Source of the DNA: Candidatus Stercoripulliclostridium sp.
GTDB taxonomy: Bacteria > Bacillota > Clostridia > Christensenellales > DTU072
Assembly: GCA_045577735.1 (NCBI GenBank)
Contig: JAZNIY010000013.1
Location: forward strand, 26,702-90,701
Direction: 5' to 3'
Length of the DNA: 64,000 bases
In this document: positions 1 through 64,000 of the stretch, in pieces
Layout: the number at the start of each line of letters is the position of its first letter
Numbering within the stretch: position 1 is the first letter of the stretch
Notes under the pieces: generated by a model
Told to the model about the DNA's origin: nothing
Seen by the model: the letters and a program-made list of their open reading frames with translations, nothing else
Database searches by the model: none
Made by a program: the position numbers and the translations under genes

Positions 1-1014
1 CCGTTATACATAGTAAGACAAGATATTACGAAAATGGACTGTGATGCAATAGTCAATGCAGCGAATAACTCCCTTCTTGGAGGAGGCGGGGTTGACGGCT
101 GTATTCACAGGGTAGCAGGACCTCGGCTGTTGGAAGAATGTAGGACGCTAGGAGGGTGTGAAACAGGAGAAGCAAAAATTACAAAGGGATACGATCTTCC
201 TTCTAAGCACGTTATCCATACGGTTGGACCCGTTTGGAAAGGTGGTAAGAATGGTGAAAGAATCCTTCTTGAGAGTTGCTACAAAAAGTCCCTAGAGCTA
301 GCAAAGGAACACGGTTGCGAAAGCGTGGCGTTCCCTTTAATCTCTTCTGGTGTTTATGGCTACCCCAAGGACAAAGCACTCGCGGTTGCCGTTGAGACTA
401 TAAAAGAATTTTTGTTTGAAAACGAAATGACCGTTTACATCGCGGTGTTTGATAGAGCAAGTTATGAAATTAGCGCAGACTTGTTCGAAGAAGTTTCCAG
501 TTACGTCGACGATAACTACGTTGCCGAACACGAAGTAAAGTATGGTTACGCTAGAAGAAGTTTGTCGAACGCCAGCTTTGAAGAGAACGCTATCAATTTT
601 TGTCGGTGCGAAAAATTGTCAAAATATGTATCCTTAGATACCGAAACCGACCTAATCAACATTCTCTCCAATTTGGATGACAATTTTGCCGTTACTCTTT
701 TTAAGCTAATCGACGCTAAGGGAATTAGCGACGTAGAATGTTATAAGAGGGCTAACGTAAGTAAACAAACTTGGTACAAGATACTAAACGAAAAGGAGTA
801 TCGTCCCAGCAAAAACACTATAATTGCGTTTGCTATTGCGCTAGAGCTTTCGCTTGAGGAAACCAAGCATTTGCTTTCCACTGTTGGCTTCACCTTTTCA
901 AGGAGTAGCAAGTTTGACGTCATAATCGAATACTTCATATTAAATGGAATTTATGACGTATTTGTTATTAACGAAACGCTATTCAAATTCGATCAAGTTT
1001 GTTTGGGTGTGTAG
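1..1014 (+). CDS. Macro domain (ADP-ribose / O-acetyl-ADP-ribose hydrolase-like) fused to a C-terminal XRE-type HTH domain; 5' end cut by the window edge
   Basis: Frame 1 is open from nt 1 ([11 protein letters not shown] precedes the ORF-track Met at 34). The macro N-terminal motif [33 protein letters not shown] therefore continues upstream. Further macro motifs are [10 protein letters not shown] and [15 protein letters not shown]. The C-terminal part [51 protein letters not shown] fits the XRE helix-turn-helix pattern. Confidence 0.85.
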
Positions 1015-1060
1015 GTAAATCATCAATTGACCTAAGTGAAAATATTATTGGCTATAATGT

Positions 1061-1094
1061 GGTTGTAAGCAAAGGCTTGCAACCATTTTTTATT
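1061..1094 (+). terminator. Putative intrinsic terminator after the macro-HTH gene
   Basis: GGTTGTAAGC-aaag-GCTTGCAACC (9 of 10 bp pair) followed by ATTTTTTATTT, 47 nt after the stop codon. Confidence 0.6.
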
Positions 1095-1110
1095 TAGGAG
1101 GATACGACAT

Positions 1111-1755
1111 ATGAAAATAACGGAACTAGTATTCATTTTGGACAAGAGTGGCTCTATGAGCGGAATGGAGCAAGACACTATTGGTGGCTTTAATGCAATG
1201 ATAGAAAAGCAGAGAATGGAGGAGGGGGAAGCGCTTGTTTCCACTATTTTATTCTCCACGTATTCTAAAGTAATTCACGACAGAGTTAGAGTAGGAGAGG
1301 TTGCGCCTCTTACGCGTAACGATTACGCTGTGGGTGGATGTACGGCGCTGTTGGATGCAATAGGCGATGCTATAAAGCACGTTTCAAAAGTGCACAAATA
1401 TGCAAGGCCGGAAGACGTGCCGGACAAGACCATATTTATTATTACTACCGATGGCTTTGAAAACGCAAGTAGAAAGTGGAATAGCAAAGAGATAAAAGAG
1501 CTGGTATCGCAAAAAGAGAAGAATAATGGTTGGGAGTTTCTTTTCCTTGGTGCGAATATTGATGCCGTTGAAACCGCGAGTGGGCTGGGAATAAGGGAGG
1601 ATCGCGCAGTAAATTACTGCGTTAAAGAGGACACCACTAATATGTTTATGGAAATTGGTGAAACGGTGTCATGCTTCAGAAAGACGGGAAACGTTGATGA
1701 AAAATGGGCGAGAAAGGTGGAACGTAATTTGCGTGACAAAAATAAAAAGAGCTAG
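1111..1755 (+). CDS. Small cytoplasmic von Willebrand factor type A (vWA) domain protein
   Basis: MIDAS motif DKSGSM (DxSxS) near the N-terminus and a later IFIITTDGFEN element. AGGAGG RBS upstream. No signal peptide or TM. Confidence 0.8.
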   Translation: MKITELVFILDKSGSMSGMEQDTIGGFNAMIEKQRMEEGEALVSTILFSTYSKVIHDRVRVGEVAPLTRNDYAVGGCTALLDAIGDAIKHVSKVHKYARPEDVPDKTIFIITTDGFENASRKWNSKEIKELVSQKEKNNGWEFLFLGANIDAVETASGLGIREDRAVNYCVKEDTTNMFMEIGETVSCFRKTGNVDEKWARKVERNLRDKNKKS

Positions 1756-1770
1756 CCAAAACACAAGAAT

Positions 1771-1802
1771 AAAAAAGCGTAGCATTTTCGCTACGCTTTT
1801 TC
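1771..1802. terminator. Bidirectional intrinsic terminator between convergent genes
   Basis: AAAAA-AGCGTAGC-attttc-GCTACGCT-TTTTT: perfect 8-bp stem flanked by an A-run and a T-run. It lies between the vWA stop (1755) and the stop of the minus-strand gene (1822). Confidence 0.85.
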
Positions 1803-1821
1803 GTTATGATTTAAGACGTAA

Positions 1822-3132
1822 CTAGTCGATGAGTTGGGCGTTTTGGGCAATAAAATCATTTATGTTCTTGTGAATTATATCAAAGAACTTTTTAACGGCT
1901 TCTCGGTCGCTTTCGTTACCACGAATTGCTATTGTCATGGTGAGTTCCCCGTTGAGAGAGGTTAGTGCAAGTTGCATATAAGGCTTGTATTTAACAGCTC
2001 CGGTCATAAACCCGTCAACAAGTGATAATCCACTTAAACCTAGCTTATTGGGGTCCAAAACACCAATGTTCGACATACCAATCAGAGGATTCAGGTAACC
2101 AATCTTAATCGCAATTTCGCTAATTGCATAGGGAAGAATGGTGTATGCAAGCTTAAGTAGGGGGAGCGAATATAGTCCCATATACTTGTCTTTTTTGGAC
2201 TTTCTAACAGAGTGTAATACCTTAACCAAAGTTTCATTAACGTTCTTACCTACGCCTTCTACGCTACATTGCATAAAGCCCGTGTGGTTTGTAAGTCCAC
2301 CGGCTTCCTCGCCACCATCAATGTGTCTACGAAGGTCAACCATACAGGGAATAGTAACGGTGTCGGTTTCGGGATATCCACCAAATTCGTACAAGCTATG
2401 CATATATACGGCAAGCATAAGATCGTTTACGGTAACCCCATAGTATTTGCCAATTTTTCTAAACTTGGTAAAGGTTTCGACATCCACTTTAGAGCGATTA
2501 ATCATACTCTTGTCTTCGGGGGTGTCGGGAGAAAGAGGAAAATAGTGCTCGTCCTTTACTTGAGATATGTTTTTGTAAAGATTCTTTGCAACCTCTTTGT
2601 CCTCTTCGTCAAGTTTAGTGTAAACTTGATCGTATGAGCGTGAGCCGGTTTTAATATCGATAACTGGAGTTCCACCGATTACTGCGTTGTAGTTGGAGGC
2701 AAGACGCTTCAAGAAATACTTGAAATCACCACCGTCAAAGCACATGTGATTTACTATCATGCAAAGGGTGGATCGGCCGTTGGAATTAAGTATAGCCATT
2801 TTGAATTGTACTCTTGAAGTGACGGGAATGCATTGTGTGATAAAAGCTTCAATTTCTTCTTCGAGAACTTCGGGAGCAACGTCTTTTACGATTAAAATGT
2901 CATCTATCGTGTAGTCCTCAACAACCCAATAAGGGTCTATTGCGCTGTCATGAAAACTGGAGTGTAAAACGGGAACTTTCTCCGTTGTAGCGACTAGGAC
3001 GGTTTTTAGAGTAGGTATATCTATTAAGCCGTCATAATACAAAACAGCGTGAACCATTCTATCGTAATAGTTGCGGAAAAGATATTGCATCTTGTCCCAA
3101 AGTTCGGCTTTAATTTTTTGTTTTCTCTTCAT
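1822..3132 (-). CDS. Standalone condensation-domain / CAT-superfamily acyltransferase (HxxxDG type)
   Basis: Catalytic-type motif NHMCFDG (HxxxDG) encoded at 2731-2748. At 436 aa, its length and layout are typical of a free-standing NRPS-C / PapA5-like domain. No adenylation or carrier domains are adjacent. Confidence 0.65.
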   Translation of the reverse strand: MKRKQKIKAELWDKMQYLFRNYYDRMVHAVLYYDGLIDIPTLKTVLVATTEKVPVLHSSFHDSAIDPYWVVEDYTIDDILIVKDVAPEVLEEEIEAFITQCIPVTSRVQFKMAILNSNGRSTLCMIVNHMCFDGGDFKYFLKRLASNYNAVIGGTPVIDIKTGSRSYDQVYTKLDEEDKEVAKNLYKNISQVKDEHYFPLSPDTPEDKSMINRSKVDVETFTKFRKIGKYYGVTVNDLMLAVYMHSLYEFGGYPETDTVTIPCMVDLRRHIDGGEEAGGLTNHTGFMQCSVEGVGKNVNETLVKVLHSVRKSKKDKYMGLYSLPLLKLAYTILPYAISEIAIKIGYLNPLIGMSNIGVLDPNKLGLSGLSLVDGFMTGAVKYKPYMQLALTSLNGELTMTIAIRGNESDREAVKKFFDIIHKNINDFIAQNAQLID

Positions 3133-3165
3133 TTTTATATTCCTATTTTATTGCGTTAATAGAGT

Positions 3166-3201
3166 TTTAGGGTGCCTTAACACATGTTTAGGAACCCTAA
3201 A
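3166..3201. repeat. Near-perfect 17-bp-arm palindrome (hairpin/terminator or operator)
   Basis: TTTAGGGTGCCTTAACA-ca-TGTTTAGGAACCCTAAA, with 15 of 17 arm positions complementary. It lies 12 nt downstream of the stop of 3213-4058 and upstream of the start of 1822-3132. No U-tract follows on the minus strand. Confidence 0.45.
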
Positions 3202-3212
3202 TATAACAAATA

Positions 3213-4058
3213 TTACCATTCGGTGTAATATTTTTCGTCAACGTCGGTTGCTTTGACAGCTTTCTTTTTTACCTTGGGGGCTTTCTTTTTGTTGGAGCGA
3301 TGTACAAGCATAACGATGACGCCACCAACTGCGCTTGCTCCTGCTAGAGCGGGGAGTAACCAGCCGGGATGCCAAGGCATAACGTGAGCAATTCCTAGCA
3401 TTACGTAAACGAGAGAAGCCGTTACTACAATGGCGAATAGGCTTTCTATGAATGCAAGTTTAGATTTGGTTAGGAATGCAATAGAGGTGTCTAGAAGAAG
3501 TATTGCTATAACCATTGCTAGGAAAGTGAAGTAGTGGTATTGCACGTGGGCAACAAGGAGTAAGTTTAAGAAAATGAAAGTTGCCACCAAGATGACGGAA
3601 ACGGCGAGGCCCACGCGTGGAATGGTATAAGATTTTCTCTTTGCAACTTGAACTCCTACTGCAACTAATGCGCAAATGATTGCTCCGAAGAGTGAGCCGA
3701 CCAAAATAAGCCAGCTAAGGCTCCACGGGATAACGTGTAGGAATGAAAGGAGCAGATATACGCCTATTACAGCTATTATCGCTACGATGACCAGTGAGGT
3801 TGACGTTAGCTTTATGGCGTTTCTTTTGGATCTGGTGGTAAGTTCTTCATTAAACTTTGCTAGAGTTGCTTGGAAGTCGCCAAGAGAATCTATAGCAAGA
3901 TGGTATACTGCGTCCTCATCGGTCATACCTTTAATTTTTGCGTCTTGAGCATACTCTTCAAGATAAACTAGGGTTTCCTTGCGGTAATCCATCGCGCCCT
4001 TTGTTGGGGGGATAGCGCGAAACTGTTCTTCAAGATATTTTTTAAAACGTTCGGTCAT
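3213..4058 (-). CDS. Polytopic membrane protein with a ~75-aa cytoplasmic N-terminal helical prefix domain
   Basis: The N-terminus MTERFKKYLEEQFRAIPPTKGAMDYRKETLVYLEEYAQDAKIKGMTDEDAVYHLAIDSLGDF resembles the 'permease prefix'/DUF1700-like domain. About 6 hydrophobic helices and a Lys-rich tail follow. GGAGAT RBS. Confidence 0.6.
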   Translation of the reverse strand: MTERFKKYLEEQFRAIPPTKGAMDYRKETLVYLEEYAQDAKIKGMTDEDAVYHLAIDSLGDFQATLAKFNEELTTRSKRNAIKLTSTSLVIVAIIAVIGVYLLLSFLHVIPWSLSWLILVGSLFGAIICALVAVGVQVAKRKSYTIPRVGLAVSVILVATFIFLNLLLVAHVQYHYFTFLAMVIAILLLDTSIAFLTKSKLAFIESLFAIVVTASLVYVMLGIAHVMPWHPGWLLPALAGASAVGGVIVMLVHRSNKKKAPKVKKKAVKATDVDEKYYTEW

Positions 4059-4115
4059 AGTTGTATCTCCATAAATTTAGATTATTATATCTAGATAGGT
4101 TGACTACCTAAACAG

Positions 4116-4145
4116 ATTATATACTACCAATAATATTGCTGTCAA
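4116..4145 (-). promoter_or_regulatory. Sigma-A type promoter for 3213-4058
   Basis: The minus strand reads TTGACA-18 nt-TATAAT (plus-strand tgtcaa 4140-4145, attata 4116-4121). Confidence 0.6.
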
Positions 4146-4163
4146 GCGTGTGATATTAATTTT

Positions 4164-5048
4164 TTAGCGCAAGTATTTGTTAAAGAATTGTGCCGTTCTA
4201 TCGTTTGCTTGTTTAGACTCTTCCCAATCTGGCTGAATGACGTTATATACGTGGGTGAGTTTGTTTGCTTGTTTATCCTTTTCAAAGTAGATTAATTCGC
4301 AATCTGCACCCGTTTGTTTGTAAGCCTCGTAACCTTTTATGGTTTGACCTTTCATAAAGTCGCCGTCACAGGTGATGAAAAGGGAGGGTATGTTGTCACA
4401 TTTATCGTGACGGAAGTCGACGTAGGGGAAAATGGGGTTTTCTTGGGCCTTTTTACCAAGCATACAACTAAAATAGCTTCTAACGACGGGCATTGTTGCA
4501 AGTTTTTGTACGTAGAAAGCAGGGCAAGTGTAGCAAACAGCGTTAAACTTGGCTTTAAGAGAAATACCGAAAACCTTTTGCATTTCCTCATCGCAAGAGA
4601 GGTTAACCATAACGGAGGCAAGATGTCCACCGGCGCTGTCGCCCGTTAAAAACAGGTTATTTACGTCTATTCCAAGCGCGCTCGCGTTATCATATATATA
4701 ATTAATGGCCGTTGCGACGTCAATAATTTGTTCCTTTAAAGTAACGTTTGGTGCAAGACGATAGCTAAGATTTACTACCTTGAAGCCACGCTCGGCGAGA
4801 TTAAGACAGTAAATTTTATTAAGCTCTTTGTCGCCGTAGTACCAGCCACCACCGTGAACGTCTATGATGGTTGGTAAAACGCCGTCGCTTTCAAAAGGAG
4901 AATACACGTCCAATAAATGATGCTCGTGGGAGTCGTCCAGGTAGGCTACGTCAACCGTTTCATTAAGGGTTGGAACCCTTAACGTTTTAATGCGCTTGTC
5001 ATCCATGGGCTTTGTTACGTTGTCCCAAAACCAAGTAAAAATACTCAT
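4164..5048 (-). CDS. Alpha/beta-hydrolase, hormone-sensitive-lipase family IV esterase/lipase
   Basis: HGGGW oxyanion-hole motif and GDSAGG nucleophile elbow (GxSxG). Start moved from the ORF-track 5090 to ATG 5048, which has AGGAG 7 nt upstream. Confidence 0.85.
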   Translation of the reverse strand: MSIFTWFWDNVTKPMDDKRIKTLRVPTLNETVDVAYLDDSHEHHLLDVYSPFESDGVLPTIIDVHGGGWYYGDKELNKIYCLNLAERGFKVVNLSYRLAPNVTLKEQIIDVATAINYIYDNASALGIDVNNLFLTGDSAGGHLASVMVNLSCDEEMQKVFGISLKAKFNAVCYTCPAFYVQKLATMPVVRSYFSCMLGKKAQENPIFPYVDFRHDKCDNIPSLFITCDGDFMKGQTIKGYEAYKQTGADCELIYFEKDKQANKLTHVYNVIQPDWEESKQANDRTAQFFNKYLR

Positions 5049-5124
5049 AATAACTCCTATTTCGGTATCTCGAGATACAAAATGCGCCAAGCGCGGATGA
5101 GATGCCGATTGCTTTAATAAGAAT

Positions 5125-5153
5125 ATTATATCACACTCAAAAAGCCACTACAA
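5125..5153 (-). promoter_or_regulatory. Putative sigma-A promoter for the esterase gene
   Basis: The minus strand reads TTGTAG-17 nt-TATAAT (plus-strand ctacaa 5148-5153, attata 5125-5130). Confidence 0.45.
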
Positions 5154-5396
5154 GTCCCAATTTTAATGAAAATAATTGCTTTATTGTTAACGCGAAGAAA
5201 GAGGGGACAAGAAGAGATTACTCCTTTAAAACGTGCTTTACCGACGAACGCTTAAAAACGAAATCTTTTTCGTAAAATTGTGCTTTCTTGTGGTGCGCAA
5301 GCACGCAAAACACAAGATATTGTTCGCGCGCGTTCGCCCACACGGTAATATTTTAGTAAAAACACGCGTAATATGTAGCGCGTTAGCGCGCGTATG

Positions 5397-5437
5397 TGCT
5401 AAAATAGTTGCACAAAGGGAAAAGTGTTCCCTATTTT
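5397..5437 (+). promoter_or_regulatory. Candidate promoter region for the giant-gene array (weak call)
   Basis: Extended -10 TGcTAAAAT at 5397-5405 with no good -35. An alternative is TTGCAC (5408-5413)-18 nt-TATTTT (5432-5437). No consensus promoter is visible elsewhere in the 395-bp upstream region. Confidence 0.3.
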
Positions 5438-5485
5438 CCTACGCGTGCGTGGGCACAAATAAAATATTATATAACGGAAAGTGTA

Positions 5486-8400
5486 ATGATGCCGGTTAAG
5501 AAGATAAATTTTAACAAGTTAACAAAAATGGTTTTTGCTCTACTGATAGCTTTGTCGGTAGGTCTTTGTCTTGCGTTTACTTCGTTGGGAGCAGATGGGG
5601 TTGCGCTTGCTGCAAACGATAGCACTGGTTCAGGTGCTGTCGACGTTACCCTTAGTAACTTTGCAGAAAAACTAGACACCGGAGCAAGCATTACGCTAAA
5701 GGCAACGGCCCAAGAGAAGACCTTTGCTCCCGATCCGGCAATCGCTACTTCGGAAGCAACGGAAAGAGCAGTAATAACTCTTTCGGGGGATTTGTGGAGA
5801 GCCGTTCAAAGTGGAAGAATTACAGCGACCCTTCTTGCAAGCGGAACCAACGCTTATGAAACTGTATCGGGAACTGCTGGCACGAAGGATGCAGGGTTTA
5901 CCGTAACTGGCGCTATGGTTGGAAGTGGAAAATTCTCTACCCAAAACACCACCTATACGGACAGGATAATTGCACCGGAAACTTTACTTAATGCCGAAAA
6001 CGGCAACGAAATAATAATTGAATATTACGCAACCCATACTGCATTCGACAGCAAGACTACGCTAGGTGAAAACCTTTCAGAGGCAAAAGTTGACTGCGTT
6101 ATGAACTTCACGTTGAAGCTTTCCTTTGAAGAAGTAAAAGTTACTATCAATTCTTCAAACGGTGGTTCTGTTAAGGATTCTAACGATAACGTATTGGATC
6201 TAACGGCAGGCGCAAAAGAAATCTCATTAGGTTTCGGTGACAGCATCAGCTTTACCGCACTACCTAACGATGCTTACTATTTCTTGGGTTGGAAGAACGT
6301 TAATACTACGGAAGCAAACGTGCCCGGCATGACTTTGGATCTTGGAAAAGCCGTAGACGTTCCCAGTGGCGAATCACCCAGTTATAGCGCACAATTCCAA
6401 TACATAACCATGGCAAAGCAAGACGAGTATATCTATACCGGCTCTCCCGTAGGACCCGTTGTTAGATCTACTGCCTATACCGGCGTTTACTATTTGACCC
6501 ATAGTTATACAGGAACCACAATTTCCGGTGAAACCATCAATTTCAAATCCGAAGGATTACAAGAAATCGTTTCTGCTCCCATACGTGCAGGCTCGTTTAA
6601 TTATACTTGCGAGTTCTACTATCGTGTAGGAACGGGCGAAGGCATCACCAAGGGCGAAAGAATTGGTGGTGTTTCCGTTGATTTTGAAGTAAAGAAGAAT
6701 ACGCCCATAGTTGTTCGTGGAGAGGATAATGCAAGCACCATTACTTTGAATTTTGGTGACAACCTAAGCGACCTCGACCTTTCCTACGAAGCAACCAACT
6801 CCGTTGATACGTTAGTTCGTTTGAGTGGTGTGCTGGAAGTATATCTTGGTGAAGAAAAGATATCTCTAGACAAACTTCTACCTTTAAGCAACGAAGGCAC
6901 CGATTATACCTTGAGATTTACTCCTAGTGACAGCAACAACTACAACGTAGTTGATAGCGCACTCAAGATTTTTGTTAAGGATAGCATTGGTGGTGAAGGA
7001 ACGAATATCGAAGAAGGCAATAGGGACTACGTTATTACGAAGAGCATTGCTACTGCAAGTGACGTTGATAACGGTGTACAAAACAATTTCGCAAGCCTAA
7101 CGCTACCCGATGGTGGTGAACTGATTAAGGTAAGTTTGCGTGCGACGATGCTTGATGAAAGTGGCCAATACTTCTTTATTGGTTGGAGAATCGGTCTTTC
7201 TCGTGACGGCTCGTTTACTGCAAACTCCTACGATTATACCTACTTGAATTCCGGTAAGGTTAATCGTGATGCCAACGGCGACGTTGTATCAATAGACGGC
7301 TTGTCCTATGACTATTATCTACCACACCATTCCAAAGTAAGTGCCGAAGAAAAGGCAAAATATACTCACGCGAAATTCCAAGCAGTATTCGTAAAGGATA
7401 CTACTTGTGGTAGTGCGGCGGCAACGCTAACCATTCCTTATAGTGGTTCTAGGACCTATACAACGCCTACCTTTAGCCCCCAAAGAGCATACTACTCCTT
7501 TGGTTACGGTCAATTGACCTATTACCATGCATCTAACCCCGAAACCGGCGTGGAAGATATCCCTTACGCAATAGGCGAGCATCTTTTGAAGTACGACATC
7601 ATTAACCACGCGGTAGATGATACCATAGTTGATACCAGAGTTATTGCCTATAACGTAACTATCGGTACGCTGGTTGCAGAAATTGACGAATACAATTCAA
7701 TCATAAACGGTGGTTACGACAGAACCACTGGTTGGGCAAGACAAATGTATTATAACCTTAGCGTTGAAAATCTTTTGAGTAAGGGTGCCGAGGCATATTA
7801 CTATTCTTCCGACAATGGTGAGAATTGGACTAAAATAGAGGGCGTTATCGAAGAAGCTTCGGGCTGTAAGCTTGCATTCGTTACTCCCGAAGTTGTAAAC
7901 GATACCCAGGTAAGAAGTTATATCTTCATTGCAACTCACGAAACTAACGGTTTGCCAATGACTTTGGGTGAGAATACCTACAAAGTAGTTGCAGGCGTAG
8001 CCTCTCACACCCTTGTAAAAATTGATACGGTAGTTCCTTCTTTGAGCAACGTAGTTGAAACTAGTGGATTAAACGGTGCTTGGACGAAGTTACCGGTAAG
8101 CTTTAGCGCACTTGCATCATTTGGTGGAAGTGGTGCCGTAATCGACGTTTGCTACCAAAACAATTCCAGCAACTTCGTTAAGCTCGATAGCAATATTTCA
8201 CTTTCTGACGGAACCGATGAAATCAAGCATAACGACGTTCAAGTAAACTTTAGTATCAACACCCAATATAGCGGTAACGTCAAGATTAGAATTAGAACGG
8301 GCTCGGGACTTACTTATGAAGTAAATACCTTGTATCCCATTAACATTGATAAAACTGCTCCTAGCTTTGGCACTCCGGAAAAGAACCACGTTGCAAGTAC

Positions 8401-11400
8401 GGCTCAGGGCTGGATAGGTTTAACTACCCGAGTAACGTTTGAAATAATCAACGAAGGTGGGTCTGCACTTCTTAATCCTACCGGTGTAGATGATCTTGGC
8501 AACCCCATCAACGTATCCTCTGTTGGAGATGGCAAATATATGATTGAAATTAGCGATTCTAGAAACTATAGAATTATCGCTAAAGACGAAGCCGGTAACG
8601 TAAGTGAAATTTCCATTCAAGAGAAGATAGACGTTCAAAATCTCACCTATGATTTTGATGAAGAGAGCTATAAGGCCGAAAATTGGGCAAAATTAGGCTC
8701 AAAAGTAAAAATTATCGTTAATATGGGTGCAAGTGGTGCAAGACTACGTTGTTCCGTTGACGGTAGCGACTATCTCCCTGTAACCGAGTTTATAGGAATG
8801 GAAGTGGGTGCTGTTACCAAGAATTTTGCACTTGAGTATGAAATTCCATATTCCCCCACAACGAAAGAATATGCATTCCAAATAGAAACAGGAACGGGCG
8901 CAGTATATGACGTTGCGTTTGGCTCGGTTAAGTTCGATATTGAAGATCCCGTTTATGCGCTTATCACCGACTTAAGCGCATATCAAGGATCCAATTGGAC
9001 GCAAAACGTGATAAACGCACAATTTACCGTTGTTGATAATCTCGGAGTAGAAAATTCCGGCATTAATGCTGACGACGGCGTTACGGTAGACAATGGTGGC
9101 GTAGTTGCCTATTTGGGTGGCAACGTTTATGAACTCGTTATCGACAAATGTACCGAGTTCACTTTAACCATTAAGGATCGTGCAGGCAACACCATATATG
9201 CAATAATCCAAGCAAACGTAGATACCGTTACTCCCACGTTAGAGCTAAAAGCATACGTTGGTGGCGGTAATCCCGAAGACCTTTCAGAAGAACCTACGGA
9301 AGATGAAAATGCAAGTGCTAATTTGTATGATTTTAATAGCTGGATAACCCAAGCAAATAATGAACCTTGGGTAAGACTAGAGTTCACTATAAATCTTACG
9401 GCATCGGGTTCCAAACTTGAGTATTCCAATAATAATGGTACCACTTGGACGGCACTAACCTCCACCTTTATGCCGGAAGAGGGTAAGGTAACCGGTGAAG
9501 AATACGCACGCGCATATATTACCACCGAGCAAAACAGAAAATATATGTTCCGTTTGGCAACGGGTTCCGGTAAGTACGTGCTATACGAACACGAAACGTT
9601 AGAAGATTTGTATATTAAACTTGACTTTACCTCACCCACCATTCGTTCGGAAGCATTCAGAGTGGGTAGCGAAGCTAACTTTGACCTAAAGAACGTTTGG
9701 GTTAACCAAGACGGTCAATATAGAATTATGCTTCAAGACACCCTAACCGGCTCCGGCGTAGATGCTTCCAGCGTGCTACTCAAAGAATACGCACTTGACG
9801 TAATCGATGAAGATATCTTGAATGGTAGTGCCGTTGCCGTTGAGCAAGTCATGTCTAGATCGGGCGACTATTTCGTATTCAATATGACGGAAGCAAAGAA
9901 ATACCTACTTTGCTTTAACGATATTGCAGGTAACGTTTACGTAGGAGAGATTTTCGTTCCTCACATCGACAAGACCGAGGGATTTACCCTCTCGGTTGAA
10001 GCAACCAAGTATAACGAAAGTGGCGTAGGTACCGCCCTTGCCGACAATACTTGGCTAGACGTTAACGATTACGTAATTTTTGAAGGTGAACCTACCTTTA
10101 CTCAAGGAACGGGTTTTGGACCCAGTGGTGGCGAAATGCAATTCTCCATTGACAATGGTCTAACCTTCCAAAGTGCAAAGACCATAAATGGTGAATCTGT
10201 TCAAGTAAGTGTAAATGCCGAAGGCAAATATCAAATTAGGGTATCTGCAGAGCAAGTTTACAACTACAAATTCAGGCTCGTAACCGGCGCAGGCGTAGAA
10301 TACGTTTATGCCGACAGCTTTACCGTTCAAAAGGACAGCGTAGATCCCACGATTAGCAGTACGCTAGCATATCAAGACGGTGGAGAGTACAATGGCGATT
10401 GGACCAACAAGAACTTGCGTTTTACCATTAATATTATGGTTGGCGCATCCGGTGGTGAGCTATATTATGGCAAGGGTAGCAGTAAGGAAAGTGCTACTTG
10501 GACACACCTAATAGACCTACCCAAGAACGTTGCACAAGCAAGAGCATACTATTACGTTTTGGACAGTTCAACACAAGGTAATTACTACTTTAAAGTAGTA
10601 AGTGGACGTCCCGATATCACCGTTGAAGATGCTGGCGAGCACGCGGTTAAACTAGACAACACTCCCATTGAGGTTCAAACGAAGGCAGCTAAGCTGTTGA
10701 CTGCTTCAAGCGTAGCAAGTGGTAGTTGGGTAGAAAGCACAACTAACCTTTATCCTAACGTTACAACGATAGGCGATAGTGATATTGCAAACGTATACGT
10801 TAAGAAAGACGAGGGTGCTGGCTACGGCGAATATGAAGTAGTTAACACCATCGATTATATCTTGAAGATTAATGAAAACACCTCCGGCTTGGTTGGCTAC
10901 GTATTCAAAGTGGTATCGGTAAGTGGAATGGAAGCAGAAACCGAGGAGTTTAGAATTGGCTTCGATAACGTTGCGCCCGAATTCAACTATAACGTTGAAG
11001 GTAGTAAACTTCCCATGGGTAACCTCTACGAAGACTGGTACATTAGTGAGGTTTCCATCTCGGTAGCCCTAACAAAGCAAATAGTATCCTCTTATGGTAT
11101 CTATTACGCATATAGAGAAAACGAAGACGGTGCAGAATATTCCGAATGGGCATCGGTAGAAAATCTCTTCGTGCTTAACGATAACGCAGTTAAGGGTGGA
11201 CTAGATCGTTACTACAAGATTAAGGTTGTATCCGGAAGTGGAATGTTAGTGGAAACGGATGAACTCTACATCCCCATCGACACCTTCAAATACACCGTTA
11301 AGGTAAACCAATACGTAGGCGACAAAGCAAGTAGTGAAGACTATACTTATGCCGACGTATTAGGTGAGGGCGAATACAATAGAGGAAGCAGTTTGATGGT

Positions 11401-14400
11401 TTCCGTAACACCTCACGCAACCTATACCACTAAAGCAATTAAGGAACTGCTCGATAGTGAAGAGAACTCACTCGTTGATGATATTGCTTATGAAGAAAGC
11501 AGTTCTCAAACGTACAGCTTTAACTACATTATAGGCGCAAACAACGTTACGATAGACGTTAACTTCTATAAAGAAGTTATCGTTGAGTATGGTATGGCTC
11601 TTGTAGGCGACGTTGAAGAAGATTATAGCGTACTATTGCGTCAATGCTTGCAATCGGGAGAAGTTCAAGACGTTCCCGTTAAGGCGGAGGAAGAGGGCTT
11701 TGACGCGTTCTTTGGCGACTTCCTAGACATCATTGAAAAATCATACAAGAAAGGCGATGCCGTGTTTGCTAGAGCAAGGGATATTCACGAGCTGGGCGAA
11801 TATGAGATTATCGTAAACAGCTTGGACGAAAACTTCGTTATTATGAATACTAGCGCAGAGTTAGTAATCGTATACTTTGAAAACGAAGGCACCATATTGG
11901 ATCCATACCTTGTTCATAACGAACAAGACTTCTACTACGTTGACGAATATATGCACTACGAACCCAGCTATGAAAGCGTGGATGAAAGGGCATACCTAGG
12001 AGCAAATAGAAGAAAGGCATACTTTAAGCAAACTGGCGACGTTATCCTTGACGCATTGTTTACTCCAAACGGCGACAAGGGAGATGGTTACACCAACGAA
12101 TTTATGGGTACTTATGATGGTAATGGATATGAAATCATATACGATGGTACCTTTGGAGCAAGAGGTGACTTTGGTTTGTTCTTGAACGTAAGCAACGGAG
12201 CATCCATAATCAACCTTGGTGCAAGATATAGCATTCGTTTGGATGGCGTGGAAAATGCAAACGTAGGATTAATCGTTGCAAACGTAACGACGGGTGGCTT
12301 AAAGAACGTTTATGCTATTGGTAATATTTACGTTAATGGTAGCAAGAACGTTAACGTTGGTGGTGTGGTTGGTATTCTCACCGAAGGAAGCTTAATTTCC
12401 TTCTCGTTTGCCGACGTGGACATATCGGTTGCTACTGTTGCAAATGAAAAAGCAAGTGGTAATTTTGGTGGTATGGTAGGTTATGCTAGCAAGGCATACA
12501 CTGCAAACGTATACACCATTTCAAGAATTACACTAAATGACGTTGATACTTATGACGTTCTTGCCTCTTCGGGTACCGATTTTGCTTATGCAGGTGCCGT
12601 ATTAGGTTACATAGAGAACCTTGACGTTGCCGGTTCTTTACCTACCGATGCCAATAAGAGCTACTATCTTGACAACAACGTAAGTTTTGACGGCTCTATA
12701 GAAAGAGGGTTATCTCTTGGTAACCAAGGAACCTTTGGTCAATATAATCTATTAAAACACGAAGGCGCAAACGTTGACTTCTTTGCCGGTTCTGACGGAT
12801 ATACCGGAAGTAGCGTAAAGATTATTGATCTTGACCATAAGACAACAACCGTTAAAGAACTTGTTAACGTAAGAATTGAAAAAGAAAAAGAAAAGGCCGA
12901 TATGGAAGGTAACGGCACGACCGATAACCCCTTCTTAATCGACACTCAAGAAAAATTAAGATACATCGAAATTTTCCCGTGGGCAGTATTCAAGCAAACT
13001 GCAGACATCATGCTCAGCGAGGGCGTAACCTTTGCAACGGCTGTTCCCTTCGTAGGCGTATACGATGGTGATAACTACTCCATTACCGGGGCTATGGTTG
13101 ACAGTGACGTTGCAACGTATGGCGGTATTTTTGGCGTAGTAAGCGGTACTATTTGCAACCTAAAGGTAATAGACGTTAGCTTGAAGTATGGTGGTGAAAA
13201 CGAAGTTTATGCAGGTGGCGTAATTGGCCTACTAGAAGGTGGCACGTTACAAAACGTAATCGTAACAGGTACTTTGGAAGTTGACAGTAATGCAGACGTA
13301 GTTTACGTTGGTGGACTTGTAGGTGCAATGGTTGGAGGCAGAATAGAAAACTCCATTAGCATGATTAACATCGTAGTAAAGGGTGTAAACGTAATAGTGG
13401 GTGGCGTTGTTGCACAAGCACAAGGTGGCGTTACCATACAAAACGTAGTAAACCTTTCCGCAATGAGTGCTCATTACGAAAAGAAAGCTAACGTAGGCTC
13501 CTCTTTGGGTGCCGTAACTAACGAAGAAGCACAACTAATTAACGTATATCATTTGCTACAAAACGCATACGCAAACGATAAGAGTCTTGCAAGTGCAATA
13601 GGATACAATGCAAGCACAAACGTTAGAGAGGTTGTTGCCAAGACCTACCAAGGAATAATGGAAACCAGCATAGCTTTAGGTAACGTTCAAGAAGTTGTTG
13701 GTGCTCTCTATCCCTTTGAAGGTGCCGGCACAAAACAAGATCCATTCCAAATTGATAGTTATGCTAAGTTAGAGCTTGTTGGTAACTATATGTACGCAAA
13801 CTTTGTTCTAACCGACAACGTTATTATTGGTGACTGGAACGATGACGGCAAACTAGACTCCAACGATGGCTACGATTATGACTTCGAAGTTATAGGTAGG
13901 GGCGCAACCTTTACCGGTTCTCTTGACGGCGACGGATACTCCATACTGGGACTAAGCGACAGCTTGTTTGCAGTAAACGCAGGTGCCGTAAGTGACTTAA
14001 CCCTAAACCTTGACTATAAGGTATACGCAAAGGCAAGTGATATTCCCGCTTCCGACAAGGTATTCGATGCCGACAACGGCGTAGAATATACCTCTTCTAA
14101 AGTGGCGAAAGAGGGCGAAGATATAGTATTTGGCGCACTTGCAAGAGTAAATACCGCAACGGGTAGCTTAATACGTGTAACCGTAACCGGAAACATCTAT
14201 ATACGCACCAAGGGTAATACCAAGGTAACGCTAGGTGGATTTGTAGGAATAGATATGGGTGGACAAATAGTTGCTTCCCAAATCACGGCAAACGTTTCCG
14301 TACGAGCAAGCCAAATGTTGGTAGGTGGCGTTGTCGGTGAAATTACGTACAGCGATCGCGTACTAAATCAAATTACCACAAACTACGTATTGATTAACGA

Positions 14401-14557
14401 AGGTATCAACCTTGGTGGCGGTACCATAATAGCAGGTTCATTTATCGGTAGACTAGGTGTTGAAACATCATTTGAACCCGATTATGCAACCAGCACTCCC
14501 ATTATAATTGACGGCGAATCCTTAGGAAACGCCTGTTACGTAGGTTTAGCAAAATAA
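5486..14557 (+). CDS. Giant secreted surface protein 1 (3023 aa): signal peptide, head region, InlB-B-repeat-like elements, ~10 large Ig-like modules, three C-terminal GLUG/beta-helix-type segments
   Basis: Start moved to ATG 5486, giving MMPVKKINFNKLTKMVFALLIALSVGLCLAFTSLGADGVALA/AND, a signal peptide with an ALA-type cleavage site. YYFLGWKN and YFFIGWRI are InlB-B-repeat-like. Modules are delimited by D-x-(T/V)-x-P linkers (IDTVVPSL, IDKTAPSF, VDTVTPTL, DFTSPTI, DSVDPTI, DNTPIEV, DNVAPEF), each with a YS.DNG.TW-like strand. The C-terminal third carries FMGTYDGNGYEI, FVGVYDGDNYSI, FTGSLDGDGYSI and many GG(V/L)VG repeats. No C-terminal TM and no LPXTG. Confidence 0.85.
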   Translation: MMPVKKINFNKLTKMVFALLIALSVGLCLAFTSLGADGVALAANDSTGSGAVDVTLSNFAEKLDTGASITLKATAQEKTFAPDPAIATSEATERAVITLSGDLWRAVQSGRITATLLASGTNAYETVSGTAGTKDAGFTVTGAMVGSGKFSTQNTTYTDRIIAPETLLNAENGNEIIIEYYATHTAFDSKTTLGENLSEAKVDCVMNFTLKLSFEEVKVTINSSNGGSVKDSNDNVLDLTAGAKEISLGFGDSISFTALPNDAYYFLGWKNVNTTEANVPGMTLDLGKAVDVPSGESPSYSAQFQYITMAKQDEYIYTGSPVGPVVRSTAYTGVYYLTHSYTGTTISGETINFKSEGLQEIVSAPIRAGSFNYTCEFYYRVGTGEGITKGERIGGVSVDFEVKKNTPIVVRGEDNASTITLNFGDNLSDLDLSYEATNSVDTLVRLSGVLEVYLGEEKISLDKLLPLSNEGTDYTLRFTPSDSNNYNVVDSALKIFVKDSIGGEGTNIEEGNRDYVITKSIATASDVDNGVQNNFASLTLPDGGELIKVSLRATMLDESGQYFFIGWRIGLSRDGSFTANSYDYTYLNSGKVNRDANGDVVSIDGLSYDYYLPHHSKVSAEEKAKYTHAKFQAVFVKDTTCGSAAATLTIPYSGSRTYTTPTFSPQRAYYSFGYGQLTYYHASNPETGVEDIPYAIGEHLLKYDIINHAVDDTIVDTRVIAYNVTIGTLVAEIDEYNSIINGGYDRTTGWARQMYYNLSVENLLSKGAEAYYYSSDNGENWTKIEGVIEEASGCKLAFVTPEVVNDTQVRSYIFIATHETNGLPMTLGENTYKVVAGVASHTLVKIDTVVPSLSNVVETSGLNGAWTKLPVSFSALASFGGSGAVIDVCYQNNSSNFVKLDSNISLSDGTDEIKHNDVQVNFSINTQYSGNVKIRIRTGSGLTYEVNTLYPINIDKTAPSFGTPEKNHVASTAQGWIGLTTRVTFEIINEGGSALLNPTGVDDLGNPINVSSVGDGKYMIEISDSRNYRIIAKDEAGNVSEISIQEKIDVQNLTYDFDEESYKAENWAKLGSKVKIIVNMGASGARLRCSVDGSDYLPVTEFIGMEVGAVTKNFALEYEIPYSPTTKEYAFQIETGTGAVYDVAFGSVKFDIEDPVYALITDLSAYQGSNWTQNVINAQFTVVDNLGVENSGINADDGVTVDNGGVVAYLGGNVYELVIDKCTEFTLTIKDRAGNTIYAIIQANVDTVTPTLELKAYVGGGNPEDLSEEPTEDENASANLYDFNSWITQANNEPWVRLEFTINLTASGSKLEYSNNNGTTWTALTSTFMPEEGKVTGEEYARAYITTEQNRKYMFRLATGSGKYVLYEHETLEDLYIKLDFTSPTIRSEAFRVGSEANFDLKNVWVNQDGQYRIMLQDTLTGSGVDASSVLLKEYALDVIDEDILNGSAVAVEQVMSRSGDYFVFNMTEAKKYLLCFNDIAGNVYVGEIFVPHIDKTEGFTLSVEATKYNESGVGTALADNTWLDVNDYVIFEGEPTFTQGTGFGPSGGEMQFSIDNGLTFQSAKTINGESVQVSVNAEGKYQIRVSAEQVYNYKFRLVTGAGVEYVYADSFTVQKDSVDPTISSTLAYQDGGEYNGDWTNKNLRFTINIMVGASGGELYYGKGSSKESATWTHLIDLPKNVAQARAYYYVLDSSTQGNYYFKVVSGRPDITVEDAGEHAVKLDNTPIEVQTKAAKLLTASSVASGSWVESTTNLYPNVTTIGDSDIANVYVKKDEGAGYGEYEVVNTIDYILKINENTSGLVGYVFKVVSVSGMEAETEEFRIGFDNVAPEFNYNVEGSKLPMGNLYEDWYISEVSISVALTKQIVSSYGIYYAYRENEDGAEYSEWASVENLFVLNDNAVKGGLDRYYKIKVVSGSGMLVETDELYIPIDTFKYTVKVNQYVGDKASSEDYTYADVLGEGEYNRGSSLMVSVTPHATYTTKAIKELLDSEENSLVDDIAYEESSSQTYSFNYIIGANNVTIDVNFYKEVIVEYGMALVGDVEEDYSVLLRQCLQSGEVQDVPVKAEEEGFDAFFGDFLDIIEKSYKKGDAVFARARDIHELGEYEIIVNSLDENFVIMNTSAELVIVYFENEGTILDPYLVHNEQDFYYVDEYMHYEPSYESVDERAYLGANRRKAYFKQTGDVILDALFTPNGDKGDGYTNEFMGTYDGNGYEIIYDGTFGARGDFGLFLNVSNGASIINLGARYSIRLDGVENANVGLIVANVTTGGLKNVYAIGNIYVNGSKNVNVGGVVGILTEGSLISFSFADVDISVATVANEKASGNFGGMVGYASKAYTANVYTISRITLNDVDTYDVLASSGTDFAYAGAVLGYIENLDVAGSLPTDANKSYYLDNNVSFDGSIERGLSLGNQGTFGQYNLLKHEGANVDFFAGSDGYTGSSVKIIDLDHKTTTVKELVNVRIEKEKEKADMEGNGTTDNPFLIDTQEKLRYIEIFPWAVFKQTADIMLSEGVTFATAVPFVGVYDGDNYSITGAMVDSDVATYGGIFGVVSGTICNLKVIDVSLKYGGENEVYAGGVIGLLEGGTLQNVIVTGTLEVDSNADVVYVGGLVGAMVGGRIENSISMINIVVKGVNVIVGGVVAQAQGGVTIQNVVNLSAMSAHYEKKANVGSSLGAVTNEEAQLINVYHLLQNAYANDKSLASAIGYNASTNVREVVAKTYQGIMETSIALGNVQEVVGALYPFEGAGTKQDPFQIDSYAKLELVGNYMYANFVLTDNVIIGDWNDDGKLDSNDGYDYDFEVIGRGATFTGSLDGDGYSILGLSDSLFAVNAGAVSDLTLNLDYKVYAKASDIPASDKVFDADNGVEYTSSKVAKEGEDIVFGALARVNTATGSLIRVTVTGNIYIRTKGNTKVTLGGFVGIDMGGQIVASQITANVSVRASQMLVGGVVGEITYSDRVLNQITTNYVLINEGINLGGGTIIAGSFIGRLGVETSFEPDYATSTPIIIDGESLGNACYVGLAK

Positions 14558-14637
14558 ACCGAAACATAAACGAGTAAGCGAAACACTCAAGAAAAACGAA
14601 TCGACTCAATTATTGCAAAGTCATAGAGAGGTAGAAT

Positions 14638-17600
14638 ATGAATAAGCAGTTTGAATTAATACCTATGGAAGTTAACGTTACTAACGAAGTGGCGACAAAG
14701 AAAAAATCGCCTATGCTAAAACTCCTAAAGTATGCATTAGTGGGGATAACGGCTTTCCTTGCCTTGGTTATCCTATTCGCCGTAGGGGCAGAAAAAATAA
14801 ACCCTGCGGTAGATACCATTATGCAAAAAATGGGCGTTGGCGAGCATATCGTAGTAGCGGAAACCTCTCCCGTTGCTTACGCTTGGACAAATCCTTCCAG
14901 TAATAGTACCACGGACAACACCCGTGTTGCCGATACCGGAAGTTATACCTGGAAAGTAGTGAACCGAAACAGCACGTTGCGTCCTACGACTGCCCACTCT
15001 GGTTGGAACTGGGGCTATCGTACGGAAAGTGGTGCCGGTAACTTTACTTTAGGTTCAGACGGTAGTATTTCATGTAATACTTCAAGTGCGTTTACCGTTC
15101 AAACTTTGTTCTACGTAGATATTTACGTTGACGAGCTTGCTCGTGCGGCAATAGCAAACGGGCAAATTACTACTTGTTCAGTTTCCCTACACGTATCGCA
15201 AGTAGGAACGGCAAATATTTACGACCGTGGCGACCTCTATGGTACCTTCTTCTTGTGTGGTTCGGCTAGTGGATCTACCAACGCCGCTTGTAACGACATG
15301 GGAAGCAATTCTTACCTTGCTACAGGTCGTGACAAATTTGACGACGATATGCAAGGTGGCCGTCACGACTATTCTTGTTCGATGAGTTTGACGCTAAATT
15401 CCAACATGAAAAAGATAAGATTTGGCATTTACTATCGCATGGTTATGACCGGTAGAACGGGTGTACAGATTGGTGGTGCAGAATGTTTTGCTCCTGCTCC
15501 TACCATTTCTTCTAACTTTACTACGGATACCTACAAGAATGGTACGATTCAATTTGCCGTAGCCGGTGACGCCGGTGGTGGAAATATCTACCCCGTAACG
15601 GCCGGTACCTTTGGTGTAAGCGTTACCGACGTTCTTAACACCGAATCTTGCGTAGCAGCATTTGACAGCTCTCACCTTTATGACGGAACGGTAATAGGCA
15701 ACGTTATTGCTAAGCCTGCAAAAGGATACTATTTCTCGGGGTGGCGAATAACGGGAGCCTCGCTGTGGAATAACCCGACGAAAACGCTGACGACACTGTC
15801 TCTGGCGGGGCCATACCTGAAGGCCAATACAACTACGACGGTAACGGCGTATTTTAGGAAAATACAGGTAACTGATGAAAATGGTTCTTGGAACTACCTA
15901 CAAGAACTAAATTCAGACGGTACTCTAAAACTCGATGCAAATGGTAAACCTACGGCAATAGGCCAAGGACCCGCTGTTGTAACGCCTAGCGCAAACTCGG
16001 ATACCGGAAGCAGTGTTTCCTTCACGATTACCGGTGGTATATATTCTTCTACCAACCCCACCTTTACGTCAACTGCCAAGATGTACCAATCAACCGATGG
16101 TGGCTCACATAATTCCAACTCCAAGCCCACTAATGCCGGTGCGTATAGGTTGATAGTAGGTATATTCGTGTCGGGAACGGAAACGGATTCTTCTAAAGTA
16201 CTGGGATACTATATTAAAGAAAGCTTTACTATAGGGGCCGTTAACGTTACCCATAAAGCAGGGGAGAATGAAGTAACGACGAGTTCGCCCATTCCATCGC
16301 GTGCGTACTCTAGTTATGCCTATACTCCAGTGCCCGATTACGTTGACGTAACTATTAACAGTAGACCTTATAGAATGTTTAATTCTACCGATTACACGAT
16401 TGGTAGCTATACTAACAACGTTAACGTTTCTCGTGACAGCGATGCTTACTTTACCTTTACGTCAAGAGGCAACTTCACGGGACAAAACGATGCATACTTC
16501 AAAATTACTCACCTTAACATCAACGAAGCAGGTTTCGTTTACGATGCTACAATGGCAGAAGAAATCCGTTTGAATTACAACGTTGTTTACACTGGTTTTG
16601 AACAACGTCCCGGAACGGGTTCGGGAAACAACTATGGCGTAATAGCTTTGCGTATTACAGGTAGGGTTCTAAAAAGTGGTAGCTTTACTAGTTATGACCC
16701 AAATAACGAAACCGAAATGAACGAAAGGACGACGTTAAAGACTTTCACCATTTATATTCAAACGCAGGACAACGCCAATGCTTACAACGATGGTTTGGCA
16801 AACAAGAGTTACTTTAAGTATAATGCTCAAGGCGAAAAGGGAGAGGCTTATGCTAGCATAAACCGTGCTACGGGAGAGCATAGTTACTTCTACGTTGTAG
16901 GTCAAGACGCTGGCACGATTGACGCAACCAAAATATACAAAAATAATATTGATATTTGTACCTATGGAACAAGTGCAAACTGTGCTTCCTTTGACGTTTC
17001 ACTCGTGGAAGGTACGAGTAACATGACGGGTAGCTTAACCGCCTACTTTAATATTGGTGCACTTGACCTAAGTACGATAAATGCAGAAAACATAGTAGTA
17101 ACCCCTCAAACTCAAACTCACGTATATACTTCTGACGGAATAACCCCCGTACCCAACCTAGTACAAATTACCGTAAGTGGACTATATCCCTACCTATACA
17201 ATAGTAATACCGGTAGATATTCCAACGCCTCCAGCCTACCTATTACATATAGTTTCGCGCGCACGAATGCGTTAGGCGCGGGCGACGATTATGGTAGCGT
17301 TAGTTATGGCGACATCGATGCTTCTAAAACCGGTACGAGTGGCGCTGGACAAACCTTCTCTACTTGGAATGCTTACTTTGGTGGAACCAGACCGGATGAC
17401 TACGGTTATGCTAATAACGTTAACGCATCTTCCGAGGCACAAATTACCGTAGAACTTTCTGGTGGAGGTAATATTGAAGGTACTATTATCACGTCATTTA
17501 CTATTACCCCCAGACCTCTTAACGAAAAGGCAACAGGTTTTGGTTCAAGTAGCACCCAAACGGTAGGTCAAATTGCTCAAACCGGTTCAAACAACGTTGT

Positions 17601-20600
17601 GTACTATGCCGGTGTTGATGCAAACGGAAAACATATTCCTGTTACAACGACCAGTGCCGTTTATGCATATCCGGATGGCACCGTAAATCCTCAAGTTATT
17701 AACGTATGTGAACCTTTCGAAGACGCTAACGGCAACGGAGATTGGGACGAAGGCGAAAGCTTTAATGATACCAACGCTAACGGTGTTTGGGATGCAAACG
17801 ATTTTGTATTTACTTTCTCAAACAACACTACCGTTACCCGTTATGCAGTTATGACGGTAACCGGTAGGGGCAACTATACCGGTAGCATTTCCGCAAACTA
17901 CTACATTGTATCAATGGACTTTGTAGGAAATGGTGGAACGATAGAGGATCTTGCTGACGAAACCTATACCGGTTCTACAATTGCTCCTCAACCCAACACT
18001 CTAACCATAAATATTAAAGGACAAAGTCTTGTAATAGAGAAGGGTAAAGATTTCGTTATCGTAGATGGTATTGGAAGCAATACCAATGCAACCACCCTTT
18101 CAAATCCCAAGACGAATAACTATATAGTCATATCTTTCACTGGCTACAAGAAAGATACTGCAAACCAAGGTATTGCAACGCAAGAGAAATATGGTAATTA
18201 CTATGGTGAAAAACTAAAAGTATACTTTACGATTAAGCCCAAAGCAATTGACCATAGGGACATTGAAACTTATGCAAGCTGGCAAAACTTCAAGGATCAA
18301 GTTACCTATACCGGTAAAAAGATTGACCATGAAAATTTGAGTATAGTTACAGAAGACGTTGTTAAGACGGCGAATACCATATATCTTCGCGATACCGTAG
18401 CCAATCCCGATGGACCACTTGTAAGGAACGAAGACTATGTAATCGATAATTGGGGTGGTGAAAACGACAATATTAATGCTGGTGATTATGCCGGTATTGT
18501 AGTCATACGTGGTGAAGGCAACTATACTGGTTACGTTACCATTAATTTCAAGATATACGCTAGGGATATCGATACTATCCGTGACAACATAATAGTAAAG
18601 TTGAATAGTTATTCCTTCGAATATACCGGAGCCATGATTAGACCTCAAGTTACCGAGGTTAAGGATGAACTACTTACGGTTGAATCGAAGCAAATTCTCA
18701 CGCGCGACGTTGATTTTACCGTTAACTTTGGTGGAGAGTCTGACGATGGTTTAATTTACAACGTTGACGTATTAAAGGGTGGATTAGTTACCATAGTTGG
18801 TAAGGGTAACTATACCGGAAGCAAGACGGTGGACTTTGAAATCACAAAGAAAGCACAAACCGTTAAACTGGAAAATCCCTATGGCAACAACGTTTGGGAC
18901 GAAGGTGAAAAATACTTCGATGCAAACAATAACATGCAATATGACGAAGGCGAACCCTTTATGGATTCCGTCTATAGCACTGGCTACAACAATGCTCTTG
19001 CTCCCGAAAGCAAGGCTAACGATCCCAGCTTACAAGAGAGTGCAAAGAACGGCACTGCTGGCGTAATGTATGCCGATTATGAAGTTAATGCAGATGCAAA
19101 CGGCAACATCGTCGTAGTTGCATATACCGATGCTATTGCTCCTTTACGCCTTGTTAAGATTAAGGCTGTTAACATTAATAGGGGAATAGCTACCGGTGTA
19201 GGCGTAACCTACGTAAGCCTGGAAGAATATACTGATGAAAATGGTAAGGTCTGGGCAAAGACCACGGCAGAAGTTAGCGTTAAGGGCGTATACGGTATCA
19301 TTAGGATTTATGCCGTTCAAGAAGATGAAGTCGTTGTTAACGGCAAGCTAAACGAGGACGCAACCAATCCCGATGCTAAGATTGGCAACGAAATTTATCA
19401 AAACCGTGGCAATTACGTTAGTTATTCACACGTATGGGGAGAGGGTGACGTTTACTCCATTTATGCAAAGAGGCAAGACAAGTCCAGAACCTATGAAAAG
19501 GAAGATGGTACCATAACCACCATTTCCAAGGTATATGGTAACGATAGCTTTACTCTTGCACCACAACTTGCTTCAGGCGACTTGTTTGCATACTACGTAA
19601 AGACCGACTGTTCGAACGACAGTTACGTTGATGAAAATGCAAACGGCAAATATGACGTAGGTGAACCCTTTACCGACGTAGACAGAAACGGCAAATACGA
19701 TCCTTATATCATAAGCGTATCACAAAGTGGACAAACGAGAGTTGTTCAAGTTGGTATAGTTGGTGAAAGCATAATAACCATATATCACGACGGATACGTT
19801 CCTTCAAGATATACCCAAGCGGGAGACGATGCCAACGCATACGTTTCATATAGTGTAGACGTTAAAGTTAGAGTAAACAAGAGAACGCTAATCATATCTT
19901 TCGAAGAGTTAGACGTTCCCTATGGCGTTAACATTGAAGACTCTAGTGACTATGAGTTCAAGTATACCTACAGAACGCAAGCGGGTGAAGCCGGCACCAG
20001 TGAGGGTGACTCCTATACCACGTTACAATATTTCTCCAGAAAGGATGATATCAACGACATTTTGACCGGATATCGCGTTAGTTACGATTATTCATATTGC
20101 ACCGACGTTAATAGTTATCTTCTAGAAGTATTCGGCAATGAAGATGATATTGAGAAGGGTAGCTTGTACGACAACTATAATATCGTTTACGAAGAGGGTA
20201 TCCTTAACGTTGTAAAGAGGGCGTTGACGGTTTCCGTTTCTATGAATAATAGCGCAGCCAATACGCTGTCAAAAGTTTATGGTTCTGAAAATCCCACGGA
20301 ATATGACCTCGAATTCGTAGGCTTCCCCGAAGGAGAAGGAAAGAACGTACTGGAATATGACCCCGTATTTGTCAACAATCGTCCCAGAATCGTCTTTAGT
20401 AGCGTAGGAATTCGTGATGAAAATGGCAATCTTACCGGTGAATATAGTGACGAAGTTACCAAGTATAGCGACGTAGGTGGCTATACTGTATTGCTAACTG
20501 GAGGACAAGCAACTAACTATTATTTCACCGACGTAAAGGTAGACTTGTTCGTTACTCCCGCACCCGTAGTTATCAAGATTGGTAACACGGTAGACGGTGT

Positions 20601-23600
20601 ATTTGAAGAAGCTGAAGACGGTGTAATCGTTAAAAAGGTTTACGATGGCAAACAAGTAATGCTAATGTCCGACAACGTAAGTATTGAAGGCGTTGATGAA
20701 AATGCTACCGTTCCAATTCAAGATGAAACCACGAAGATCTCATTCCTATACGTCTATGGCACGACAGAAACGGCTATCCCACAAACACTTGCAAGAACCT
20801 ATGCGATAATAGTACAATTCGAGGCTAGTGCAAATGATAACTATACCGCCACGAACCAAAGGTTCGAAGGTGCAATTATTATCGAGAAAGCCGAACCTGT
20901 AGTAATTTTGAATTACTCGGAAATTGAGTACACCGGTAGGCCCATACCTATCGCGCGCGTAACACCTATCATAAGTGGGATTTATGGTGGCAAAACGATT
21001 GATAACACAAACTACCATAAGTTGTTGTTCGAAAAGGATCCCGAATTGAATTACGAGCCTACCATAGAGGATGGCGTACTTGTTTACGATGAAAACATGT
21101 ACACCGAGATTCCACCCACAGCACTTGGACAATATGACATGATAGTCGTTTACGTTGCAAACGTTAGTGACGTATACAAAGACGTAACGGTATACTTCGA
21201 AGACGTATTATACGTTAAGACCGGTATTGCGACTATCGAGTTTAATCCTATAGGGGATAAAAACTTTGTATACGATGGATTGGAACATTCGGTTGACGTT
21301 TCGGAATTCCAAGCATCATATACCTCACAAGATACGTTAATAACCGAAATACTATATAACGGAAGTTTCACTATACAATACATGGGAAGTGATGGCGTTG
21401 TGACGTCAAAGGCTCCCGTTGACGCAGGTAATTACGCTGTTATTGTTAACTATATACCCGCAGAAGGGGATCCCGTTGACGGCGGTTCGGCTACGTTCGC
21501 AAATGCAATAAAAATTGCTCCGTTTGATCTTGCAACTCCGGGACACATCTATGCTGAACTACTTAGTGGTAGCTACAACGAAGTAACCTATGATGGTAAA
21601 GAACACCCCATTCAAAACTCCGAAATCGTACTATTACCCGTTCCTGCTGATCAAGCAGTTGAGGGCAGAAGACCCATGGGTACTATTGCGATATCTTACG
21701 TAAATGCTCAAGGTGTTGCTTATTCTACTCCCATAAACGCAGGTTCATACTTTGCAATGGTAACCTATATCCCCAACGATTCCGGTGATAACTATACCTA
21801 TGGTGCAAAAGAAGCGGACGGCACGTTAATTCCTATTAACGTTGGTAAGGTGGTAGAAATCAACAGGGCAGAGGTTAGAATAGAGGAGATGTTGACCGTC
21901 AAGACCGAGCAATACACCGGTAGAGGCGTCCAAATGAACGCAGTTAAATACTATGGTGTAGAAATCACTCCCGGAAGATATGACGTACCCGTTGGTAAAC
22001 TAAGATATGAATATCGTTTGAGCAATTCTGCAGAAGGTTGGACCGAAAGATTACCCGTAAACGCAGGCACCTATGACGTAATGGTAACCTACGTATCGGA
22101 AAGCATAGACAACTACTACAGCCGTGAAGGCAAGATAGGTTATGGTGTAATCGTCATAGAGCCCATACTACCCAGCATTGCTATTAATAGTATGGTATTT
22201 GACTTTGGTACTGACATAGCACCTTACTATGACATCAACAATAGCTTATTTGCAGGTTACGTTATCCGTGGCGCACAAGCTGACGTTGATGGACCTCTTG
22301 CAGACATTCAAAACAACGTTTCCATCGTAAGTGTAGTATATGGTACTCGCTATACCGATCCTACAACCAACAAGATTGAATACGAATGGTCCGACAGAGC
22401 ACCCGTTGCAAGTGGTAAGTATAGCGTAAAGGTAACCTACCAAGTATTGCAACGTGACAGTTCTAACTACAGCACGAATGCCGTAACCAGACAAGACTGC
22501 TTGACCATAAACAACATTATACCTTGGTTCAAACTAGAGACCAAGACGGTATTCTATAGTGGTGAACGTGCTTCTGCAAACCTCGCAACCGTATATGATA
22601 GTAGTTCATATGACAACGAATATATCAAGTGGGAAGAGGGCATGGACAAATATGGTAACTACTATTATGGTACTATTGGTTACGAATACAGGAAGCAAGG
22701 CACCGATTCTTGGCTAACTGCAGCACCTAGAGAGGTAGGCACCTATGACGTACGTATTCGTTACTATGAAAACCTTAAGAGTGACTCTTTCACCTCACAA
22801 ACGCTAATAGTAAGTGGCGCCCTTGAAATTAAACCTCTAGTAATCAACGTAATGCCTCTCTACGGACAAGGCAACGTATACGATGGTTCCTATACCGATG
22901 GTAACGCAGTTGCATACGTATATTCTTACGAGCGTGACGGATACAAGTACATGGTATATTCCAGAGTAGGCGATTTGGAAAAGGGTGAAATCATTGATAT
23001 TTCCTCTGCTGAATACGTTGATGAAAACGGACACGTATTCAACGTTTTGACGGACACCAGCCTAGAAGCCGAAGCTTGGAGAGATTACTACACCAAGGCA
23101 CTAATTCTAGGGGAAGGAAGTTTCGTTGATGGTGGTGAAAACGTTATCTTCAACTTTGGCGAGCTTCTAGACACTAAGGGAATGGTAGTTCTTAATGCTT
23201 CAAACGGCAAGAGATACGAAATTGACCTTGACAGAGAAATCGTATATCTAAACGATGGCATTACCTATACGCTAGGTACTCAAAGTGGATATTACTTCTC
23301 CGAAATTAATGGTGAGGGAGCTGTCAACGTAATAGAAATTGACCCCAATAAGGTAGTTGGTGGCATATTCAGCCTCAACGTAGCAGGTAGAATCAAGAGA
23401 TATACCGTAAACTTTGGCGATATGACGGCTATTGATGAAAATGGCGTACGTTATGACATCTATCGCAATGCAGGTCGCATCGAGTACGTAGAGAATGGCG
23501 ACACCTATAATATCTCTATCGACCACAGTGCATATTATCAAGTTGGAGTAGATGGCAAGGCTATTTACAAGCACGCAAATGGTTCTGCATTCTTGATTGA

Positions 23601-25410
23601 TATTAACACTTCCAAGGTGGAAAGAATTGCAATTTTGAAGGTAGAAACGGCAAGCTTCAGCTACATTGACGTTGAAGGCGAAGAAAAGAACGTAACCTTT
23701 AACGTTAGCGACTTGACTGCTCTATACACCAAGAACTCATATATTGGTCGTTACCAAATCCGTGAAGACCTCAGCGTTATTGTTGACCTAAAGGCAAAGA
23801 CGGTAAGAATACCCACCTTCTTTATTGTTAAGGAAAACGGAACGATGCTATCATTCATCGACTATAACGGACTTGAAGACCGTTTCATGAGATCCAACCT
23901 CTATGCAACGACAAGAGAAAACGTATACTTGTATTACAGTAACTATGGCGATACTTACTACGTTGACCTTGAAAACATGATTGCAAGAATTATTAACAAC
24001 CTCTACTTCTTTGACGCTGAAGACGAGAGAATCTACCAAGTAGTAGACGGCGTAGAGAAGAGCTTTGGCGTTGACGTTAGAGAGTTCACCTACAACGTAG
24101 TACGTGGTGGTAAGCTCTATGACGTAACCACCTTGTATGGCGCAGAATACGAAGTAGAAAAGACCACCCTCATTGCAGGCAACGAATGGAATGGTAGCAT
24201 GAGATTGAGCGCACAAAACGCTGGCGCATATGAAATCACACAAGGCTCCCTTGTAATTGGTGGAAACTACAGCATTAACTTCGTAGGTGGCGTATTCTAC
24301 AAGATTGAACGCACAAAACTTCAAATCGAGTTTGTTGGCACCGACAATACCATCTATGACGGACAAGGCAAGTACGTAAGCTACGTAATTAATGGACTTG
24401 TTAACAACGAAACCGAGCTTGTACTTAATGCAAAGCAAGAGTATGATGGTGACAACGTTAACGTAACCTCAACGGGTTATCGCACCAAGATTTCATTAAA
24501 AACTGACAACTACTATATTGAAGGTGGCAGAAACTTTGAAGACGAAAGCAGTATTTATAGTGATTACTACTTTATCGATCCGGCAACCATGGCACCCATA
24601 GTATTTGAAAGAGGGGATGACATCGTATACGACGGCTTCAAGCACTATCTTGAACTCAAGAACGTAGAAAGAGGGGCAAAGGTAACCTATTCCGGTTCCA
24701 GCACGGCACCCTACTTTGTAGAACCCGGTATCTATAGCATTATAGCAACGGTAAGCAAGGACAACTACGTGTCCCAAGAAGTAGAGCTAACCATAGTAAT
24801 CACCAAGGCAAAGTATAGTCTAAACGTACTTGACGTACCCGGCACTTTGACCTATGGCGATGCACTTCCTGCGCTACGTACCGACTCACAAGACGGCACC
24901 GTTGCACTAGATCCCGGTCAAGTTCTACTACCCGGAGTTACCACCTATACCTGGACGTTCACACCTCATTCTCAAGAGTTCTACAAGTTCTATGAAGGCA
25001 ACTCACAAGGTGGAAGCACCATAACCGGTACCATAGAGCTCAAGGTACAAAAGGCACAAGCGAACATTCAAATTAGTGGTAACTTGGTACAATCCGAAAC
25101 CAGTCCCAGCGCAATTATTGGTATTGCAAACGGACTAAGCCACAACGAGAGCGAGCTTGTAACCATAGAGTACGTTTCAGCAGACGGCACTCGTTATGCT
25201 AAGATGCCCACCGAAGCTGGTAAGTATACCGTAGTAGTAACCTATGCCGGTGACGAATACCATATGGAAACGGTATACACCACCACGCTAACGATAGAGG
25301 CGGAATCCAACTACGATTGGTTGATAATCCTAGGTGGCGTACTTCTTGGATTAACCGTATTGAGCACGGCATTCTTCCTCATTCGTGGTAAGAGAAAGAA
25401 ACTAGACTAA
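14638..25410 (+). CDS. Giant surface protein 2 (3590 aa): N-terminal signal anchor, head module, InlB-B-repeat-like element, long run of Ig-like/MBG-like repeats with EF-hand-like Ca-loop inserts, C-terminal TM plus basic tail
   Basis: AGAGAGG RBS. N-terminal hydrophobic segment KYALVGITAFLALVILFAVGA. GYYFSGWRITG element. Dozens of ~80-100 aa repeats share the motifs Y(T/D)G..., NAG(T/S)Y, GNYTG and a final I.(K/P). The C-terminus is DWLIILGGVLLGLTVLSTAFFLIRGKRKKLD. The gap to gene 1 is only 80 nt and has no hairpin. Confidence 0.85.
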   Translation: MNKQFELIPMEVNVTNEVATKKKSPMLKLLKYALVGITAFLALVILFAVGAEKINPAVDTIMQKMGVGEHIVVAETSPVAYAWTNPSSNSTTDNTRVADTGSYTWKVVNRNSTLRPTTAHSGWNWGYRTESGAGNFTLGSDGSISCNTSSAFTVQTLFYVDIYVDELARAAIANGQITTCSVSLHVSQVGTANIYDRGDLYGTFFLCGSASGSTNAACNDMGSNSYLATGRDKFDDDMQGGRHDYSCSMSLTLNSNMKKIRFGIYYRMVMTGRTGVQIGGAECFAPAPTISSNFTTDTYKNGTIQFAVAGDAGGGNIYPVTAGTFGVSVTDVLNTESCVAAFDSSHLYDGTVIGNVIAKPAKGYYFSGWRITGASLWNNPTKTLTTLSLAGPYLKANTTTTVTAYFRKIQVTDENGSWNYLQELNSDGTLKLDANGKPTAIGQGPAVVTPSANSDTGSSVSFTITGGIYSSTNPTFTSTAKMYQSTDGGSHNSNSKPTNAGAYRLIVGIFVSGTETDSSKVLGYYIKESFTIGAVNVTHKAGENEVTTSSPIPSRAYSSYAYTPVPDYVDVTINSRPYRMFNSTDYTIGSYTNNVNVSRDSDAYFTFTSRGNFTGQNDAYFKITHLNINEAGFVYDATMAEEIRLNYNVVYTGFEQRPGTGSGNNYGVIALRITGRVLKSGSFTSYDPNNETEMNERTTLKTFTIYIQTQDNANAYNDGLANKSYFKYNAQGEKGEAYASINRATGEHSYFYVVGQDAGTIDATKIYKNNIDICTYGTSANCASFDVSLVEGTSNMTGSLTAYFNIGALDLSTINAENIVVTPQTQTHVYTSDGITPVPNLVQITVSGLYPYLYNSNTGRYSNASSLPITYSFARTNALGAGDDYGSVSYGDIDASKTGTSGAGQTFSTWNAYFGGTRPDDYGYANNVNASSEAQITVELSGGGNIEGTIITSFTITPRPLNEKATGFGSSSTQTVGQIAQTGSNNVVYYAGVDANGKHIPVTTTSAVYAYPDGTVNPQVINVCEPFEDANGNGDWDEGESFNDTNANGVWDANDFVFTFSNNTTVTRYAVMTVTGRGNYTGSISANYYIVSMDFVGNGGTIEDLADETYTGSTIAPQPNTLTINIKGQSLVIEKGKDFVIVDGIGSNTNATTLSNPKTNNYIVISFTGYKKDTANQGIATQEKYGNYYGEKLKVYFTIKPKAIDHRDIETYASWQNFKDQVTYTGKKIDHENLSIVTEDVVKTANTIYLRDTVANPDGPLVRNEDYVIDNWGGENDNINAGDYAGIVVIRGEGNYTGYVTINFKIYARDIDTIRDNIIVKLNSYSFEYTGAMIRPQVTEVKDELLTVESKQILTRDVDFTVNFGGESDDGLIYNVDVLKGGLVTIVGKGNYTGSKTVDFEITKKAQTVKLENPYGNNVWDEGEKYFDANNNMQYDEGEPFMDSVYSTGYNNALAPESKANDPSLQESAKNGTAGVMYADYEVNADANGNIVVVAYTDAIAPLRLVKIKAVNINRGIATGVGVTYVSLEEYTDENGKVWAKTTAEVSVKGVYGIIRIYAVQEDEVVVNGKLNEDATNPDAKIGNEIYQNRGNYVSYSHVWGEGDVYSIYAKRQDKSRTYEKEDGTITTISKVYGNDSFTLAPQLASGDLFAYYVKTDCSNDSYVDENANGKYDVGEPFTDVDRNGKYDPYIISVSQSGQTRVVQVGIVGESIITIYHDGYVPSRYTQAGDDANAYVSYSVDVKVRVNKRTLIISFEELDVPYGVNIEDSSDYEFKYTYRTQAGEAGTSEGDSYTTLQYFSRKDDINDILTGYRVSYDYSYCTDVNSYLLEVFGNEDDIEKGSLYDNYNIVYEEGILNVVKRALTVSVSMNNSAANTLSKVYGSENPTEYDLEFVGFPEGEGKNVLEYDPVFVNNRPRIVFSSVGIRDENGNLTGEYSDEVTKYSDVGGYTVLLTGGQATNYYFTDVKVDLFVTPAPVVIKIGNTVDGVFEEAEDGVIVKKVYDGKQVMLMSDNVSIEGVDENATVPIQDETTKISFLYVYGTTETAIPQTLARTYAIIVQFEASANDNYTATNQRFEGAIIIEKAEPVVILNYSEIEYTGRPIPIARVTPIISGIYGGKTIDNTNYHKLLFEKDPELNYEPTIEDGVLVYDENMYTEIPPTALGQYDMIVVYVANVSDVYKDVTVYFEDVLYVKTGIATIEFNPIGDKNFVYDGLEHSVDVSEFQASYTSQDTLITEILYNGSFTIQYMGSDGVVTSKAPVDAGNYAVIVNYIPAEGDPVDGGSATFANAIKIAPFDLATPGHIYAELLSGSYNEVTYDGKEHPIQNSEIVLLPVPADQAVEGRRPMGTIAISYVNAQGVAYSTPINAGSYFAMVTYIPNDSGDNYTYGAKEADGTLIPINVGKVVEINRAEVRIEEMLTVKTEQYTGRGVQMNAVKYYGVEITPGRYDVPVGKLRYEYRLSNSAEGWTERLPVNAGTYDVMVTYVSESIDNYYSREGKIGYGVIVIEPILPSIAINSMVFDFGTDIAPYYDINNSLFAGYVIRGAQADVDGPLADIQNNVSIVSVVYGTRYTDPTTNKIEYEWSDRAPVASGKYSVKVTYQVLQRDSSNYSTNAVTRQDCLTINNIIPWFKLETKTVFYSGERASANLATVYDSSSYDNEYIKWEEGMDKYGNYYYGTIGYEYRKQGTDSWLTAAPREVGTYDVRIRYYENLKSDSFTSQTLIVSGALEIKPLVINVMPLYGQGNVYDGSYTDGNAVAYVYSYERDGYKYMVYSRVGDLEKGEIIDISSAEYVDENGHVFNVLTDTSLEAEAWRDYYTKALILGEGSFVDGGENVIFNFGELLDTKGMVVLNASNGKRYEIDLDREIVYLNDGITYTLGTQSGYYFSEINGEGAVNVIEIDPNKVVGGIFSLNVAGRIKRYTVNFGDMTAIDENGVRYDIYRNAGRIEYVENGDTYNISIDHSAYYQVGVDGKAIYKHANGSAFLIDINTSKVERIAILKVETASFSYIDVEGEEKNVTFNVSDLTALYTKNSYIGRYQIREDLSVIVDLKAKTVRIPTFFIVKENGTMLSFIDYNGLEDRFMRSNLYATTRENVYLYYSNYGDTYYVDLENMIARIINNLYFFDAEDERIYQVVDGVEKSFGVDVREFTYNVVRGGKLYDVTTLYGAEYEVEKTTLIAGNEWNGSMRLSAQNAGAYEITQGSLVIGGNYSINFVGGVFYKIERTKLQIEFVGTDNTIYDGQGKYVSYVINGLVNNETELVLNAKQEYDGDNVNVTSTGYRTKISLKTDNYYIEGGRNFEDESSIYSDYYFIDPATMAPIVFERGDDIVYDGFKHYLELKNVERGAKVTYSGSSTAPYFVEPGIYSIIATVSKDNYVSQEVELTIVITKAKYSLNVLDVPGTLTYGDALPALRTDSQDGTVALDPGQVLLPGVTTYTWTFTPHSQEFYKFYEGNSQGGSTITGTIELKVQKAQANIQISGNLVQSETSPSAIIGIANGLSHNESELVTIEYVSADGTRYAKMPTEAGKYTVVVTYAGDEYHMETVYTTTLTIEAESNYDWLIILGGVLLGLTVLSTAFFLIRGKRKKLD

Positions 25411-25420
25411 TCTAAAAAGA

Positions 25421-25450
25421 CCTTTGGCTTGCCCTCGGGCGAGCCAAGGG
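25421..25450 (+). other. Strong RNA hairpin without a U-tract directly after giant gene 2
   Basis: CCTTTGGCTTGCC-ctcg-GGCGAGCCAAGGG gives a 13-bp stem including 2 G-U pairs. It is followed by GCAAGAATAATAA rather than a T-run, so it is not a canonical intrinsic terminator. Confidence 0.5.
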
Positions 25451-25492
25451 GCAAGAATAATAATGATAAGCGCGCACGCGCGTAAGGGAAAG

Positions 25493-26257
25493 ATGAAAAT
25501 TAATTGTGGTTCACAACTTTATACCTATCGTTCTGTTATAAAGACGGAAGAGGACCTAAAGGCCGTATTTACCAGACTTAAAGAGTATGGCTGTACCGTT
25601 GCGCAATGGAGTGGCGTTAAGGTTCCAATAGAGGGTAGCGCACTCAAGGCGTTAGGTGAGGAGCAGGGCATAAAGATACCACTTAGCCACACCCCGTGGA
25701 AGAGGATAGTGGAGGAGACGGACAAGGTCGCAAAGTGGCACCTGGAAGCTGGAGCGCACACCGTTGGACTTGGCATGATGGACGTTAAATACCTACGTTC
25801 CTACGACACCCTCCAAGAGTTTTGTAACAAGGCGAACGAGATAGGGGAAAGGCTAAAGCCCTATGGACTAAGGTTTGGATACCATAATCACTCTATGGAA
25901 TTCAAGAAAATGGGGGACAAGTTGGTTATAGAGCACCTAAGAGACAATTGCCCCGACCTAGAGTTCATATTTGATACCTTTTGGTGTAAGTACGCGGGAC
26001 ATGATCCTAGCGAGTGGATATTAAAGTTAGAGGGCAGAGTGAGAGATATCCACCTTAAAGATTGGAAGAAGAGTATACTCAAGCTACCAAGGTTCCAAGA
26101 CGTAGGAAAGGGCGAGTTAGACTTTGAGAGCATACTCAAAAATGCCGAAAGGGCGGGGACGGAAAGTGCGCTAATAGAGCACGATACAACGAGAAACCCC
26201 GACAAAACGACGAAAGAGAGCATGGAATATCTAAAAGAGATATACCTGAACAAATAG
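25493..26257 (+). CDS. Sugar-phosphate isomerase/epimerase (xylose-isomerase-like TIM barrel)
   Basis: Start moved to ATG 25493 (MKINCGSQLYTY...) with AAGGGAAAG upstream. The spaced motifs GYHNHSMEF, FIFDTFW, IHLKDW and ALIEHD are typical of the AP_endonuc_2 / xylose-isomerase-like TIM fold. Confidence 0.7.
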   Translation: MKINCGSQLYTYRSVIKTEEDLKAVFTRLKEYGCTVAQWSGVKVPIEGSALKALGEEQGIKIPLSHTPWKRIVEETDKVAKWHLEAGAHTVGLGMMDVKYLRSYDTLQEFCNKANEIGERLKPYGLRFGYHNHSMEFKKMGDKLVIEHLRDNCPDLEFIFDTFWCKYAGHDPSEWILKLEGRVRDIHLKDWKKSILKLPRFQDVGKGELDFESILKNAERAGTESALIEHDTTRNPDKTTKESMEYLKEIYLNK

Positions 26258-26335
26258 ATCACAAAAAACCAAACAACGAGAAAAATTAAGGAATCCACTT
26301 ATTAGCGGAAACGCCAATATCTAGGAGAATAAATT

Positions 26336-29300
26336 ATGATGAGAGTACAAGTAAAAAGAATAAGTAAACCCACGTTATTTATAGTAATGCTAGTAGCATT
26401 AACGCTTATTTGCGGATTGTTGTTTACTTCTATACAATTAAACAAAGACTTGATTGCAAGCGCTGCAACAAATATGAGCGTGCCTACCGATCCACAAAGC
26501 AATCATGCTACGTCCATGTCATATTATAAAGGAATAGAGACAAATGCTAGTACAAACTTTTTACAAGATACTGTTGATACAACGTTGACAGCTGGCACAA
26601 CTAAAACCATAACTTCTGACTTTTCTACAGCGGATGATACAGCGGCAGGGCACTTTTCAAATAATGGCTCAACTTGGTCAAGGAATATGGCTTATGATAA
26701 TACGGTTGGTTCAACGACAATCAATACTATGCTATTCTTTTATACTTTTAGGTTGGATGAAGATTTATATGAAAACATAATAAATGGTATGGTTAGCATA
26801 AGTGTTAGTGGTAGTTTCCAAGCTGGAACCACCTATGGTTCTGGTTGTGGCGACTGGTTTTCTGGTTTATATGTTGGCGTTGGCTATGCTAGTAGCGATG
26901 AGAACTCAGTATATTTACACGATTTTGTTCAAATTAGTGCGGTAACGAGTGGCTTTGGCGATCAAGTTTCTAATGCAACCTATCCAACATCCGATACGGC
27001 ACCTGCCATTAGTTCTCAAACTCTAAATAATAACTCAAATATAAGCAATTCTTATGGAAAGTATTTAAGAATAGGCTTGTTTGGTAGAGTATGGAACTGG
27101 GAAGATAGGAATATGACGGTTGCCATTAATAGTTTGAGTGTTACTATAACGGAACCAGAGGCATCCATGACGGTACCAGGCGATAATAATAGTGCCGTTG
27201 AGCCCTGGTATGCTAGTGATATGGCTGGTGGAAACACGGCAAATCCCGCAAGTGGAGTATTTGGTTATCATCAACAACCGAGCAATTTGATTCAAACAAT
27301 CGATACGCTGGATTATTCGGCCAGTAACATAGGTGCGGATTTCTATCGTTATAGTGACAACCAAACGGCGCAGGACAAATTTACAAACGTAGATACAACA
27401 GCAATAGATAATATTACCGGTTCGAATGTAGCTGGAAGATTCTACAACTCCGATGGTTGGTCTTTTGCTGGTGGAAACCAACTTTATCAAGTTGGTTTTA
27501 TGTACACATATAAACTAACAAACGACGTATATAATGCAATCATAGCAGGGAATGTTTCTATATCGTTGGGAGCAACGGCAAAATGGGGTGTTCTTTCGGG
27601 AGATGGTGACGTTGACTCTTGGCTATACGTTGGTATAGGATATTCTCCAAACGATAATTCTGCTGTTTCATATGAAGGATTTAGGCAAATAACGAGAGCG
27701 CAAGGAACGAAGTATGATCAATCTTCAGGTGGATCTGCTTCAACACAGAGCACTGCTAATAGTATTAGTAATGTAACTTTAACTGCAACAAACCCAAATG
27801 ATTACAATAAATACTTGCGTATTTGTATGTGGTTTGAAGCTTGGCCAGGTTCTGGTGGTGGCACTGCACAAATTACAGATGTAAGAATGAACCTTACAAT
27901 GTCAGAAAAAATACCAGTAGATACAACGGTACCATCTTATACAAACAATATGACAAAACCATCAGGAATTACCGTTCCTGGAACGTTTTATAGTAGTGCA
28001 GAATCTCGTAATTTCCACAAACAAGATTCAATGTACACCATATCTAATAGCTCAACCAGTCCCAAGTATTCATTAGTGGCAAGTGGGACGAGTTCTCAGT
28101 ATTTTCAAACAACCAATTATAATATAGTTCAGAACAATTGGGGAACAGATGGTATTTCATCGGGGCTTATTTTTGCAGGTGTTAGTTCGCTTAATATGGA
28201 AAATTCTACTAGTACTAGCAATATATATAAGGCTCGTTTAGAAGTTGGTGAGTATGCTTTGTATGGTATGTTCTATTCCTTAAGAGTGTCGGAAAACGTA
28301 TATAATGCACTACTAGCTGGACAAATTGCTATTGATTTTGAGCCAACTAGCTCGTATAGTGGCGCAAGTGCAACGGCAAGAACGTGGGGCTATATTGGAC
28401 TGGGTTACGCAGCAAGTGAAGATGCAGTTAAAACGGGAAATGGTTTTATTGAAACAAAAGGCTATTTGTCTGGTGCAAGAGGACATTTGAAAGGGACTTC
28501 CGATTATAGTACTAATGGCTCAGCAGCCAATAGGCTATCAGATTTTGTTTTTACAAAAAACGGAGTAGTTACTCAAAATTACAACGGAAATGCAAGCAAT
28601 GGAAATGATAAATACCTTCGTTTTGGTCTTTGGGGATATTCTACGGCTGGTAGCACTAGTGGCTCTCAACACGATTTTACTTTGTCGGAAGTTTATTTTA
28701 ACATAACGATTAAAGCTGTAAACAAGGATGAAAGTGGTCCTATATTTAATATAGAGTCAGGGGATATTGTCTCCACCAACAATGCGGTTACGATTTCCGA
28801 CAATCCGGGCGTTGACTATTACTTATTAAATGGAAATAGAATAGAAGTTGCAAAAATATCTAACACTTCGTTTTCAACATCTACAACGATTACTTTGCCA
28901 AAGCAAGGAAATTATACTCTTTCAGCAGTAGATCTTTGGGGATATTCTAGTATAACCATTAGTTTTACCTATTTCTATTCCACCGTTTACGCTCAAGCAA
29001 ATACGGATGGCACGCAAGGTGACTATAGCGGTGGAGGCGTAGTGTTTGGTAAAGACTACACCAACCTAAGCAGTTACAAATCGCAACAGATTAGTCATAG
29101 TGGTAACTATACTATGCAATACAATCTTTGGGCACACCCCAACGACGGCTATTATTTTGCTGGCTTTACTATAAATGGCTACTCTAATATTAATTTGAAT
29201 TTGATCACCCAAAGCATTAGTACGGCAGGTACGTACTCTGGTACCAATGGTAGTTACTCAACTATTAATGGTGATACTAGGGAATATAAGTTCACTTGGA

Positions 29301-32300
29301 ATGCCTATACCAACGTCATTATTCCTGCCGATGGTAAATTCTATATAACGGCTCACTTTAAGAGCATTCCCACCACTAATAATAGTGCTACCTATGATGG
29401 TATGGCAAAAAACGTTACAATAGGTGACGTTTCCAACGCACCCGGTGTTGGAACTATGAGTAAACTTGCTGTTTCTTATACCGATTCAGCATCTAATACA
29501 ACGACGTCATCACCTATTAATGCGGGAACCTATGTTGCGACATCAACCATTACGTGGAATGGCAACGTTGTTGGTGTAAAGACGGAAAATCTTACCATTG
29601 CTCAAAGGGAAACCACGGCTACTTATACTTTGACAGGTACTGCCCGTAATTATAACGGAAGTAATGATTTCTCCGGTTACGTTTCCTATGCTCTTTCCAA
29701 TCTTGTTTATGGTGATAACGTAGGGCTAGACGTTGTCGCTACAACGGCTGATGCCAACGTTGGTGCAAACAAAGCGTTAAGCATTAGTGCAACGCTTAAT
29801 GGGACCAGTAGTGCAAATTATACTCTTACCAACCCCACGGATAACACTAAGACCTTTACTATCAACACGGCTCCCGTAGAAGTAGTATTCGAGGTGGCGA
29901 ATAAGCCCTACGACGGCAACGCTACGGCATCCGTTACGGTTGGTAGCATTACGGGTTTGATTGGTACAGAAAGCATTCTTTACAATGACCTTAGTGCAAC
30001 CTATGCCGACAAGTATGCAGGGGACAACAAGAAGGTAACCCTAACTAACCCCGTAGCAACGGCTGGAGAGGGTACTAGTCTTGCAAACTACGACATTACT
30101 ACTAATGCCGATAGTTTATATGCAACGATTAGTAAAATAGAGTTAACTATAGATTATCTCCTTACAACCTCTAAGGTATATGACGGCAACGTTACTGCAA
30201 GCGTATCTGACGTTCAAGCAAGCGGTTATATAGGTGACGATAATACTAGACTATCAATTAGCGTTACTGCAACCTATGACGATAGCAATGCTTCTATAAA
30301 CAGAATAATTAGTATTGTCTTTGCAGTATCTGGTGCCGAAAGTATTAACTATTGGACCGAAGACCCCGAAGACGTAAGTGGTATAATCGAAAAACGTTAT
30401 CTTACCATAACGGCTGATGACAAAACTAAGGTATATGGTGAAGCAACTCCCGCATCGTCCTATAGCGTTAGCGCAACCAACGGTGACAATGACGGCACCT
30501 TCGTAACGGCAGACGATGAAAGTGCTTCCAATATAACTATCACCATACCGAGCGTTACTAACGCCGGCAACTATACCATTTCTGCAACGGTAGAAAACAA
30601 CAATGAAAACTACTACTTGTCTGCTGTGGATGGTAGCTACACCATTACAAAGCGCCCTGTTACCGTAACACTAAAGGAACAAGGTGGCGTATACGGTACT
30701 CCCGACCTCGGTGTTGACCAAGGAGCTTACGAAGTTTCTGCAAGCGGTGGTTATGCCTATCTTGGCGACGATTTGGGTATTAGTATCTCTAAAGCAGGGG
30801 ATATGGAAGTAGGCGCACACGCTCTAAGCGCAACCTCTTCCAACACCAACCACGAAGTAAACTTCGTAATCGAAAACAACTTTGTTATCACCAAACGCGA
30901 CCTTACTATCACCTTAGGTGCACAAGGCTCGGTATATGGTGAAGCAATAACCCTTTCAAACACAGTATTCACCACGACGGGACTTGTTAGTGGCGACAGC
31001 GTAGAAGTCATAATTTCCAAGGCAGACGGCACGCAAAAGGGCGAATATGCTCTTAGTGGCGTATTAAACACCGAAAGCGTAAGTTATGCTCACGTTGTTA
31101 AGAACTACAATTACACCATCGTTCCCGGTATCTATACCATTTCCAGAAGGGCAATAACCATTATTCTTGCTCCTCAAGGTTCTGTTTACGGCATAACTCC
31201 CGTAGTAAACCAAGGCGTTGACTACTTCAGCCTAGATACCACCGATGGAAAATTCGACCTTGCTAGCGGTGACGCCAAAGAGGATCTTAACGTTACTATT
31301 ACCAAGGCAGACGGCATAAACGCAGGAGAATATGAACTAACCTTTACTTGGAATAACGACAATTACGAAATAAGTGGTGCTAGTGGCATCTATGCTATTA
31401 CCAAGGCAACCCTAGACGTAACCTACGTTAGTGAAACTATCACCTATGGTGGCACTCCCGGTTACGCAGTAACCTACGCCGGATTCAAGTATACCGATAA
31501 CGAAGACGCTGTTACTACAAAGGCAACGCTAGATACTGCTAACCTTGCATACACCGGAAGCAATATTACTGCAAACGGAGAAGGATATCAAATTACTCCT
31601 AAGGGAGCAGAAGCTCTCAACTACGACTTTAACTATATTGCCGGCACGCTCACTGTTTTGAAGAAGAGCTTGTCCGTTGCTTACATCGAGGAAATCACCT
31701 ATGGTCAAAGCCCTGTAACCAGCATAACCGCAAGTGAATTTACCGTTACCGGACTAATTGGTGAAGAGGGCGCTGGCGTACTAACCTTAACTGCAAATTT
31801 GCCCACTAGCGCAGGCACGCACACCATTACAAGCGATAACCTCACCTTCCAAGCAACCAACTATGAAGTAACCGAAGTAAGTGGTTTACTAACGATAAAC
31901 AAGGCTCAACTAGAAGTTATAATAGGGGCACCTAGCACCGTTGTTCACTATGGTGACAGCATTACCTTGAACGTAACCTACGGCACCACCGGTAAGAACT
32001 TTGTAAATGGCGAAAACGCCGACACGGCTCTCACCCAAAAGGTTGTTGTAGATTTTGCTTCTATCACCAACGAAAAGGGATACGTAAGCGCAAATGAAAG
32101 TGGCTATGACCTTGCTACACTCATTAGCCAAGAGGCAACGGCAGACAATTATGAAATAATCCATACTGCTCAAATCCTTTACGTCTACAAGAAAGAATTG
32201 ACTTTGACCTATCAAGGTGAAAGCAAAGTATACGATGCATTAATCCCCACTCCTTCCAAGGATAAAGTAGTGGTAAGTGGTCTTGTTGACGGAGAAAGCC

Positions 32301-35300
32301 TAGAATATCTTGGCGAAAGCGAAGGATTCGACTACAACTTGGCTGTTAATGCTCCCAAGGCGCAAGTAGGGGAATATCTAGTATACGCGACCTACGTTTA
32401 CGGCGGCGGTAGAGATGCTCTTAACAACTATGACATCAAGTTTGTTCGTGACTACTACGACATCACGCACGCCACCCTTACTGCCACCTACGTTTCCGAG
32501 TCCATCGTATTCGGTGCTACTCCCACAGGCGCTGTTGTATACTCCGGCTTCAAGGGCTCCGATAACGAAGACGTTGTCATTACCAAGGCAACCGTTTCAT
32601 TTGAGAGCATAGATAACGTTACCATTCTCGGTGAAAACAGTTACGTAAACGTTAAAGAGGGGGGATACGCTCTTGCTCCCGAGGGCGCAAGCGCAGTAAA
32701 CTATGTCTTCAATTACGTTGAGGGTACTCTAACCGTTACTAAGAGAGAGGCCTCTCTCGTACTTGTAGACCAAACTTCAGTTTACGGCATAGCCCCCGTT
32801 GTTGGACAAGGTACGGAATACTATGAATTAACCGGACTACTTGAGGGCGACAGCCTAACCTCTCTAACCATTACCAAGGAAGAGGGCATAACGGTAGGAA
32901 GCTACGTACTTGACGCTGTCGTTGTGGCTCCCAACTATGAAGTTGCCGTTACCAAGGCAACCTATACCATAACCCAAGCAACCTTGAACGTTACTATCAG
33001 CTTTAATAGGGCATCCGTCCTTGATATCGACGTTGCATCTCTAACCACCGGCGACTTCACCATCGAATATGTCGGCTGGCAATATACGGATGACGAATCC
33101 TTGTTGGATACCCCCGTTTCCGTGGACCTAGATGCTATTATCTCTACTGCAACCGAAGCTGGCGAATATACCATTTTGTATATCGTAGGTAACGATGATC
33201 AATATATCTTCAACTACGTAAGCGTTGGCACAATCGTTGTTGTTGCTTCCGAAAAAGACGTTGATATTAGCGGTCTATCCTTCACCAGTAAATCTCTTCC
33301 CTATAACGGACAAGAGCAATACCTCGAAGTTGTTTGGAACGATCAACCCGAAGAAGTTGACGTTGAAATTTCCTACACCTATAGTAAACCTTTCCACAAG
33401 GACGTTGACGTATATAGTGTAATTGCAAGCTTTAGAGTTAAGACCGAGGGCTACAAGGACAATATCCCCTCCATGGAAGCATCTCTTACCATTACGGCTC
33501 TTGACGTATCACTCACCCTTGCTCCTCAAGGTTCAGTATACGGCGAAGCAGTAGAAGTAAAGCAAGGTGACGAATACTACACCGTAAGTGGTACCCTTAT
33601 TGAAGGTGACGATCTTGGCGTAGTTATCACCAAGAGCGACGTTATGAATGCAAATCATGGCGAATATGACCTTGATGCAACCATTTCCAATACCAACTAT
33701 AACCTTGTTTCCGTAACCACGAACGTTTATACCATTTCTAAGGTAAACGTAACCGTAAAACTAAGAAATCAAGTTGGCGGATATGGTAAGACGGCTCAAA
33801 TAGCACAAGGGGAATACGATATCGTTGCGGGCGCACTCGTTGACGAAGGCGATATGGTTATCACTTTGAGCGTTGAAACTGCTACCTTGTACGAAGTAGG
33901 CGAAAGCTATGCTATTACTGCAGAAATAGTACCCAACGAATGGTACGTATTTGACGTTATCGATGCAGAATACACCGTTGTTGCAATGGCAATCCAAATA
34001 ACCTTGAACAACGTAATTGCAACCTATGGCGATGACGTAGATGCTACCACTACCTATACCCTCACAAGTGGTACTCTAGCAGACGAAGGCGATGACCTCG
34101 GCCTAGTCTTCAGCATCACTCAAGCCGACAAATACGTTGTTGGTGGCGACTATAGCATTTCCGCTACCGCTTCTAACGACAACTACGTGGTTGAAGTAAT
34201 AGGTGCAAAATACGTTGTAGAAGCCAAGTATATCGAAATAAAAGTTGCCGACCAAAACTCCACTTATGGTGAAGAGTACGTTATCAAGAATGACTTTGCA
34301 CTCGTTGAAGGCTTCAGCTTGGAATATGACGACGAGAAAGAAGATCTGGGCGTAATCGTAACCGTAAACAGCTCTTCTTTGAATGCCGGTACCCACGTTC
34401 TTAGCGCAACAACCTCAACCACAAACTACAACGTTAAGGTAATTAACGGTGCCTACGTTATTGCTAAGGCAACAACCGTATTCTATACGGAAAAGCTACA
34501 AAAAGAATATACCTATACCGGTAACGCAATTAACTTTAAGACCGATACCTCGTACGTATATACCAACAGACCCAATAATCAATCAGGCATTAAGCTTCCC
34601 ACCGTTAGCGTAATCAACGCAGGTCACTATACCGTAACCTTCTCCATTAACGAGAGCACCAACTACGCTTCTGCTAGCGTTGACGTAAATATCGTAGTTC
34701 TTAAGGCAAATCCCGTTGTTAATATGTCCGTTCTTCTAAACAAGACCTACGTTTATAACGGTGTAGAGCAATATATTACTGCATCCAAGGAAGATTTGCT
34801 AGTCAAAGCAGATTTTGATGAAGTAACCCTATCTTGGTCGGGTGAAGTATTCAAAGACGTTCCCGAAACGGGTAACAAACTCGTAGAGCTAACCCTTTCC
34901 GAAACCACGAACTACTTCCCGGCAACCTTTACTCAAACTGTTCCTATCAACAAGGCTAGATATGACTTCACCGGACTAGATTATGCTTTCGCTGGTCTAT
35001 CTAAAGAGTACGACGGCAAAGAATGCTCTGTTCAAGTAGTAAATCTACCTGCAGGTATCACCGTTGCGTATTCATATAAAGATACCATCCAAGAAGCACC
35101 ATTCCTCTTCAAGAATGCAGGTGACTATATCGTTAAAGCAATATATTCCTATGACGAAGTTAACTACGAACGTCCCACCGAATTGATAGAAACAGCATAC
35201 GTTCAAATTGAGCGTATAGATATCACCGTTGAGGTTGTTGATCAACACGGTTACTACGGCGATGCTCCCGAATTCGATCCCAATGGTATTAATGTAATAG

Positions 35301-36613
35301 CAGGAACCTTCGTTGAGGGCGATGAAATTGACCTCAGCATACAACTTGAACCCAAAGACAGCTATCCAATTGGTGTTTATAAGCTTGTCGCTAACACTAT
35401 GGCAAGTGGTAACTACAACGTAACCATTGCAAGTGGTAGCTACACCATCAATCCTCGTCCCATAACCGTTACGATTAATAACGAACAAGCTCAATACGGC
35501 GATGAAGAAAAGCCCTATAGCTTCAAAATAACGGAAGGCACGCTCATTGGTGAAGACAAACTCAAATCCACCCTCGTTCGTGAAACGGGCAAGACCCCCG
35601 GCGAATATGCTATTTCCGGTAGCGTTGTTAACCCCAACTATATCGTTAAAGTAATTCCCGGCGTATACAAGATTGTTCCTCGCCTAATAACCGTAGAAGT
35701 ATTTAACCAAGAGGGTACTTCTGCAAAACAACTCAACAAGAGAGCATACAAGACCTTCGGTAAGATATTGAAGGGCGATAACTTGAACATCCAAGTTGTT
35801 GGTGAAATTGGAAGCACTCCCGGCGAATATCCCTTGAGCGCAACCTATACCGCAAATCCCAACTACGAAGTTGTTATCAAGGGAGGTGTCTTCATTATGA
35901 GAAAGGTTGCAGAAATCAGCGTAGATAACCCCATCGTATACAAACTCTACGACGGCGTTCCTTACGTATTTGACGTATTCGTATCAAGTGGAGCAGAACC
36001 TGTATTCAGTATTGACGGCATCTTCGTTGAAAACTCCTTCACCGAAGTTGGCGTATACAACCTCTCCATTAATGCCGACGTCAAGGGCGAGTACGCTTCT
36101 CCCGATCCTTATCGCATCACCTTCGAAATTCGTCCCACTGTGCTCGAAACCGAAAATGATGGCGTTGTGGTTAAAGTTACCAAGGTCGACGGCTTCGGCG
36201 CAGAAGAAAGACTAGAAATAGAGAAAGATCCTTCCGTTGTTCTTTCCGGCGAAGACTTCTCTTCCAAGATTGATACGGCTCTTACCATTTACGTTGTTCA
36301 AGGAGAAAACAGAGTACCTCTCCAAGAATATATGCAAGGTAGAGAAGCCCACATTAAGATTAAGCTAAATGACCAACTAACCGAGATAGGTGCAGAAACT
36401 TGGTTCGTAGATAGTGACAGCAACGTCCTATACGAAGCACCCACTCCCGATGAAGAAGGATTTGTAGAAGTAACTCTTGCCGACAGCAATCACATCCTCT
36501 TCGTAACTCAAAGAAGCGAAGCAACTCCCATATTGGTTGTGTCCGGTGGTATGCTTATCATCTTCCTGGCAATGGGAATGTTCTTCCTCTTCCGTAAGAA
36601 GTTCATTAACTAA
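26336..36613 (+). CDS. Giant surface protein 3 (3425 aa): signal anchor, three tandem copies of an uncharacterised ~250-aa head module, Ig-like domains, ~25 or more MBG(YGX)-like repeats, C-terminal TM plus basic tail
   Basis: AGGAGA RBS 8 nt upstream of ATGATG. N-terminal TM LFIVMLVALTLICGLLF. The head triplication is described in the findings. The repeat motif recurs throughout: (K/S)VYG(E/I/T)..P, GL(V/I).GD, G.Y.L, NY....G.YTI(T/S)K(R/A). The C-terminus is ATPILVVSGGMLIIFLAMGMFFLFRKKFIN. Confidence 0.85.
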   Translation: MMRVQVKRISKPTLFIVMLVALTLICGLLFTSIQLNKDLIASAATNMSVPTDPQSNHATSMSYYKGIETNASTNFLQDTVDTTLTAGTTKTITSDFSTADDTAAGHFSNNGSTWSRNMAYDNTVGSTTINTMLFFYTFRLDEDLYENIINGMVSISVSGSFQAGTTYGSGCGDWFSGLYVGVGYASSDENSVYLHDFVQISAVTSGFGDQVSNATYPTSDTAPAISSQTLNNNSNISNSYGKYLRIGLFGRVWNWEDRNMTVAINSLSVTITEPEASMTVPGDNNSAVEPWYASDMAGGNTANPASGVFGYHQQPSNLIQTIDTLDYSASNIGADFYRYSDNQTAQDKFTNVDTTAIDNITGSNVAGRFYNSDGWSFAGGNQLYQVGFMYTYKLTNDVYNAIIAGNVSISLGATAKWGVLSGDGDVDSWLYVGIGYSPNDNSAVSYEGFRQITRAQGTKYDQSSGGSASTQSTANSISNVTLTATNPNDYNKYLRICMWFEAWPGSGGGTAQITDVRMNLTMSEKIPVDTTVPSYTNNMTKPSGITVPGTFYSSAESRNFHKQDSMYTISNSSTSPKYSLVASGTSSQYFQTTNYNIVQNNWGTDGISSGLIFAGVSSLNMENSTSTSNIYKARLEVGEYALYGMFYSLRVSENVYNALLAGQIAIDFEPTSSYSGASATARTWGYIGLGYAASEDAVKTGNGFIETKGYLSGARGHLKGTSDYSTNGSAANRLSDFVFTKNGVVTQNYNGNASNGNDKYLRFGLWGYSTAGSTSGSQHDFTLSEVYFNITIKAVNKDESGPIFNIESGDIVSTNNAVTISDNPGVDYYLLNGNRIEVAKISNTSFSTSTTITLPKQGNYTLSAVDLWGYSSITISFTYFYSTVYAQANTDGTQGDYSGGGVVFGKDYTNLSSYKSQQISHSGNYTMQYNLWAHPNDGYYFAGFTINGYSNINLNLITQSISTAGTYSGTNGSYSTINGDTREYKFTWNAYTNVIIPADGKFYITAHFKSIPTTNNSATYDGMAKNVTIGDVSNAPGVGTMSKLAVSYTDSASNTTTSSPINAGTYVATSTITWNGNVVGVKTENLTIAQRETTATYTLTGTARNYNGSNDFSGYVSYALSNLVYGDNVGLDVVATTADANVGANKALSISATLNGTSSANYTLTNPTDNTKTFTINTAPVEVVFEVANKPYDGNATASVTVGSITGLIGTESILYNDLSATYADKYAGDNKKVTLTNPVATAGEGTSLANYDITTNADSLYATISKIELTIDYLLTTSKVYDGNVTASVSDVQASGYIGDDNTRLSISVTATYDDSNASINRIISIVFAVSGAESINYWTEDPEDVSGIIEKRYLTITADDKTKVYGEATPASSYSVSATNGDNDGTFVTADDESASNITITIPSVTNAGNYTISATVENNNENYYLSAVDGSYTITKRPVTVTLKEQGGVYGTPDLGVDQGAYEVSASGGYAYLGDDLGISISKAGDMEVGAHALSATSSNTNHEVNFVIENNFVITKRDLTITLGAQGSVYGEAITLSNTVFTTTGLVSGDSVEVIISKADGTQKGEYALSGVLNTESVSYAHVVKNYNYTIVPGIYTISRRAITIILAPQGSVYGITPVVNQGVDYFSLDTTDGKFDLASGDAKEDLNVTITKADGINAGEYELTFTWNNDNYEISGASGIYAITKATLDVTYVSETITYGGTPGYAVTYAGFKYTDNEDAVTTKATLDTANLAYTGSNITANGEGYQITPKGAEALNYDFNYIAGTLTVLKKSLSVAYIEEITYGQSPVTSITASEFTVTGLIGEEGAGVLTLTANLPTSAGTHTITSDNLTFQATNYEVTEVSGLLTINKAQLEVIIGAPSTVVHYGDSITLNVTYGTTGKNFVNGENADTALTQKVVVDFASITNEKGYVSANESGYDLATLISQEATADNYEIIHTAQILYVYKKELTLTYQGESKVYDALIPTPSKDKVVVSGLVDGESLEYLGESEGFDYNLAVNAPKAQVGEYLVYATYVYGGGRDALNNYDIKFVRDYYDITHATLTATYVSESIVFGATPTGAVVYSGFKGSDNEDVVITKATVSFESIDNVTILGENSYVNVKEGGYALAPEGASAVNYVFNYVEGTLTVTKREASLVLVDQTSVYGIAPVVGQGTEYYELTGLLEGDSLTSLTITKEEGITVGSYVLDAVVVAPNYEVAVTKATYTITQATLNVTISFNRASVLDIDVASLTTGDFTIEYVGWQYTDDESLLDTPVSVDLDAIISTATEAGEYTILYIVGNDDQYIFNYVSVGTIVVVASEKDVDISGLSFTSKSLPYNGQEQYLEVVWNDQPEEVDVEISYTYSKPFHKDVDVYSVIASFRVKTEGYKDNIPSMEASLTITALDVSLTLAPQGSVYGEAVEVKQGDEYYTVSGTLIEGDDLGVVITKSDVMNANHGEYDLDATISNTNYNLVSVTTNVYTISKVNVTVKLRNQVGGYGKTAQIAQGEYDIVAGALVDEGDMVITLSVETATLYEVGESYAITAEIVPNEWYVFDVIDAEYTVVAMAIQITLNNVIATYGDDVDATTTYTLTSGTLADEGDDLGLVFSITQADKYVVGGDYSISATASNDNYVVEVIGAKYVVEAKYIEIKVADQNSTYGEEYVIKNDFALVEGFSLEYDDEKEDLGVIVTVNSSSLNAGTHVLSATTSTTNYNVKVINGAYVIAKATTVFYTEKLQKEYTYTGNAINFKTDTSYVYTNRPNNQSGIKLPTVSVINAGHYTVTFSINESTNYASASVDVNIVVLKANPVVNMSVLLNKTYVYNGVEQYITASKEDLLVKADFDEVTLSWSGEVFKDVPETGNKLVELTLSETTNYFPATFTQTVPINKARYDFTGLDYAFAGLSKEYDGKECSVQVVNLPAGITVAYSYKDTIQEAPFLFKNAGDYIVKAIYSYDEVNYERPTELIETAYVQIERIDITVEVVDQHGYYGDAPEFDPNGINVIAGTFVEGDEIDLSIQLEPKDSYPIGVYKLVANTMASGNYNVTIASGSYTINPRPITVTINNEQAQYGDEEKPYSFKITEGTLIGEDKLKSTLVRETGKTPGEYAISGSVVNPNYIVKVIPGVYKIVPRLITVEVFNQEGTSAKQLNKRAYKTFGKILKGDNLNIQVVGEIGSTPGEYPLSATYTANPNYEVVIKGGVFIMRKVAEISVDNPIVYKLYDGVPYVFDVFVSSGAEPVFSIDGIFVENSFTEVGVYNLSINADVKGEYASPDPYRITFEIRPTVLETENDGVVVKVTKVDGFGAEERLEIEKDPSVVLSGEDFSSKIDTALTIYVVQGENRVPLQEYMQGREAHIKIKLNDQLTEIGAETWFVDSDSNVLYEAPTPDEEGFVEVTLADSNHILFVTQRSEATPILVVSGGMLIIFLAMGMFFLFRKKFIN

Positions 36614-36635
36614 TATTAACTAAAATCAGCAAGGG

Positions 36636-36669
36636 GCGTGCGTGCCTATGGCGCGCACGCACTTGTTTT
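36636..36669 (+). terminator. Intrinsic terminator closing the giant-gene array
   Basis: GCGTGCGTGC-ctatg-GCGCGCACGC (10-bp GC-rich stem with one G-U pair) followed by ACTTGTTTT, 23 nt after the stop of giant gene 3. Confidence 0.8.
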
Positions 36670-36687
36670 AAAAAAACCTAATTTAAA

Positions 36688-37368
36688 ATGATTATCCAAG
36701 GACTACAAAAATTAACCATACTCGATTTCCCGGGACAAGTAGCTTGCATAGTATTTACTGCAGGGTGCTCTTTCCGTTGTCCCTTTTGCCACAATGCAAC
36801 GCTTGTGAAAGGAGAGGGAGAGAATATAAGCGAAGAAGAGGTGCTGGCCTATCTTAAAAAACGCCAAGGAATTTTGGACGGAGTCGTCATAACCGGTGGT
36901 GAGCCAACCATTCAAAAGGACCTAAAAGAATTCATCAAAAAGATTAAGACACTAGGTTACAAGGTAAAACTTGACACCAACGGCTATCATCCCGAAAGGC
37001 TAAAAGAGCTTTTGGACGAGGGGCTTCTCGATTACGTTGCAATGGATATAAAAAACAGCAAAGAGAAGTATGCTTGTACCACTGGGCTACAAAATATAGA
37101 TATTACGCGCATTGAGCAAAGTGTGGAACTCATTAAAAATGGTAACGTACCTTACGAATTTCGCACTACCACAATGGCTGAGTATCATGAAACACAAGAC
37201 TTTGTGGCCATCGAAAAATGGGTAAGTGGCGCAAAAAAATTTTTTATACAATCTTTCAAGGATTCGGGCGATATCTTGTGTGGAAGCTTTACTCCACTAA
37301 ATGAGCAAAAAATGGAAGAATTTCAACAAATTTTGGCTGTTTCGGTGGGGGAAGTGAAAACTCGGTAG
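36688..37368 (+). CDS. nrdG: Anaerobic ribonucleoside-triphosphate reductase activating protein (radical SAM)
   Basis: CSFRCPFCHN (CxxxCxxC radical-SAM cluster) follows LTILDFPGQVACIVFTAGC. ITGGEP SAM-binding motif. Size and context next to nrdD fit. No obvious RBS or promoter of its own. Confidence 0.9.
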   Translation: MIIQGLQKLTILDFPGQVACIVFTAGCSFRCPFCHNATLVKGEGENISEEEVLAYLKKRQGILDGVVITGGEPTIQKDLKEFIKKIKTLGYKVKLDTNGYHPERLKELLDEGLLDYVAMDIKNSKEKYACTTGLQNIDITRIEQSVELIKNGNVPYEFRTTTMAEYHETQDFVAIEKWVSGAKKFFIQSFKDSGDILCGSFTPLNEQKMEEFQQILAVSVGEVKTR

Positions 37369-37376
37369 CCAGGGAT

Positions 37377-37394
37377 ACCACAATATTTTGTGGT
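37377..37394 (+). promoter_or_regulatory. NrdR box 1
   Basis: ACCACAATATTTTGTGGT has palindromic arms ACCACAA/TTGTGGT. It matches the published NrdR-box consensus acaCwAtATaTwGtgt at about 13 of 16 positions. Confidence 0.75.
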
Positions 37395-37420
37395 CAAAAA
37401 GGGGTTTTGGAAAAAAATAA

Positions 37421-37436
37421 CCACAATATCTTGTAA
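37421..37436 (+). promoter_or_regulatory. NrdR box 2 (weaker right arm)
   Basis: CCACAATATCTTGTAA. The left half is identical to box 1. Box starts are 43 bp apart, about 4 helical turns. Confidence 0.6.
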
Positions 37437-37444
37437 AAAACCTG

Positions 37445-37474
37445 TTGACAGAATGGCGAGTCGTGTAGTAGGAT
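37445..37474 (+). promoter_or_regulatory. Putative nrdD promoter
   Basis: TTGACA at 37445-37450, then 18 nt, then TAGGAT at 37469-37474 (4 of 6 for the -10). AGGAGG RBS at about 37499. Confidence 0.4.
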
Positions 37475-37510
37475 ATTACTGCACGATTTCATTTTTTTAG
37501 GAGGTAGTTT

Positions 37511-39874
37511 ATGTACCAAGTTGTCAATAGAGAAGGCAAAATAGTTGACTTTGATACTAACAAGATTATAGGCGCAATTTCCAAAGCCTTTGATTCATTA
37601 GATAAATATTATAATAGGAGCACCCTTGAGCTTTTGGCTCTTAGAGTTACTGCAGATTTTAACCCCAAGATTAAAGATGGTTTCATCTCCGTTGAAGACA
37701 TCCAAGACAGCGTAGAAACCATTCTTATTCAAGCCGGATATGCAGACGTTGCGAAGGCATATATCCTTTATCGTAAGCAACGTGAAAAAGCACGCAACAT
37801 TCAAGGTACCCTTTTGGATTACAAGAAGGTTATTGATGATTATCTAAGCGTAAGCGACTGGCGTGTTAAGGAAAACAGTACCGTTACCTACTCCGTAGGC
37901 GGACTCATTCTTTCCAACAGTGGCGCAATTACTGCTAACTATTGGCTAAGTGAAGTATATGATGAAGAAATTGCCAACGCACACCGTAAGGCAGACATTC
38001 ACATTCACGATATGAGTATGCTTACCGGATACTGCGCAGGCTGGTCACTAAAACAACTCATCAAAGAGGGACTCGGTGGTGTTACCGGCAAGATTACTTC
38101 TTCTCCCGCACGTCACCTTTCTACTCTATGTAACCAAATGGTTAACTTCCTCGGCATAATGCAAAACGAATGGGCCGGCGCACAAGCATTCAGCTCTTTC
38201 GACACCTATCTTGCTCCCTTTGTAAAGAAGGATAACCTTTCATATTATGAAGTAAAGAAGTGCATTCAAAGCTTCGTCTACGGCGTAAATATTCCCTCTC
38301 GTTGGGGAACTCAAGCACCATTTAGCAACATTACTCTAGACTGGGTTGTTCCAAACGACCTTGCAGAGCTTAACGCTATTGTTGGTGGCGAAGAGCAAGA
38401 CTTTAAATATAAAGATTGTAAGAAGGAAATGGATATGATTAACAAGGCCTTCATCGAAACCATGATTCATGGCGATGCTAACGGCCGTGGTTTCCAATAT
38501 CCCATTCCCACATACTCCATTACCGCAGACTTCGATTGGTCGGAAACCGAAAACAACAAACTTCTTTTCGAAATGACTGCAAAATACGGCACGCCTTACT
38601 TCAGTAACTATATTAACAGCGATATGGAACCAAGTGACGTTCGTTCAATGTGCTGTCGTTTGCGTCTTGACCTTCGCGAACTTCGCAAGAAGAGTGGTGG
38701 TTTCTTTGGCAGTGGCGAATCAACCGGTTCTATCGGTGTTGTAACCATCAATATGCCTAGACTTGCCTACATTGCAAAGGACGAAAAAGACTTCTACGTT
38801 CGTCTTGACAAGATGATGGATATCTCTGCAAGAAGCTTGAAGATTAAACGTGACGTTATCTCCAACTTACTGGAAAACGGACTATATCCCTACACAAAGC
38901 GTTATCTTGACAATCTTGATAATCACTTCTCGACTATCGGCTTGGTAGGTATGAACGAAGCTTGCCTAAATGCAAACTGGATTAGAGCAAACCTAACCGA
39001 AGAAAGAGCAAGAAAATTTGCTATCGAGGTACTAAACCATATGAGAGAAAGATTGTCCGACTACCAAGAAAAATACGGCGACCTTTACAACCTTGAAGCA
39101 ACCCCTGCAGAATCAACCTCTTTCCGTCTTGCAAAGCATGACGTTCAACGTTATCCCGGCATCATTACTGCCGCTAAGTCCAAAGATGACACCCCATACT
39201 ACACCAACAGCTCACACTTGCCCGTAGGATATACCGAAGACGTATTCACCGCTCTTGACCTACAAGACGAATTACACACCCTCTACACCTCCGGTACAGT
39301 ATTCCACGCATATCTTGGTGAGCGTCTACCCAACTGGCAAAGTGCAATGAACCTTGTAAGAAAGATTGCAGAAAACTATCGTCTTCCTTACTATTCAATG
39401 AGCCCTACTTACTCCATCTGTAAAGACCACGGCTATATTAGTGGTGAAGAATATACCTGCCCCATCTGTGGCGAAACCACCGAAGTTTACAGCCGTATCA
39501 CCGGTTACTACCGTCCCGTAAGAAACTGGAACGATGGCAAGAGCCAAGAATTCAAGGATAGAAAGGTATACAATATTTCCAAGTACAATACCCCCCACAG
39601 CCAAGTAGCAGGGGACGTTAAAACCGAGTGCGCTTCCCAAGTAGAAGAGGGCATCACCCTTTACACTACTGCAACTTGCCCTAACTGCAAAATGGTAAAG
39701 ATGCTCCTTGATAAGGCCGGAATTAAGTACGAAACCGTTGTTGCAGATGCATCTACCAAGGCAAGATTTGATGCTCACGAAATCAAGCAAGCCCCCACCC
39801 TTATGGTAAATGGTGCCAAGTACGAAAACGCAAGCAACATCAAGAAGTATATTGAAGATAATAGCGCACGCTAA
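37511..39874 (+). CDS. nrdD: Class III anaerobic ribonucleoside-triphosphate reductase with a fused C-terminal glutaredoxin/NrdH-like domain
   Basis: N-terminal ATP-cone (MYQVVNREGKIVDFDTNKIIGAISKAF). Zn-ribbon CKDHGY...CPICG. Glycyl-radical motif SRITGYYRPV, with the Gly codon at 39503-39505. A ~35-aa linker then leads to ITLYTTATCPNCKMVKMLLDKAGIKYETVV...QAPTLMVNG, a thioredoxin fold with CPNC at 39677-39688 and a cis-Pro-like APT. Confidence 0.9.
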   Translation: MYQVVNREGKIVDFDTNKIIGAISKAFDSLDKYYNRSTLELLALRVTADFNPKIKDGFISVEDIQDSVETILIQAGYADVAKAYILYRKQREKARNIQGTLLDYKKVIDDYLSVSDWRVKENSTVTYSVGGLILSNSGAITANYWLSEVYDEEIANAHRKADIHIHDMSMLTGYCAGWSLKQLIKEGLGGVTGKITSSPARHLSTLCNQMVNFLGIMQNEWAGAQAFSSFDTYLAPFVKKDNLSYYEVKKCIQSFVYGVNIPSRWGTQAPFSNITLDWVVPNDLAELNAIVGGEEQDFKYKDCKKEMDMINKAFIETMIHGDANGRGFQYPIPTYSITADFDWSETENNKLLFEMTAKYGTPYFSNYINSDMEPSDVRSMCCRLRLDLRELRKKSGGFFGSGESTGSIGVVTINMPRLAYIAKDEKDFYVRLDKMMDISARSLKIKRDVISNLLENGLYPYTKRYLDNLDNHFSTIGLVGMNEACLNANWIRANLTEERARKFAIEVLNHMRERLSDYQEKYGDLYNLEATPAESTSFRLAKHDVQRYPGIITAAKSKDDTPYYTNSSHLPVGYTEDVFTALDLQDELHTLYTSGTVFHAYLGERLPNWQSAMNLVRKIAENYRLPYYSMSPTYSICKDHGYISGEEYTCPICGETTEVYSRITGYYRPVRNWNDGKSQEFKDRKVYNISKYNTPHSQVAGDVKTECASQVEEGITLYTTATCPNCKMVKMLLDKAGIKYETVVADASTKARFDAHEIKQAPTLMVNGAKYENASNIKKYIEDNSAR

Positions 39875-39933
39875 GAGTTAAAAAACAAATGATATCGCTC
39901 CGCGTAAGCGGGGCGATTTTAAGGTAAAGAGAT

Positions 39934-40857
39934 ATGAATTACGATTACGATATTATAGTTATTGGTGCAGGTGCTAGTGGTATGACGTCTGCTCTTTATG
40001 CCCTTCGTGGTGGCAAGAACGTGCTCATCATAGAAAAAGAAACGGTGGGTGGACAAATCTCATTTTCGCCCAGAGTTGAAAATTTCCCCACCATCAAGGA
40101 AATAAGCGGACAAGACCTTAGCGACCGCTTATTTGACCAAATAATGGACCAGGGAGTGGCTTTTGAGCTCGAAACAGTAGAGAAAATTGAAAAGTTAGAA
40201 GAGAAGGGCTTTAAGGTTACCACCGACTACCATACCTATACTGCAAAAGCGGTTATTATTGCAGCGGGAGTAAAGCATCGTCATTTGGGCCTTCCTCGTG
40301 AGCAAGAATTTATTGGTAGGGGCGTTTATTATTGTGCTCTTTGTGACGGTGCATTCTATGAAAACCAAGAAGTAACCCTAATAGGGGACGGCAACTCTGC
40401 GCTCCAATATGCACTTTACCTTTCCAATATTTGTTCCAAAGTTACGGTTGTAACGCTATTTGATTACTTTGCAGGCGAGCCCATGCTTGTAAATCGCCTT
40501 AAAGAGCGCGCTAACGTAGAAATCATTATGGGCTATGCTTCCACCTCATTTTTAGGTGAAGACAAGTTTGAGGGAATAGCTTTCAAAGAAACCTATGGCG
40601 ACAAGACTATGGAAATTAGAAATAGTGCTGTATTCGTAGCAATAGGTCAAGTGCCCGATAATAAGAAATATGAAAATTTAGTAGAGCTCGATAAACAAGG
40701 CTTCATTGTAGCCGGTGAAGATACTTTTACCAAAACCGAAGGCATCTATGCCGCCGGCGACTGTCGTACCAAGAGCGTACGCCAACTCACCACAGCTGTA
40801 GGCGACGGAGCCAACGCGGCGATAGGGGCTTGTGCTTATATTGATCGCACCTTCTAA
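39934..40857 (+). CDS. Low-molecular-weight thioredoxin-reductase-like flavoprotein (CxxC present, NADPH HRRxxxR motif absent)
   Basis: FAD motif DIIVIGAGASGMTSA. Redox-active CALCDG at 40333-40344. Second dinucleotide motif GDGNSA. Where E. coli-type TrxB has HRRDxFRA, this protein has TLFDYFAG (40453-40476). C-terminal FAD motif GIYAAGDC. Confidence 0.8.
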   Translation: MNYDYDIIVIGAGASGMTSALYALRGGKNVLIIEKETVGGQISFSPRVENFPTIKEISGQDLSDRLFDQIMDQGVAFELETVEKIEKLEEKGFKVTTDYHTYTAKAVIIAAGVKHRHLGLPREQEFIGRGVYYCALCDGAFYENQEVTLIGDGNSALQYALYLSNICSKVTVVTLFDYFAGEPMLVNRLKERANVEIIMGYASTSFLGEDKFEGIAFKETYGDKTMEIRNSAVFVAIGQVPDNKKYENLVELDKQGFIVAGEDTFTKTEGIYAAGDCRTKSVRQLTTAVGDGANAAIGACAYIDRTF

Positions 40858-40885
40858 AAACACGTTATTTTAGCGAATAACTTCA

Positions 40886-40950
40886 CAAAACAAGAGCCTC
40901 CCTCGGTCGTTTACGAGTAGTAAAGTCCCGTCAGTAGGCTCTTTTGTTTT
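40886..40950 (+). terminator. Long structured hairpin plus U-tract after the trxB-like gene (member of an intergenic repeat family)
   Basis: The outer stem AAGAGCCT (40892-40899) pairs with AGGCTCTT (40936-40943). The apical stem-loop is TTTAC-gagta-GTAAA (40910-40924). TTTTGTTTT follows. Confidence 0.65.
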
Positions 40951-41185
40951 GCCTCGTTCTTCATCTAAACTAACGCGTTTTAAGAGGCACCACATATACC
41001 GACTACAATCCACCGCGCATTTTAGCGAACAACTTCACAAAAACCAAAGTCTACCGTGGTCTAAAACTGGTGCAAGTAAACTCAAACTGAATAATAAGGT
41101 TTTGGCGAATTGCATTGTGAAGGAAAAAGTTTCCCTTCACTTCGCACTTCATCCAAAAAACAAAGTCTATTAAAGGAATAAAATT

Positions 41186-41211
41186 AAAAAGAGGTATGCA
41201 AGTACCTCTTT
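41186..41211. terminator. Bidirectional intrinsic terminator (serves the minus-strand lipid kinase gene)
   Basis: AAAAA-GAGGTA-tgcaag-TACCTC-TTTTT, immediately downstream of the stop at 41212-41214. Confidence 0.75.
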
Positions 41212-42048
41212 TTAATTAGAAATAATATTTATTGGGTTTCTAAGTTTGGTAATGTTTATTCCTATCGTTTTGTCGATATCATATTTTTCGCCGTCTACAC
41301 AAAATGGAGTAGGGGAAAGTAACTCAAGATCAACGTGCTTAAAAGGGGTGAAAAGAATATTCTTGCTTTTGTAAGGCTTGTTGAACCCGATGAAAAAGGC
41401 ACGGAAAAAGGGGAAAAAGATTTTAATTTTGTTAAGCAACGTATCCTTCCCGGGGCTCTTGATGGTAAGTAGACACATTTCGCCTTTGTTGTAAAGCCTA
41501 TTAAAGTTAAAGCCAAAACACCTCGGTGAGTTTATTAGCATAATTAGTGTGTACTCGCCGTCGGTTATAGAGCCGTCAACGTTCATTCTCGCCCAAATAT
41601 CATTTACTTTGTACTCTTTTACCACCTTGCTGATATAGGCAAGGGCTTTGAATCTTTTTTTGCTTTTTGTGTTTACGGCATAGCCTAACGGCGTGAATGT
41701 GCCGGTTGCGCAAACGTAGCTAAAAAGTATGTCTCCGGCGTGTCCAACGAGGTTGAGGGTGCTTTCGTTTTGTGCGTTATAGACCTCGTTGAGAGTGCCA
41801 CAAGGCACGTAATATAAGGCGGTGCGATCGGGAATAGAGGTGTTGATAATATGGTTTAACGTGCCGTCGCCACCGCACACGGCAACCCCTTCGTAGTCCT
41901 CCATTTTTATGTTTTCCAAATCTTCCGGGATATATTTTACCTCGAATTTTTGGTAGCGTGAGGACAGCCTCTCTTTAAGGCTTTCTAGGTTGAGGGCTTC
42001 GGCGTTGCCGGAAAGTTTGTTAATAACTATTAGACAATCATTTTTCAT
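41212..42048 (-). CDS. Diacylglycerol-kinase-family lipid kinase (DagK/YegS-like)
   Basis: The catalytic-domain motif VAVCGGDGTLNHIIN (GGDGT) follows an N-terminal LIVINKLSGN strand. At 278 aa it is typical for soluble DAGK_cat proteins. Confidence 0.8.
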   Translation of the reverse strand: MKNDCLIVINKLSGNAEALNLESLKERLSSRYQKFEVKYIPEDLENIKMEDYEGVAVCGGDGTLNHIINTSIPDRTALYYVPCGTLNEVYNAQNESTLNLVGHAGDILFSYVCATGTFTPLGYAVNTKSKKRFKALAYISKVVKEYKVNDIWARMNVDGSITDGEYTLIMLINSPRCFGFNFNRLYNKGEMCLLTIKSPGKDTLLNKIKIFFPFFRAFFIGFNKPYKSKNILFTPFKHVDLELLSPTPFCVDGEKYDIDKTIGINITKLRNPINIISN

Positions 42049-42075
42049 AATATATATTATTCACAACTTTTTTAT

Positions 42076-42104
42076 AATATAACATAAAAGATGGGCTTGG
42101 TCAA
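42076..42104 (-). promoter_or_regulatory. Putative promoter for the lipid kinase gene
   Basis: The minus strand reads TTGACC-17 nt-TATATT. The downstream leader is short and lacks a clear RBS. Confidence 0.4.
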
Positions 42105-42228
42105 ACCTTTATTTTGGGCTCCCAAAACATTGGTATGGGGTAAACATTTGTTGGACTAAATATTCAAAAAACTATACTTTAGAAAGAGAAAAAGGGAGAA
42201 AGCAAAATATCTAAAGATATTTTCGGTA

Positions 42229-42257
42229 TTGACAAAGCTTTTTTACAGTAATATAAT
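42229..42257 (+). promoter_or_regulatory. Consensus sigma-A promoter for the metallophosphoesterase gene
   Basis: TTGACA (42229-42234)-17 nt-TATAAT (42252-42257), a perfect match in both hexamers and spacing. Confidence 0.8.
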
Positions 42258-42275
42258 TAATATTATCTATTTATA

Positions 42276-42289
42276 CGGGCGCGCGCCCG
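42276..42289 (+). promoter_or_regulatory. Perfect 14-bp GC palindrome abutting the RBS
   Basis: CGGGCGCGCGCCCG is directly followed by GAGGAGCTGGGA and ATG 42302. It lies in the 5' leader, about 20 nt downstream of the -10. Confidence 0.5.
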
Positions 42290-42301
42290 GAGGAGCTGGG
42301 A

Positions 42302-45300
42302 ATGAGCAAGAAAACAATTTTATCCAAAACTTTCCTAACCCTTTCCGTAGTGCTAGTTGCACTTGCCGTACTACTCGGAGTATTTTCGGTAGATTTCGAC
42401 AAGAAAACTGCGGAAGCGGAAGAAGCAAAGTTTATTGCTAATGATGAAATTATCATCGGGCACTTAACCGACGTTCATTACTTTCCTATGAGCTATGGCT
42501 ATCTTGGCGATGACACGGACTTTTCCAAGAAGGTAATTACCTCGTCTAAGCTAACGCTAGAAAGCCACCTTTACGTTATGGAAGCTCTTGACCAAATCGT
42601 GGAGCAAAATCCCGAATATTTGGTAGTTACGGGCGACCTTACCACGGATGGTGAAATACAGGCTCACGTAGAGATAGCAAACCTTCTTCGTCAAACCCAA
42701 AATAGAGTGAGAGCGAATGGTAACGAAGATTTCCAAATTTTCGTAATCCTTGGTAACCACGACCTATACAACGAAGAGGCTTTTGACTATAGCACCGATG
42801 GTTCTGCTCGTTTGTTACCTAACGCAACCAGATATGATATGACTAAGGTTTATTCATCACTTGGTTATCCCGATTTGAGTGATGCAGAAATTAGTGCATA
42901 TTATGACACCAAAGCAGATCTTTCCGCTACACTTTGTCCCTATGACGATGCTTACGTTAGTGGCAACTCTACTGCAGGCGTGAAGTTCGTAAATAGCTCT
43001 ACAGCAAGTACGACCAGTATCGAATGGATATACAGAGAGAATGGTGCAGAACAAGCACTATTAAACGGAGACATTACCGATTATGACCAAGGTGAAATAT
43101 CCTACGTTGCAAACGTGTTGAAAGATTATGCCATTATTGGTATTGACGAGGGCGTAGCTACCGTAGAAACACAGCATCATCTTGGTGGTATTTTGCACCA
43201 AAACATACAAGATTTTTTGAGTGCTAAGAAGGTAGATGGCGAATTTGAAGACAAGAACCTAGTGTCACTTTCTCACCGTAACGTTCTTCCTCACTTTGTC
43301 AGCGAAGATAGTTTGTTAAAAGACTTTACTTTCTATAACACCTTTGAAACTGCAGACTTCTTAGCAGACCTGGGCGTTCGTTATTCTTACAGCGGACACA
43401 TGCACGCTAACGATATTGAATCTCGCATATCGTTGAACGGCAATCTCATTACCGACGTTGAAACGGCATCCGCTACCGGCTATAACGCTGCAGTTCGCTA
43501 CACCAAAATTGAGCGTGGTGAAGTTGATGGAAAGTATGCAGAAAATTTCTCTACCTACGTTAAGAAGATAGAAACCGTGGATATCACTTCTCTTGTAGCA
43601 ATGGGCTATATTGACGATGCATATTTCGACAGATATGACCTCTATCCTTACATTACTGAAGAGGGTGGCAGAACCATCATTACCGATGCCGCAGGATATT
43701 CTGCAAACAAAGTTCTCCTCAAGATAGTAGATAACATGGTATACCAATACATAGACGTTGACTTTATTGGTAACGCAGGTAACCTCATTAACGAACTGCT
43801 TCCCAGTGGTGGCATTGTAGATGCTATTAAGCCCATAGTCGAGCCTCTAATCAACAACCTAATTGTCCACCTAGAAGACGTTGTATTAAGTGATTACGTA
43901 TATAGAGGTAGCAATCCCGAATTTAAGAGCAAAGTGCGTGGCGCAAAGCTTTGTGGTTACGTTGACGAACTACTACAAGAAGCTCTTAATATGCCGGTTA
44001 ACAGCGAAGGCTTGGCATTGTTTGACTTCGTAATTAACTCATATCTTGACCACATTGGTGGCCGTGACGTTCCTTACGCACAACTTTCTCGTGGCGAAAA
44101 GGAAGCTCTTGCACTCTTCAAAGACGGTACTAACGTACAAAAATTGATAGACATCCTTCTTGATGAAGAGAGTGGACTACTTCGCATCATTAACGGATTG
44201 TTCGAGCCCATTGACCTTGCAAAAGATTTGGATGATGGCCAAGTAGCAATGATAAAATCCGTTCTAATGATCGTTGATAGCAAGATGAAGTGGGATCCCC
44301 ACAGCGTTAAGCTTGACGATCTTGTTCCCGGCGTACTTGAACTACTTGGTGGCATGGGTATTGACCTCGGTATCGATTTTGGTAACGATGGCATACAAGC
44401 ATTCTTAAACCACCTTATCGACAGCTACCTAACCGATTCTCTATACACCAGCCTTGGCGAAATTGCTTACGGCATTGTTTATAGCTTTAAAGTTGATGAA
44501 AATGCCAATATGGAAAACAGCTTTAACGGCTATACCATCTATAAGCACGACGTTACTCTTGCATCAAACTACGTTGAAGGAGCACTAGACACAACCCCCA
44601 CCGTAGAAAAGGGACAACTTCCCGGCATGATTACCGTAACCTTTGGTGAAAACCCCAAGACCGATAAAAACATCGTATGGTTTACCGACAAGACTGTTGT
44701 AGGAACCGACGTTCAATACGTAAAAGGCACTAAGTTTGACGAAAGCAAGGCAACCGAAGTAGTTGGCACTTGTGAAAAATATGCAACCACAACTGCGAAC
44801 ATCGACCTTGGCGTATATGCAACCTTAATGCACATCGAAGTAAACAGACACTCCATTGAATTAAAGGGGCTAGAAAGTGGTACTACCTATAGTTATAGAG
44901 TAGGTTCCAAGGCTCTTGGATACTGGAGTGAAGTATACACATTTGCGACTGCTCCCGAAGACGATCAACCCTTTGAGCTCTTACTCATTACCGATATTCA
45001 AGGCTCGGCAAACAAACCCTATTTGGCAGCAGAAGCTATTATGGCAAACGTTAATGAAGTATTCTCCAACGGCTATGATTTCATTATCAACTGTGGTGAC
45101 GTTGTAGATAACACTCGCAACTGGGTACAATGGGAATACTATTTGAGTGGTGGTTTGCAAAAATATTGGGCAAGCACCACAACCGTAGTTGCTAATGGTA
45201 ACCACGATGAATACGCTTATGAAAAGCCCGATGAAGAAGATATGAAGTTCGAGTATGAATGGTTAGACAAAGATGCCATCATGGACTCTTACAACTACCT

Positions 45301-46027
45301 ACTTCTCCACTATGGTCTAAGCTATCCCGAGCAAGATGATACCACGGGCGCATACTATAGCTTCGATTATAGTGGCGTACACTTCACCGTCCTCAACACC
45401 AATGATTACGATGAAAAGGGTAACATGAGTGAAGCACAAATTTCTTGGTTAAAGAACGACTTGAAAGCAACCAAGAAGGATTACAAAGTAGTTATTATGC
45501 ACAAGTCACTCTATTCAGTTGGTTCACACACCAATGACTTTGAAGTTGTTGCAATGAGAAACCAACTCACCAAGATTTTTGCAGAAAACGAAGTAAGTTT
45601 GGTTCTTGCAGGTCACGATCATACCTATACCGAAACTGCATACATCGATTCAAAGGGCAAGGTTGTATCAAACAAACTAGCCGGCAAGCAAGAAGTTGGT
45701 AGAGGCAACGGCGTTCTCTACATTACCCTAGGAACCTTTGGCGACAAGTACTACGATTACGTTGGCAACAGCAAAGTTCCGGTAGACTTTGGTGAAGAAT
45801 TACACGATCCAGCACTTTCTAACCCCACCTTTGGTAAGCTTGTTTACGATGGCGACAAATTGTTCTACGTAGGATATGAATACGACCTCGAAACGGGTGA
45901 GATTTCCGAACTTCGTCCTTGCCCCCACACCGTTGAACAAATCGTTGTTATCATTTGTGTTATTGCAGTAGTGATTGTATGTGTAATCGCAATCATATGC
46001 GCAAAATGTAAGAAGAAAGTAGAATAA
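42302..46027 (+). CDS. Large membrane-anchored double metallophosphoesterase (1241 aa) with a purple-acid-phosphatase-like C-terminal unit
   Basis: N-terminal signal anchor TFLTLSVVLVALAVLLGVF. MPE unit 1: GHLTDVHYF, VVTGDLTTDG, LGNHD, SGHMH. The middle ~450 aa carries no motif I recognise. An Fn3-like PAP N-domain follows (ITVTFGENPKTDKNIVWFT...GTTYSYRVGS). MPE unit 2: LITDIQG, NCGDVVDN, NGNHD, MHKSLYS, AGHDHTY. C-terminal TM plus basic tail IVVIICVIAVVIVCVIAIICAKCKKKVE. Confidence 0.8.
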   Translation: MSKKTILSKTFLTLSVVLVALAVLLGVFSVDFDKKTAEAEEAKFIANDEIIIGHLTDVHYFPMSYGYLGDDTDFSKKVITSSKLTLESHLYVMEALDQIVEQNPEYLVVTGDLTTDGEIQAHVEIANLLRQTQNRVRANGNEDFQIFVILGNHDLYNEEAFDYSTDGSARLLPNATRYDMTKVYSSLGYPDLSDAEISAYYDTKADLSATLCPYDDAYVSGNSTAGVKFVNSSTASTTSIEWIYRENGAEQALLNGDITDYDQGEISYVANVLKDYAIIGIDEGVATVETQHHLGGILHQNIQDFLSAKKVDGEFEDKNLVSLSHRNVLPHFVSEDSLLKDFTFYNTFETADFLADLGVRYSYSGHMHANDIESRISLNGNLITDVETASATGYNAAVRYTKIERGEVDGKYAENFSTYVKKIETVDITSLVAMGYIDDAYFDRYDLYPYITEEGGRTIITDAAGYSANKVLLKIVDNMVYQYIDVDFIGNAGNLINELLPSGGIVDAIKPIVEPLINNLIVHLEDVVLSDYVYRGSNPEFKSKVRGAKLCGYVDELLQEALNMPVNSEGLALFDFVINSYLDHIGGRDVPYAQLSRGEKEALALFKDGTNVQKLIDILLDEESGLLRIINGLFEPIDLAKDLDDGQVAMIKSVLMIVDSKMKWDPHSVKLDDLVPGVLELLGGMGIDLGIDFGNDGIQAFLNHLIDSYLTDSLYTSLGEIAYGIVYSFKVDENANMENSFNGYTIYKHDVTLASNYVEGALDTTPTVEKGQLPGMITVTFGENPKTDKNIVWFTDKTVVGTDVQYVKGTKFDESKATEVVGTCEKYATTTANIDLGVYATLMHIEVNRHSIELKGLESGTTYSYRVGSKALGYWSEVYTFATAPEDDQPFELLLITDIQGSANKPYLAAEAIMANVNEVFSNGYDFIINCGDVVDNTRNWVQWEYYLSGGLQKYWASTTTVVANGNHDEYAYEKPDEEDMKFEYEWLDKDAIMDSYNYLLLHYGLSYPEQDDTTGAYYSFDYSGVHFTVLNTNDYDEKGNMSEAQISWLKNDLKATKKDYKVVIMHKSLYSVGSHTNDFEVVAMRNQLTKIFAENEVSLVLAGHDHTYTETAYIDSKGKVVSNKLAGKQEVGRGNGVLYITLGTFGDKYYDYVGNSKVPVDFGEELHDPALSNPTFGKLVYDGDKLFYVGYEYDLETGEISELRPCPHTVEQIVVIICVIAVVIVCVIAIICAKCKKKVE

Positions 46028-46914
46028 TGACCAATGAAAATACTCTCAAGATGCGCCAAATTAAGCGCATCTTGGGGGAAAGAAACCCCCATTCCCATAA
46101 GGGAGATTTTGGATACGTAGGGCTCGTAGGTGGTTCGCCAGAGTATAGTGGCGCAGTCAAACTAGCGGGCCTTTCTTGTTGCGCTTTAAGGAGTGGAGCA
46201 GGGGTGGTAAAACTAATGGTACCACGTACCATTTTACACTCCGTCATGCCCTACGTGTTGGAGGCCACTCTTCTTGGTTTGCCGGAAAGAGAGGGCTATC
46301 TAGCCTATGACGAACAAGAACTGAGTAGTGCTTTTAAAGGGCTAAAAGCCGTTGCTTTCGGCATGGGAGTAGGGCAAAGAGGAGATAACCTAGAATACCT
46401 AAAATTCCTACTTAATTTGCCCATTAAACTCATAATTGACGCAGATGGTCTAAACACGCTTGCAAAGCATTTAAACCTACTAGAAAACAAAGTGGCAAAC
46501 GTTATACTTACCCCACACGTAGCTGAGTTTGAAAGGTTGTCGGGTATAAAAAAAGAGGACGTTCTAAAAGAGCCCGTGCCCATAGCGAAGGCGTTTGCAA
46601 AAAGGAATGGAGTAACGTTGATTCTAAAGAATTCGACTAGTGTAATAACGGACGGGAACTATGTTTCAATTAACGATAGGGGAACCGTTGGAATGGCGAC
46701 GGCCGGAAGTGGAGACGTACTTTCGGGTATCCTATGCGGTCTTTCGGGATACCTTGAATCCACATTCGACATTGCTTGTGCCGGAGCGTTCATAAACGGC
46801 CTTGCTGGAGAAATTGCACTAGAGGAGAGCGAAAACAACGTTTTTAGTATGCTTGCCGGCGATACGGCAATGGCAGTTAAAAGGGCAATAAGCACAATTC
46901 TTAAAAGTGAATAA
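46027..46914 (+). CDS. nnrD: ADP-dependent NAD(P)H-hydrate dehydratase (YjeF C-terminal type, stand-alone)
   Basis: HKGDFGYVGLVGGSPEYSGAVKLA, PHVAEFERL and AGSGDVLSGI motifs. The start overlaps the upstream stop as TAATG. Confidence 0.8.
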   Translation: MTNENTLKMRQIKRILGERNPHSHKGDFGYVGLVGGSPEYSGAVKLAGLSCCALRSGAGVVKLMVPRTILHSVMPYVLEATLLGLPEREGYLAYDEQELSSAFKGLKAVAFGMGVGQRGDNLEYLKFLLNLPIKLIIDADGLNTLAKHLNLLENKVANVILTPHVAEFERLSGIKKEDVLKEPVPIAKAFAKRNGVTLILKNSTSVITDGNYVSINDRGTVGMATAGSGDVLSGILCGLSGYLESTFDIACAGAFINGLAGEIALEESENNVFSMLAGDTAMAVKRAISTILKSE

Positions 46915-46930
46915 AGTATTTTTGTAGAGA

Positions 46931-46957
46931 AAGACGTCTTAGGACGTCTTTTTTTTT
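46931..46957 (+). terminator. Intrinsic terminator after nnrD
   Basis: AAGACGTC-ttag-GACGTCTT (8-bp perfect stem) followed by T9. Confidence 0.9.
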
Positions 46958-46961
46958 CAAG

Positions 46962-46990
46962 TTGACACACGCGCGTATATAATATATAAT
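46962..46990 (+). promoter_or_regulatory. Consensus sigma-A promoter of the ABC operon
   Basis: TTGACA (46962-46967)-17 nt-TATAAT (46985-46990). The spacer contains CACGCGCGTATATA. Confidence 0.8.
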
Positions 46991-47047
46991 AAAAATAGCG
47001 TGCCTCAGTGAGTGCGCTAAAACAAGAACTTTTTAAGGGAGAGAAAG

Positions 47048-47965
47048 ATGTTAAAAATAGACCATCTTTGCAAGAAGTACATTAATAGTGACGTATATGC
47101 CGTAAAAGATCTTTGTATGGAAGTAAAGCCGGGCGAAATGTTTGGTTTCTTAGGATTAAACGGTGCAGGTAAATCAACTACAATCAAATGCATAACCGGC
47201 ATTTATCCTTTTGATAGTGGCACCATAGAAATTGATGGTCACGATATTAAAAACGATAGCCTTAACGCTAAACTCAGCATGGGTTACGTGCCCGACAACC
47301 ATTCGGTATACGAGAAACTAACGGGTAGAGAGTACGTAAATCACGTAGCCGACCTTTATTACGTTCCCAAGGAAGAAAGGCAAAAGAGAATAGAGGAGTT
47401 TGCGGAAAAGTTCCGTTTGAGTTTCGCTCTCGATCGTCAAATAAAGGGGTATAGCCACGGCATGAAGCAAAAGATTTGCATCATTGCAGCCCTTATTCAT
47501 AGGCCAAAACTTTGGATATTGGACGAACCTCTAATGGGCCTCGATCCTCAATCTATAAACGATATTATTCAAGAGATGAAGGATCATTGTGCAGAGGGAA
47601 ACACAGTGTTTTTCAGCTCTCACAATATAGATATGGTTGCAAAACTATGTGACAGAGTAGCCATAATACGTAAAGGGCAGCTTTGCGAAATAATAGATCT
47701 CCACGTTGAAGGAAACAAAGAAACGTTAGAAGAAAAGTTCCTAGCCTATACCAGCGAACCGGTTGAAGCAGTTTCTGCTTTGAAGGGCAGAAAGGCAAGA
47801 AAAGCCAACAAAAAGGCATTAAAAGAGGGCAAAGTGACCGTTGAAAACAGCGCTACGGAAAGCGTGTCTACCGGCAGAATAAAATTCCGTGAAATATTTA
47901 GGAAAAAGACTAACAAGGAGCCCAATGCTCCCAGATTCCATATGCTAAAAGGGGGTAAGCGTTAA
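47048..47965 (+). CDS. ABC transporter ATP-binding protein with a ~75-aa basic C-terminal extension
   Basis: Walker A GLNGAGKST, signature YSHGMKQK, Walker B LWILDEP, H-loop FFSSHN. The tail is rich in K/R (GRKARKANKKALKEGK...). Confidence 0.9.
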   Translation: MLKIDHLCKKYINSDVYAVKDLCMEVKPGEMFGFLGLNGAGKSTTIKCITGIYPFDSGTIEIDGHDIKNDSLNAKLSMGYVPDNHSVYEKLTGREYVNHVADLYYVPKEERQKRIEEFAEKFRLSFALDRQIKGYSHGMKQKICIIAALIHRPKLWILDEPLMGLDPQSINDIIQEMKDHCAEGNTVFFSSHNIDMVAKLCDRVAIIRKGQLCEIIDLHVEGNKETLEEKFLAYTSEPVEAVSALKGRKARKANKKALKEGKVTVENSATESVSTGRIKFREIFRKKTNKEPNAPRFHMLKGGKR

Positions 47966-49596
47966 TGAGAGATAGCCACTCAAGCCACGCAGTTAAGGCG
48001 CTCATTAAGTTGGAGCTGAACTCTCGCTTTGCAGGAGTACGCCTTAATTCCGTTAGTGGCATTCTAAAGGCTCTTTTTGGGCTTATGGCAATATGTGCAA
48101 TATATTATTTGTACGTAACTATTGCTGAAAGCATCATTTTGAGTTTTTACGTATACAATCGCGAGAGCTTGTTCCTAAAGTTGTTCGTTAGCTTGATTGG
48201 TTTCGTAATGGCGATTGGTGGAATAAGTAGTATAGTTAAGAGTTTGTTCTTTAGTGGTGACAACGAGCTACTAATTCGTTTCCCCGTTAAAGTTATGGAC
48301 GTGTTTACGGCAAAAGTGCTTGTTCAAGGCGTTATGACCTTTATTTACTTGGTCGCTATTCTTTTGCCCCTAATGCTGGTTTACGGCGAAGTAACCAAAC
48401 AACAACTTGCCTATTACCTAATGATTCCCGTTGGCATCATTCTTACCTATGCCGTGGTATTTGGAGTATCCATACTCTTTGCCATCCCATTTATGCGTGT
48501 AAAAACGTTGGTTAAAGACAAGTACGTTTTCACGTTGGTGGTTTCCACCATAACGATTGCGGGGTTGTTTGCAATCTATATGGTAGCAGTACAATCGCTA
48601 ATGGAATTTATGCAATCCAAAGCCGTTTCCTTCTTTAGCGATGGTATTATGGGCTCCATTTTTAAGGCAAGCGCATATTTTTATCCCTTTGCACAAATAA
48701 CCGAATTGATGGAACTAAAGAATTTGGCTGTAGCTATTCCTGTGGCTATAGCCGCTCCTACGTTGATATTGCTTGTTGATTTCCTAATGGTTAAGAAATA
48801 CTATTTGAAGATAATGCTTCGTAACCTAGAAATAGAGGGTTCTTCGTTCAGCAAATATAGCAACGACGTTGTTCGTCCTCATTTTGGTTCTTTGCTCAAA
48901 AAGGATTTCTTAGAGATATTTAGGAGTTTTAACTATTCTTTCCAATATCTAGCAATGAGCGCATCGGCGCCCGTTATGTCTTACTTTAGTACTAGGCTTG
49001 CAGTAGCTATAGGCTCGCAAACCATTGGCGAAACCATTGCTCCCGCTCTTGGCATAATGGTAATACTACTATTCGTTGCAATCCTTGTCAGCTTTGCAGC
49101 AACCACGGTTTCTCGCGAGGGCGATACCTTCTATATGACCAAACTTTCACCCGTACCATATAACGTTCAGGTTCTTGCAAAGTTTACGTTATATATGATA
49201 GTTTCGGGCTTGGTAGTAATATTAAGTTGTCTTGCCATATTCCTTGGTGGCTTTGTTGACGTTAAGGTATTCTTCATAATGTTAGCAATTTGCTTGCTCT
49301 TTGCAGTAGGCGAAACCTGCATGGCAATAAAGATTGACCTTGTAAAGCCTCGTTTCCCTGTGGGCGAGGGCAGAGAGATGACCTCGGGTTCACCCAACGT
49401 TTTCATTTCCCTTGTAATAGGCCTTATTTTTGCCGTTATAGGTGGCATTTGGGGCATCGCAGGTGGATATATCTTCGGTTCACTCTTTGCGCTAGGCGTT
49501 TTATTCTTGCTTGCTTTCTTGTATTGTTTGGGCTCTGCGCTATGGTGCTTCATTGGGCTCAAGAAGGCATACGCTAAAATTTCACCGGCTAGATAG
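47965..49596 (+). CDS. Polytopic ABC exporter permease-like membrane protein
   Basis: ATGA start/stop overlap with the ATPase gene. 543 aa with about 10-12 hydrophobic helices. No recognisable soluble domain. Confidence 0.7.
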   Translation: MRDSHSSHAVKALIKLELNSRFAGVRLNSVSGILKALFGLMAICAIYYLYVTIAESIILSFYVYNRESLFLKLFVSLIGFVMAIGGISSIVKSLFFSGDNELLIRFPVKVMDVFTAKVLVQGVMTFIYLVAILLPLMLVYGEVTKQQLAYYLMIPVGIILTYAVVFGVSILFAIPFMRVKTLVKDKYVFTLVVSTITIAGLFAIYMVAVQSLMEFMQSKAVSFFSDGIMGSIFKASAYFYPFAQITELMELKNLAVAIPVAIAAPTLILLVDFLMVKKYYLKIMLRNLEIEGSSFSKYSNDVVRPHFGSLLKKDFLEIFRSFNYSFQYLAMSASAPVMSYFSTRLAVAIGSQTIGETIAPALGIMVILLFVAILVSFAATTVSREGDTFYMTKLSPVPYNVQVLAKFTLYMIVSGLVVILSCLAIFLGGFVDVKVFFIMLAICLLFAVGETCMAIKIDLVKPRFPVGEGREMTSGSPNVFISLVIGLIFAVIGGIWGIAGGYIFGSLFALGVLFLLAFLYCLGSALWCFIGLKKAYAKISPAR

Positions 49597-49606
49597 GGGG
49601 TAAAAT

Positions 49607-52543
49607 ATGAAAAAGATACTTATTGGATTACTCGTTTGCATACCCCTTATAATAGTTTTTGCTATTGATATAAGTGGTGATATCATTGCGTCGGAAACCG
49701 ATATTACTATAGAAGAAATTACGTTATATCACGATGGTGATTTGATCGTTGCCGATGACCCGATAGAAATTGAAATTAACGATTACGTCAATCGCGCATA
49801 TCGTATTGAGGCCGTCACCTATCCGGCGATAGCGAAAAAGGAACTGATATGGACCTCTTCCGATAGGGGTATTGCGAGTGTTGATAGTAACGGTGACGTA
49901 ACATTTACCGGAAAGGGCTTTGGCGAGGTAAAAATATTCTGTCAATCCAAGAATAATTCTACCATTCGTGCAACGGCAGTTTTCTACGTTACTGGAACGG
50001 AACTCTATTCCATTCAAATTGTAAAGAAGGGGGAGAGCGAGTATGAAAGCGCGCTCAGTATGAACGTTGGTGAGACCCTAGTTTTAACGAAGATTGTACT
50101 TCCGGCCCCTGCGATTAAGGAAAAGAAAACGACTTGGACGTCTTCGAACGGGACGGTTGCAACCATAGATGGTAACGGTATCGTTAGAGCACTTTCAAGT
50201 GGCGTTAGTGAAATTACGGCTACAGTATACGAGCCGGCAAGGGGAGAATACGTTTCTTCTAGCGTAACGCTAACGGTAAACGCAACCAGCACCATTTTAA
50301 AGAAGAATTATTTAACCATAGGCGCATCTTCCGTTGACGTTTTAAACTACGCCTATACTAGTGGATTCGAGCTTATAGACGTAGTAGGTTCCGCAACGGT
50401 GAACGGCACCACCCTTACCTATACCGGAAGTGAGGCCGGAGAAGTAACGCTCAAGGTCAAGAGGGGAGAAAGGGTAGAAAACCTAACGGTTAGATTCACA
50501 ATGGGTGAAATAGAATTAACCTATGCTAACCTAGACGTACTACTATTAAATCATTGGGCAGACGGAGCATACGTTAGCTTAAAAACTTATGAATTCGTGT
50601 TGAATGCAGTCGTTGCCAACGATGACTATACCGGTGCTTTACCCGGAAGCATAACCTATACTTTTAGTAACAATAACGTTGTTCAACGTGATAGTGACGG
50701 AGCTCTACTGGGACTAAATAGTGGCAAGGTAACGCTTAGCGCAAGTGCTAGTGGCTTTAAGGATGCCGTTATAGAACTGGAAGTAAAAATACCTCTTGAA
50801 CACGTTGCAATAACCATCGATAACGATGAGGATGAACGAGGAGTAGAGGGGGTTCGTGTTTGGGGCGACAAATTCGCAGTAAAGGTAGAAAATCTACCCG
50901 AAGGCTACGATTTGAGTACCGTAACTCGTCCTACCGTAGATTTTATGTACGGCTACGTCAACACCTATAAGTTTGAAATTGCATCCACCATACCAGCTAT
51001 GGGAACAGCGGGTCTTGACCTAACGTTTGATTATTATTCAACCAACGAAGAATATGCTACCGTAGATTCAAACGGCGTTATAACCTTCAAGAAAGAAGCA
51101 ATAGGACATCAGGTTGGCATCTATATGGTTGCTAGGTATTCCTATGGCGCAGACTCTGCTCATGACGGATACGTATTTAACGTAGTAGACGGCATCAACC
51201 TCGGTTGGGAAATTAATGAAAACGACGATTGTGTTAACCTCGAAAAGTTGACGAATGACCCCAGTCTTGTAAACTTCGATTTGGCAATGATGTTTGCTTA
51301 CTTTGAAGAGGGCTGGTATTGGGAATATGATAGACCGGAAAAATGTGTTGACGGCAAGCAACTAAAGAAAGAAAACATTATTCTCCAAAGCGATATTTAT
51401 TACCACCCCGACCACTGGGAGCCCTATATTTTGACCTCCATTTATGGCAACGGCTTTAAGATTGACGGCAGATTCAAGGTTTCGGCAAACGACTCTTTCC
51501 TTCTTAAGATGAATCGTACGCTTGGTGGTGACATAGTATTCCAAAACCTAGTCCTTAATAGCGCAACGCCTCCCACCGATTCCGGTGACTGGTCCTCTTT
51601 GAAGGAAAAGGGAGGATATATTGCAGGCATAGGAAACCAATTCTGGGAAGACTGGGAATACGATTATTACGGCTATTGGGAAGACGATACCTATACCAAC
51701 TGGATAGATAGAACGTGGGAAAAAGACTATCGCTACGATGATGGCTACACCTTGAGCCGTGACACTAACGTGACCTTCCGTTATTGTCAAATACAAAATA
51801 CTTTTAACTCCTTGGTTGTAAAGCGTGGTAACGTTTTGGTGGAAGGCTGTATTTTCCGTAACACGGTATCGGCAGCAATAATGTACAGCCCCCAATTTGC
51901 AAACACCGAGGAAGAGCAAGTATCCAATGGTTCACCCATGCAAAAATTCAACCAAGGCACGTCGCTTACCATCAATAATTGTATATTTGCAAACTCTCTT
52001 GCACCGGCAATAATGGTTACACCACCCATAGGTCGTTCTTGTGATCCCTCACTAATGAATATTAGCATAGAGGGCAAGAACTACATCTACAACTGGAAGA
52101 AGATTAAGGACATAGACCTTGCCCTTCTTGAAGAATCCACTTTGCCCATTCCCGGCCTAGCCGACACCATTAATGGACAGATTAACGATACTTTCAAAAA
52201 GGTCCTTGCTCTAGAAGCTTATGATGATATGAAGGTTAAGAATAGGGAAACCGGTTCTGCTCGTAACGAAGACTACGTCAACCTTACCTTCTGCGCTATG
52301 GGTGTATGGTACGATCCTGCAAAGATGCCCTTAAACTACAACGCAAACGAATGGAAGAGCGTTTACGCTGACGTTAAAGACATGGGTCCCATTATCAATG
52401 CTCTTGGCAACAAACCCATTCAACTCCTTATGAATTATTCCCCCAACGAAGAGTTTAACACCATGCCCGGGGAGAATTACGATACGGCATCCGATTCCGA
52501 AGGAAGGCCTATATGGATGAAACGTCTACGCGGTGAAGAGTAG
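49607..52543 (+). CDS. Exported Big_2 (bacterial Ig-like group 2) repeat protein with a C-terminal beta-helix-like region
   Basis: Signal/anchor ILIGLLVCIPLIIVFAI. Big_2-type strands are LIWTSSDRGIASVDSNGDVTFTGKGFGEVKIF, TWTSSNGTVATIDGNGIVRALSSGVSEITATV and YYSTNEEYATVDSNGVITFKK. The C-terminal repeats FRYCQIQNTFNS, VEGCIFRNTVSAAIM and INNCIFANSLAPAIM are right-handed beta-helix-like. It starts 10 nt after the permease stop. Confidence 0.75.
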   Translation: MKKILIGLLVCIPLIIVFAIDISGDIIASETDITIEEITLYHDGDLIVADDPIEIEINDYVNRAYRIEAVTYPAIAKKELIWTSSDRGIASVDSNGDVTFTGKGFGEVKIFCQSKNNSTIRATAVFYVTGTELYSIQIVKKGESEYESALSMNVGETLVLTKIVLPAPAIKEKKTTWTSSNGTVATIDGNGIVRALSSGVSEITATVYEPARGEYVSSSVTLTVNATSTILKKNYLTIGASSVDVLNYAYTSGFELIDVVGSATVNGTTLTYTGSEAGEVTLKVKRGERVENLTVRFTMGEIELTYANLDVLLLNHWADGAYVSLKTYEFVLNAVVANDDYTGALPGSITYTFSNNNVVQRDSDGALLGLNSGKVTLSASASGFKDAVIELEVKIPLEHVAITIDNDEDERGVEGVRVWGDKFAVKVENLPEGYDLSTVTRPTVDFMYGYVNTYKFEIASTIPAMGTAGLDLTFDYYSTNEEYATVDSNGVITFKKEAIGHQVGIYMVARYSYGADSAHDGYVFNVVDGINLGWEINENDDCVNLEKLTNDPSLVNFDLAMMFAYFEEGWYWEYDRPEKCVDGKQLKKENIILQSDIYYHPDHWEPYILTSIYGNGFKIDGRFKVSANDSFLLKMNRTLGGDIVFQNLVLNSATPPTDSGDWSSLKEKGGYIAGIGNQFWEDWEYDYYGYWEDDTYTNWIDRTWEKDYRYDDGYTLSRDTNVTFRYCQIQNTFNSLVVKRGNVLVEGCIFRNTVSAAIMYSPQFANTEEEQVSNGSPMQKFNQGTSLTINNCIFANSLAPAIMVTPPIGRSCDPSLMNISIEGKNYIYNWKKIKDIDLALLEESTLPIPGLADTINGQINDTFKKVLALEAYDDMKVKNRETGSARNEDYVNLTFCAMGVWYDPAKMPLNYNANEWKSVYADVKDMGPIINALGNKPIQLLMNYSPNEEFNTMPGENYDTASDSEGRPIWMKRLRGEE

Positions 52544-52548
52544 ACCGC

Positions 52549-52637
52549 GCCTTTGAGCGTATTACATTGTTAAAAAGTCCCCCGACTGCGAGTTATTTAC
52601 GCTTAGTAAACGCCTCTTGCCGGGGGATTTTTGTCGC
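52549..52637 (+). repeat. Structured terminator-like repeat, copy 1
   Basis: 89-bp unit. The outer stem is TCCCCCG (52578-52584) with CGGGGGA (52621-52627). The apical stem-loop is TTTAC-gctta-GTAAA (52596-52610). TTTTTG follows. It begins 5 nt after the stop of 49607-52543. Confidence 0.8.
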
Positions 52638-52701
52638 GTACTGCATCTTAAAAACGCGGTCTACCATGCTCCGAAAGGAATGAAGTGCTAAGGACCAATA
52701 A

Positions 52702-52790
52702 GCCTTTGAGCGCATTACATTGTTAAAAAGTCCCCCGACTGTGAGTTATTTACGTTTAGTAAACTCCTCTTGCCGGGGGATTTTTGTCGC
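52702..52790 (+). repeat. Structured terminator-like repeat, copy 2
   Basis: Direct repeat of copy 1, 153 bp downstream, with 85 of 89 nt identical by eye. Same outer stem. The apical stem-loop is TTTAC-gttta-GTAAA (52749-52763). Confidence 0.8.
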
Positions 52791-52864
52791 ACACGACAGT
52801 AAAACTTCATCTAAACCAGTGAGCTTTAGCATGATTGAACGTTTCTAAGCAATAATATGGCATA

Positions 52865-52893
52865 TTGACACTATTAATAAGCAATGCTACAAT
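52865..52893 (+). promoter_or_regulatory. Sigma-A promoter with extended -10 for the ORFan 52970-53629
   Basis: TTGACA (52865-52870)-17 nt-TACAAT (52888-52893), preceded by TGc. Confidence 0.7.
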
Positions 52894-52969
52894 GTTTTTA
52901 TAAATAATTTGTATTGTCGCCAACAATTTTGACGGACGTGTGCGTTATATATTAATGAGGTGCTGAAAT

Positions 52970-53629
52970 ATGAAAAAAGCAATTAAAATATCCTTTTTAG
53001 CAATATTAATATGTACTTTGGTGCTGGGGCTGTTTGTTGGCGCTGTTTTGATTGAAGATAGAATAAAAAGTCCAACCGAGTTTAATCATTTCAAGTATCA
53101 AAACGAGTCTGAGTTCTGGGAAAATAGCCAAAAATACGGCTATACACTTATGCCCGGACTCTTTGAAAAAGAGCGTGGCGAAGGGGAGTTTTCTACGACC
53201 CTATATTATAAGAACAGGGAATTAGTTAGAACTAGAAACGTTTGGCAACTTAGTTTTAAGGATACGGAAAGCTTGGAGTTGGTAAGAGTGGATATTACCA
53301 CAAATCCCTCCAACTCCATGCTTTCAAAACTTACCAAAAATCAATGGATGAATGGTATTAAAAAACATGTAAATGCCACTAACGAATGGTATGAACTAGT
53401 AGAAACAACGGTGTCTAACGTAACCATAAATGGCATTGTGTATATGGTAAAAAATAACGACGAGCGCAAATATTGTATGGCGCTCTCATGCGACGCTTCC
53501 AAAGACTTGAACGTTAAGATAGGCTTAACGCTACCTATTGAAGGTGAAAACCATGATAAAGATGGGCTATGTAATAAATGTTTAGAGGCAGTCGCCACAA
53601 TTTTAGAAAACGTAGTATTGTGCTATTAA
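52970..53629 (+). CDS. Hypothetical membrane-anchored/secreted protein (ORFan, low GC)
   Basis: GAGGTG RBS. N-terminal hydrophobic segment ISFLAILICTLVLGLFVGAVLI. I recognise no motif. Sampled GC is low (19 of 60 at 53041-53100). Confidence 0.6.
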   Translation: MKKAIKISFLAILICTLVLGLFVGAVLIEDRIKSPTEFNHFKYQNESEFWENSQKYGYTLMPGLFEKERGEGEFSTTLYYKNRELVRTRNVWQLSFKDTESLELVRVDITTNPSNSMLSKLTKNQWMNGIKKHVNATNEWYELVETTVSNVTINGIVYMVKNNDERKYCMALSCDASKDLNVKIGLTLPIEGENHDKDGLCNKCLEAVATILENVVLCY

Positions 53630-53649
53630 ACCCTATAAAAAGAATAAAA

Positions 53650-53680
53650 CAGCCCGATATTCTCGGGCTGTTTTTGTTTT
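53650..53680. terminator. Bidirectional intrinsic terminator
   Basis: CAGCCCGA-tattc-TCGGGCTG followed by TTTTTGTTTT, with an A-rich tract upstream. It lies between convergent genes 52970-53629 and 53683-54753. Confidence 0.9.
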
Positions 53681-53682
53681 AG

Positions 53683-54753
53683 TTACACTCTTTCAAGTAA
53701 TTTATTAAACGTTTTAGAGGTAAATAGCACGCATCCTGCAACCAAGCATACGGCAAGGTCGGCAAAGGTGAACGCGTTGTAAAGGAATGACCAAGCAACG
53801 GCACCGTAATTCGGGTCGGATGAGCCGAATACGAATACGCCACTAATAACGTGAGAAAGGTAACGAAGGGTTACTCCTAAGAGTGCGCCAAGCGCAAATT
53901 GAACGGGCGCATTTTTAGAAAAGATCTTCTTTTCTTTTAGTATTGCAGTAAGTCCTATTGCGCCAAAAGCAATGGGGTAGTCTAGTAAGAATTGGATGGG
54001 ATGGTAAAACCAGGGTGCTTGTATGAATTGCAAAAACCCGTATATAATGCCCGCAACAACGCCCTTACGGATACCAAACATATAGGAATATACCATTAGT
54101 GGTAGTAAAGAAGCAAAGGTTATGGAGCCTCCTTGAGGAAGTTCTAGGAAGCGTATGTAACTAAGGGCAAAGCTCATAGCAATGGTAACGGACGCGTATA
54201 CAATGCTCTTTGTCGTGGTTGCGACCTTTTTGCCAAAGAGGAGTGCAAGTACGGCAATAACGGCTACAAGAACGGCTGTAAACAGGTACATTAGCACTTC
54301 GCCCGTGACGTCAACGATTGCACCACTCGTGTAGGTTTTAACTAGTGTGGAAATGATTAATGCAAGGACAGAAGCACCAACTGCGATAAGGGAAATGCGA
54401 CCAAACTTGGGTAGCAACTCCTTGCGTTTTAACGCTAGTACGAAGCCAATGACGGCGAGCGCAACGATTACCCCTACGAGCACAACGATGGGTATAAAGG
54501 TAAGGTAATCAACGTAGCCTTCTTTAATATACTCGTCTAGCTTTAATCCAAGCAAGGTAGCAAGTAATGCAATGGTATACACGATTACGGCACTACCCAC
54601 AATTATGGTAGCTTTGCGCATGCTTTCGTTTTTGTATTTTTTTACAAGGACCAGTGAAAGAATGACGGCAACTATTACGCCAAGAGTGACGTAAAGAGCG
54701 ATGGTAGCGACCTTATCAAACAAGGATAAAGTGGCAAATGGGTCTGTGAACAT
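53683..54753 (-). CDS. thiT: ECF-type thiamine transporter S-component (ThiT) with a ~170-aa N-terminal multi-TM extension
   Basis: The C-terminal half (SIVYASVTIAMSFALSYIRFLELPQGGSITFASLLPLMVYSYMFGIRKGVVAGIIYGFLQFI...DYPIAFGAIGL) matches the ThiT pattern. It sits immediately downstream of a TPP riboswitch. The N-terminal half adds 4-5 hydrophobic helices. Confidence 0.75.
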   Translation of the reverse strand: MFTDPFATLSLFDKVATIALYVTLGVIVAVILSLVLVKKYKNESMRKATIIVGSAVIVYTIALLATLLGLKLDEYIKEGYVDYLTFIPIVVLVGVIVALAVIGFVLALKRKELLPKFGRISLIAVGASVLALIISTLVKTYTSGAIVDVTGEVLMYLFTAVLVAVIAVLALLFGKKVATTTKSIVYASVTIAMSFALSYIRFLELPQGGSITFASLLPLMVYSYMFGIRKGVVAGIIYGFLQFIQAPWFYHPIQFLLDYPIAFGAIGLTAILKEKKIFSKNAPVQFALGALLGVTLRYLSHVISGVFVFGSSDPNYGAVAWSFLYNAFTFADLAVCLVAGCVLFTSKTFNKLLERV

Positions 54754-54784
54754 AAAATTCTCCTTTTGCTAGGAGCCTTTTAAG

Positions 54785-54817
54785 AAAAAAATAGTTCAAG
54801 CGAGATTACTTGAACTA
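54785..54817 (-). terminator. Riboswitch expression-platform terminator
   Basis: The minus strand reads TAGTTCAAG-taatctcg-CTTGAACTA followed by T7. It lies between the TPP aptamer and the thiT start. Confidence 0.85.
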
Positions 54818-54834
54818 CAAATTCCTAGGAAAAT

Positions 54835-54914
54835 GGCTTTCTTACGCGAGTGTTAACTCGGTCAAGTTCGAAGGGTGTAATCTCAGATAGCGACTTGCTA
54901 TCACCCCTAGCACG
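54835..54914 (-). ncRNA. TPP (THI-box) riboswitch aptamer
   Basis: The minus strand reads CUAGGGGUGAUAGCAAGUCGCUAUCUGAGAUUACACCCUUCGAACUUGACCGAGUUAACACUCGCGUAAGAAAG. It contains the conserved GGGGUG, CUGAGA, ACCCUU.GAAC.UGA and CGAGUUAACACUCG...GUAAG elements with P3 and P5 pairing. Confidence 0.9.
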
Positions 54915-54931
54915 ATTTAGTTGATGTGCTT

Positions 54932-54960
54932 ATATTAGCACCTCAAAAAGTGTTTGTCAA
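54932..54960 (-). promoter_or_regulatory. Sigma-A promoter driving the TPP riboswitch and thiT
   Basis: The minus strand reads TTGACA-17 nt-TAATAT (plus-strand tgtcaa 54955-54960, atatta 54932-54937), just downstream of the thiN stop. Confidence 0.75.
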
Positions 54961-54972
54961 CACCTTTTTTGA

Positions 54973-55578
54973 TTATTTTTTGTTAATTTTTTGGGAAATA
55001 ATCACAAGACAAGCCCCGTTTTTGACCTTTATTTCTACTTTACCTATGGTAATTTCGTTGGAAATACCAAGTGAAGAGTATGGTAAAATTTTTAGTCCGT
55101 CAAGTGGATATTTAAGTCCCGAACTAGCTTCAAACTCTACTTCTCCGCCAAAAGGCAGAATGGAAAGCATATTGCCGGCTTCTGAATCAATGCTGAGAGA
55201 TGAGGTTAAAAAATAAATTTCGTTTTTACTTCCCACAATCTTGGCGTTTAGCCCAACGTGATCGGCATAAGCGAGCAAATTAAGGTTGCCCAGTACGTGC
55301 TCGATTTTGCCTTCCAGTGCGCCGTATATGGTAACGGATTTTCCATCGTTATTCTTAATAAAATCCAGGCAAAGCTCGCCGTCGGTCTTGTCTTTGTCAA
55401 CGGGGTGCGTTATGGTACGCACGTTACTTGGAATATAACCCAGGGTATCGAAGTCCCCAATTACGGCATATACGGGTTTATTCTTTACCAACCTATAGCC
55501 ACCATCGGCAGCGATTATATATTGTTCTTTTACCTCTACGTCAAGGTCGGGGGCGTTTAATACAAGTGCAAAATCCAT
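54973..55578 (-). CDS. thiN: Thiamine pyrophosphokinase
   Basis: IIAADGGY, AVIGDFDTLGY (GDFDS-type motif), KDKTDGELCL and a C-terminal thiamine-binding beta-sandwich region. At 201 aa the length is typical. Confidence 0.85.
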   Translation of the reverse strand: MDFALVLNAPDLDVEVKEQYIIAADGGYRLVKNKPVYAVIGDFDTLGYIPSNVRTITHPVDKDKTDGELCLDFIKNNDGKSVTIYGALEGKIEHVLGNLNLLAYADHVGLNAKIVGSKNEIYFLTSSLSIDSEAGNMLSILPFGGEVEFEASSGLKYPLDGLKILPYSSLGISNEITIGKVEIKVKNGACLVIISQKINKK

Positions 55579-55633
55579 AATTATCTACTTTAGGCAATAT
55601 TTACGAAACGTGGGAAGTACATTTCGCTTTAGT

Positions 55634-55662
55634 ATTATAACGCGCCAAGGCAAAGTAGTCAA
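55634..55662 (-). promoter_or_regulatory. Sigma-A promoter for thiN
   Basis: The minus strand reads TTGACT-17 nt-TATAAT (plus-strand agtcaa 55657-55662, attata 55634-55639). Confidence 0.7.
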
Positions 55663-55751
55663 TATTTCTAAAAAATTAGCCCTTTAAGGTGTAAAAAATT
55701 TTTGTCTGCCTATAATCATAAAAAGTCATATCAACCAAAAGGAAGGTGAAA

Positions 55752-56462
55752 ATGAAAAGGGAAAAGATTTTGCGATTTGTTGTCGCGCCATTATTAATAG
55801 TAGTGATCGTATTTCTAATTTTGCTTGCGTTGAATGCTTACGGATTTAACGATGAGTACGCGGAGGCGGCAACCGTATTAAAAAGAGGCTCTTCAGGCGC
55901 ACTTGTTAGAACCTTGCAAACCAAGCTTAAAAATTGGGGATATTATAGTGGAAGTATCGACGGCATTTATGGTGCAAGGACGGAAACGGCCGTTAGATAT
56001 TTTCAAAGAGTAAATAAACTTACGGTAGACGGCAAGGTGGGGACTAAGACGGCTAAAGCACTTGGAATGAGCTTGTCTTCCTCTAGCAGTAGCTCAAACG
56101 GCTCTTACTCCTCGCAAGACCTCTATCTTCTTGCAAGAGTGGTTTATGGTGAGGCTCGTGGTGAACCATATCTTGGCCAAGTGGCAGTCGCAGCCGTTGT
56201 ATTAAATAGAGTAAAAAGCTCGGAATTTCCAAACACCATATCGGGAGTTGTATATCAGCCTTGGGCGTTTACCGCTGTCAACGATGGTCAAATTAACCTT
56301 ACCCCGAACGAAACGGCAAAAAAGGCGGCGCAAGACGCAATTAATGGTTGGGATCCTACCTATGGTTGCTTGTTTTATTACAACCCTAGAACGGCAACAA
56401 GCAATTGGATACGTCAAAAGGAAGTACATCTTTCAATAGGTTCACACGTCTTTTGCTTGTAG
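55752..56462 (+). CDS. sleB: Spore cortex-lytic enzyme SleB-type cell wall hydrolase (PG_binding_1 + Hydrolase_2)
   Basis: Signal/TM. The PG-binding repeat is GALVRTLQTKLKNWGYYSGSIDGIYGARTETAVRYFQ. The hydrolase core is LLARVVYGEARGEPYLGQVAVAAVVLNRV...VVYQPWAFTAV. ATG 55752 is preferred over GTG 55746 (GGAAGG RBS). Confidence 0.85.
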   Translation: MKREKILRFVVAPLLIVVIVFLILLALNAYGFNDEYAEAATVLKRGSSGALVRTLQTKLKNWGYYSGSIDGIYGARTETAVRYFQRVNKLTVDGKVGTKTAKALGMSLSSSSSSSNGSYSSQDLYLLARVVYGEARGEPYLGQVAVAAVVLNRVKSSEFPNTISGVVYQPWAFTAVNDGQINLTPNETAKKAAQDAINGWDPTYGCLFYYNPRTATSNWIRQKEVHLSIGSHVFCL

Positions 56463-56470
56463 GAGGGAGT

Positions 56471-57766
56471 ATGGAAAAGAATAAAGTATGGAAGATTGCG
56501 CTAATCATAATTTGTGTGCTACTTGTTGGTGCTCTTGCAACGTCATTAGGCATACTTGCCCACAAGGTTAAGGTCTTTAATACCGAAATGGGCGCTGTAT
56601 ACGATGGTGCGTTTTATCAAACGCTCGATGGCTTAGGGGATATGGAAAACAAACTAAAAAAGGTTCAAGTTTCCAACTATAACAAAACCAAAAAGCAACT
56701 CTTGCAAGAAGTTTACGTTGATTGCGAGGTTACGGCAGTCAATCTTGCAAGGCTAAATAACGAAGAGTTTGATACGGCAAAAGTAATAAAATTCGTCAAT
56801 CAGCTAGGTGGGTTTTCTGCATACCTTGCAAAAAAATTGCCCGACGAGAACGTAACGGAAGCAGAAAACCAAAAACTTATGAAACTGACGGAGGTGGTTT
56901 CTGCGTTGGAAAAAGCCTTTTCGGAGGCCGGGGATGCCGTGGCGCTAGGTGGTAATTTGTACAACACCTTAAGCGAGGGAATACAAACGCTAAGTGGAGT
57001 ATACGATGCTTTTGACCAAACTACTGTGGATTATCCCGAGATGATTTATGACGGACCGTTTTCGGAAGGACTATTGGATAGGGAAGCAAAATTTCTTAAA
57101 GATAAAAACGAGGTAGAGGAAAGCGTTAGCCTAGAGAAAATAATTGCTTTGTATGGTAGTGGCGAAAGCGAGGGCGAAGTAAGTGGTGCAATACCATCTT
57201 ACCTTTACTCCATACCGGACGGTAGTGTGGAAGTAAGCAAAGTAGGTGGCTATATCGTGGAGATAGCGAGGGACTCTCATGAGGGGGAAGTCAATCTCAC
57301 GAAGGAACAAGCATTAAGCACGGCAAAAGGGTTTTTAGAAAATATTGGATATAACGGACTTGAGGCAGTATGGGTATCCATAAATAGTTATATGGCATAT
57401 ATAAACTTTGCTTTTGTCAAAGATGGTGTAATATATTATCCGGACCTAATCAAGGTTAAAATAAGTTTGGTCGGTGGAGAAATTTTGGGGCTTGATGCAC
57501 AAAACTTTTTGTACAACCACGTGGAAAGAACGCTTAAAGAGAACCTTGGTGACGTTAACACGATTACTTTCAAAGAGGGCTTTGAGGCCGTAGTAAAAAG
57601 GCGAGTCATTATTCCAACGGAGTGGAACACGGAAATAGAAGCTTATGAAGTCGCGGGAAAATACGACGATGCCTTCTATTATATCTACTACGATGCAACA
57701 ACGCTCGAAGAAATTAAGGTTATGAGGGTGATACAAGACGAAAATCAAGGCGAGCTCATTGTATAA
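56471..57766 (+). CDS. ypeB: Germination protein YpeB-like (N-terminal TM, C-terminal PepSY-type domains)
   Basis: Start moved to ATG 56471, with AGGAGGGAG upstream, 8 nt after the sleB stop. TM IALIIICVLLVGALA. PepSY-like segments include LTKEQALSTAKGFLENIGY. The sleB-ypeB order is conserved, as in Bacillus. Confidence 0.75.
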   Translation: MEKNKVWKIALIIICVLLVGALATSLGILAHKVKVFNTEMGAVYDGAFYQTLDGLGDMENKLKKVQVSNYNKTKKQLLQEVYVDCEVTAVNLARLNNEEFDTAKVIKFVNQLGGFSAYLAKKLPDENVTEAENQKLMKLTEVVSALEKAFSEAGDAVALGGNLYNTLSEGIQTLSGVYDAFDQTTVDYPEMIYDGPFSEGLLDREAKFLKDKNEVEESVSLEKIIALYGSGESEGEVSGAIPSYLYSIPDGSVEVSKVGGYIVEIARDSHEGEVNLTKEQALSTAKGFLENIGYNGLEAVWVSINSYMAYINFAFVKDGVIYYPDLIKVKISLVGGEILGLDAQNFLYNHVERTLKENLGDVNTITFKEGFEAVVKRRVIIPTEWNTEIEAYEVAGKYDDAFYYIYYDATTLEEIKVMRVIQDENQGELIV

Positions 57767-57784
57767 AGTGTTAGTTTATAATTG

Positions 57785-57813
57785 TTGACTATGCAAGTTA
57801 AATAAGTTATAAT
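57785..57813 (+). promoter_or_regulatory. Sigma-A promoter for the lipoprotein gene
   Basis: TTGACT (57785-57790)-17 nt-TATAAT (57808-57813). Confidence 0.75.
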
Positions 57814-57844
57814 ACTAGTACTATTTTAGTTAAGAAGGTACGAA

Positions 57845-58732
57845 ATGCGTAAATTTTTAATCGTTATGCTCGTTGTAGTCTTTACCGTATGCGTTGGTAT
57901 CAGCATGGTTTCTTGTAACAATGACGTGGACCATGCAGGTAGCAAATGGACTAACGAAGAAGTTTTAAGTTATGAAATGTACGACGGCAACACCCTTGTT
58001 GGTGCTCTCGTAATTAAGACCGAAAGAGTTGCTTCCGGCGCTCAAACCCTAAATATGACCGGCGAGACCCACGAGGTTTCTGCCTCCACCAGAGGTGTTA
58101 GAGTTACCATGGCTGCAACTGACCTTGAGGGCAACGTTATTATGGCAAGCGAAAGTTTGCTTAATGGTTTCACTACTCTTGCAAGTGCAAAGAAGGTAAG
58201 CTACAAAGGTACTGAGTACACTACCAAGGCTCGTTATGACGGCAAGCGTTATATCTATTCCGTAAATGGTGGCGAAGAAAAGAAGATTAGAATCAAAACC
58301 GGCTTTGTAGACAACGAACTTCTCTACACCACTCTTCGTGCTTACACCTTGGAAAACAACTATTCCAGCACCTATACCGTTATTGATAACGTTGCAGGCG
58401 AACAAGTTAAAATGAACATTTCAACTTCTAATCCCGAGGTTCGCTATAATGGTACTGCTCACGAGGTAGCCGGTGAAAAGGTGCAAGGAATAAGCATTTT
58501 CTCCGATGGAGTAGAGCAAGACATGAAAACCAACGTAAAGTGTGTTGAACTCAAAGTTCAAAGAGCAGAAGCTCCTGTTGGAACTCCAATTTATATTACC
58601 TATTCCGTTGAAGGAGAAGGTGGTCTTTCAGTTCTTGGGGCAGGTTCTACCGGTTTGTATTCCACGCACATTCCAGTTAAGATTGTTGAAAATAATTTGA
58701 CCTATAAGCTGGCATCTATTGCTTGCAAATAG
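57845..58732 (+). CDS. Hypothetical lipoprotein
   Basis: The signal peptide MRKFLIVMLVVVFTVCVGISMVSC has a lipobox-like MVSC followed by NND. I recognise no other motif. Confidence 0.65.
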   Translation: MRKFLIVMLVVVFTVCVGISMVSCNNDVDHAGSKWTNEEVLSYEMYDGNTLVGALVIKTERVASGAQTLNMTGETHEVSASTRGVRVTMAATDLEGNVIMASESLLNGFTTLASAKKVSYKGTEYTTKARYDGKRYIYSVNGGEEKKIRIKTGFVDNELLYTTLRAYTLENNYSSTYTVIDNVAGEQVKMNISTSNPEVRYNGTAHEVAGEKVQGISIFSDGVEQDMKTNVKCVELKVQRAEAPVGTPIYITYSVEGEGGLSVLGAGSTGLYSTHIPVKIVENNLTYKLASIACK

Positions 58733-58764
58733 CATTAATAATTATAGTAAGAAAAGCAAAAATA

Positions 58765-58794
58765 AAAGCTCCGTAAAGGAGCTTTTTCTTTTTT
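58765..58794. terminator. Intrinsic terminator between convergent genes
   Basis: AAAGCTCC-gtaa-(a)GGAGCTTT followed by TTCTTTTTT, with an A-rich tract upstream. Confidence 0.85.
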
Positions 58795-58820
58795 AAACCC
58801 TTGGGTAAGCGTGCTTTCGT

Positions 58821-59969
58821 TTAGTCGGCGCTTTGGGTGATTAGCATTTTATCGTTTATTCCTTTCGTATTGTTTTCTACCATAACTTCGTTTTCAACTT
58901 GGAAGGCGAAATCTCCGCTTTCGTCAACGTTAAGGATAATGCTTCCGTGCCTAGAGGTACGGTAGGTAACAACGCCTGCATTAAACAATCTTGTCATAAG
59001 TTCGGGCCTGGGATGAGCGTAAGCACCACCTTCATCACTAGATATAATAGCGTATTCGGCGCTGATTTCTTGGAGGAATTCTTCACCCGTGGATCCTGCT
59101 GCTCCGTGGTGTCCCACTTTTAATACGTCAATATCGAGGGCGCTTTCGCCAAGCTCGTTTATGAACCAGTTTTCCGTTTCAAAGGTAGCGTCACCGGTTA
59201 AAAGTATTTTGCGAGAGGAAGCGGTAAGAAGAATGATGGGGCTCATGCCGTTTGATTCCTCGGAATCAAAAGCGGGATCATCGTCTTGGAAAGTGCTGTA
59301 GCCGGGAGCGTATACGTCAATTTCGTAGCCATTTCCGGAAATATAGTTGTCATAGAATTCGCCGTCAGCGTCAATCTTACGTAGATTACTTGCGTTTGCC
59401 ACTTCATCGTTAGCTTTGGCTTTGAAATTCTCGTAAGATTCCGTTCCCTTTACTACGTCGTTGTACATTATATTGGTTACGCTGTAACTATCCAAAACGT
59501 AGGGGAAGATGTTGTAGTGGTCGGTGTCGGGGTGTGTTGCAATTAAGTAATCTATGGTGTCGGTAACGCCTACGGCAAAGAGATATTCTAGGTAGGAATC
59601 CTTAATCTCTTTGGAAGGATATTGGGTAGAACCACTACCTGCGTCGATTAGTACGTTGACTCCGTCACTAAATTGACAAAGTATGGCATCCCCTTGACCA
59701 ACGTTTATGAAATGCACTTTGCAAGTTACGTTTTCAAGTATGACCGTAGAATTTGCTGAGCTCAAATTTCCACCAAGTTGAACCACTTGTGGCACACCAT
59801 ATCCGTTGTTTTGGTTACTCAAATCGCCAGCATTTTGATTAATGCCATCAATAAGGCCTTGTGCTAGGGGGCTAAAAGCGAGGGCGACTACAAGCGCCAA
59901 TATGACTGCAACAACAATTAAAATGAGTAGGGTGGTTTTGTTAAACTTTAAAGTTATCTTTTTTGCCAT
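58821..59969 (-). CDS. Membrane-anchored extracellular MBL-fold hydrolase of the ComEC C-terminal-domain type
   Basis: N-terminal TM LLILIVVAVILALVVALAF. MBL motifs are VHFINVGQGDAIL, ATHPDTDHYN and KVGHHGAAGS. It lacks the ComEC channel domain. Confidence 0.8.
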   Translation of the reverse strand: MAKKITLKFNKTTLLILIVVAVILALVVALAFSPLAQGLIDGINQNAGDLSNQNNGYGVPQVVQLGGNLSSANSTVILENVTCKVHFINVGQGDAILCQFSDGVNVLIDAGSGSTQYPSKEIKDSYLEYLFAVGVTDTIDYLIATHPDTDHYNIFPYVLDSYSVTNIMYNDVVKGTESYENFKAKANDEVANASNLRKIDADGEFYDNYISGNGYEIDVYAPGYSTFQDDDPAFDSEESNGMSPIILLTASSRKILLTGDATFETENWFINELGESALDIDVLKVGHHGAAGSTGEEFLQEISAEYAIISSDEGGAYAHPRPELMTRLFNAGVVTYRTSRHGSIILNVDESGDFAFQVENEVMVENNTKGINDKMLITQSAD

Positions 59970-60011
59970 AGCGAACTCCTTTAATATTTATTTAAAATAT
60001 ACTCTATATAA

Positions 60012-60040
60012 ATTATATAATAATTTCCATATAAATTCAA
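60012..60040 (-). promoter_or_regulatory. Sigma-A promoter for the MBL hydrolase gene
   Basis: The minus strand reads TTGAAT-17 nt-TATAAT (plus-strand attcaa 60035-60040, attata 60012-60017). Confidence 0.65.
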
Positions 60041-60049
60041 TATTTGGTA

Positions 60050-60078
60050 TTGAAAAAGACTTCTTTTTCGTTTATAAT
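60050..60078 (+). promoter_or_regulatory. Sigma-A promoter for the MFS operon
   Basis: TTGAAA (60050-60055)-17 nt-TATAAT (60073-60078). It is divergent from the previous promoter. Confidence 0.7.
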
Positions 60079-60108
60079 GGATAAAGGATAAAATTTTTTT
60101 TGAGGTGA

Positions 60109-61764
60109 ATGATGAAACTCAATTATTGGAGAACATTAAAAGTTGGTTTAGCGTTCGCAGTAATTCAAGTTTTCTGGACGGCATACGACTACGTTGTACC
60201 GCTATTACTTGAAAACACCTTTGGTCTTTCCAACAGCTTGCGTGGTTTGATAATGGGTGCTGACAACCTTCTAAGCCTTTTCTTACTTCCCATTTTTGGT
60301 AAGTTAAGTGACAAGACGAACACAAAGTGGGGACGTCGTACTCCCTTTATCGTGCTTGGTACGATAGCTAGCGTTATCATTATGATTTTCGTTCCTATCA
60401 CTTCCAATGCACAATTAAAATCGTCTTTGAATTTGCGTTCCGAGATTACTGCAACCCATGTGGAAGGTTACGTATACACCGACCATGAAGGCAAGTCATA
60501 CAACGCAGAAGAGCTTTATACTATGCTCTACAACGAGGGCGCGCACAACTCCGACTACTGCGACCGTCAATACTTCAAAGACTTTGGTGGCGAAACTTTG
60601 GAAGAGTACCTAAAGATTGCCCTAAATCCCCTTGATGAAAATGGTGAATATACCGAAGAGTATAATACCTTTGTAAAGACGGGTATCAACAGTTATGCAA
60701 CCGACCAAATTTTCCAAAAGATTACTAAGGGTAACATCACTCCTCTAGTTCTCTATATGGTAGTATTGCTTCTCGTTCTTATAGCGATGGCAACCTTCCG
60801 CTCACCGGCTGTTGCTCTAATGCCTGACGTAACGCCCAAGCCCTTGCGTTCACAAGCAAACGCAATGATAAACCTCGCCGGTGGCGCCGGTGGCGCGGTA
60901 GCGTTCCTAATTTATACCATCACGTTCATGATTAACCCCTATGGATATATGGCAATCTTTATTGCAGTTGCTTGCGCTATGCTCATACTTCTTGCACTCT
61001 TCTTGTGGCTCGTTAATGAACCCAAGTTATTCCAAGAATGTCAAGACTTATGCGCTGAGTACGGAATTAGTAACGACGATGATGAAGAAGTTCAAGCCGG
61101 CGTAGATGAAGAAGACCTTGCTCTCGAAACGGGCAAATCCAAGAAGGCAAGAATGATTTCCTTCTTCCTCATCCTTGCATCCATCTTTATGTGGTTCATG
61201 GGCTACAATGCAATTTCCTCTAACCTCTCCATTTATATCACCAAGACGTTGGGTCAATCAGCCGGTATCGGTGGCGTAATAAGTGGTGTATCGATGGGTG
61301 TTAGTGCCGTAGCATTCATTCCTGTTGGCTGGCTCGCAGTTAAGATTGGTAGAAGAAAGTCCATTATGTTAGGCTTTGGCCTTGCAGTAATAAGCTACTT
61401 GCTAATATTCTTCTTTGCAGCAACTCCCAGCAGTTATGCAGTTTACCTCTATGCAATATTCTACTTGATTGCAGGCTTCGGTTTGATAATTGGTAACGTC
61501 AACACCTTCCCCATGGTTGTTGAACTTTCTTCCAATGCAACCATCGGTAAGTACACCGGTTTGTACTATACCGCAACGATGTCTGCTCAAGCAATTACCC
61601 CCTTCATCGCTGGTTTGATAATGGACGAATGGGGCACCAAGTACTTGTTCTTGTACTCCGTAATTTGCGTAATAATTTCTATTGCTCTTATGTTCTTTGT
61701 AAAACACGGCGACAGTAAGGCTGTTCCAAAGAGTGCACTCGAAATGTTGGGTGAAGACGGTTAA
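60109..61764 (+). CDS. MFS transporter (GPH/SLC45-like) with a large hydrophilic insertion
   Basis: MFS loop-2/3 signature GKLSDKTNTKWGRRTPFIVLG and about 12 TM segments. A ~110-aa hydrophilic insert follows TM3, and the central loop is acidic. The start may be the second ATG (60112), given the spacing from the GAGGTG RBS. Confidence 0.8.
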   Translation: MMKLNYWRTLKVGLAFAVIQVFWTAYDYVVPLLLENTFGLSNSLRGLIMGADNLLSLFLLPIFGKLSDKTNTKWGRRTPFIVLGTIASVIIMIFVPITSNAQLKSSLNLRSEITATHVEGYVYTDHEGKSYNAEELYTMLYNEGAHNSDYCDRQYFKDFGGETLEEYLKIALNPLDENGEYTEEYNTFVKTGINSYATDQIFQKITKGNITPLVLYMVVLLLVLIAMATFRSPAVALMPDVTPKPLRSQANAMINLAGGAGGAVAFLIYTITFMINPYGYMAIFIAVACAMLILLALFLWLVNEPKLFQECQDLCAEYGISNDDDEEVQAGVDEEDLALETGKSKKARMISFFLILASIFMWFMGYNAISSNLSIYITKTLGQSAGIGGVISGVSMGVSAVAFIPVGWLAVKIGRRKSIMLGFGLAVISYLLIFFFAATPSSYAVYLYAIFYLIAGFGLIIGNVNTFPMVVELSSNATIGKYTGLYYTATMSAQAITPFIAGLIMDEWGTKYLFLYSVICVIISIALMFFVKHGDSKAVPKSALEMLGEDG

Positions 61765-61785
61765 AAAATAAATAGGAGAAAAAAG

Positions 61786-62754
61786 ATGAAAAGGATTAAA
61801 AAGTTTATAGCAGCATTTGGCTCAATGTTAGTAATAGCAGTAGTGCTTGCAGGATTCCTTGCCCCCATGATGGCAAAGAGCACAGTAACTCTAGAAGCAT
61901 TTAAGCCCGGTGAAAAACCCGAAGGTGAAAAGCTTGACTTGGTTATGCCCGATGCAAACGATACCGAAGCAGTTATTAAGTTTGCAGCAGACCTTTATGC
62001 AATTGCTTCCGAAAAGTATTGCACCGCAGAAAACGTAGCATATCAAACCAGCTACACCAACACCATGCTTAACGTTCCCGTTGCAGGTTATCGTTTCAAC
62101 CTACGCAACCAAGACAGAACTCACTATACCGAATACGCATACATTAATGGTGACACCAACAACCCCACCATTAAGGTTCTTATGGCTTTTATGGGCGCAT
62201 TTGCCGGCGATAGCACTCGTTTTGCGGAAGCTCGCTATACCGATGATAGCATGGATTATATCCAATCCACTAAGTACGTTGCTCCCGACCAAGACCATCA
62301 ACCCACCCCCGTTATTGATGAAGTTGGCTATCCCTCGTTTGATATTCCTTGGGGCGAAGCAACTACTTCAACAATGGAAAAGCACGATTATGGTTATCGT
62401 CTAACCGACCACGACGTCACTGTCGAAACCATTTCCGAAGCAACCGTAACTTATAACGAAGAAGAGGGCTACTACACTTTGAAGTTGAAGCTCGACCTCG
62501 TTAAGGCTACCGAAAACATCACCCTTCCCAACCTTAGAAAGAACGCAAACGATCCCGATGCTTACTACAGCAAGCTTGACCAAACCATCGAAATTTGGGA
62601 CAACGGCTATCCTCGTTTCTTCCTAGCAGAAGACACTTGGCAAGGTATGGTTGCAAGTGACCTCGTATTCTCCACCACCTATTACTTTGATGAATACTGG
62701 ACCAATATTGATAACTATCAATATATGAGCGAATACTGCAAACTTGTTGACTAA
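61786..62754 (+). CDS. Hypothetical membrane-anchored extracytoplasmic protein
   Basis: AGGAGA RBS 21 nt after the MFS stop. N-terminal TM FIAAFGSMLVIAVVLAGFLAPMM. I recognise no motif. Confidence 0.6.
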   Translation: MKRIKKFIAAFGSMLVIAVVLAGFLAPMMAKSTVTLEAFKPGEKPEGEKLDLVMPDANDTEAVIKFAADLYAIASEKYCTAENVAYQTSYTNTMLNVPVAGYRFNLRNQDRTHYTEYAYINGDTNNPTIKVLMAFMGAFAGDSTRFAEARYTDDSMDYIQSTKYVAPDQDHQPTPVIDEVGYPSFDIPWGEATTSTMEKHDYGYRLTDHDVTVETISEATVTYNEEEGYYTLKLKLDLVKATENITLPNLRKNANDPDAYYSKLDQTIEIWDNGYPRFFLAEDTWQGMVASDLVFSTTYYFDEYWTNIDNYQYMSEYCKLVD

Positions 62755-62770
62755 TCTAAACAAATAGAAA

Positions 62771-62801
62771 ACGGCACCCGTTTATGGGTGCCGTATTTTT
62801 T
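62771..62801. terminator. Bidirectional intrinsic terminator
   Basis: ACGGCACCC-gtttat-GGGTGCCGT followed by ATTTTTTG, with AAAA upstream. It lies between convergent genes. Confidence 0.9.
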
Positions 62802-62808
62802 GTCTTAA

Positions 62809-64000
62809 TTATTGTAGCAATGAAAGAAGTTGTTCTTTAAGATTATAGTAGCCGGACTCTAAGCCGTTTGGTGGCACTATGGTGTTAGGGGTGGAAAGTA
62901 TTTCAATAGGGGCTTTTAGGACGTTAAAACAAGCCTTTTGAAGGGTTGATGCAACGTCGGTCATGATTCCTCCGCCAATGGAGCTTTCGCCCATTATGAC
63001 GGCTCTTCCCGTTTTCATAACAGAAGCAATTATTGGTTCGTAATCTATTGGTGCAAGGCGCACAAGGGAGATTATTTCTAGGTCGCAACTACTTTCTTTT
63101 TGTGCTTCAATGGCATCGTAAACGGTGGGACCAACGGCAATAATTGTGAGCCTATCTCCCATCATTTTGATTGATGAATTTTCGACAATGCCCGCACTTT
63201 GGGGTGCCGTATTTGTCAAGTCAGTGCGCTTATAGAACTCTTTTGGCTCAAATATTATCGTTGGATCGGTAGAGGCAATAGAGGAGCGAAGAACGGCAAG
63301 CATATCGCTTGGCGTGCTGGGATAATAGACCTTTAACCCACCCACTCTTGCAATAAGCCCGGAAAGGTCTTGTGAGTGTTGTCCACCATAACTTCTACCT
63401 ACCGGAAGCCTTAACGTTAGAGGGAGCGAGATTGTGCCACCGGAAAGGGTTTGCCACTTCCCGGCTTGGTTAATTATTTCATCGCTTGCCCTAGTAAGAA
63501 AATCAGCATAGAGAAGTTCTGCAATAACGTTGCCTCCACGCATTGCGTAACCTATTTCAGCCCCAACTATAGCAGACTCAGCGATAGGTGTGTTAAATAG
63601 TTTTTCGTAAGGAAGAACGTTTTCAAAATTATAGAATACCGAATTTTCAGACTGCCAACCACGTACGTCTTCGCCATAGGCAATAAAGGATGGGTGAGAA
63701 GCGTAACCCTCCAAAATTCCAAGAGAAATAGCATCGCGTATGGTAAACTCCTTTGCCGACTTGTTAATTAGCTTTTGGTAAATTTCACTCTCTTTTAGGC
63801 TTGAATCATTTGAAGATTTAACTAGGTTTCCATTATTAAACAGATGTTTGGAAATATAGTTCTTGTCACGTTTAAGGTTAACGCAAGGACTAATGCTTTC
63901 ATCAATAGCAAGCGAATATGCGTTTAGAACGCGTGCTGATACTTGGATCTTTATTTCATCAATTTCCTCTTTTGTCGCAATACCGTTTTCAATTAAGGAA
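62809..64000 (-). CDS. Fused 2-oxoacid (pyruvate/branched-chain) dehydrogenase E1 alpha-beta subunit; N-terminal part lies beyond the window
   Basis: The ORF-track start at 63714 is only a TTG codon. I translated the same frame through 63715-64000 and found no stop. That stretch reads ...ENGIATKEEIDEIKIQVSARVLNAYSLAIDESISP (E1-alpha C-terminus-like)...EFTIRDAISLGILEGYASHPSFIAYGEDV (E1-beta N-terminus). The beta part contains PIAESAIVGAEIGYAMRGG...ADFLTRASDEIINQAGKW. Confidence 0.8.
   Translation of the reverse strand, partial: SLIENGIATKEEIDEIKIQVSARVLNAYSLAIDESISPCVNLKRDKNYISKHLFNNGNLVKSSNDSSLKESEIYQKLINKSAKEFTIRDAISLGILEGYASHPSFIAYGEDVRGWQSENSVFYNFENVLPYEKLFNTPIAESAIVGAEIGYAMRGGNVIAELLYADFLTRASDEIINQAGKWQTLSGGTISLPLTLRLPVGRSYGGQHSQDLSGLIARVGGLKVYYPSTPSDMLAVLRSSIASTDPTIIFEPKEFYKRTDLTNTAPQSAGIVENSSIKMMGDRLTIIAVGPTVYDAIEAQKESSCDLEIISLVRLAPIDYEPIIASVMKTGRAVIMGESSIGGGIMTDVASTLQKACFNVLKAPIEILSTPNTIVPPNGLESGYYNLKEQLLSLLQ

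Follow-up and report, generated by a model that had tools for sequence, protein, structure and literature searches.

Three giant modular proteins with export signals in an uncultured gut Clostridium, one of them with a mosaic, hypervariable head

The stretch of DNA analyzed here (64 kb, hereafter the window) comes from an uncultured gut Clostridium related to Candidatus Stercoripulliclostridium and carries three giant genes on its + strand, G1 (5486-14557, 3023 aa from the ATG at 5486, in a reading frame open from 5408), G2 (14638-25410, 3590 aa) and G3 (26336-36613, 3425 aa). Together they account for 30.1 kb of the 64-kb window, and their coordinates and shared orientation are as a first-pass annotation had them. 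The three genes are genuine and selectively maintained, and the head of G3, which is built from a domain restricted to this lineage, is a hypervariable mosaic bordered by a recombination tract. We think it fairly likely that the array encodes fibrillar adhesins, with a recombining, hypervariable and probably glycan-binding tip on G3.

The G3 protein opens with a signal peptide (aa 1-~43) and the head, which lead into an Ig-like segment with a GYYF.GW element (aa ~795-1000, the element at aa 939), about 25 units of MBG/YDG type located by self-profiles at aa 978-3200, a conserved membrane-proximal region between stalk and transmembrane (TM) helix, and a C-terminal TM helix with a basic tail (aa ~3395-3425). 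The stalk contains the family matches that pass the Pfam cutoff, MBG_2 (PF18676) in 7 stretches (89.9 bits against a cutoff of 25) and YDG (PF18657, 54.7 bits); it evolves with a dN/dS of 0.17-0.19, and G3 orthologs span 3002-3846 aa. The head had been described as non-repetitive, a description that does not survive self-comparison: it is a tandem run of one ~250-aa domain in three copies (self-profile E 1e-99 to 1e-118), namely module A at 26462-27160, module B at 27161-27910 and module C at 27911-28711, all on the + strand. An exhaustive HMMER scan of 1.84 billion representative proteins recovered this lineage-restricted domain in only 8 clusters. A word-indexed protein search returned 0 matches for the G3 head and 1 fragment for the G2 head, a poor yield probably due to low-complexity candidates swamping the index, and a profile built from the G3 modules had no match in G1 or G2.

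An AF2 model of the G3 head module (pTM 0.83) is a jelly roll, whose Foldseek neighbors at TMq <=0.35 are carbohydrate-binding module (CBM), lectin and MAM folds together with phage receptor-binding jelly rolls; those with names include CBM61, Fbs1, MAM, CBM4-22 and gingipain-adhesin. The module thus shares a predicted beta-sandwich jelly roll with CBM61, CBM4/11/16/22, the Fbs1 SBD and MAM, but differs from these CBM and galactose-binding-like folds in having TM-scores of 0.25-0.35 to them, ~10% identity and no sequence relationship. It is from this fold class, at TM-scores that do not exceed 0.35, that we suggest the G3 head modules probably bind glycans.

Across the variable region of G3 (26443-29944, + strand, aa ~37-1203), amino acid identity is only 24-50% between strains with flanks 98-99% identical at the nucleotide level. 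This region falls into four blocks that can be exchanged independently of one another; their breakpoints, at ~26415-26443, 27166, 27933, 28845 and 29909-29944, coincide with module boundaries. At 85% identity the head modules sort into 21 types, with a median identity between types of 25%, and these are found in combinatorial alleles that include T21-T3-T7, T2-T3-T7, T2-T3-T1, T2-T9-T1 and T5-T6-T1, the number of module copies ranging from 2 to about 5 by allele. Each type recurs in several independent assemblies, and some of the combinations could be chimeric metagenome assemblies from samples where strains co-occur. Between strains, G1 is uniform, as is G2 over the part covered, from aa 286 onward. 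The first-pass annotation had missed both the strain-level hypervariability and the cassette mosaicism of the G3 head.

A tract of inter-species recombination (26033-26345, + strand) abuts the variable head and spans the 3' end of the small TIM-barrel gene that precedes G3 (TIM) and the TIM-G3 spacer. It differs from the corresponding sequence in the related species L006 at 7 positions in ~313 nt, compared with 25-33 mismatches per 90 nt toward the 5' end of TIM, and the spacer is closer to its L006 counterpart than to that of L016 or L021, strains of the same species as the window. L024 and L025 show no conservation of the tract. Judged from its position beside the G3 head, exchange between species would occur as well.

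Three other kinds of variable system were considered for this region and not adopted. The window contains neither the reverse transcriptase nor the repeat pair of a DGR target, and the variation takes the form of whole-module replacement at ~25% identity. For silent-cassette gene conversion of the pilE/pilS type, no silent donor copies lie elsewhere in the 64-kb window. Contact-dependent inhibition or a polymorphic toxin is set aside on the grounds that the variable part is N-terminal, that the C-termini are conserved TM anchors and that the genes downstream of the array are nrdG and nrdD.

The topology of the proteins suggests how these observations may fit together. G2 and G3 would be exported by their N-terminal signals, and a C-terminal helix and its basic tail would keep them in the membrane, an arrangement that would place their heads at the distal end of a stalk made up of ~20-25 small beta-rich modules. 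The tip of G3 would then be formed by three tandem, lineage-specific jelly-roll domains resembling carbohydrate-binding modules, present in the population as many deeply diverged allelic types and reshuffled at module boundaries by homologous recombination between strains. The purpose of such a system would most likely be to vary the specificity for a ligand, probably a glycan, or to escape phage or host antibody aimed at the tip. A more detailed version, which we put forward tentatively and hold to be open to considerable doubt, is a combinatorial tip system in which 2 to ~5 orphan lectin-like copies are drawn from a pool of types and swapped within and between species, which would provide every strain with an 'adhesotype' or phage-receptor type of its own, with G1 as the secreted partner of the anchored fibrils.

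The same pattern might be read mainly as escape and not as a difference in binding specificities, with the G3 head as a phage receptor or antibody target whose diversity is kept by negative frequency-dependent selection, and the proteins themselves perhaps forming a protective or spacing layer. The variation is concentrated in the most distal part of the protein, with deeply diverged alleles kept and recombined within one species while the stalks, G1 and G2 (from aa 286 onward) stay uniform, as is classically seen in exposed structures that parasites or immunity target. However, escape of this kind is compatible with an adhesin and does not compete with it, and the predicted jelly-roll, CBM-like fold points to ligand binding. 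We judge this reading unlikely.

Fibrillar adhesins of Gram-positive bacteria have an N-terminal adhesive domain and a C-terminal anchor (Monzon et al. 2021, PMC8286594). Like members of this class such as Cna, SraP and CshA, the proteins described here are single very long chains that begin with an export signal and have a putative binding region at the distal N-terminal end, a tandem beta-rich stalk and, in G2 and G3, a predicted C-terminal attachment element; they also change quickly in evolution, and domain models cover them poorly. They differ in having no LPXTG/sortase signal, in heads that fall outside known adhesive-domain families, in that ~85% of their residues have no Pfam match, in the tandem arrangement of three genes, and in that G1 has no recognizable anchor. 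The staphylococcal giants Ebh and Embp provide a second parallel in their size, their N-terminal export signal and a predicted C-terminal TM segment in place of a sortase motif, as predicted for Embp (PMC7587433). Their stalks, however, are alpha-helical FIVAR/GA bundles and their signal is of the YSIRK type, in contrast to the beta-rich MBG/Ig-like stalks seen here, and we detected no YSIRK, FIVAR, GA or DUF1542 domain in G1, G2 or G3. The giant MBG/YDG surface proteins of Firmicutes (PF18676, PF18657) are matched above threshold by the G3 stalk and below it by G2; this family is defined by its stalk module alone and is silent on heads, and no such module is detectable in G1.

Allelic or mosaic variable binding regions are found in serine-rich repeat adhesins and in the tips of phage tail fibers. 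Here too a conserved shaft carries distal, diverged alleles that are swapped by recombination and that have a jelly-roll or lectin-like fold. In contrast to these systems, G3 swaps three tandem copies of an orphan domain independently of one another and varies their number, and its head has no homology to theirs. Giant adhesins with variable tips are already a familiar theme, and the present example opens no long-standing question. If the adhesin reading is correct, this organism spends ~30 kb on three surface fibrils that domain libraries barely recognize, which would show how much of the surface biology of uncultured gut Firmicutes remains unannotated. The G3 head would then be a natural experiment, in which a constant stalk carries a new domain of ~250 aa, putatively glycan-binding, in at least 21 types, and could be used to study binding diversification or phage evasion in gut commensals. 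It would also serve as a practical strain marker and is a known cause of assembly breaks.

The first-pass annotation took the three genes for a paralogous trio built to one plan and expressed from a single ~31-kb transcript, a combination that we regard as distinctly improbable. Several of its elements hold. Hydrophobic N-terminal segments with AXA-type sites, assessed heuristically, are present in all three proteins, as the claim of a Sec signal or signal anchor required; the signature A.P..GYYF.GW is located in each (G1 at 264 and 562, G2 at 364, G3 at 939); and the promised tens of stalk modules are recovered by self-profiles as 10 + 3 in G1, ~21 in G2 and ~25 in G3, the units of MBG-like type being common to G2 and G3. 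The general description of very long, exported modular proteins of fibrillar surface kind is likewise supported, and a regex search finds no LPXTG-type motif within ~50 residues of any of the three C-termini. Whole-protein paralogy, on the other hand, is undetectable: an all-against-all BLASTP comparison yields a single match at E=0.001. Common ancestry of the heads was not accepted either, profile-profile comparison with hhalign giving non-significant probabilities of 0.6-2.7% and only two short motifs, frLsd.vYnaLi.G and KYLRiG, recurring among them. As for the one plan, a loose scheme of head, MBG-like stalk and C-terminal helix does describe G2 and G3, but it does not extend to G1, whose module set differs and which lacks the TM helix and basic tail found in the other two.

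G2 follows the G3 scheme with modules of its own. An N-terminal hydrophobic segment (aa 27-54) is followed by a conserved head (aa ~51-300) and the GYYF.GW element (aa 364). Beyond these come at least 8 Ig-like units of 'GNYxG' type (aa 531-1714) and 13 MBG-like units (aa 1726-2744 and 3125-3557) that flank a unique region (aa 2745-3125), and the protein ends in a TM helix with basic tail (aa ~3561-3590). MBG_2 reaches 22.6 bits in G2, below the Pfam cutoff of 25, and MBG_3 is sub-threshold as well. The length of 3590 aa is kept in 4/4 strain assemblies with a recorded length, at 98.7% nucleotide identity; the L006 ortholog is 59% identical, and dN/dS is 0.19-0.30. The order of secondary structure in the G2 head resembles that of the G3 module, an observation to which we attach no evidential value given the low confidence of the model (pLDDT 43).

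G1 is by its sequence features a secreted, anchorless protein, unlike G2 and G3 in architecture. Its signal peptide (aa 1-~42, a hydrophobic segment with an AXA-type site) and head (aa ~43-225) precede the two GYYF.GW-type elements, and self-profiles define ten Ig-like 'DxTxP' units of ~105 aa each (aa 848-1938, nt 8027-11299) and three GLUG-related repeats of ~250 aa each (aa 2179-3004, nt 12020-14497). Neither a TM helix nor any other recognizable anchor was found at its C-terminus. The GLUG assignment draws on a sub-threshold Pfam score (PF07581, 14.5 bits against a cutoff of 20.5) and on the remote homologs P0011-P0013 of the C-terminal repeats, which carry this domain. G1 is 66% identical to its L006 ortholog and, at the nucleotide level, 99.0% identical to strain L009, with a dN/dS of 0.12-0.14.

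Domain libraries recognize almost nothing else in the three proteins. The family matches foreseen by the first-pass annotation were borne out for MBG, above cutoff in G3 only; Big_3 has its best match to one G1 unit (E=0.062, 14 bits against a cutoff of 21.2), Flg_new/InlB B-repeat (PF09479/TIGR02543) has no Pfam or NCBIfam match at E<=0.01, and Big_5 has no Pfam match. Searching Pfam with isolated modules at E<=1 produced only sub-threshold hints. The expectation that the heads would match no characterized adhesin or enzyme family proved correct in Pfam, NCBIfam and PDB searches, by sequence and by profile.

How the array is transcribed can be considered from its spacers. The A-rich G1-G2 spacer (14558-14637, + strand) is conserved only in its last ~25 nt, the ribosome-binding region, and is unstructured (MFE -4.7 kcal/mol, z +0.82), in agreement with the gap having been described as free of hairpins; it is plausible that G1 and G2 are co-transcribed. 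Directly 3' of the G2 stop lies a 13-bp hairpin with no U-tract (25421-25450, + strand), as previously reported, and the 82-nt G2-TIM gap as a whole folds at -33 kcal/mol (z -3.9). This gap length follows from placing the TIM start at ATG 25493, the most likely start since the exact product occurs on 15 contigs; exact-product look-ups gave no match for G2, for the esterase or for the TIM ORF when begun at the TTG. L006 has a 15-bp hairpin in the same place after G2, and L024 and L025 likewise have hairpins 3' of their G2-like gene, so that each of the four species examined has a strong hairpin here; the stems are unrelated in sequence. We consider it a candidate partial terminator or a stabilizer of the 3' end or its processing. 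The gene behind it (25493-26257, + strand) encodes a predicted cytoplasmic TIM barrel of 254 aa, as the earlier reading had it, with an AP_endonuc_2/xylose-isomerase-like match and the alternative label of sugar-phosphate isomerase-epimerase-like protein.

The TIM-G3 spacer (26258-26335) had also been called free of hairpins; it has no strong structure, but does fold weakly (-8 kcal/mol, z -1.8). TIM always adjoins G3, upstream of it in the window and in L006 and downstream in the more distant species L024 and L025, where G3 instead lies behind a structured intergenic region of 160-940 nt. The array ends in an intrinsic terminator (36636-36669, + strand, with an 11-bp stem of 9 GC pairs at 36636-36660 and then a T-run) within a 74-nt intergenic stretch after G3 that folds at -28.3 kcal/mol (z -5.0), and this is its sole canonical + strand terminator, as claimed. 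Co-orientation, the short unstructured G1-G2 gap, the one canonical terminator and the absence of any sigma-70 consensus promoter before TIM or G3 would all suit a single transcript. Because a post-G2 hairpin is conserved in position in all four species and the order of TIM and G3 shifts among them, with long structured spacers before G3 in L024 and L025, one simple operon nevertheless appears doubtful.

In each lineage a hairpin lies just 5' of the G3 ribosome-binding site, with weak covariation (2 compensated pairs). The region upstream of G1 (5305-5485, + strand) is a conserved, putative promoter and leader with an extended -10 (TG at 5397-5398 and TAAAAT at 5400-5405; TGnTACAAT in L006), GC-rich palindromes at 5320-5395 and a small hairpin at 5416-5432 that would sit near the 5' end of the transcript. 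Identity to L006 is ~92% over ~180 nt and falls to ~50% farther upstream, and the leader matches no known RNA family in Rfam.

Another reading takes the proteins as giant carbohydrate-active or scaffold proteins, cellulosome-like or carrying enzymes, with CBM-like heads directed at polysaccharides and not at cells. Many CBMs are indeed among the structural neighbors of the head, a dockerin occurs in one remote relative of the G1 repeats and a peptidase M26 N-terminal domain in a second, and the gene that always accompanies G3 is sugar-isomerase-like. However, Pfam and NCBIfam find no catalytic, cohesin or dockerin domain in ~10,000 residues, and a membrane-anchored fibril architecture fits adhesins, which makes this reading very unlikely.

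That the array is an assembly artefact or a set of decaying pseudogenes, as the ending of several metagenome contigs within the G3 head might suggest, is effectively refuted by ORFs that are intact and agree in length across four species and many independent assemblies, by the absence of tandem or long nucleotide repeats, and by dN/dS values across the genes (0.12-0.30) well below 1; the contig breaks are accounted for by strain heterogeneity in the G3 head. Independent metagenome assemblies (>10) contain the array again, a Candidatus Stercoripulliclostridium MAG has it in synteny, and the synteny search that the first-pass annotation had proposed finds the order G1-G2-TIM-G3 kept in L006. The gene content of the 64-kb window also agrees with that annotation, in that it includes no sortase, secretion-system or glycosyltransferase gene, and the presence of SleB/YpeB genes supports its view of the host as a spore-former.

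The noteworthy feature of the array is the head, or N-terminal part, of G3, the third of its giant genes, which is lineage-specific, lectin-like and a mosaic of cassettes. G1 (5408/5486-14557; 3023 aa from the ATG chosen in the first-pass annotation), G2 (14638-25410; 3590 aa) and G3 (26336-36613; 3425 aa) lie co-oriented on the + strand, and the ORF list agrees with the coordinates and lengths first reported for them. The small ORF between G2 and G3, TIM (25493-26257), has an AP_endonuc_2 (xylose-isomerase-like) match, in keeping with its initial description as a TIM-barrel gene; its true start is most likely the ATG at 25493, because the resulting 254-aa product, and not the 277-aa version, matches 15 public contigs exactly.

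Sequence comparisons show that the three giant genes are real. Exact-product look-up of NrdD, the 281-aa upstream gene and the TIM protein recovered the locus from more than 10 independent metagenome assemblies. G1 has 99.0% nucleotide identity in another strain, and G2 is 3590 aa in all four strain assemblies with a recorded length (98.7% nucleotide identity). The first-pass annotation had proposed looking for synteny in related genomes, and a scan of species-representative genomes found it in L006, a MAG of another Candidatus Stercoripulliclostridium species that carries G1 (3064 aa, 66% identical to the window), G2 (3599 aa, 59%), TIM (81%) and the start of G3. The 31-kb array contains no tandem repeats, and its nucleotide repeats do not exceed 69 nt, which removes the concern of repeat collapse. 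Values of dN/dS between 0.12 and 0.30 (0.14-0.30 between strains, 0.12-0.19 between species) indicate purifying selection on all three genes.

Described at first as non-repetitive, the G3 head comprises three tandem copies (A, B and C) of a ~250-aa module at residues 43-792. An exhaustive scan of 1.84 billion representative proteins with a profile of this module returned only 8 clusters, all of them G3-sized proteins (3002-3420 aa) or fragments, and the domain is thus confined to the lineage. AlphaFold2, given a 17-sequence alignment, predicts a beta-sandwich that includes a single short helix (pLDDT 79, pTM 0.83). In a Foldseek search of the PDB, the neighbours of this model were Bd1399, CBM61, the Fbs1 sugar-binding domain, MAM, phage tailspike modules, CBM4/11/16/22 and the gingipain adhesin domain; in a viral library they were jelly rolls of phage tail fibres and receptor-binding proteins, an F5/8 type C domain protein among them. 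All of these matches have low TM-scores of 0.25-0.35. As modelled, the module shares a fold class with galactose-binding-domain-like jelly rolls, a likeness that does not amount to family membership.

The head is hypervariable among strains. Five strains whose NrdD is identical match the window at 98-99% identity from nt 28845 or ~29910 on, and similarity collapses upstream; in their proteins the stalk of repeated small modules is 96-100% identical, and residues ~400-1200 just 24-50%. At eight more loci, identity of 98.7% extends through G2, TIM and the signal peptide of G3 as far as nt 26415-26443. In some strains it then returns at 27166, where module B begins, drops at 27933 and returns at 28845 or 29944. 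These breakpoints coincide with module boundaries. Clustering of 33 full modules at 85% identity gave 21 types, with a median identity of 25% between types, and the alleles combine them: T21-T3-T7 in the window, T2-T3-T7 in P0002 (an allele from the protein search), and T2-T3-T1, T2-T9-T1 and T5-T6-T1 in strain loci L017, L016 and L021/L022, respectively. Module number differs as well, from two in alleles P0005 and P0007 to three in the window, and a 3846-aa allele implies about five. Several contigs end within the head, as differences between strains would predict. No silent head cassettes occur elsewhere in the 64-kb window, and no DGR components are present.

Directly upstream, the sequence has the hallmarks of recent recombination between species, in a tract that borders the variable head. 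Across the last ~313 nt before G3 (the 3' end of TIM and the spacer), 7 mismatches separate the window from L006, compared with 25-33 per 90 nt in the 5' portion of TIM. This block has no special conservation in two more distant species, and the TIM-G3 spacer of the window is nearer to L006 than to the conspecific strains L016 and L021. Such a tract also accounts for the near-perfect conservation of the spacer with no need for a regulatory element.

The topology of the proteins suggests how the head might be displayed. All three carry the N-terminal hydrophobic export segment originally assigned to them, and G2 and G3 alone have a C-terminal transmembrane helix with a basic tail; no LPXTG-type motif lies near the C-terminus of any of them. 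We suggest that G2 and G3 are exported via the N-terminal signal and retained via the C-terminal helix, which would therefore place the head at the outer tip of a fibril built from 20-25 small modules. This resembles the head-distal, C-terminally anchored arrangement described for Gram-positive fibrillar adhesins (PMC8286594), and, as in Embp, the predicted anchor is a transmembrane helix (PMC7587433) and not a sortase motif. G1 would be secreted, without a recognisable anchor. Glycan binding is the most likely predicted role of the G3 tip. The recombination and deeply divergent alleles seen there suggest diversifying or frequency-dependent selection, for which either a variety of ligands or pressure from phages or antibodies could be responsible. 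The G2 N-terminal extension is unusually long (~26 aa) before the hydrophobic segment (14638-14800, aa 1-54) and is kept in a G2 fragment, P0001; G2 would be tethered at both ends if this segment is an uncleaved signal anchor.

Iterative self-profiles bear out the tens of stalk modules initially counted. G1 has ten ~105-aa Ig-like 'DxTxP' units (aa 848-1938) followed by three ~250-aa C-terminal repeats (aa 2179-3004); G2 has at least eight 'GNYxG' units (aa 531-1714) and 13 MBG-like units; G3 has ~25 MBG-like units (aa 978-3200). Of the stalk domains anticipated (MBG, Flg_new, Big_3/Big_5 and GLUG), MBG alone was found: Pfam MBG_2 (7 stretches) and YDG score above cutoff in G3, MBG_2/MBG_3 are sub-threshold in G2, and G1 has no match above cutoff. 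Isolated modules likewise gave sub-threshold Pfam scores (Big_3 E=0.06, PKD-like 0.02, Glug 0.05). Remote relatives of the G1 C-terminal repeats carry the Pfam GLUG motif, one with a peptidase M26 N-terminal domain and another with a dockerin. NCBIfam and PDB sequence and profile searches gave no match, and the heads, as foreseen, match no known family by sequence.

The proposal that G1-G3 form a paralogous family with one plan fared less well. All-against-all BLASTP gave a single match (E=0.001), between the GYYF.GW elements of G2 and G3; the G3 head-module profile has no match in G1 or G2, and hhalign between heads aligns two short motifs alone, with probabilities of 0.6-2.7%. The A.P..GYYF.GW signature is, as reported, present in all three proteins, and in their orthologs. 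G2 and G3 have a loose plan and MBG-type stalk units in common, and G1 has an unlike architecture with no recognisable anchor. By sequence, the three do not appear to be paralogs in any simple sense. The earlier picture is therefore partly supported: giant fibrillar proteins with orphan heads and no sortase, for which we infer a surface function, stand; paralogy is not demonstrable, most of the expected domain hits are missing, and a single operon is doubtful.

Sequence features around the genes make one operon over the whole array doubtful. Upstream of G1, a stretch of ~180 nt is ~92% conserved in L006; it contains GC palindromes, a small hairpin and an extended -10 (TGnTAAAAT in the window, TGnTACAAT in L006), and no Rfam family matches it. 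The G1-G2 gap is unstructured, as first noted (z +0.82), and its conservation with L006 is limited to the RBS region, a pattern consistent with co-transcription, so that a G1-G2 unit is plausible. Directly after the G2 stop is the hairpin without a U-tract already recognised (13 bp; gap -33 kcal/mol, z -3.9). L006 has a 15-bp hairpin of unrelated stem sequence at the same position, and hairpins also follow the G2-like gene in the more distant species L024 and L025; this punctuation point is conserved. The spacer before G3, initially scored as lacking a hairpin, is weakly structured (z -1.8). The sole canonical terminator follows G3, as claimed (11-bp stem with 9 GC pairs, T-run, z -5.0), and pattern scans of the whole array found no other convincing + strand terminator. 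In L024 and L025, G3 lies behind a 160-940-nt structured spacer and TIM (L024:19020-19778; L025:19538-20305) sits 3-10 nt after G3, directly before nrdG. TIM thus always adjoins G3, upstream in the window and L006 and downstream in L024 and L025, and the two genes therefore swapped order during evolution. Transcripts of TIM-G3 may arise by read-through, by processing or by separate initiation.

In every lineage, the G3 ribosome-binding site is immediately preceded by a hairpin (window 26290-26325; L024:9955-9990; L025:9955-9985). It is formed by GCG-GAAA-CGC in the window and CAACG-GAAA-CGTTG in L021, whereas L024 and L025 have stems of 9-10 bp; it may act as a 5' stabiliser, with weak covariation support. 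Between the G2-like gene and G3 of L024 (9062-10000, GCA_965353945.1) are a 114-aa 23S_rRNA_IVP gene and many REP-like GC hairpins. The 23S_rRNA_IVP family includes DGR Avd-like four-helix-bundle proteins; no reverse transcriptase was seen in 29 kb of this locus. By eye, GC-rich palindromes of GCGCGC/ACGCGT type recur in AT-rich spacers (5320-5395 upstream of G1, 25470-25482 before TIM, 36636-36660 in the G3 terminator) and could be a shared operator or chance.

The array is flanked by ordinary spore-former chromosomal genes, including SleB and YpeB, which fit the spore-forming host proposed, NrdD/NrdG and a TPP riboswitch. No sortase, secretion-system or glycosyltransferase gene lies in the 64-kb window, as had been observed, and no recombinase or reverse-transcriptase gene. 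The riboswitch (54822-54918, - strand; RF00059, 60.5 bits) is ordinary and lies upstream of a thiamine transporter gene (53683-54753). Strain loci L001-L004 carry a ~1.2-kb insert between the Pyr_redox and diacylglycerol-kinase genes (L001:13470-14684), encoding a 176-aa protein without a family and a 67-aa HTH_3/XRE regulator; the window lacks it at the corresponding site (40981-41172). Grouped at 47048-52543 are genes for an ABC ATPase, for a 543-aa protein without a family and for a 978-aa protein that has a single Big_2 domain; they probably form a further surface or export module, unconnected with the array. At 1822-4058 (- strand), a stand-alone condensation-domain protein (436 aa) adjoins the 281-aa protein, which has no Pfam or NCBIfam match, and both are exactly conserved in several strains.

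Follow-up and report, generated by a model that had tools for sequence, protein, structure and literature searches.

We found that a locus in the window, the 64,000-nucleotide stretch of DNA analysed here, encodes a class III ribonucleotide reductase (RNR) in which NrdD is covalently fused to a glutaredoxin (Grx)/NrdH-like domain, and that the gene for a flavoprotein disulfide reductase lies directly 3' of it. We propose, with a probability of about 0.7, that this is a redoxin-dependent (NrdD2-type) class III RNR that has its redoxin built in and recycled by the reductase. We established the architecture, motifs, fold, conservation and gene linkage of this system.

A redoxin domain fused to NrdD

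Three genes are encoded on the + strand: nrdG (36688..37368) for the 226 aa radical-SAM activase of class III RNR, with CxxxCxxC at residues 27-34; nrdD::grx (37511..39874) for the 787 aa class III ribonucleoside-triphosphate reductase with the fused redoxin domain; and, after a gap of 59 nt, a gene (39934..40857) for a 307 aa TrxB-like FAD disulfide reductase. The list of open reading frames places these genes, and inspection of the sequence places the motifs RITGYYRPV, CPNC (39677-39688) and CALC, where the sequence-only reading had put them. The host is a gut-type Clostridia bacterium, and class III RNR is oxygen-sensitive.

NrdD continues for 100 aa past the end of its Pfam NRDD match, about 122 aa past Gly665. 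The extension begins with a variable acidic linker of ~26 aa (residues 688-713, 39572..39649, + strand) containing one cysteine, C707. Its length and sequence vary among homologues, with a Cys pair in 24 of 75 species, and its pLDDT was <30 in a full-length AF2 model which, at pLDDT 55.7 and pTM 0.40, is too poor to place the Grx domain relative to the active site. The glutaredoxin/NrdH-like thioredoxin-fold domain follows (residues 714-787, 39650..39871, + strand), with CPNC at residues 723-726 and a cis-Pro motif QAPT. We found that it matches Pfam PF00462 Glutaredoxin over residues 715-768 (36.3 bits, gathering cutoff 22.9, E 6.4e-9) and, among PDB sequences, Grx 2klx and NrdH 1r7h and 4fiw. 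AF2 predicted a beta-alpha-beta-alpha-beta-beta-alpha thioredoxin fold for the domain at pLDDT 89.6, and the top Foldseek matches were Grx domains, NrdH and BC3987. Across the aligned fused domains, the only columns that never vary are the cis-Pro and the pair of CxxC cysteines, and reading of the domain sequence revealed no glutathione-binding Grx signature GG-x-DD. The QAP motif aligns with that of NrdH, a redoxin class described in PMC6187632 as reduced by TrxR and not by glutathione.

The same NrdD::Grx protein was found, identical, on 13 metagenome contigs. Homologues of 71-97% identity with equal length and architecture form >120 protein clusters and occur in 80 species-representative genomes; these are the best 80 species-level genomes, to which all genome counts refer, and the fusion is present in 80/80. 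Several 50%-identity clusters also contain it, among them independent fusions that carry different CxxC motifs and a Trx-like domain of another kind. Chance read-through of an open reading frame or an assembly artefact is ruled out by the recurrence of the same protein on many contigs and by the conservation of the fusion across at least 80 species, with no stop codon or frameshift seen in relatives. The covalent fusion claimed from the sequence is thus borne out by the Glutaredoxin match, the thioredoxin-fold model and the species distribution. The NrdD-Grx arrangement is common in nature, and no member is characterised biochemically, as had been supposed: a 2018 RefSeq survey lists in Table S1 a single Glutaredoxin:NrdD fusion, that of Lachnospiraceae bacterium TWA4, as an uncharacterised sequence (PMC6187632). 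This is an earlier sighting of the fusion.

A thiol-type active site with a retained methionine

The NrdD core carries an ATP-cone, an allosteric on/off domain (residues 3-92, 37517..37786, + strand; Pfam PF03477, 73.4 bits), and matches Pfam NRDD over residues 121-687 (637 bits) and NF006126 over residues 1-689 (1124 bits). Active-site residues were paired by HMMER alignment to Thermotoga maritima (Tm) NrdD (4coi), and finger-loop motifs were classed after PMC9669993. Cys175 (38033..38035), the beta-A (bottom-face) cysteine, aligns with Tm C125 and is invariant in our alignment A1. S379-M380-C381-C382-R383 pairs with Tm A327-S328-C329-C330-R331, which sets the finger loop M380-C381-C382-R383 (38648..38659) against S328-C329-C330-R331. 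Here C382 is the putative site of the thiyl radical, C381 corresponds to the extra Cys found in thiol-dependent enzymes, and M380 to the Met of formate-type ones. Glu529 (39095..39097), a putative active-site proton donor within NLEATPAE, aligns with Tm E495; Leu occupies this position in P. copri NrdD, a formate-dependent enzyme. We found MCCRL in 74/75 and NLEATPAE in 75/75 species homologues. The Zn-ribbon ligands C637, H640, C650 and C653 (39419..39469), read from the sequence, are invariant or nearly so in alignments A1-A3, and in the glycyl-radical motif RITGYYRPV (residues 662-670, 39494..39520) R662, G665 and Y666 are invariant among aligned homologues. All these features lie on the + strand.

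Since a third Cys plus Glu is the NrdD2 signature (PMC4493059, PMC9669993), the active site is, by its sequence, of the thiol type: C175, C381-C382 and E529. All 75 species homologues keep this signature. The active-site check proposed earlier thus came out for the thiol type, but the formate-type Met is also kept. Because the MCCR loop keeps this Met the enzyme could still use formate, and Burnim et al. (PMC9669993) say that MCCR enzymes may use either reductant. Furthermore, unfused relatives of ~50% identity share the MCCR and Glu signature, so that the signature by itself is no proof of redoxin use.

This leads to the best-placed alternative, which we nevertheless regard as improbable: formate would be the main reductant through Met380/Cys175 NrdD1 chemistry, and the Grx domain and reductase would be a back-up at low formate. 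Many fermentative Clostridia produce formate. The equivalent Met of E. coli NrdD takes part in formate-dependent reduction, Met380 is kept in all but one of the 75 species homologues, and MCCR enzymes hold components for both routes (PMC9669993). However, Glu529 and Cys381 are invariant, and most species have a dedicated reductase gene overlapping or adjoining nrdD, which implies substantial flux. No formate-related gene was found in the window.

A second alternative, which we consider less probable still, is that the Grx domain keeps the cysteines of the Zn-ribbon and C-terminus of NrdD reduced for radical generation by NrdG. The domain is indeed attached right after the Zn-ribbon/glycyl-radical domain, and thioredoxin was earlier reported to activate the class III RNR of E. 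coli, as noted in PMC4390871. However, maintenance would leave unexplained the double-Cys finger loop (MCCR or QCCR) present in every fused homologue examined, and catalytic repair has no obvious need for a dedicated co-transcribed reductase. Finally, it is very unlikely that the TrxB-like protein and Grx domain scavenge oxidants near NrdD in the manner of C. pasteurianum Cp34/Cp9, which delivers electrons to a peroxiredoxin (PMC3720550): the top NCBIfam redoxin match was to the YruB/Cp9 family (at 29.6 bits, far under cutoff) and BC3987 is a Cp9 relative, but no peroxiredoxin gene was found within the module at any locus inspected and the gene linkage is specific to nrdD.

A linked reductase and a predicted NrdR-controlled promoter

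The TrxB-like protein contains GAGASG (FAD), a C134-A-L-C137 redox centre, GDGNSA, and TLFDYFAG replacing HRRDxxRA. It matched Pfam Pyr_redox_2 (134 bits), and its top PDB match was the TrxR 4zn0 (6.7e-60), with alignments showing that HRR and R are lost. Against NCBIfam TIGR01292 it scored 300.7, under the cutoff of 343.45. The label 'TrxB-like' therefore holds for a flavoprotein with CALC, but the protein is atypical, and its score and lack of HRRxxxR suggest that it is probably not NADPH-dependent. It follows that the module would still need an external electron donor; the redoxin and reductase gene are linked as claimed. A motif census of 64 linked reductases found HRRD in ~10, QNLx in ~37 and TLFD in ~16. 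Among TrxRs without HRR, some enzymes depend on NADH and others are NAD(P)H-independent (PMC5627308).

We found the reductase gene directly 3' of nrdD::grx in 63/80 species (median gap 19 nt), with overlapping stop and start codons at many loci, and the genes flanking the pair differ between loci. In a reverse search, 3/3 blind-chosen TLFD-type reductase homologues (59-65% identity) adjoin nrdD::grx. Both results support the proposed pairing of the fusion with its own reductase. In the flanks examined, the search for a reductase gene came up empty at 17/80 species loci; among them are those of the Lachnospiraceae and of the complete genome CCNA10, and a few lie on short contigs.

NrdG scored 222 bits against NCBIfam TIGR02495 NrdG2 (cutoff 131) and matched Pfam Radical_SAM and Fer4_12. 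The flanks of 51/80 species loci contain a same-strand nrdG homologue, usually just 5' of nrdD::grx. NrdG is the radical activase and stands outside the turnover electron chain. Thus, of the three-gene electron chain suggested earlier, the part from the reductase to nrdD::grx is kept as a proposal, but nrdG has no turnover electron link.

In the window nrdG is 5' of a putative NrdR-controlled nrdD promoter. A pattern search yielded an NrdR-box-like palindrome, ACCACAATATTTTGTGGT (37377..37394), and a second NrdR-box-like site, ACCACAATATCTTGTA (37420..37435), 43 nt apart start-to-start; over the whole window the pattern had 4 matches with 0.81 expected. We take these predicted sites to be NrdR boxes on the consensus known from the literature. 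Similar boxes occur 5' of nrdD::grx in 47/80 species loci. The second box is directly 5' of the -35 hexamer of a sigma-70-like promoter (37445..37474, + strand; TTGACA, 18 nt spacer, TAGGAT), a consensus match only, which agrees at 10/12 positions and is the top promoter-like match in the region. These predictions suggest that an NrdR-controlled promoter probably drives nrdD::grx and the reductase gene as one transcript. Between them we read a GC-rich 10 bp hairpin followed by TTTT (39894..39920, + strand); since the terminator scan did not call it on the + strand, we regard it as a weak or partial terminator at best.

Proposed mechanism and relation to known systems

We infer the path of the electrons, their donor, and the use of the redoxin rather than formate as physiological reductant. 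NrdG would put the glycyl radical on Gly665, from which it would move to Cys382 in turnover. The Cys175/Cys381 pair would reduce the substrate 2'-OH while Glu529 donates the proton, leaving a disulfide which the CPNC domain on its flexible ~26-residue linker would re-reduce by thiol-disulfide exchange. The adjacent flavoprotein, with its FAD and CALC centre, would recycle the Grx domain. It appears to belong to a TrxR-like subfamily without the NADPH 2'-phosphate site, and because this site is lost its electrons would most likely come from NADH or reduced ferredoxin/flavodoxin and not NADPH. There is precedent in thioredoxin-dependent NrdD (cited in PMC4390871 and PMC9669993) and in F. ignava NrdB, where a fused Grx was shown to act as RNR reductant (PMC6187632).

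Known NrdD2 enzymes (Neisseria bacilliformis biochemistry; T. maritima 4coi/4u3e) share the glycyl-radical NrdD, double-Cys loop, beta-A Cys and Glu, and a proposed Cys-Cys disulfide re-reduced by a thioredoxin-fold protein. In contrast to their separate redoxin and SCCR loop without Met, the window NrdD has MCCR and a C-terminally fused redoxin, together with an ATP-cone and a dedicated non-NADPH-type reductase next door. The Methanosarcina barkeri NrdD3 is reported to use an RNR-dedicated, Grx-like, glutathione-independent redoxin of the NrdH type, which reportedly is recycled by a non-flavoprotein ferredoxin:disulfide reductase. The class Ib NrdH-redoxin/TrxR system is similar in that a disulfide reductase recycles a small Grx-like, glutathione-independent RNR redoxin. 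About 60 residues of the window domain, including QAP, align with NrdH, but the domain lacks the NrdH WSGFRP motif. The CVQC motif of NrdH (PMC3720550) is also absent, and NrdH is free-standing. Facklamia ignava Grx::ATP-cone::NrdB also joins a glutaredoxin-fold domain to an RNR subunit, but in that fusion the domain sits at the N-terminus, the subunit is the radical-generating one of an aerobic class I RNR, and glutathione is used (PMC6187632).

The reductase resembles Cp34 of Cp34/Cp9, an NADH-dependent TrxR-like protein (PMC3720550), and other HRR-less low-Mr TrxRs: a TrxR-like flavoprotein with CxxC and without HRRxxxR, in an anaerobe, whose gene adjoins that of a Grx-like partner. Cp9 is a free protein, whereas the partner here is a domain of NrdD. 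Of the HRR-less enzymes, DvTR3, TmTR and TaTrxR use NADH, and FFTR, DvTRi and DTR are NAD(P)H-independent. The window-type motif, TLFD(Y/K)F(A/F)G with GD(G/A)N(S/T)A, is not the TQ/NGK of TRi and matched no characterised enzyme among those compared. The new points are a reductase without the NADPH motif, with TLFD for HRRD, predicted NrdR boxes at the nrdD promoter, and the position of NrdG outside the electron chain.

Organization and spread of the nrdG, nrdD::grx and reductase module

We located three open reading frames on the forward strand, in the places and with the coordinates and lengths that the sequence-only reading had given them: nrdG (36688-37368; 226 aa), nrdD::grx (37511-39874; 787 aa) and the gene for a TrxB-like flavoprotein (39934-40857; 307 aa), which starts 59 nt past the nrdD stop codon. 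NrdG scored 222 bits against TIGR02495 (NrdG2; cutoff 131), and NrdD scored 1124 bits over residues 1-689 against NF006126, the NCBIfam model 'ribonucleoside triphosphate reductase' (cutoff 548). Pfam placed an ATP-cone (residues 3-92), an NRDD catalytic domain (residues 121-687; PF13597, 637 bits) and a Glutaredoxin domain (residues 715-768; 36.3 bits, gathering score 22.9) in a single polypeptide. Reading of the sequence gave the glycyl-radical motif RITGYYRPV at residues 662-670 with Gly665, the Zn-ribbon ligands C637, H640, C650 and C653, the CPNC motif at residues 723-726 (39677-39688), and the CALC redox centre at residues 134-137 of the flavoprotein. Thus the ATP-cone, Zn ribbon, RITGYYRPV, CPNC, CALC and 59-nt gap were each borne out. 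The R662-I-T-G665-Y segment and the four Zn-ribbon ligands are unchanged across homologues, and the PDB matches of NrdD were 8p23, 4coi, 4u3e and 1h78. With its NRDD barrel, an RxxGY motif after the Zn ribbon and an adjacent cognate NrdG, the protein is by sequence a class III RNR catalytic subunit.

The fusion is neither an artefact nor a one-off, since it recurs in protein clusters, in species-level loci and in a library of representative proteins. A word-indexed search returned more than 120 NrdD clusters of 76-97% identity, nearly all of 784-790 aa, and most of these have a precomputed PF00462 or PF00085 match. One genome per GTDB species was scanned, and the species-level counts given here cover the best 80 loci among the matches listed. 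The fusion was found in 80/80 of these loci, with the match reaching query residue 777-787; the nearest species-level NrdD among the matches listed is only 77% identical. In addition, 13 independent metagenome contigs (ENA metagenome assemblies) code for the same 787-aa protein. The identical protein on 13 contigs and the fusion in all 80 best species genomes rule out an assembly or frameshift artefact, and the fused gene proposed from the sequence therefore stands.

At least 80 species from two phyla and several families carry the fusion. Carriers among the best 80 loci belong to Oscillospiraceae, Acutalibacteraceae, Butyricicoccaceae, Christensenellaceae and Lachnospiraceae, together with 'Bacilli' MAGs and Lentisphaeria/Victivallaceae MAGs. 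Cultured carriers are Butyrivibrio sp. INlla16, Pseudobutyrivibrio sp. YE44, Ruminococcus turbiniformis and Clostridiales bacterium CCNA10 (complete genome). When the best 150 NrdD clusters (50%-identity representatives) were surveyed, about 16 had a C-terminal CxxC redoxin tail, with CPNC in most and CPKC, CPRC or CQNC in others. Two of these homologous proteins, P0162 and P0181, align to the query only through residues 704-732 and then continue into a different, apparently unrelated Trx-like tail with CPKC, while P0247 and P0257 carry the redoxin tail on enzymes with a QCCR (NrdD3-like) finger loop. Redoxin domains thus appear to have been joined to double-Cys NrdDs more than once, which suggests recurrent independent fusions. 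We left out one 950-aa homologue, P0016, in which a segment of about 160 aa is duplicated internally and which looks like an assembly artefact.

The representative library held other unusual architectures. In P0221 and P0255, NrdG is fused to the NrdD C-terminus, with the radical-SAM CxxxCxxC in a tail of 227-267 aa; NrdDG fusions of a similar kind have been reported for eukaryotes (PMC3019208). Many other NrdD representatives owe their greater length to apparent inteins. The Asn-rich, low-complexity protein P0157 (782 aa, 47% identity) has the general arrangement of an NrdD with a Grx-like part, but no Zn-ribbon cysteines, glycyl-radical motif or CxxC, and might be an NrdD that is degenerate or not catalytic.

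It had been supposed that no NrdD-glutaredoxin fusion had been characterised. Our full-text literature searches found no characterisation of one; however, such a fusion had already been catalogued, as the supplementary table of a 2018 RefSeq survey lists one 'Glutaredoxin:NrdD' protein, from Lachnospiraceae bacterium TWA4 (subclass NrdDd), without further comment (PMC6187632).

Gene linkage and regulation

The order nrdG, nrdD::grx, trxB-like is kept in four unrelated contexts with varying flanks: giant surface proteins and a DAG kinase; a his operon and catalase; a glycosyltransferase and an ABC exporter; and CNNM and MFS genes. A reductase gene lies immediately 3' of nrdD::grx in 63/80 best species loci, with an estimated median gap of 19 nt. 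Stop and start codons overlap in 18 of the reductase-linked loci, which indicates translational coupling. The remaining 17 of the 80 loci, among them those of the Lachnospiraceae isolates and CCNA10 (where the neighbours are unrelated) and a few on short contigs, have no reductase gene there, suggesting that the fusion can work with a reductase encoded elsewhere. We also ran the search in reverse, using three flavoprotein homologues of 59-65% identity picked only for their long contigs. All three (3/3) lie 1-70 nt downstream of an nrdD::grx, in still other contexts. Because of this adjacency, the subfamily to which the window flavoprotein belongs, named TLFD after its residues at the NADPH 2'-phosphate motif, looks dedicated to this type of RNR. 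The proposed pairing of the redoxin-RNR with its own disulfide reductase is supported in both directions.

The 142-nt spacer between nrdG and nrdD contains two NrdR-box-like palindromes, ACCACAATATTTTGTGGT (37377-37394) and ACCACAATATCTTGT (37420-37435). The region's best sigma-70-like promoter (37445-37474; TTGACA-18-TAGGAT) follows directly after them. An NrdR-box pattern search gave 4 matches where 0.81 were expected, and NrdR-like boxes were found upstream of nrdD::grx in 47/80 best species loci, often 31-32 nt apart. Since the boxes sit between nrdG and the nrdD promoter, nrdD::grx-trxB appears to form its own putative NrdR-controlled unit. No Rfam match was found in the leader at E <= 1 for a riboswitch or other RNA element, and no nrdR gene or PFL gene (formate metabolism) was found within the 64-kb window. 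The gap that separates nrdD from the reductase gene holds a 10-bp hairpin with TTTT behind it (39894-39920), which falls short of the scan's terminator criterion, and leaves no space for a separate promoter. Read-through co-transcription of the two genes is likely.

Upstream, nrdG lies ahead of the nrdD promoter and directly behind the terminator of the preceding giant gene, a strong hairpin (within 36636-36687; 11 bp, 9 GC) which ends 27 nt before the nrdG ATG. We did not identify a promoter for nrdG itself; neither a promoter nor a Shine-Dalgarno sequence was recognisable between this hairpin and the ATG. On related contigs gene callers begin nrdG 51 nt further upstream (243 aa), across the terminator hairpin. 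The preceding gene is the last of three giant genes in tandem, which encode repeat-rich putative surface proteins of 3049 aa (5408-14557) and 3590 aa (14638-25410) and a third of 3425 aa (26336-36613) with a signal-like segment at its N-terminus and a membrane anchor at its C-terminus; the counterpart on the homologous contig L001 is annotated with MBG_2 and YDG domains. On the 3' side of the reductase gene (window 40858-41211; L001 9348-10723) is a hairpin-containing repeat unit of about 125-150 nt; in the window it occurs twice, as partial copies (40867-40890 and 41019-41042), and in L001 three times. The window is without an insert of about 1 kb found in the otherwise ~99% identical contigs L001-L004, which consists of two genes, for a 176-aa protein and an HTH_3 regulator. 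The window also encodes SleB/YpeB, and its host is an uncultured spore-forming Clostridia bacterium.

Active site, redoxin domain and the proposed route of electrons

Active-site residues were paired by HMMER alignment to T. maritima NrdD (4coi), whose chain numbering equals the UniProt numbering as verified by counting to S328-C329-C330-R331. We found that C175 pairs with T. maritima C125, and M380-C381-C382-R383 with S328-C329-C330-R331, so that an extra Cys is present beside the thiyl-radical Cys. E529 (N-L-E-A-T-P) pairs with T. maritima E495 (N-I-E-Q-V-P), whose counterpart in N. bacilliformis is E438 and by which Burnim et al. scored the 'proton-donor glutamate' (PMC9669993). In contrast, the formate-dependent Prevotella copri NrdD (8p23) has Leu at the position of E529. 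In the classification of Wei et al., as given in PMC4493059, a third Cys and the Glu define NrdD2, and Met is retained in some NrdD2s; on these residues the window enzyme is assigned to NrdD2 with Met. The thiol-type active site expected of a redoxin-dependent enzyme is therefore present in its Cys pair, C381-C382, and its Glu, both matching T. maritima, but the Met of formate users is kept as well. Absence of the finger-loop Met marks 'thioredoxin-only' enzymes (PMC9669993); M380 is present in the MCCR loop of the window enzyme, which therefore falls outside the SCCR subclade and into the majority group for which either reductant is possible (PMC9669993).

An enzyme that uses formate first, or that accepts both reductants, would agree with this retained Met. 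The NrdD2 signature is also common to unfused relatives of about 50% identity, so that redoxin dependence is permitted by the active site, not proven by it. The fusion itself argues the other way. Among 75 parsable species homologues the finger loop is MCCRL in 74/75 and ICCRL in 1/75, and NLEATPAE is found in 75/75. The joining of a redoxin to these MCCR-type NrdDs, kept in at least 80 species and usually accompanied by a dedicated reductase gene 3', is strong genetic evidence for thiol dependence in vivo. We consider formate-first or dual use unlikely. To our knowledge, a single SCCR enzyme and a single NrdD3 enzyme are the only ones so far tested with redoxins. The MCCR group makes up 83% of double-Cys enzymes (PMC9669993), and the fusion allows a direct test of which reductant it uses in vivo.

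The predicted thioredoxin fold of the C-terminal extension held up. AlphaFold2 was run on the domain alone, with 19 fused-domain sequences as input, and gave a model with a mean pLDDT of 89.6 and the canonical beta-alpha-beta-alpha-beta-beta-alpha order. In this fold the CxxC (CPNC) opens helix 1 and the cis-Pro (QAP) precedes beta-3, and both motifs are conserved. Across the aligned fused domains, no column is invariant apart from those of the cis-Pro and the pair of CxxC cysteines. By sequence, the isolated domain is nearest in the PDB to glutaredoxin 2klx and the Corynebacterium NrdH-redoxins 1r7h and 4fiw, the NrdH alignments being about 60 residues long and including the QAP cis-proline motif. 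Foldseek against the PDB returned only thioredoxin-fold proteins, among them the Grx domains of thioredoxin-glutathione reductase and hybrid Prx5, Grx2, NrdH 4fiw (rmsd 2.1 A) and the Cp9-like BC3987 (1.8 A). The classical Grx glutathione-binding signature consists of CPYC, TVP and GG-x-DD, and it is absent from the domain, which has CPNC, QAP and NGAKYEN. A C-terminal WSGFRP motif is part of the NrdH signature. The domain has no WSGFRP-like motif, and its CPNC is not the C-[VMI]-Q-C of NrdH (PMC3720550). NCBIfam models of the stand-alone redoxins Grx, NrdH and YruB gave 20-30 bits, with cutoffs of 66-129. The domain is best placed among redoxins of the Grx/NrdH/Cp9-like kind and is probably glutathione-independent.

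Residues 688-713 (39572-39649, forward strand) link the glycyl-radical domain to the Grx domain. The linker is variable and acidic, with pLDDT <30 in a full-length model, and it looks like a flexible tether. That AlphaFold2 model of NrdD::Grx was run to look at docking of the Grx domain at the active site and, with a shallow alignment, reached only pLDDT 55.7 and pTM 0.40. In the otherwise hypervariable linker a Cys pair was found in 24/75 species, one Cys in 16 and none in 35 (loci L010-L089 and the window, whose single linker Cys is C707). The pair usually takes the form C-x-C with a Glu behind it (CACE, CECE, CDCK and the like). It might serve as a metal site or, in the manner of the C-terminal tails of class I/II RNRs, as a mobile shuttle.

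We favor a redoxin-dependent mechanism, with a probability of roughly 70%, in which the tethered Grx domain is recycled by the TrxB-like protein. NrdG and SAM would generate the radical on Gly665, which would pass to Cys382 for abstraction of the 3'-H; the C175/C381 pair, with E529, would then give two electrons and protons and become a disulfide. These first three steps follow by homology the work on N. bacilliformis and T. maritima, as summarised in PMC9669993 and PMC4390871. The tethered CPNC domain would reduce the C175/C381 disulfide and would itself be reduced by the FAD/CALC protein, from NADH or a low-potential carrier. For these last two steps we draw on the fusion, on synteny and on the precedent of F. 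ignava NrdB::Grx, whose fused Grx is an efficient RNR reductant (PMC6187632). The Grx domain, tethered as it is just behind the glycyl-radical domain, might instead only maintain or activate the Zn-ribbon/glycyl domain; such a role, which would not obviously call for the linked reductase gene, seems improbable. A Cp34/Cp9-like antioxidant function, for all the structural likeness to BC3987, is very unlikely.

The linked flavoprotein and its possible electron donor

As proposed from its sequence, the protein encoded next to nrdD::grx is a homologue of low-Mr TrxRs. It has the two domains of an FAD/pyridine-nucleotide disulfide oxidoreductase (Pyr_redox_2, 134 bits), the second of which carries the CxxC; this CALC lines up with the redox-active CA[TIV]C of TrxRs. 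Its best PDB match is M. mazei TrxR 4zn0 (E 6.7e-60), and it stays below the TIGR01292 equivalog cutoff (300.7 vs 343.45 bits). Homologues are named by NCBI only 'FAD-dependent oxidoreductase'. In all three alignments displayed, TLFDYFAG replaces the NADPH 2'-phosphate motif, which is HRRD(H/E)L(K/R)A in 4zn0 and 4gcm and HRRDTLRA in 7aaw; GxGxxA is kept as GDGNSA. Clostridia NTRs are recognised by GxGxxA together with HRRxxxR (PMC10880999), and by this criterion (PMC10880999) the flavoprotein is classed as a non-NTR.

HRRxxxR is also lost in most nrdD-linked orthologues. In a census of the linked reductases, about 10 kept canonical HRRD, about 37 had QNL(D/P/A)xxTGE and about 16 had TLFD(K/Y)FF(G/A), the window type. 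T(L/M)F(D/N) appears common to the 120 closest flavoprotein homologues, of which an automated parse resolved 64; 9/9 read by eye have it. HRR-less enzymes include the NADH-dependent DvTR3 and T. maritima TR as well as the NAD(P)H-independent DvTRi, FFTR and F420-dependent DFTR (PMC5627308), and since they fall in both groups the sequence does not discriminate between NADH and ferredoxin/flavodoxin. The second fingerprint glycine is lost (GDANTA) in half of the TLFD-type orthologues, and because of this we lean slightly, by inference only, to a donor that is not a pyridine nucleotide.

Taken singly, thiol-dependent class III RNRs, RNR-Grx fusions and HRR-less TrxRs were all known before. New here is a fusion that is widespread (at least 80 species), is found on MCCR-type enzymes and usually travels with a dedicated reductase gene. 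Also new is the loss of the NADPH site in most linked reductases, which fall into two recognisable motif groups. The fusion offers a ready-made, stoichiometrically defined system for tests of mechanism, and cultured carriers exist. From the locus, two HRR-less TrxR-like subfamilies (TLFD and QNLx) can be defined whose physiological partner is known; they are relevant to how redox pathways are wired in anaerobes that abound in the gut and rumen.

A bolder reading, which we hold only tentatively and think rather doubtful, is that the TLFD-type flavoprotein could be a previously unrecognised NAD(P)H-independent, ferredoxin/flavodoxin-dependent disulfide reductase dedicated to ribonucleotide reduction, with the linker C-x-C, in the many homologues that have it, serving as a mobile shuttle in the way that the C-terminal tail cysteines do in class I/II RNRs. 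If this were true, dNTP synthesis in gut and rumen Clostridia would be wired to the low-potential ferredoxin pool, through the flavoprotein and the tethered Grx domain to the NrdD active site.

Follow-up and report, generated by a model that had tools for sequence, protein, structure and literature searches.

The locus examined here raises the question of which electron donor serves a thioredoxin reductase-like flavoprotein that is encoded directly behind a class III ribonucleotide reductase (RNR). The trxB-like gene occupies positions 39934..40857 on the + strand of the window, i.e., the whole stretch of 64,000 nucleotides that was analysed, and its product, a flavoprotein disulfide reductase of 307 amino acids (P0001), is a homologue of the low-Mr thioredoxin reductases (TrxRs). 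In NADPH-thioredoxin reductases (NTRs) the 2'-phosphate of NADPH is bound by the motif HRRxxxR. An earlier note on this DNA had drawn attention to TLFDYFAG in the place of that motif. As judged from sequence comparison, the replacement, which gives its name to the TLFD class of reductases, is a real, conserved, and functionally meaningful feature, and P0001 would be a low-Mr TrxR that has left NADPH.

The fold and the catalytic parts of P0001 are those of a low-Mr TrxR. The protein matches the Pfam family Pyr_redox_2 (8.7e-39), and its AF2 model (pLDDT 89) has a TM score of 0.91 to the solved NTRs 4gcm, 7aaw, and 2q7v; it contains two Rossmann-type domains with the GxGxxG and GD..RQ motifs, a CxxC followed by the acid-catalyst Asp in the nucleotide domain, and a G[RK]G docking motif. 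The FAD-binding GxGxxG reads GAGASG (39964..39981, + strand; residues 11-16, with G11, G13, and G16 invariant), the GD..RQ motif is present as AAGDCRTKSVRQ, and GIYAAGDC occupies residues 270-277. CALCDG (40333..40350, + strand; residues 134-139) supplies the CALC disulfide and then the Asp-Gly of CxxCDG, and its C134, C137, D138, and G139 are invariant in the TLFD class; the Asp after CxxC is the acid catalyst of low-Mr TrxRs. Just upstream of CALC lies the redoxin-docking motif GRG (residues 128-130; G128 and G130 invariant). The two FAD motifs and the CALCDG centre named in the earlier note are all found in the translation of 39934-40857. The nucleotide domain is full length, without deletions, and most like the domains of NTRs; it keeps, as does the TLFD class, the strand FVAIGQ, which is gone in the clostridial flavin thioredoxin reductases that depend on ferredoxin (FFTRs). 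Against TIGR01292, the NCBIfam equivalog model for TrxR, P0001 scores 300.7 bits, below the cut-off of 343.45 that would place it among the NTRs.

The segment TLFDYFAGE (40453..40479, + strand; TLFDYFAG being residues 174-181, nucleotides 40453-40476) stands in alignments in place of the 2'-phosphate-binding loop HRRDxFRAE. HMMER alignment to solved NTRs sets VTLFDYFAGEPML opposite VHRRDHLKAARVL (4zn0) and VHRRDELRAQRIL (4gcm), in agreement with a BLASTP comparison to E. coli TrxB (MG1655; 36% identity), the check that the earlier note had proposed, in which TLFDYFAGE lies gaplessly over HRRDGFRAE and the HRR positions are TLF. The position claimed for TLFDYFAG is confirmed by both methods, and residues of P0001 correspond to those of E. 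coli TrxB as T174 to H175, L175 to R176, F176 to R177, D177 to D178, and A180 to R181, so that P0001 has TLFDYFAG at the positions aligned with the HRRxxxR of NTRs and uncharged, mostly hydrophobic residues at the positions of all four 2'-phosphate ligands. The possibility of an Arg motif that is shifted yet kept was rejected, because the stretch from residue 170 to 187 of P0001 contains neither Arg nor Lys nor His.

The Asp within TLFD had been taken as compatible with NADH, a suggestion that carries no weight: it is the Asp of HRRD (E. coli D178), a residue that NADPH enzymes have too and that several close relatives replace by Asn, and is thus no marker of NADH. The acid that classically determines NADH use lies at the end of strand beta-2, which is a rule of thumb and no proof against NADH use. 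At that position P0001 has Thr174, where E. coli AhpF has Glu; AhpF reads GGGNSG and LLEFAPEMKA, and P0001 reads GDGNSA and VVTLFDYFAG. The intact GGG loop with an acidic beta-2 end that characterizes NADH-preferring enzymes of the TrxR/AhpF type is not found in P0001.

A second part of the nucleotide pocket is altered as well. The glycine loop and the start of the following helix read GDGNSALQY (40384..40410, + strand), compared with GGGNTAVEE in E. coli, and GDGNSA corresponds to residues 151-156. GDGNSA had been counted among the motifs present, as a dinucleotide loop; the letters are indeed there, but this is not a normal GGGxxA, and the loop is degraded across the class. P0001 has GDGNSALQ where NTRs have the pyrophosphate loop GGGxxAxE. 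Among 55 TLFD-class sequences the residue after the first Gly (D152) is Asp in 53, the middle Gly is replaced by Ala in 37, and the Glu-Glu that follows the loop in NTRs has become Gln-Tyr (Q158 in 54/55, Y159 in 54/55). The consensus of the class is G-D-[A/G]-N-[T/S]-A-L-Q-Y, in which Gly151, Asn154, and Ala156 are invariant.

The TLFD class numbers 55 or more sequences at species level, among which pairwise identity has a median of 52% and a minimum of 40%. Over these 55 sequences the TLFD motif surpasses 97% of 9-column windows in conservation, and the glycine loop in its altered form is still better conserved; the pattern T[LM]FD..F[FA][GA][DE] is found in all of the 120 closest database homologues (57-99% identity). 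Retention in both sets argues that TLFD is neither a chance event nor a sequencing error, and such conservation at a median identity of 52% is what marks a site with a function, as opposed to a pocket in decay; the replacement appears to be under strong purifying selection. There is some variation within it: Tyr178 and Ala180 mark the sub-lineage of P0001, and the majority of members have Phe180 together with a Lys or Arg at 178. This basic residue, a possible phosphate contact, occurs in 50/55 members; P0001 has Tyr in its place.

Scanning a single genome from each GTDB species gave 595 relatives of P0001, of which the best 80 were examined. The hosts of these best 80 are represented by gut and rumen MAGs and belong to Christensenellaceae, other Clostridia, Oscillospiraceae, Acutalibacteraceae, Erysipelotrichaceae-like Bacilli, Lentisphaeria, and a few others. 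Some TLFD members carry the label 'thioredoxin reductase (NADPH)' from public annotation pipelines. Several TrxR-like representatives are long (P0130, P0136, P0137, P0141, and P0207; 383-471 aa) and have either a GNAT domain or nothing further from Pfam.

The neighbourhood of the gene is that of a class III RNR. The activase gene nrdG (36688..37368, + strand) encodes a radical-SAM protein that matches TIGR02495 (NrdG2) with 222 bits, above the cut-off of 131, and the Pfam families Radical_SAM and Fer4_12. It is followed by nrdD (37511..39874, + strand; NF006126, 1124 bits; Pfam NRDD, ATP-cone, and Glutaredoxin), whose product consists of an ATP-cone, the class III RNR core with the finger loop SMCCR, and a C-terminal glutaredoxin-like domain. 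This glutaredoxin/NrdH-like domain (residues 715-768; 39653..39814, + strand; PF00462, 6.4e-09) contains the motif CPNC and is presumed to be what the reductase acts on directly. The trxB-like gene lies 59 nt behind nrdD, and no terminator-like site was found on the + strand of this gap. The best sigma-70-like promoter match upstream of nrdD (37445..37474, + strand; TTGACA-18-TAGGAT, 10/12) is a consensus match only; this candidate promoter probably drives nrdD together with the trxB-like gene.

Linkage of the two genes is the rule among the relatives. Of the 80 related loci (the best 80 of 595), 72 have an nrdD core with glutaredoxin domain (Grx) directly before the reductase gene and on its strand. 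Among the eight that remain, upstream sequence is shorter than 330 nt in six, and the two that are true exceptions fall into a different motif class. When six additional TLFD genes of the order to which the window belongs are counted in, 53 TLFD loci have enough upstream sequence to be informative, and in 53/53 the reductase gene stands directly behind nrdD::grx. ORF clustering at 87 loci showed that the genes for the TrxR-like protein, NrdD-Grx, and NrdG alone recur; no ferredoxin, flavodoxin, or rubredoxin gene recurs beside the module among these 87 loci.

The RNR itself has the marks of a redoxin-dependent (NrdD2-like) class III system: adjacent cysteines in the finger loop, a fused CPNC glutaredoxin domain, an adjacent TrxR-like gene, and no pyruvate formate-lyase (PFL) found in the genome. 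An NrdD from a genome of the same family lacks the Grx domain and is 48% identical to that of the window, and that genome also has a normal NTR; the NrdD of the window is 74-86% identical to NrdDs from other orders and phyla. Since it is closer to these than to the NrdD of its own family, the module seems to be mobile, and nrdD::grx with a TLFD reductase appears to move between phyla.

The uncultured gut Clostridia bacterium that carries the locus is represented by a genome of 1.96 Mb that is 97.6% complete. In it P0001 is the only full-length TrxR homologue and NrdD::Grx the only RNR found; there is one canonical thioredoxin (TrxA, WCGPC; C4:78168-78497), and neither a class I/II RNR large subunit nor PFL was found in this 97.6% complete assembly. 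With a sole TrxR and a sole RNR, de novo dNTP synthesis, and probably the recycling of thioredoxin, hang on P0001. Pyruvate:ferredoxin metabolism is represented by PFOR and by one 57-aa clostridial ferredoxin of the 2x[4Fe-4S] type (L144:219-389; C8:310118-310291). A stand-alone flavodoxin was not found in the genome, in which PF00258 gave one 20-bit match within a 600-aa frame, and flavodoxin was set aside as a donor on this result. An Fe-S reductase of the FTR/FDR type was likewise considered as an alternative reducer of thioredoxin and rejected, the genome holding no usable FTR-type reductase and a single marginal match of 21.5 bits that is broken by a stop codon. PFOR is also present in 5/5 small Bacilli genomes that carry TLFD genes, and its presence does not discriminate between donors.

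The origin of the class was followed in trees built with IQ-TREE (short search) from the genes linked to nrdD, TrxR homologues taken from 41 same-order genomes, and E. coli TrxB; the FFTR reference was a same-order sequence (L139) with 274 bits to 6gna. With the motif columns removed, all NrdD-linked reductases fall into one clade (support 97-98), within which 51 TLFD sequences form one clade with support 99; the FFTR-like sequences lie outside the clade of NTRs and NrdD-linked reductases. The NrdD-linked clade contains three motif classes. An HRR class with GGGxxA and HRRD.FR is found at its base and within it, comprising four reductases encoded behind nrdD-Grx (L084, L060, L052, and L137) and an unlinked basal one (L119); a QNL class has GGGN[ST]ALQE and QNL..TGE; and the third is the TLFD class. 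As the backbone between the three groups stands, HRR may have been lost either once or twice. As the best explanation of these relationships, we infer that the TLFD class descends from an NrdD-dedicated NTR.

What lies on the other side of the reaction has not changed along with the reductase. CPNC is kept in 57 of 59 full-length NrdD-Grx proteins beside all three classes of TrxR, and the finger loop SMCCR is identical beside HRR, QNL, and TLFD reductases; the acceptor side is therefore constant and the electron-input side alone has changed, which is what a donor switch would look like. HRR orthologues with the same NrdD-Grx partner in the same clade likewise point to a donor switch and not to decay. 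In 5/7 same-order genomes with a TLFD gene an HRR NTR is kept as well, as would suit a paralogue fed from another source; among five small Bacilli genomes with TLFD none of the homologues reaches the NTR cut-off, and most second copies lack HRR too. The HRR, QNL, and TLFD versions on one partner offer a ready comparison for the rewriting of cofactor specificity in low-Mr TrxRs.

We infer from this linkage that P0001 is the private reductase of a redoxin-tethered class III RNR. It would be a functional FAD- and dithiol-dependent redoxin reductase, co-transcribed with nrdD, that reduces the tethered CPNC domain, which in turn would re-reduce the Cys pair of NrdD; it would probably also recycle the single WCGPC thioredoxin of the genome. 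Remodelling of the nucleotide pocket (HRR..R to TLF..[F/A], GGG to G-D-[A/G], and EE to QY) would mean that NADPH is no longer used. The preferred reading is that P0001 binds no pyridine dinucleotide and takes its electrons from a protein of low potential, for which the 2x[4Fe-4S] ferredoxin, reduced by PFOR, is the most plausible candidate.

Loss of NADPH use is suggested by the replacement of the 2'-phosphate ligands and the strong conservation of what replaces them. With all four ligands gone, a conserved replacement, and HRR relatives acting on the same partner, the suggestion of the earlier note that the donor is probably not NADPH is upheld, as is its decision to leave ferredoxin, flavodoxin, and NADH all in play; P0001 is very probably not NADPH-specific, and the synthesis of DNA precursors in this bacterium probably draws on another donor. 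A P0001 that still depends on NADPH would have to hold the 2'-phosphate with other residues, for which the basic residues of most class members (Lys at 168-169, Lys or Arg at 178) might be cited, along with the public NADPH label on some of them; but with Tyr178, no basic residue at 170-187, 4/4 canonical ligands lost, and a TIGR01292 score under the equivalog cut-off, this is distinctly improbable for P0001 itself. Moreover, a single Lys in the corresponding loop of the Desulfovibrio vulgaris enzyme DvTRi gave no rescue of NADPH use (PMC5627308), and the HRR orthologues in the same clade make the loss a specific, selected change. Membership in the FFTRs, a family named in the earlier note, would account for the lack of HRRxxxR in a Clostridia genome with PFOR and ferredoxin; the GDC after the FAD-binding GD is common to FFTR and P0001, and clostridial TrxBs that are not NTRs have been lumped together as 'probably FFTR' (PMC10880999). 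It is nonetheless ruled out for practical purposes, as a highly improbable reading: P0001 scores 111 bits to 6gna and 206 bits to NTRs, is 27% identical to the FFTR orthologue L139, has a full-length domain where the FFTR nucleotide domain has VGYNKEAE, PRYKDE, and deletions, and branches within the NTR clade, outside of which the FFTR-like sequences fall.

The harder choice is between NADH and a protein donor. An NADH-dependent redoxin reductase would have its pocket rebuilt against the 2'-phosphate, with Leu and Phe for Arg, and would still bind ADP-ribose. A full-length domain, closest to the NADPH domains of NTRs, with an invariant FVAIGQ strand and an invariant G-x-x-N-x-A part of the loop (Gly151, Asn154, Ala156) would fit such retained dinucleotide binding, and the sister QNL class, which keeps GGGN[ST]A and loses HRR alone, looks like a plain switch from NADPH to NADH. 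There is precedent in TaTR, TmTR, and DvTR3, and the TrxR of T. acidophilum, which lacks HRRxxxR, was first called nucleotide-independent and later found to use NADH (PMC6262447). Three features nevertheless make NADH rather unlikely for P0001: beta-2 does not end in an acidic residue, Thr174 standing where AhpF has Glu; the Asp of TLFD equals D178, which NADPH enzymes have, and gives way to Asn in close relatives; and two thirds of the class have Ala for the middle Gly of the pyrophosphate loop, with an Asp brought in beside it. The same change of Gly to Ala, the adjacent new Asp, and the aromatic or hydrophobic fill of the adenosine and 2'-phosphate site are what argue for a protein donor, as does the parallel with DvTRi, which is not reduced by NAD(P)H; the lack of a donor gene recurring beside the module counts against it. 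That dinucleotide binding has been lost and that ferredoxin or another protein is the donor is accordingly put forward as a reading that may well be right but falls a little short of an even chance. Still more tentatively, the TLFD class could be a new pyridine-nucleotide-independent TrxR lineage, derived from an NTR dedicated to NrdD and separate in origin from FFTR, DTR, and TRi, in which a conserved aromatic patch (Y159, L175, F176, F179, and F180) would serve as the site of ferredoxin docking or electron entry.

The electron source of P0001 sets how the synthesis of DNA precursors, and probably thiol repair, are coupled to fermentation. The module is present in hundreds of uncultured species of the gut and rumen, among Christensenellales, Oscillospirales, Erysipelotrichaceae-like Bacilli, and Lentisphaeria; if a new ferredoxin-linked lineage is at hand, dNTP synthesis in hundreds of gut anaerobe species would be wired to the PFOR/ferredoxin pool and not to NADPH, and so would all thioredoxin-dependent thiol reduction in this genome.

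Among known systems, the NTRs of E. coli (1TDE/1F6M), S. aureus (4GCM), and B. cereus (7AAW) share with P0001 the two-domain fold (TM 0.91; 33-36% identity) and the GxGxxG, CxxC-Asp, GRG, and GD..RQ motifs, and the TLFD class lies within their clade. They differ in that the TLFD class has TLFDxF[F/A]G for HRRxxxR, G-D-[A/G] for GGG, and QY for EE, and in that NTRs are free-standing, whereas the TLFD gene is fixed behind nrdD::grx. Low-Mr TrxRs that are independent of NADPH include the ferredoxin-dependent FFTR and DTR, DvTRi, the F420-dependent DFTR, and TaTR, TmTR, and DvTR3, which use NADH. FFTR resembles P0001 as a low-Mr TrxR homologue without NADPH motifs from ferredoxin-rich anaerobes and provides a working model for its reduction; it differs in having a shortened, degenerate nucleotide domain (about 288 aa in the relatives of 6GNA/6GNC/6GND), compared with a full-length domain and a strictly conserved replacement in P0001, and in its separate origin. 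The TLFD class is distinct from FFTR in identity, domain, and tree position, and therefore does not fit the label 'probably FFTR'; the absence of the motif alone is no ground for that label, and 'thioredoxin reductase (NADPH)' is likewise unsafe.

DvTRi (5NII), which is not reduced by NAD(P)H in assays and has GEGxxAxN in the loop and Thr at the His position (PMC5627308), shares with P0001 the Thr at the position of His175, the acidic residue after the first Gly, and an amide in place of Glu159. The two differ in the residues that stand for HRRD, which are TQ/NGK in DvTRi and TLFD in P0001, and the match of P0001 to 5nii is weak (96.7 bits); the pyrophosphate loop is degenerate in TRi but strongly conserved in the TLFD class, and TRi is monocistronic, with no linkage to RNR.

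Class III RNRs have been divided by reductant into NrdD1 (formate), NrdD2 (thioredoxin), and NrdD3 (NrdH with an Fe-S ferredoxin:disulfide reductase; PMC9176816). A count from 2018 gave one grx::nrdD fusion in RefSeq (PMC6187632), and a search of the literature for the module of NrdD-Grx and a TrxR-like protein, or for the TLFD motif, found no paper, including none that tests the module. As described in PMC9669993 and PMC9176816 (citing Wei et al. 2014), the thioredoxin-dependent NrdD2-type enzymes of Neisseria bacilliformis and T. maritima have, like the system considered here, adjacent cysteines in the finger loop and a thiol redoxin in place of formate, and no PFL was found in the present genome; relative to those descriptions, the system differs in that the Met is kept (SMCCR), a CPNC redoxin of the Grx/NrdH type is fused to NrdD, and the reductase has no NADPH site. 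The NrdD3-type RNR of Methanosarcina barkeri, which is served by a ferredoxin:disulfide reductase and NrdH (Wei et al. 2015, as cited in PMC9176816 and PMC6262447), employs, according to these accounts, an Fe-S reductase of the FTR type and not a flavoprotein, but it is an earlier example of a class III RNR with a redoxin that receives its electrons from ferredoxin and not from NADPH.

The NrdD encoded in the window (37511-39874), which carries a C-terminal glutaredoxin-like (Grx) domain, is 74-86% identical to NrdDs from other orders and phyla, whereas the NrdD of a genome from the window's own family (locus L150, G034:C24:311-2428) lacks the Grx domain and shares only 48% identity with it, over a match that contains three TAA stops. 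This pattern suggests that the nrdD::grx-trxB module was gained by horizontal acquisition. A canonical NADPH-thioredoxin reductase (NTR) is encoded elsewhere in G034.

The NrdD-linked TrxR homologues include a second derived class, defined by the motifs GGGN[ST]ALQE and QNL[DAGPS]xxTGE, in which the Gly loop is intact and HRR is lost. This QNL class, found at loci L045, L063, L066, L077, L059, and L068, among others, occurs in Oscillospiraceae, Acutalibacteraceae, and Lentisphaeria; judging from its motifs, it is a candidate for an NADH-type switch. In the representative library, some of the HRR-type relatives reach lengths of 444-471 aa (P0137, P0141), and one of them has a C-terminal GNAT acetyltransferase domain, which could reflect either a real fusion or gene-calling read-through.

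Three small-genome gut Bacilli that bear the TLFD form (G043, locus L146; G041, L147; and G044, L148) encode a second TrxR homologue that likewise lacks HRR, with SHNALFKA, NPDKELVG, and YPQP-IEA at the corresponding position; in two of the three genomes, PFOR lies approximately 5-12 kb upstream of this second gene. NADPH-linked TrxR may be wholly absent from these genomes.

In the source genome (G000), the single WCGPC thioredoxin gene (L089:1480-1809, contig C4) overlaps the 3' end of a gene for a 145-aa membrane protein (L089:1053-1490) and has after it a 417-aa ORF that, from its sequence, resembles a serine hydroxymethyltransferase gene (glyA); no reductase was seen near the thioredoxin gene at this locus. 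Within the window, the convergent 278-aa gene at 41212-42048 on the minus strand encodes a catalytic domain of the diacylglycerol/lipid kinase type (DAGK_cat, at 1.4e-10), and its product falls far short of the cut-offs set for YegS/BmrU lipid kinase models.

In the window's TrxR homologue P0001, the FAD-binding GD is immediately followed by Cys277 (AAGDCRTK; window 40762-40764). A cysteine at this position is conserved across the NrdD-linked clade, in 51 of 55 TLFD sequences, all 29 QNL sequences, and the HRR members. FFTR, the flavin thioredoxin reductase that depends on ferredoxin, likewise has a cysteine after GD (GDCTG); ordinary NTRs, in contrast, mostly have Val or Ile.
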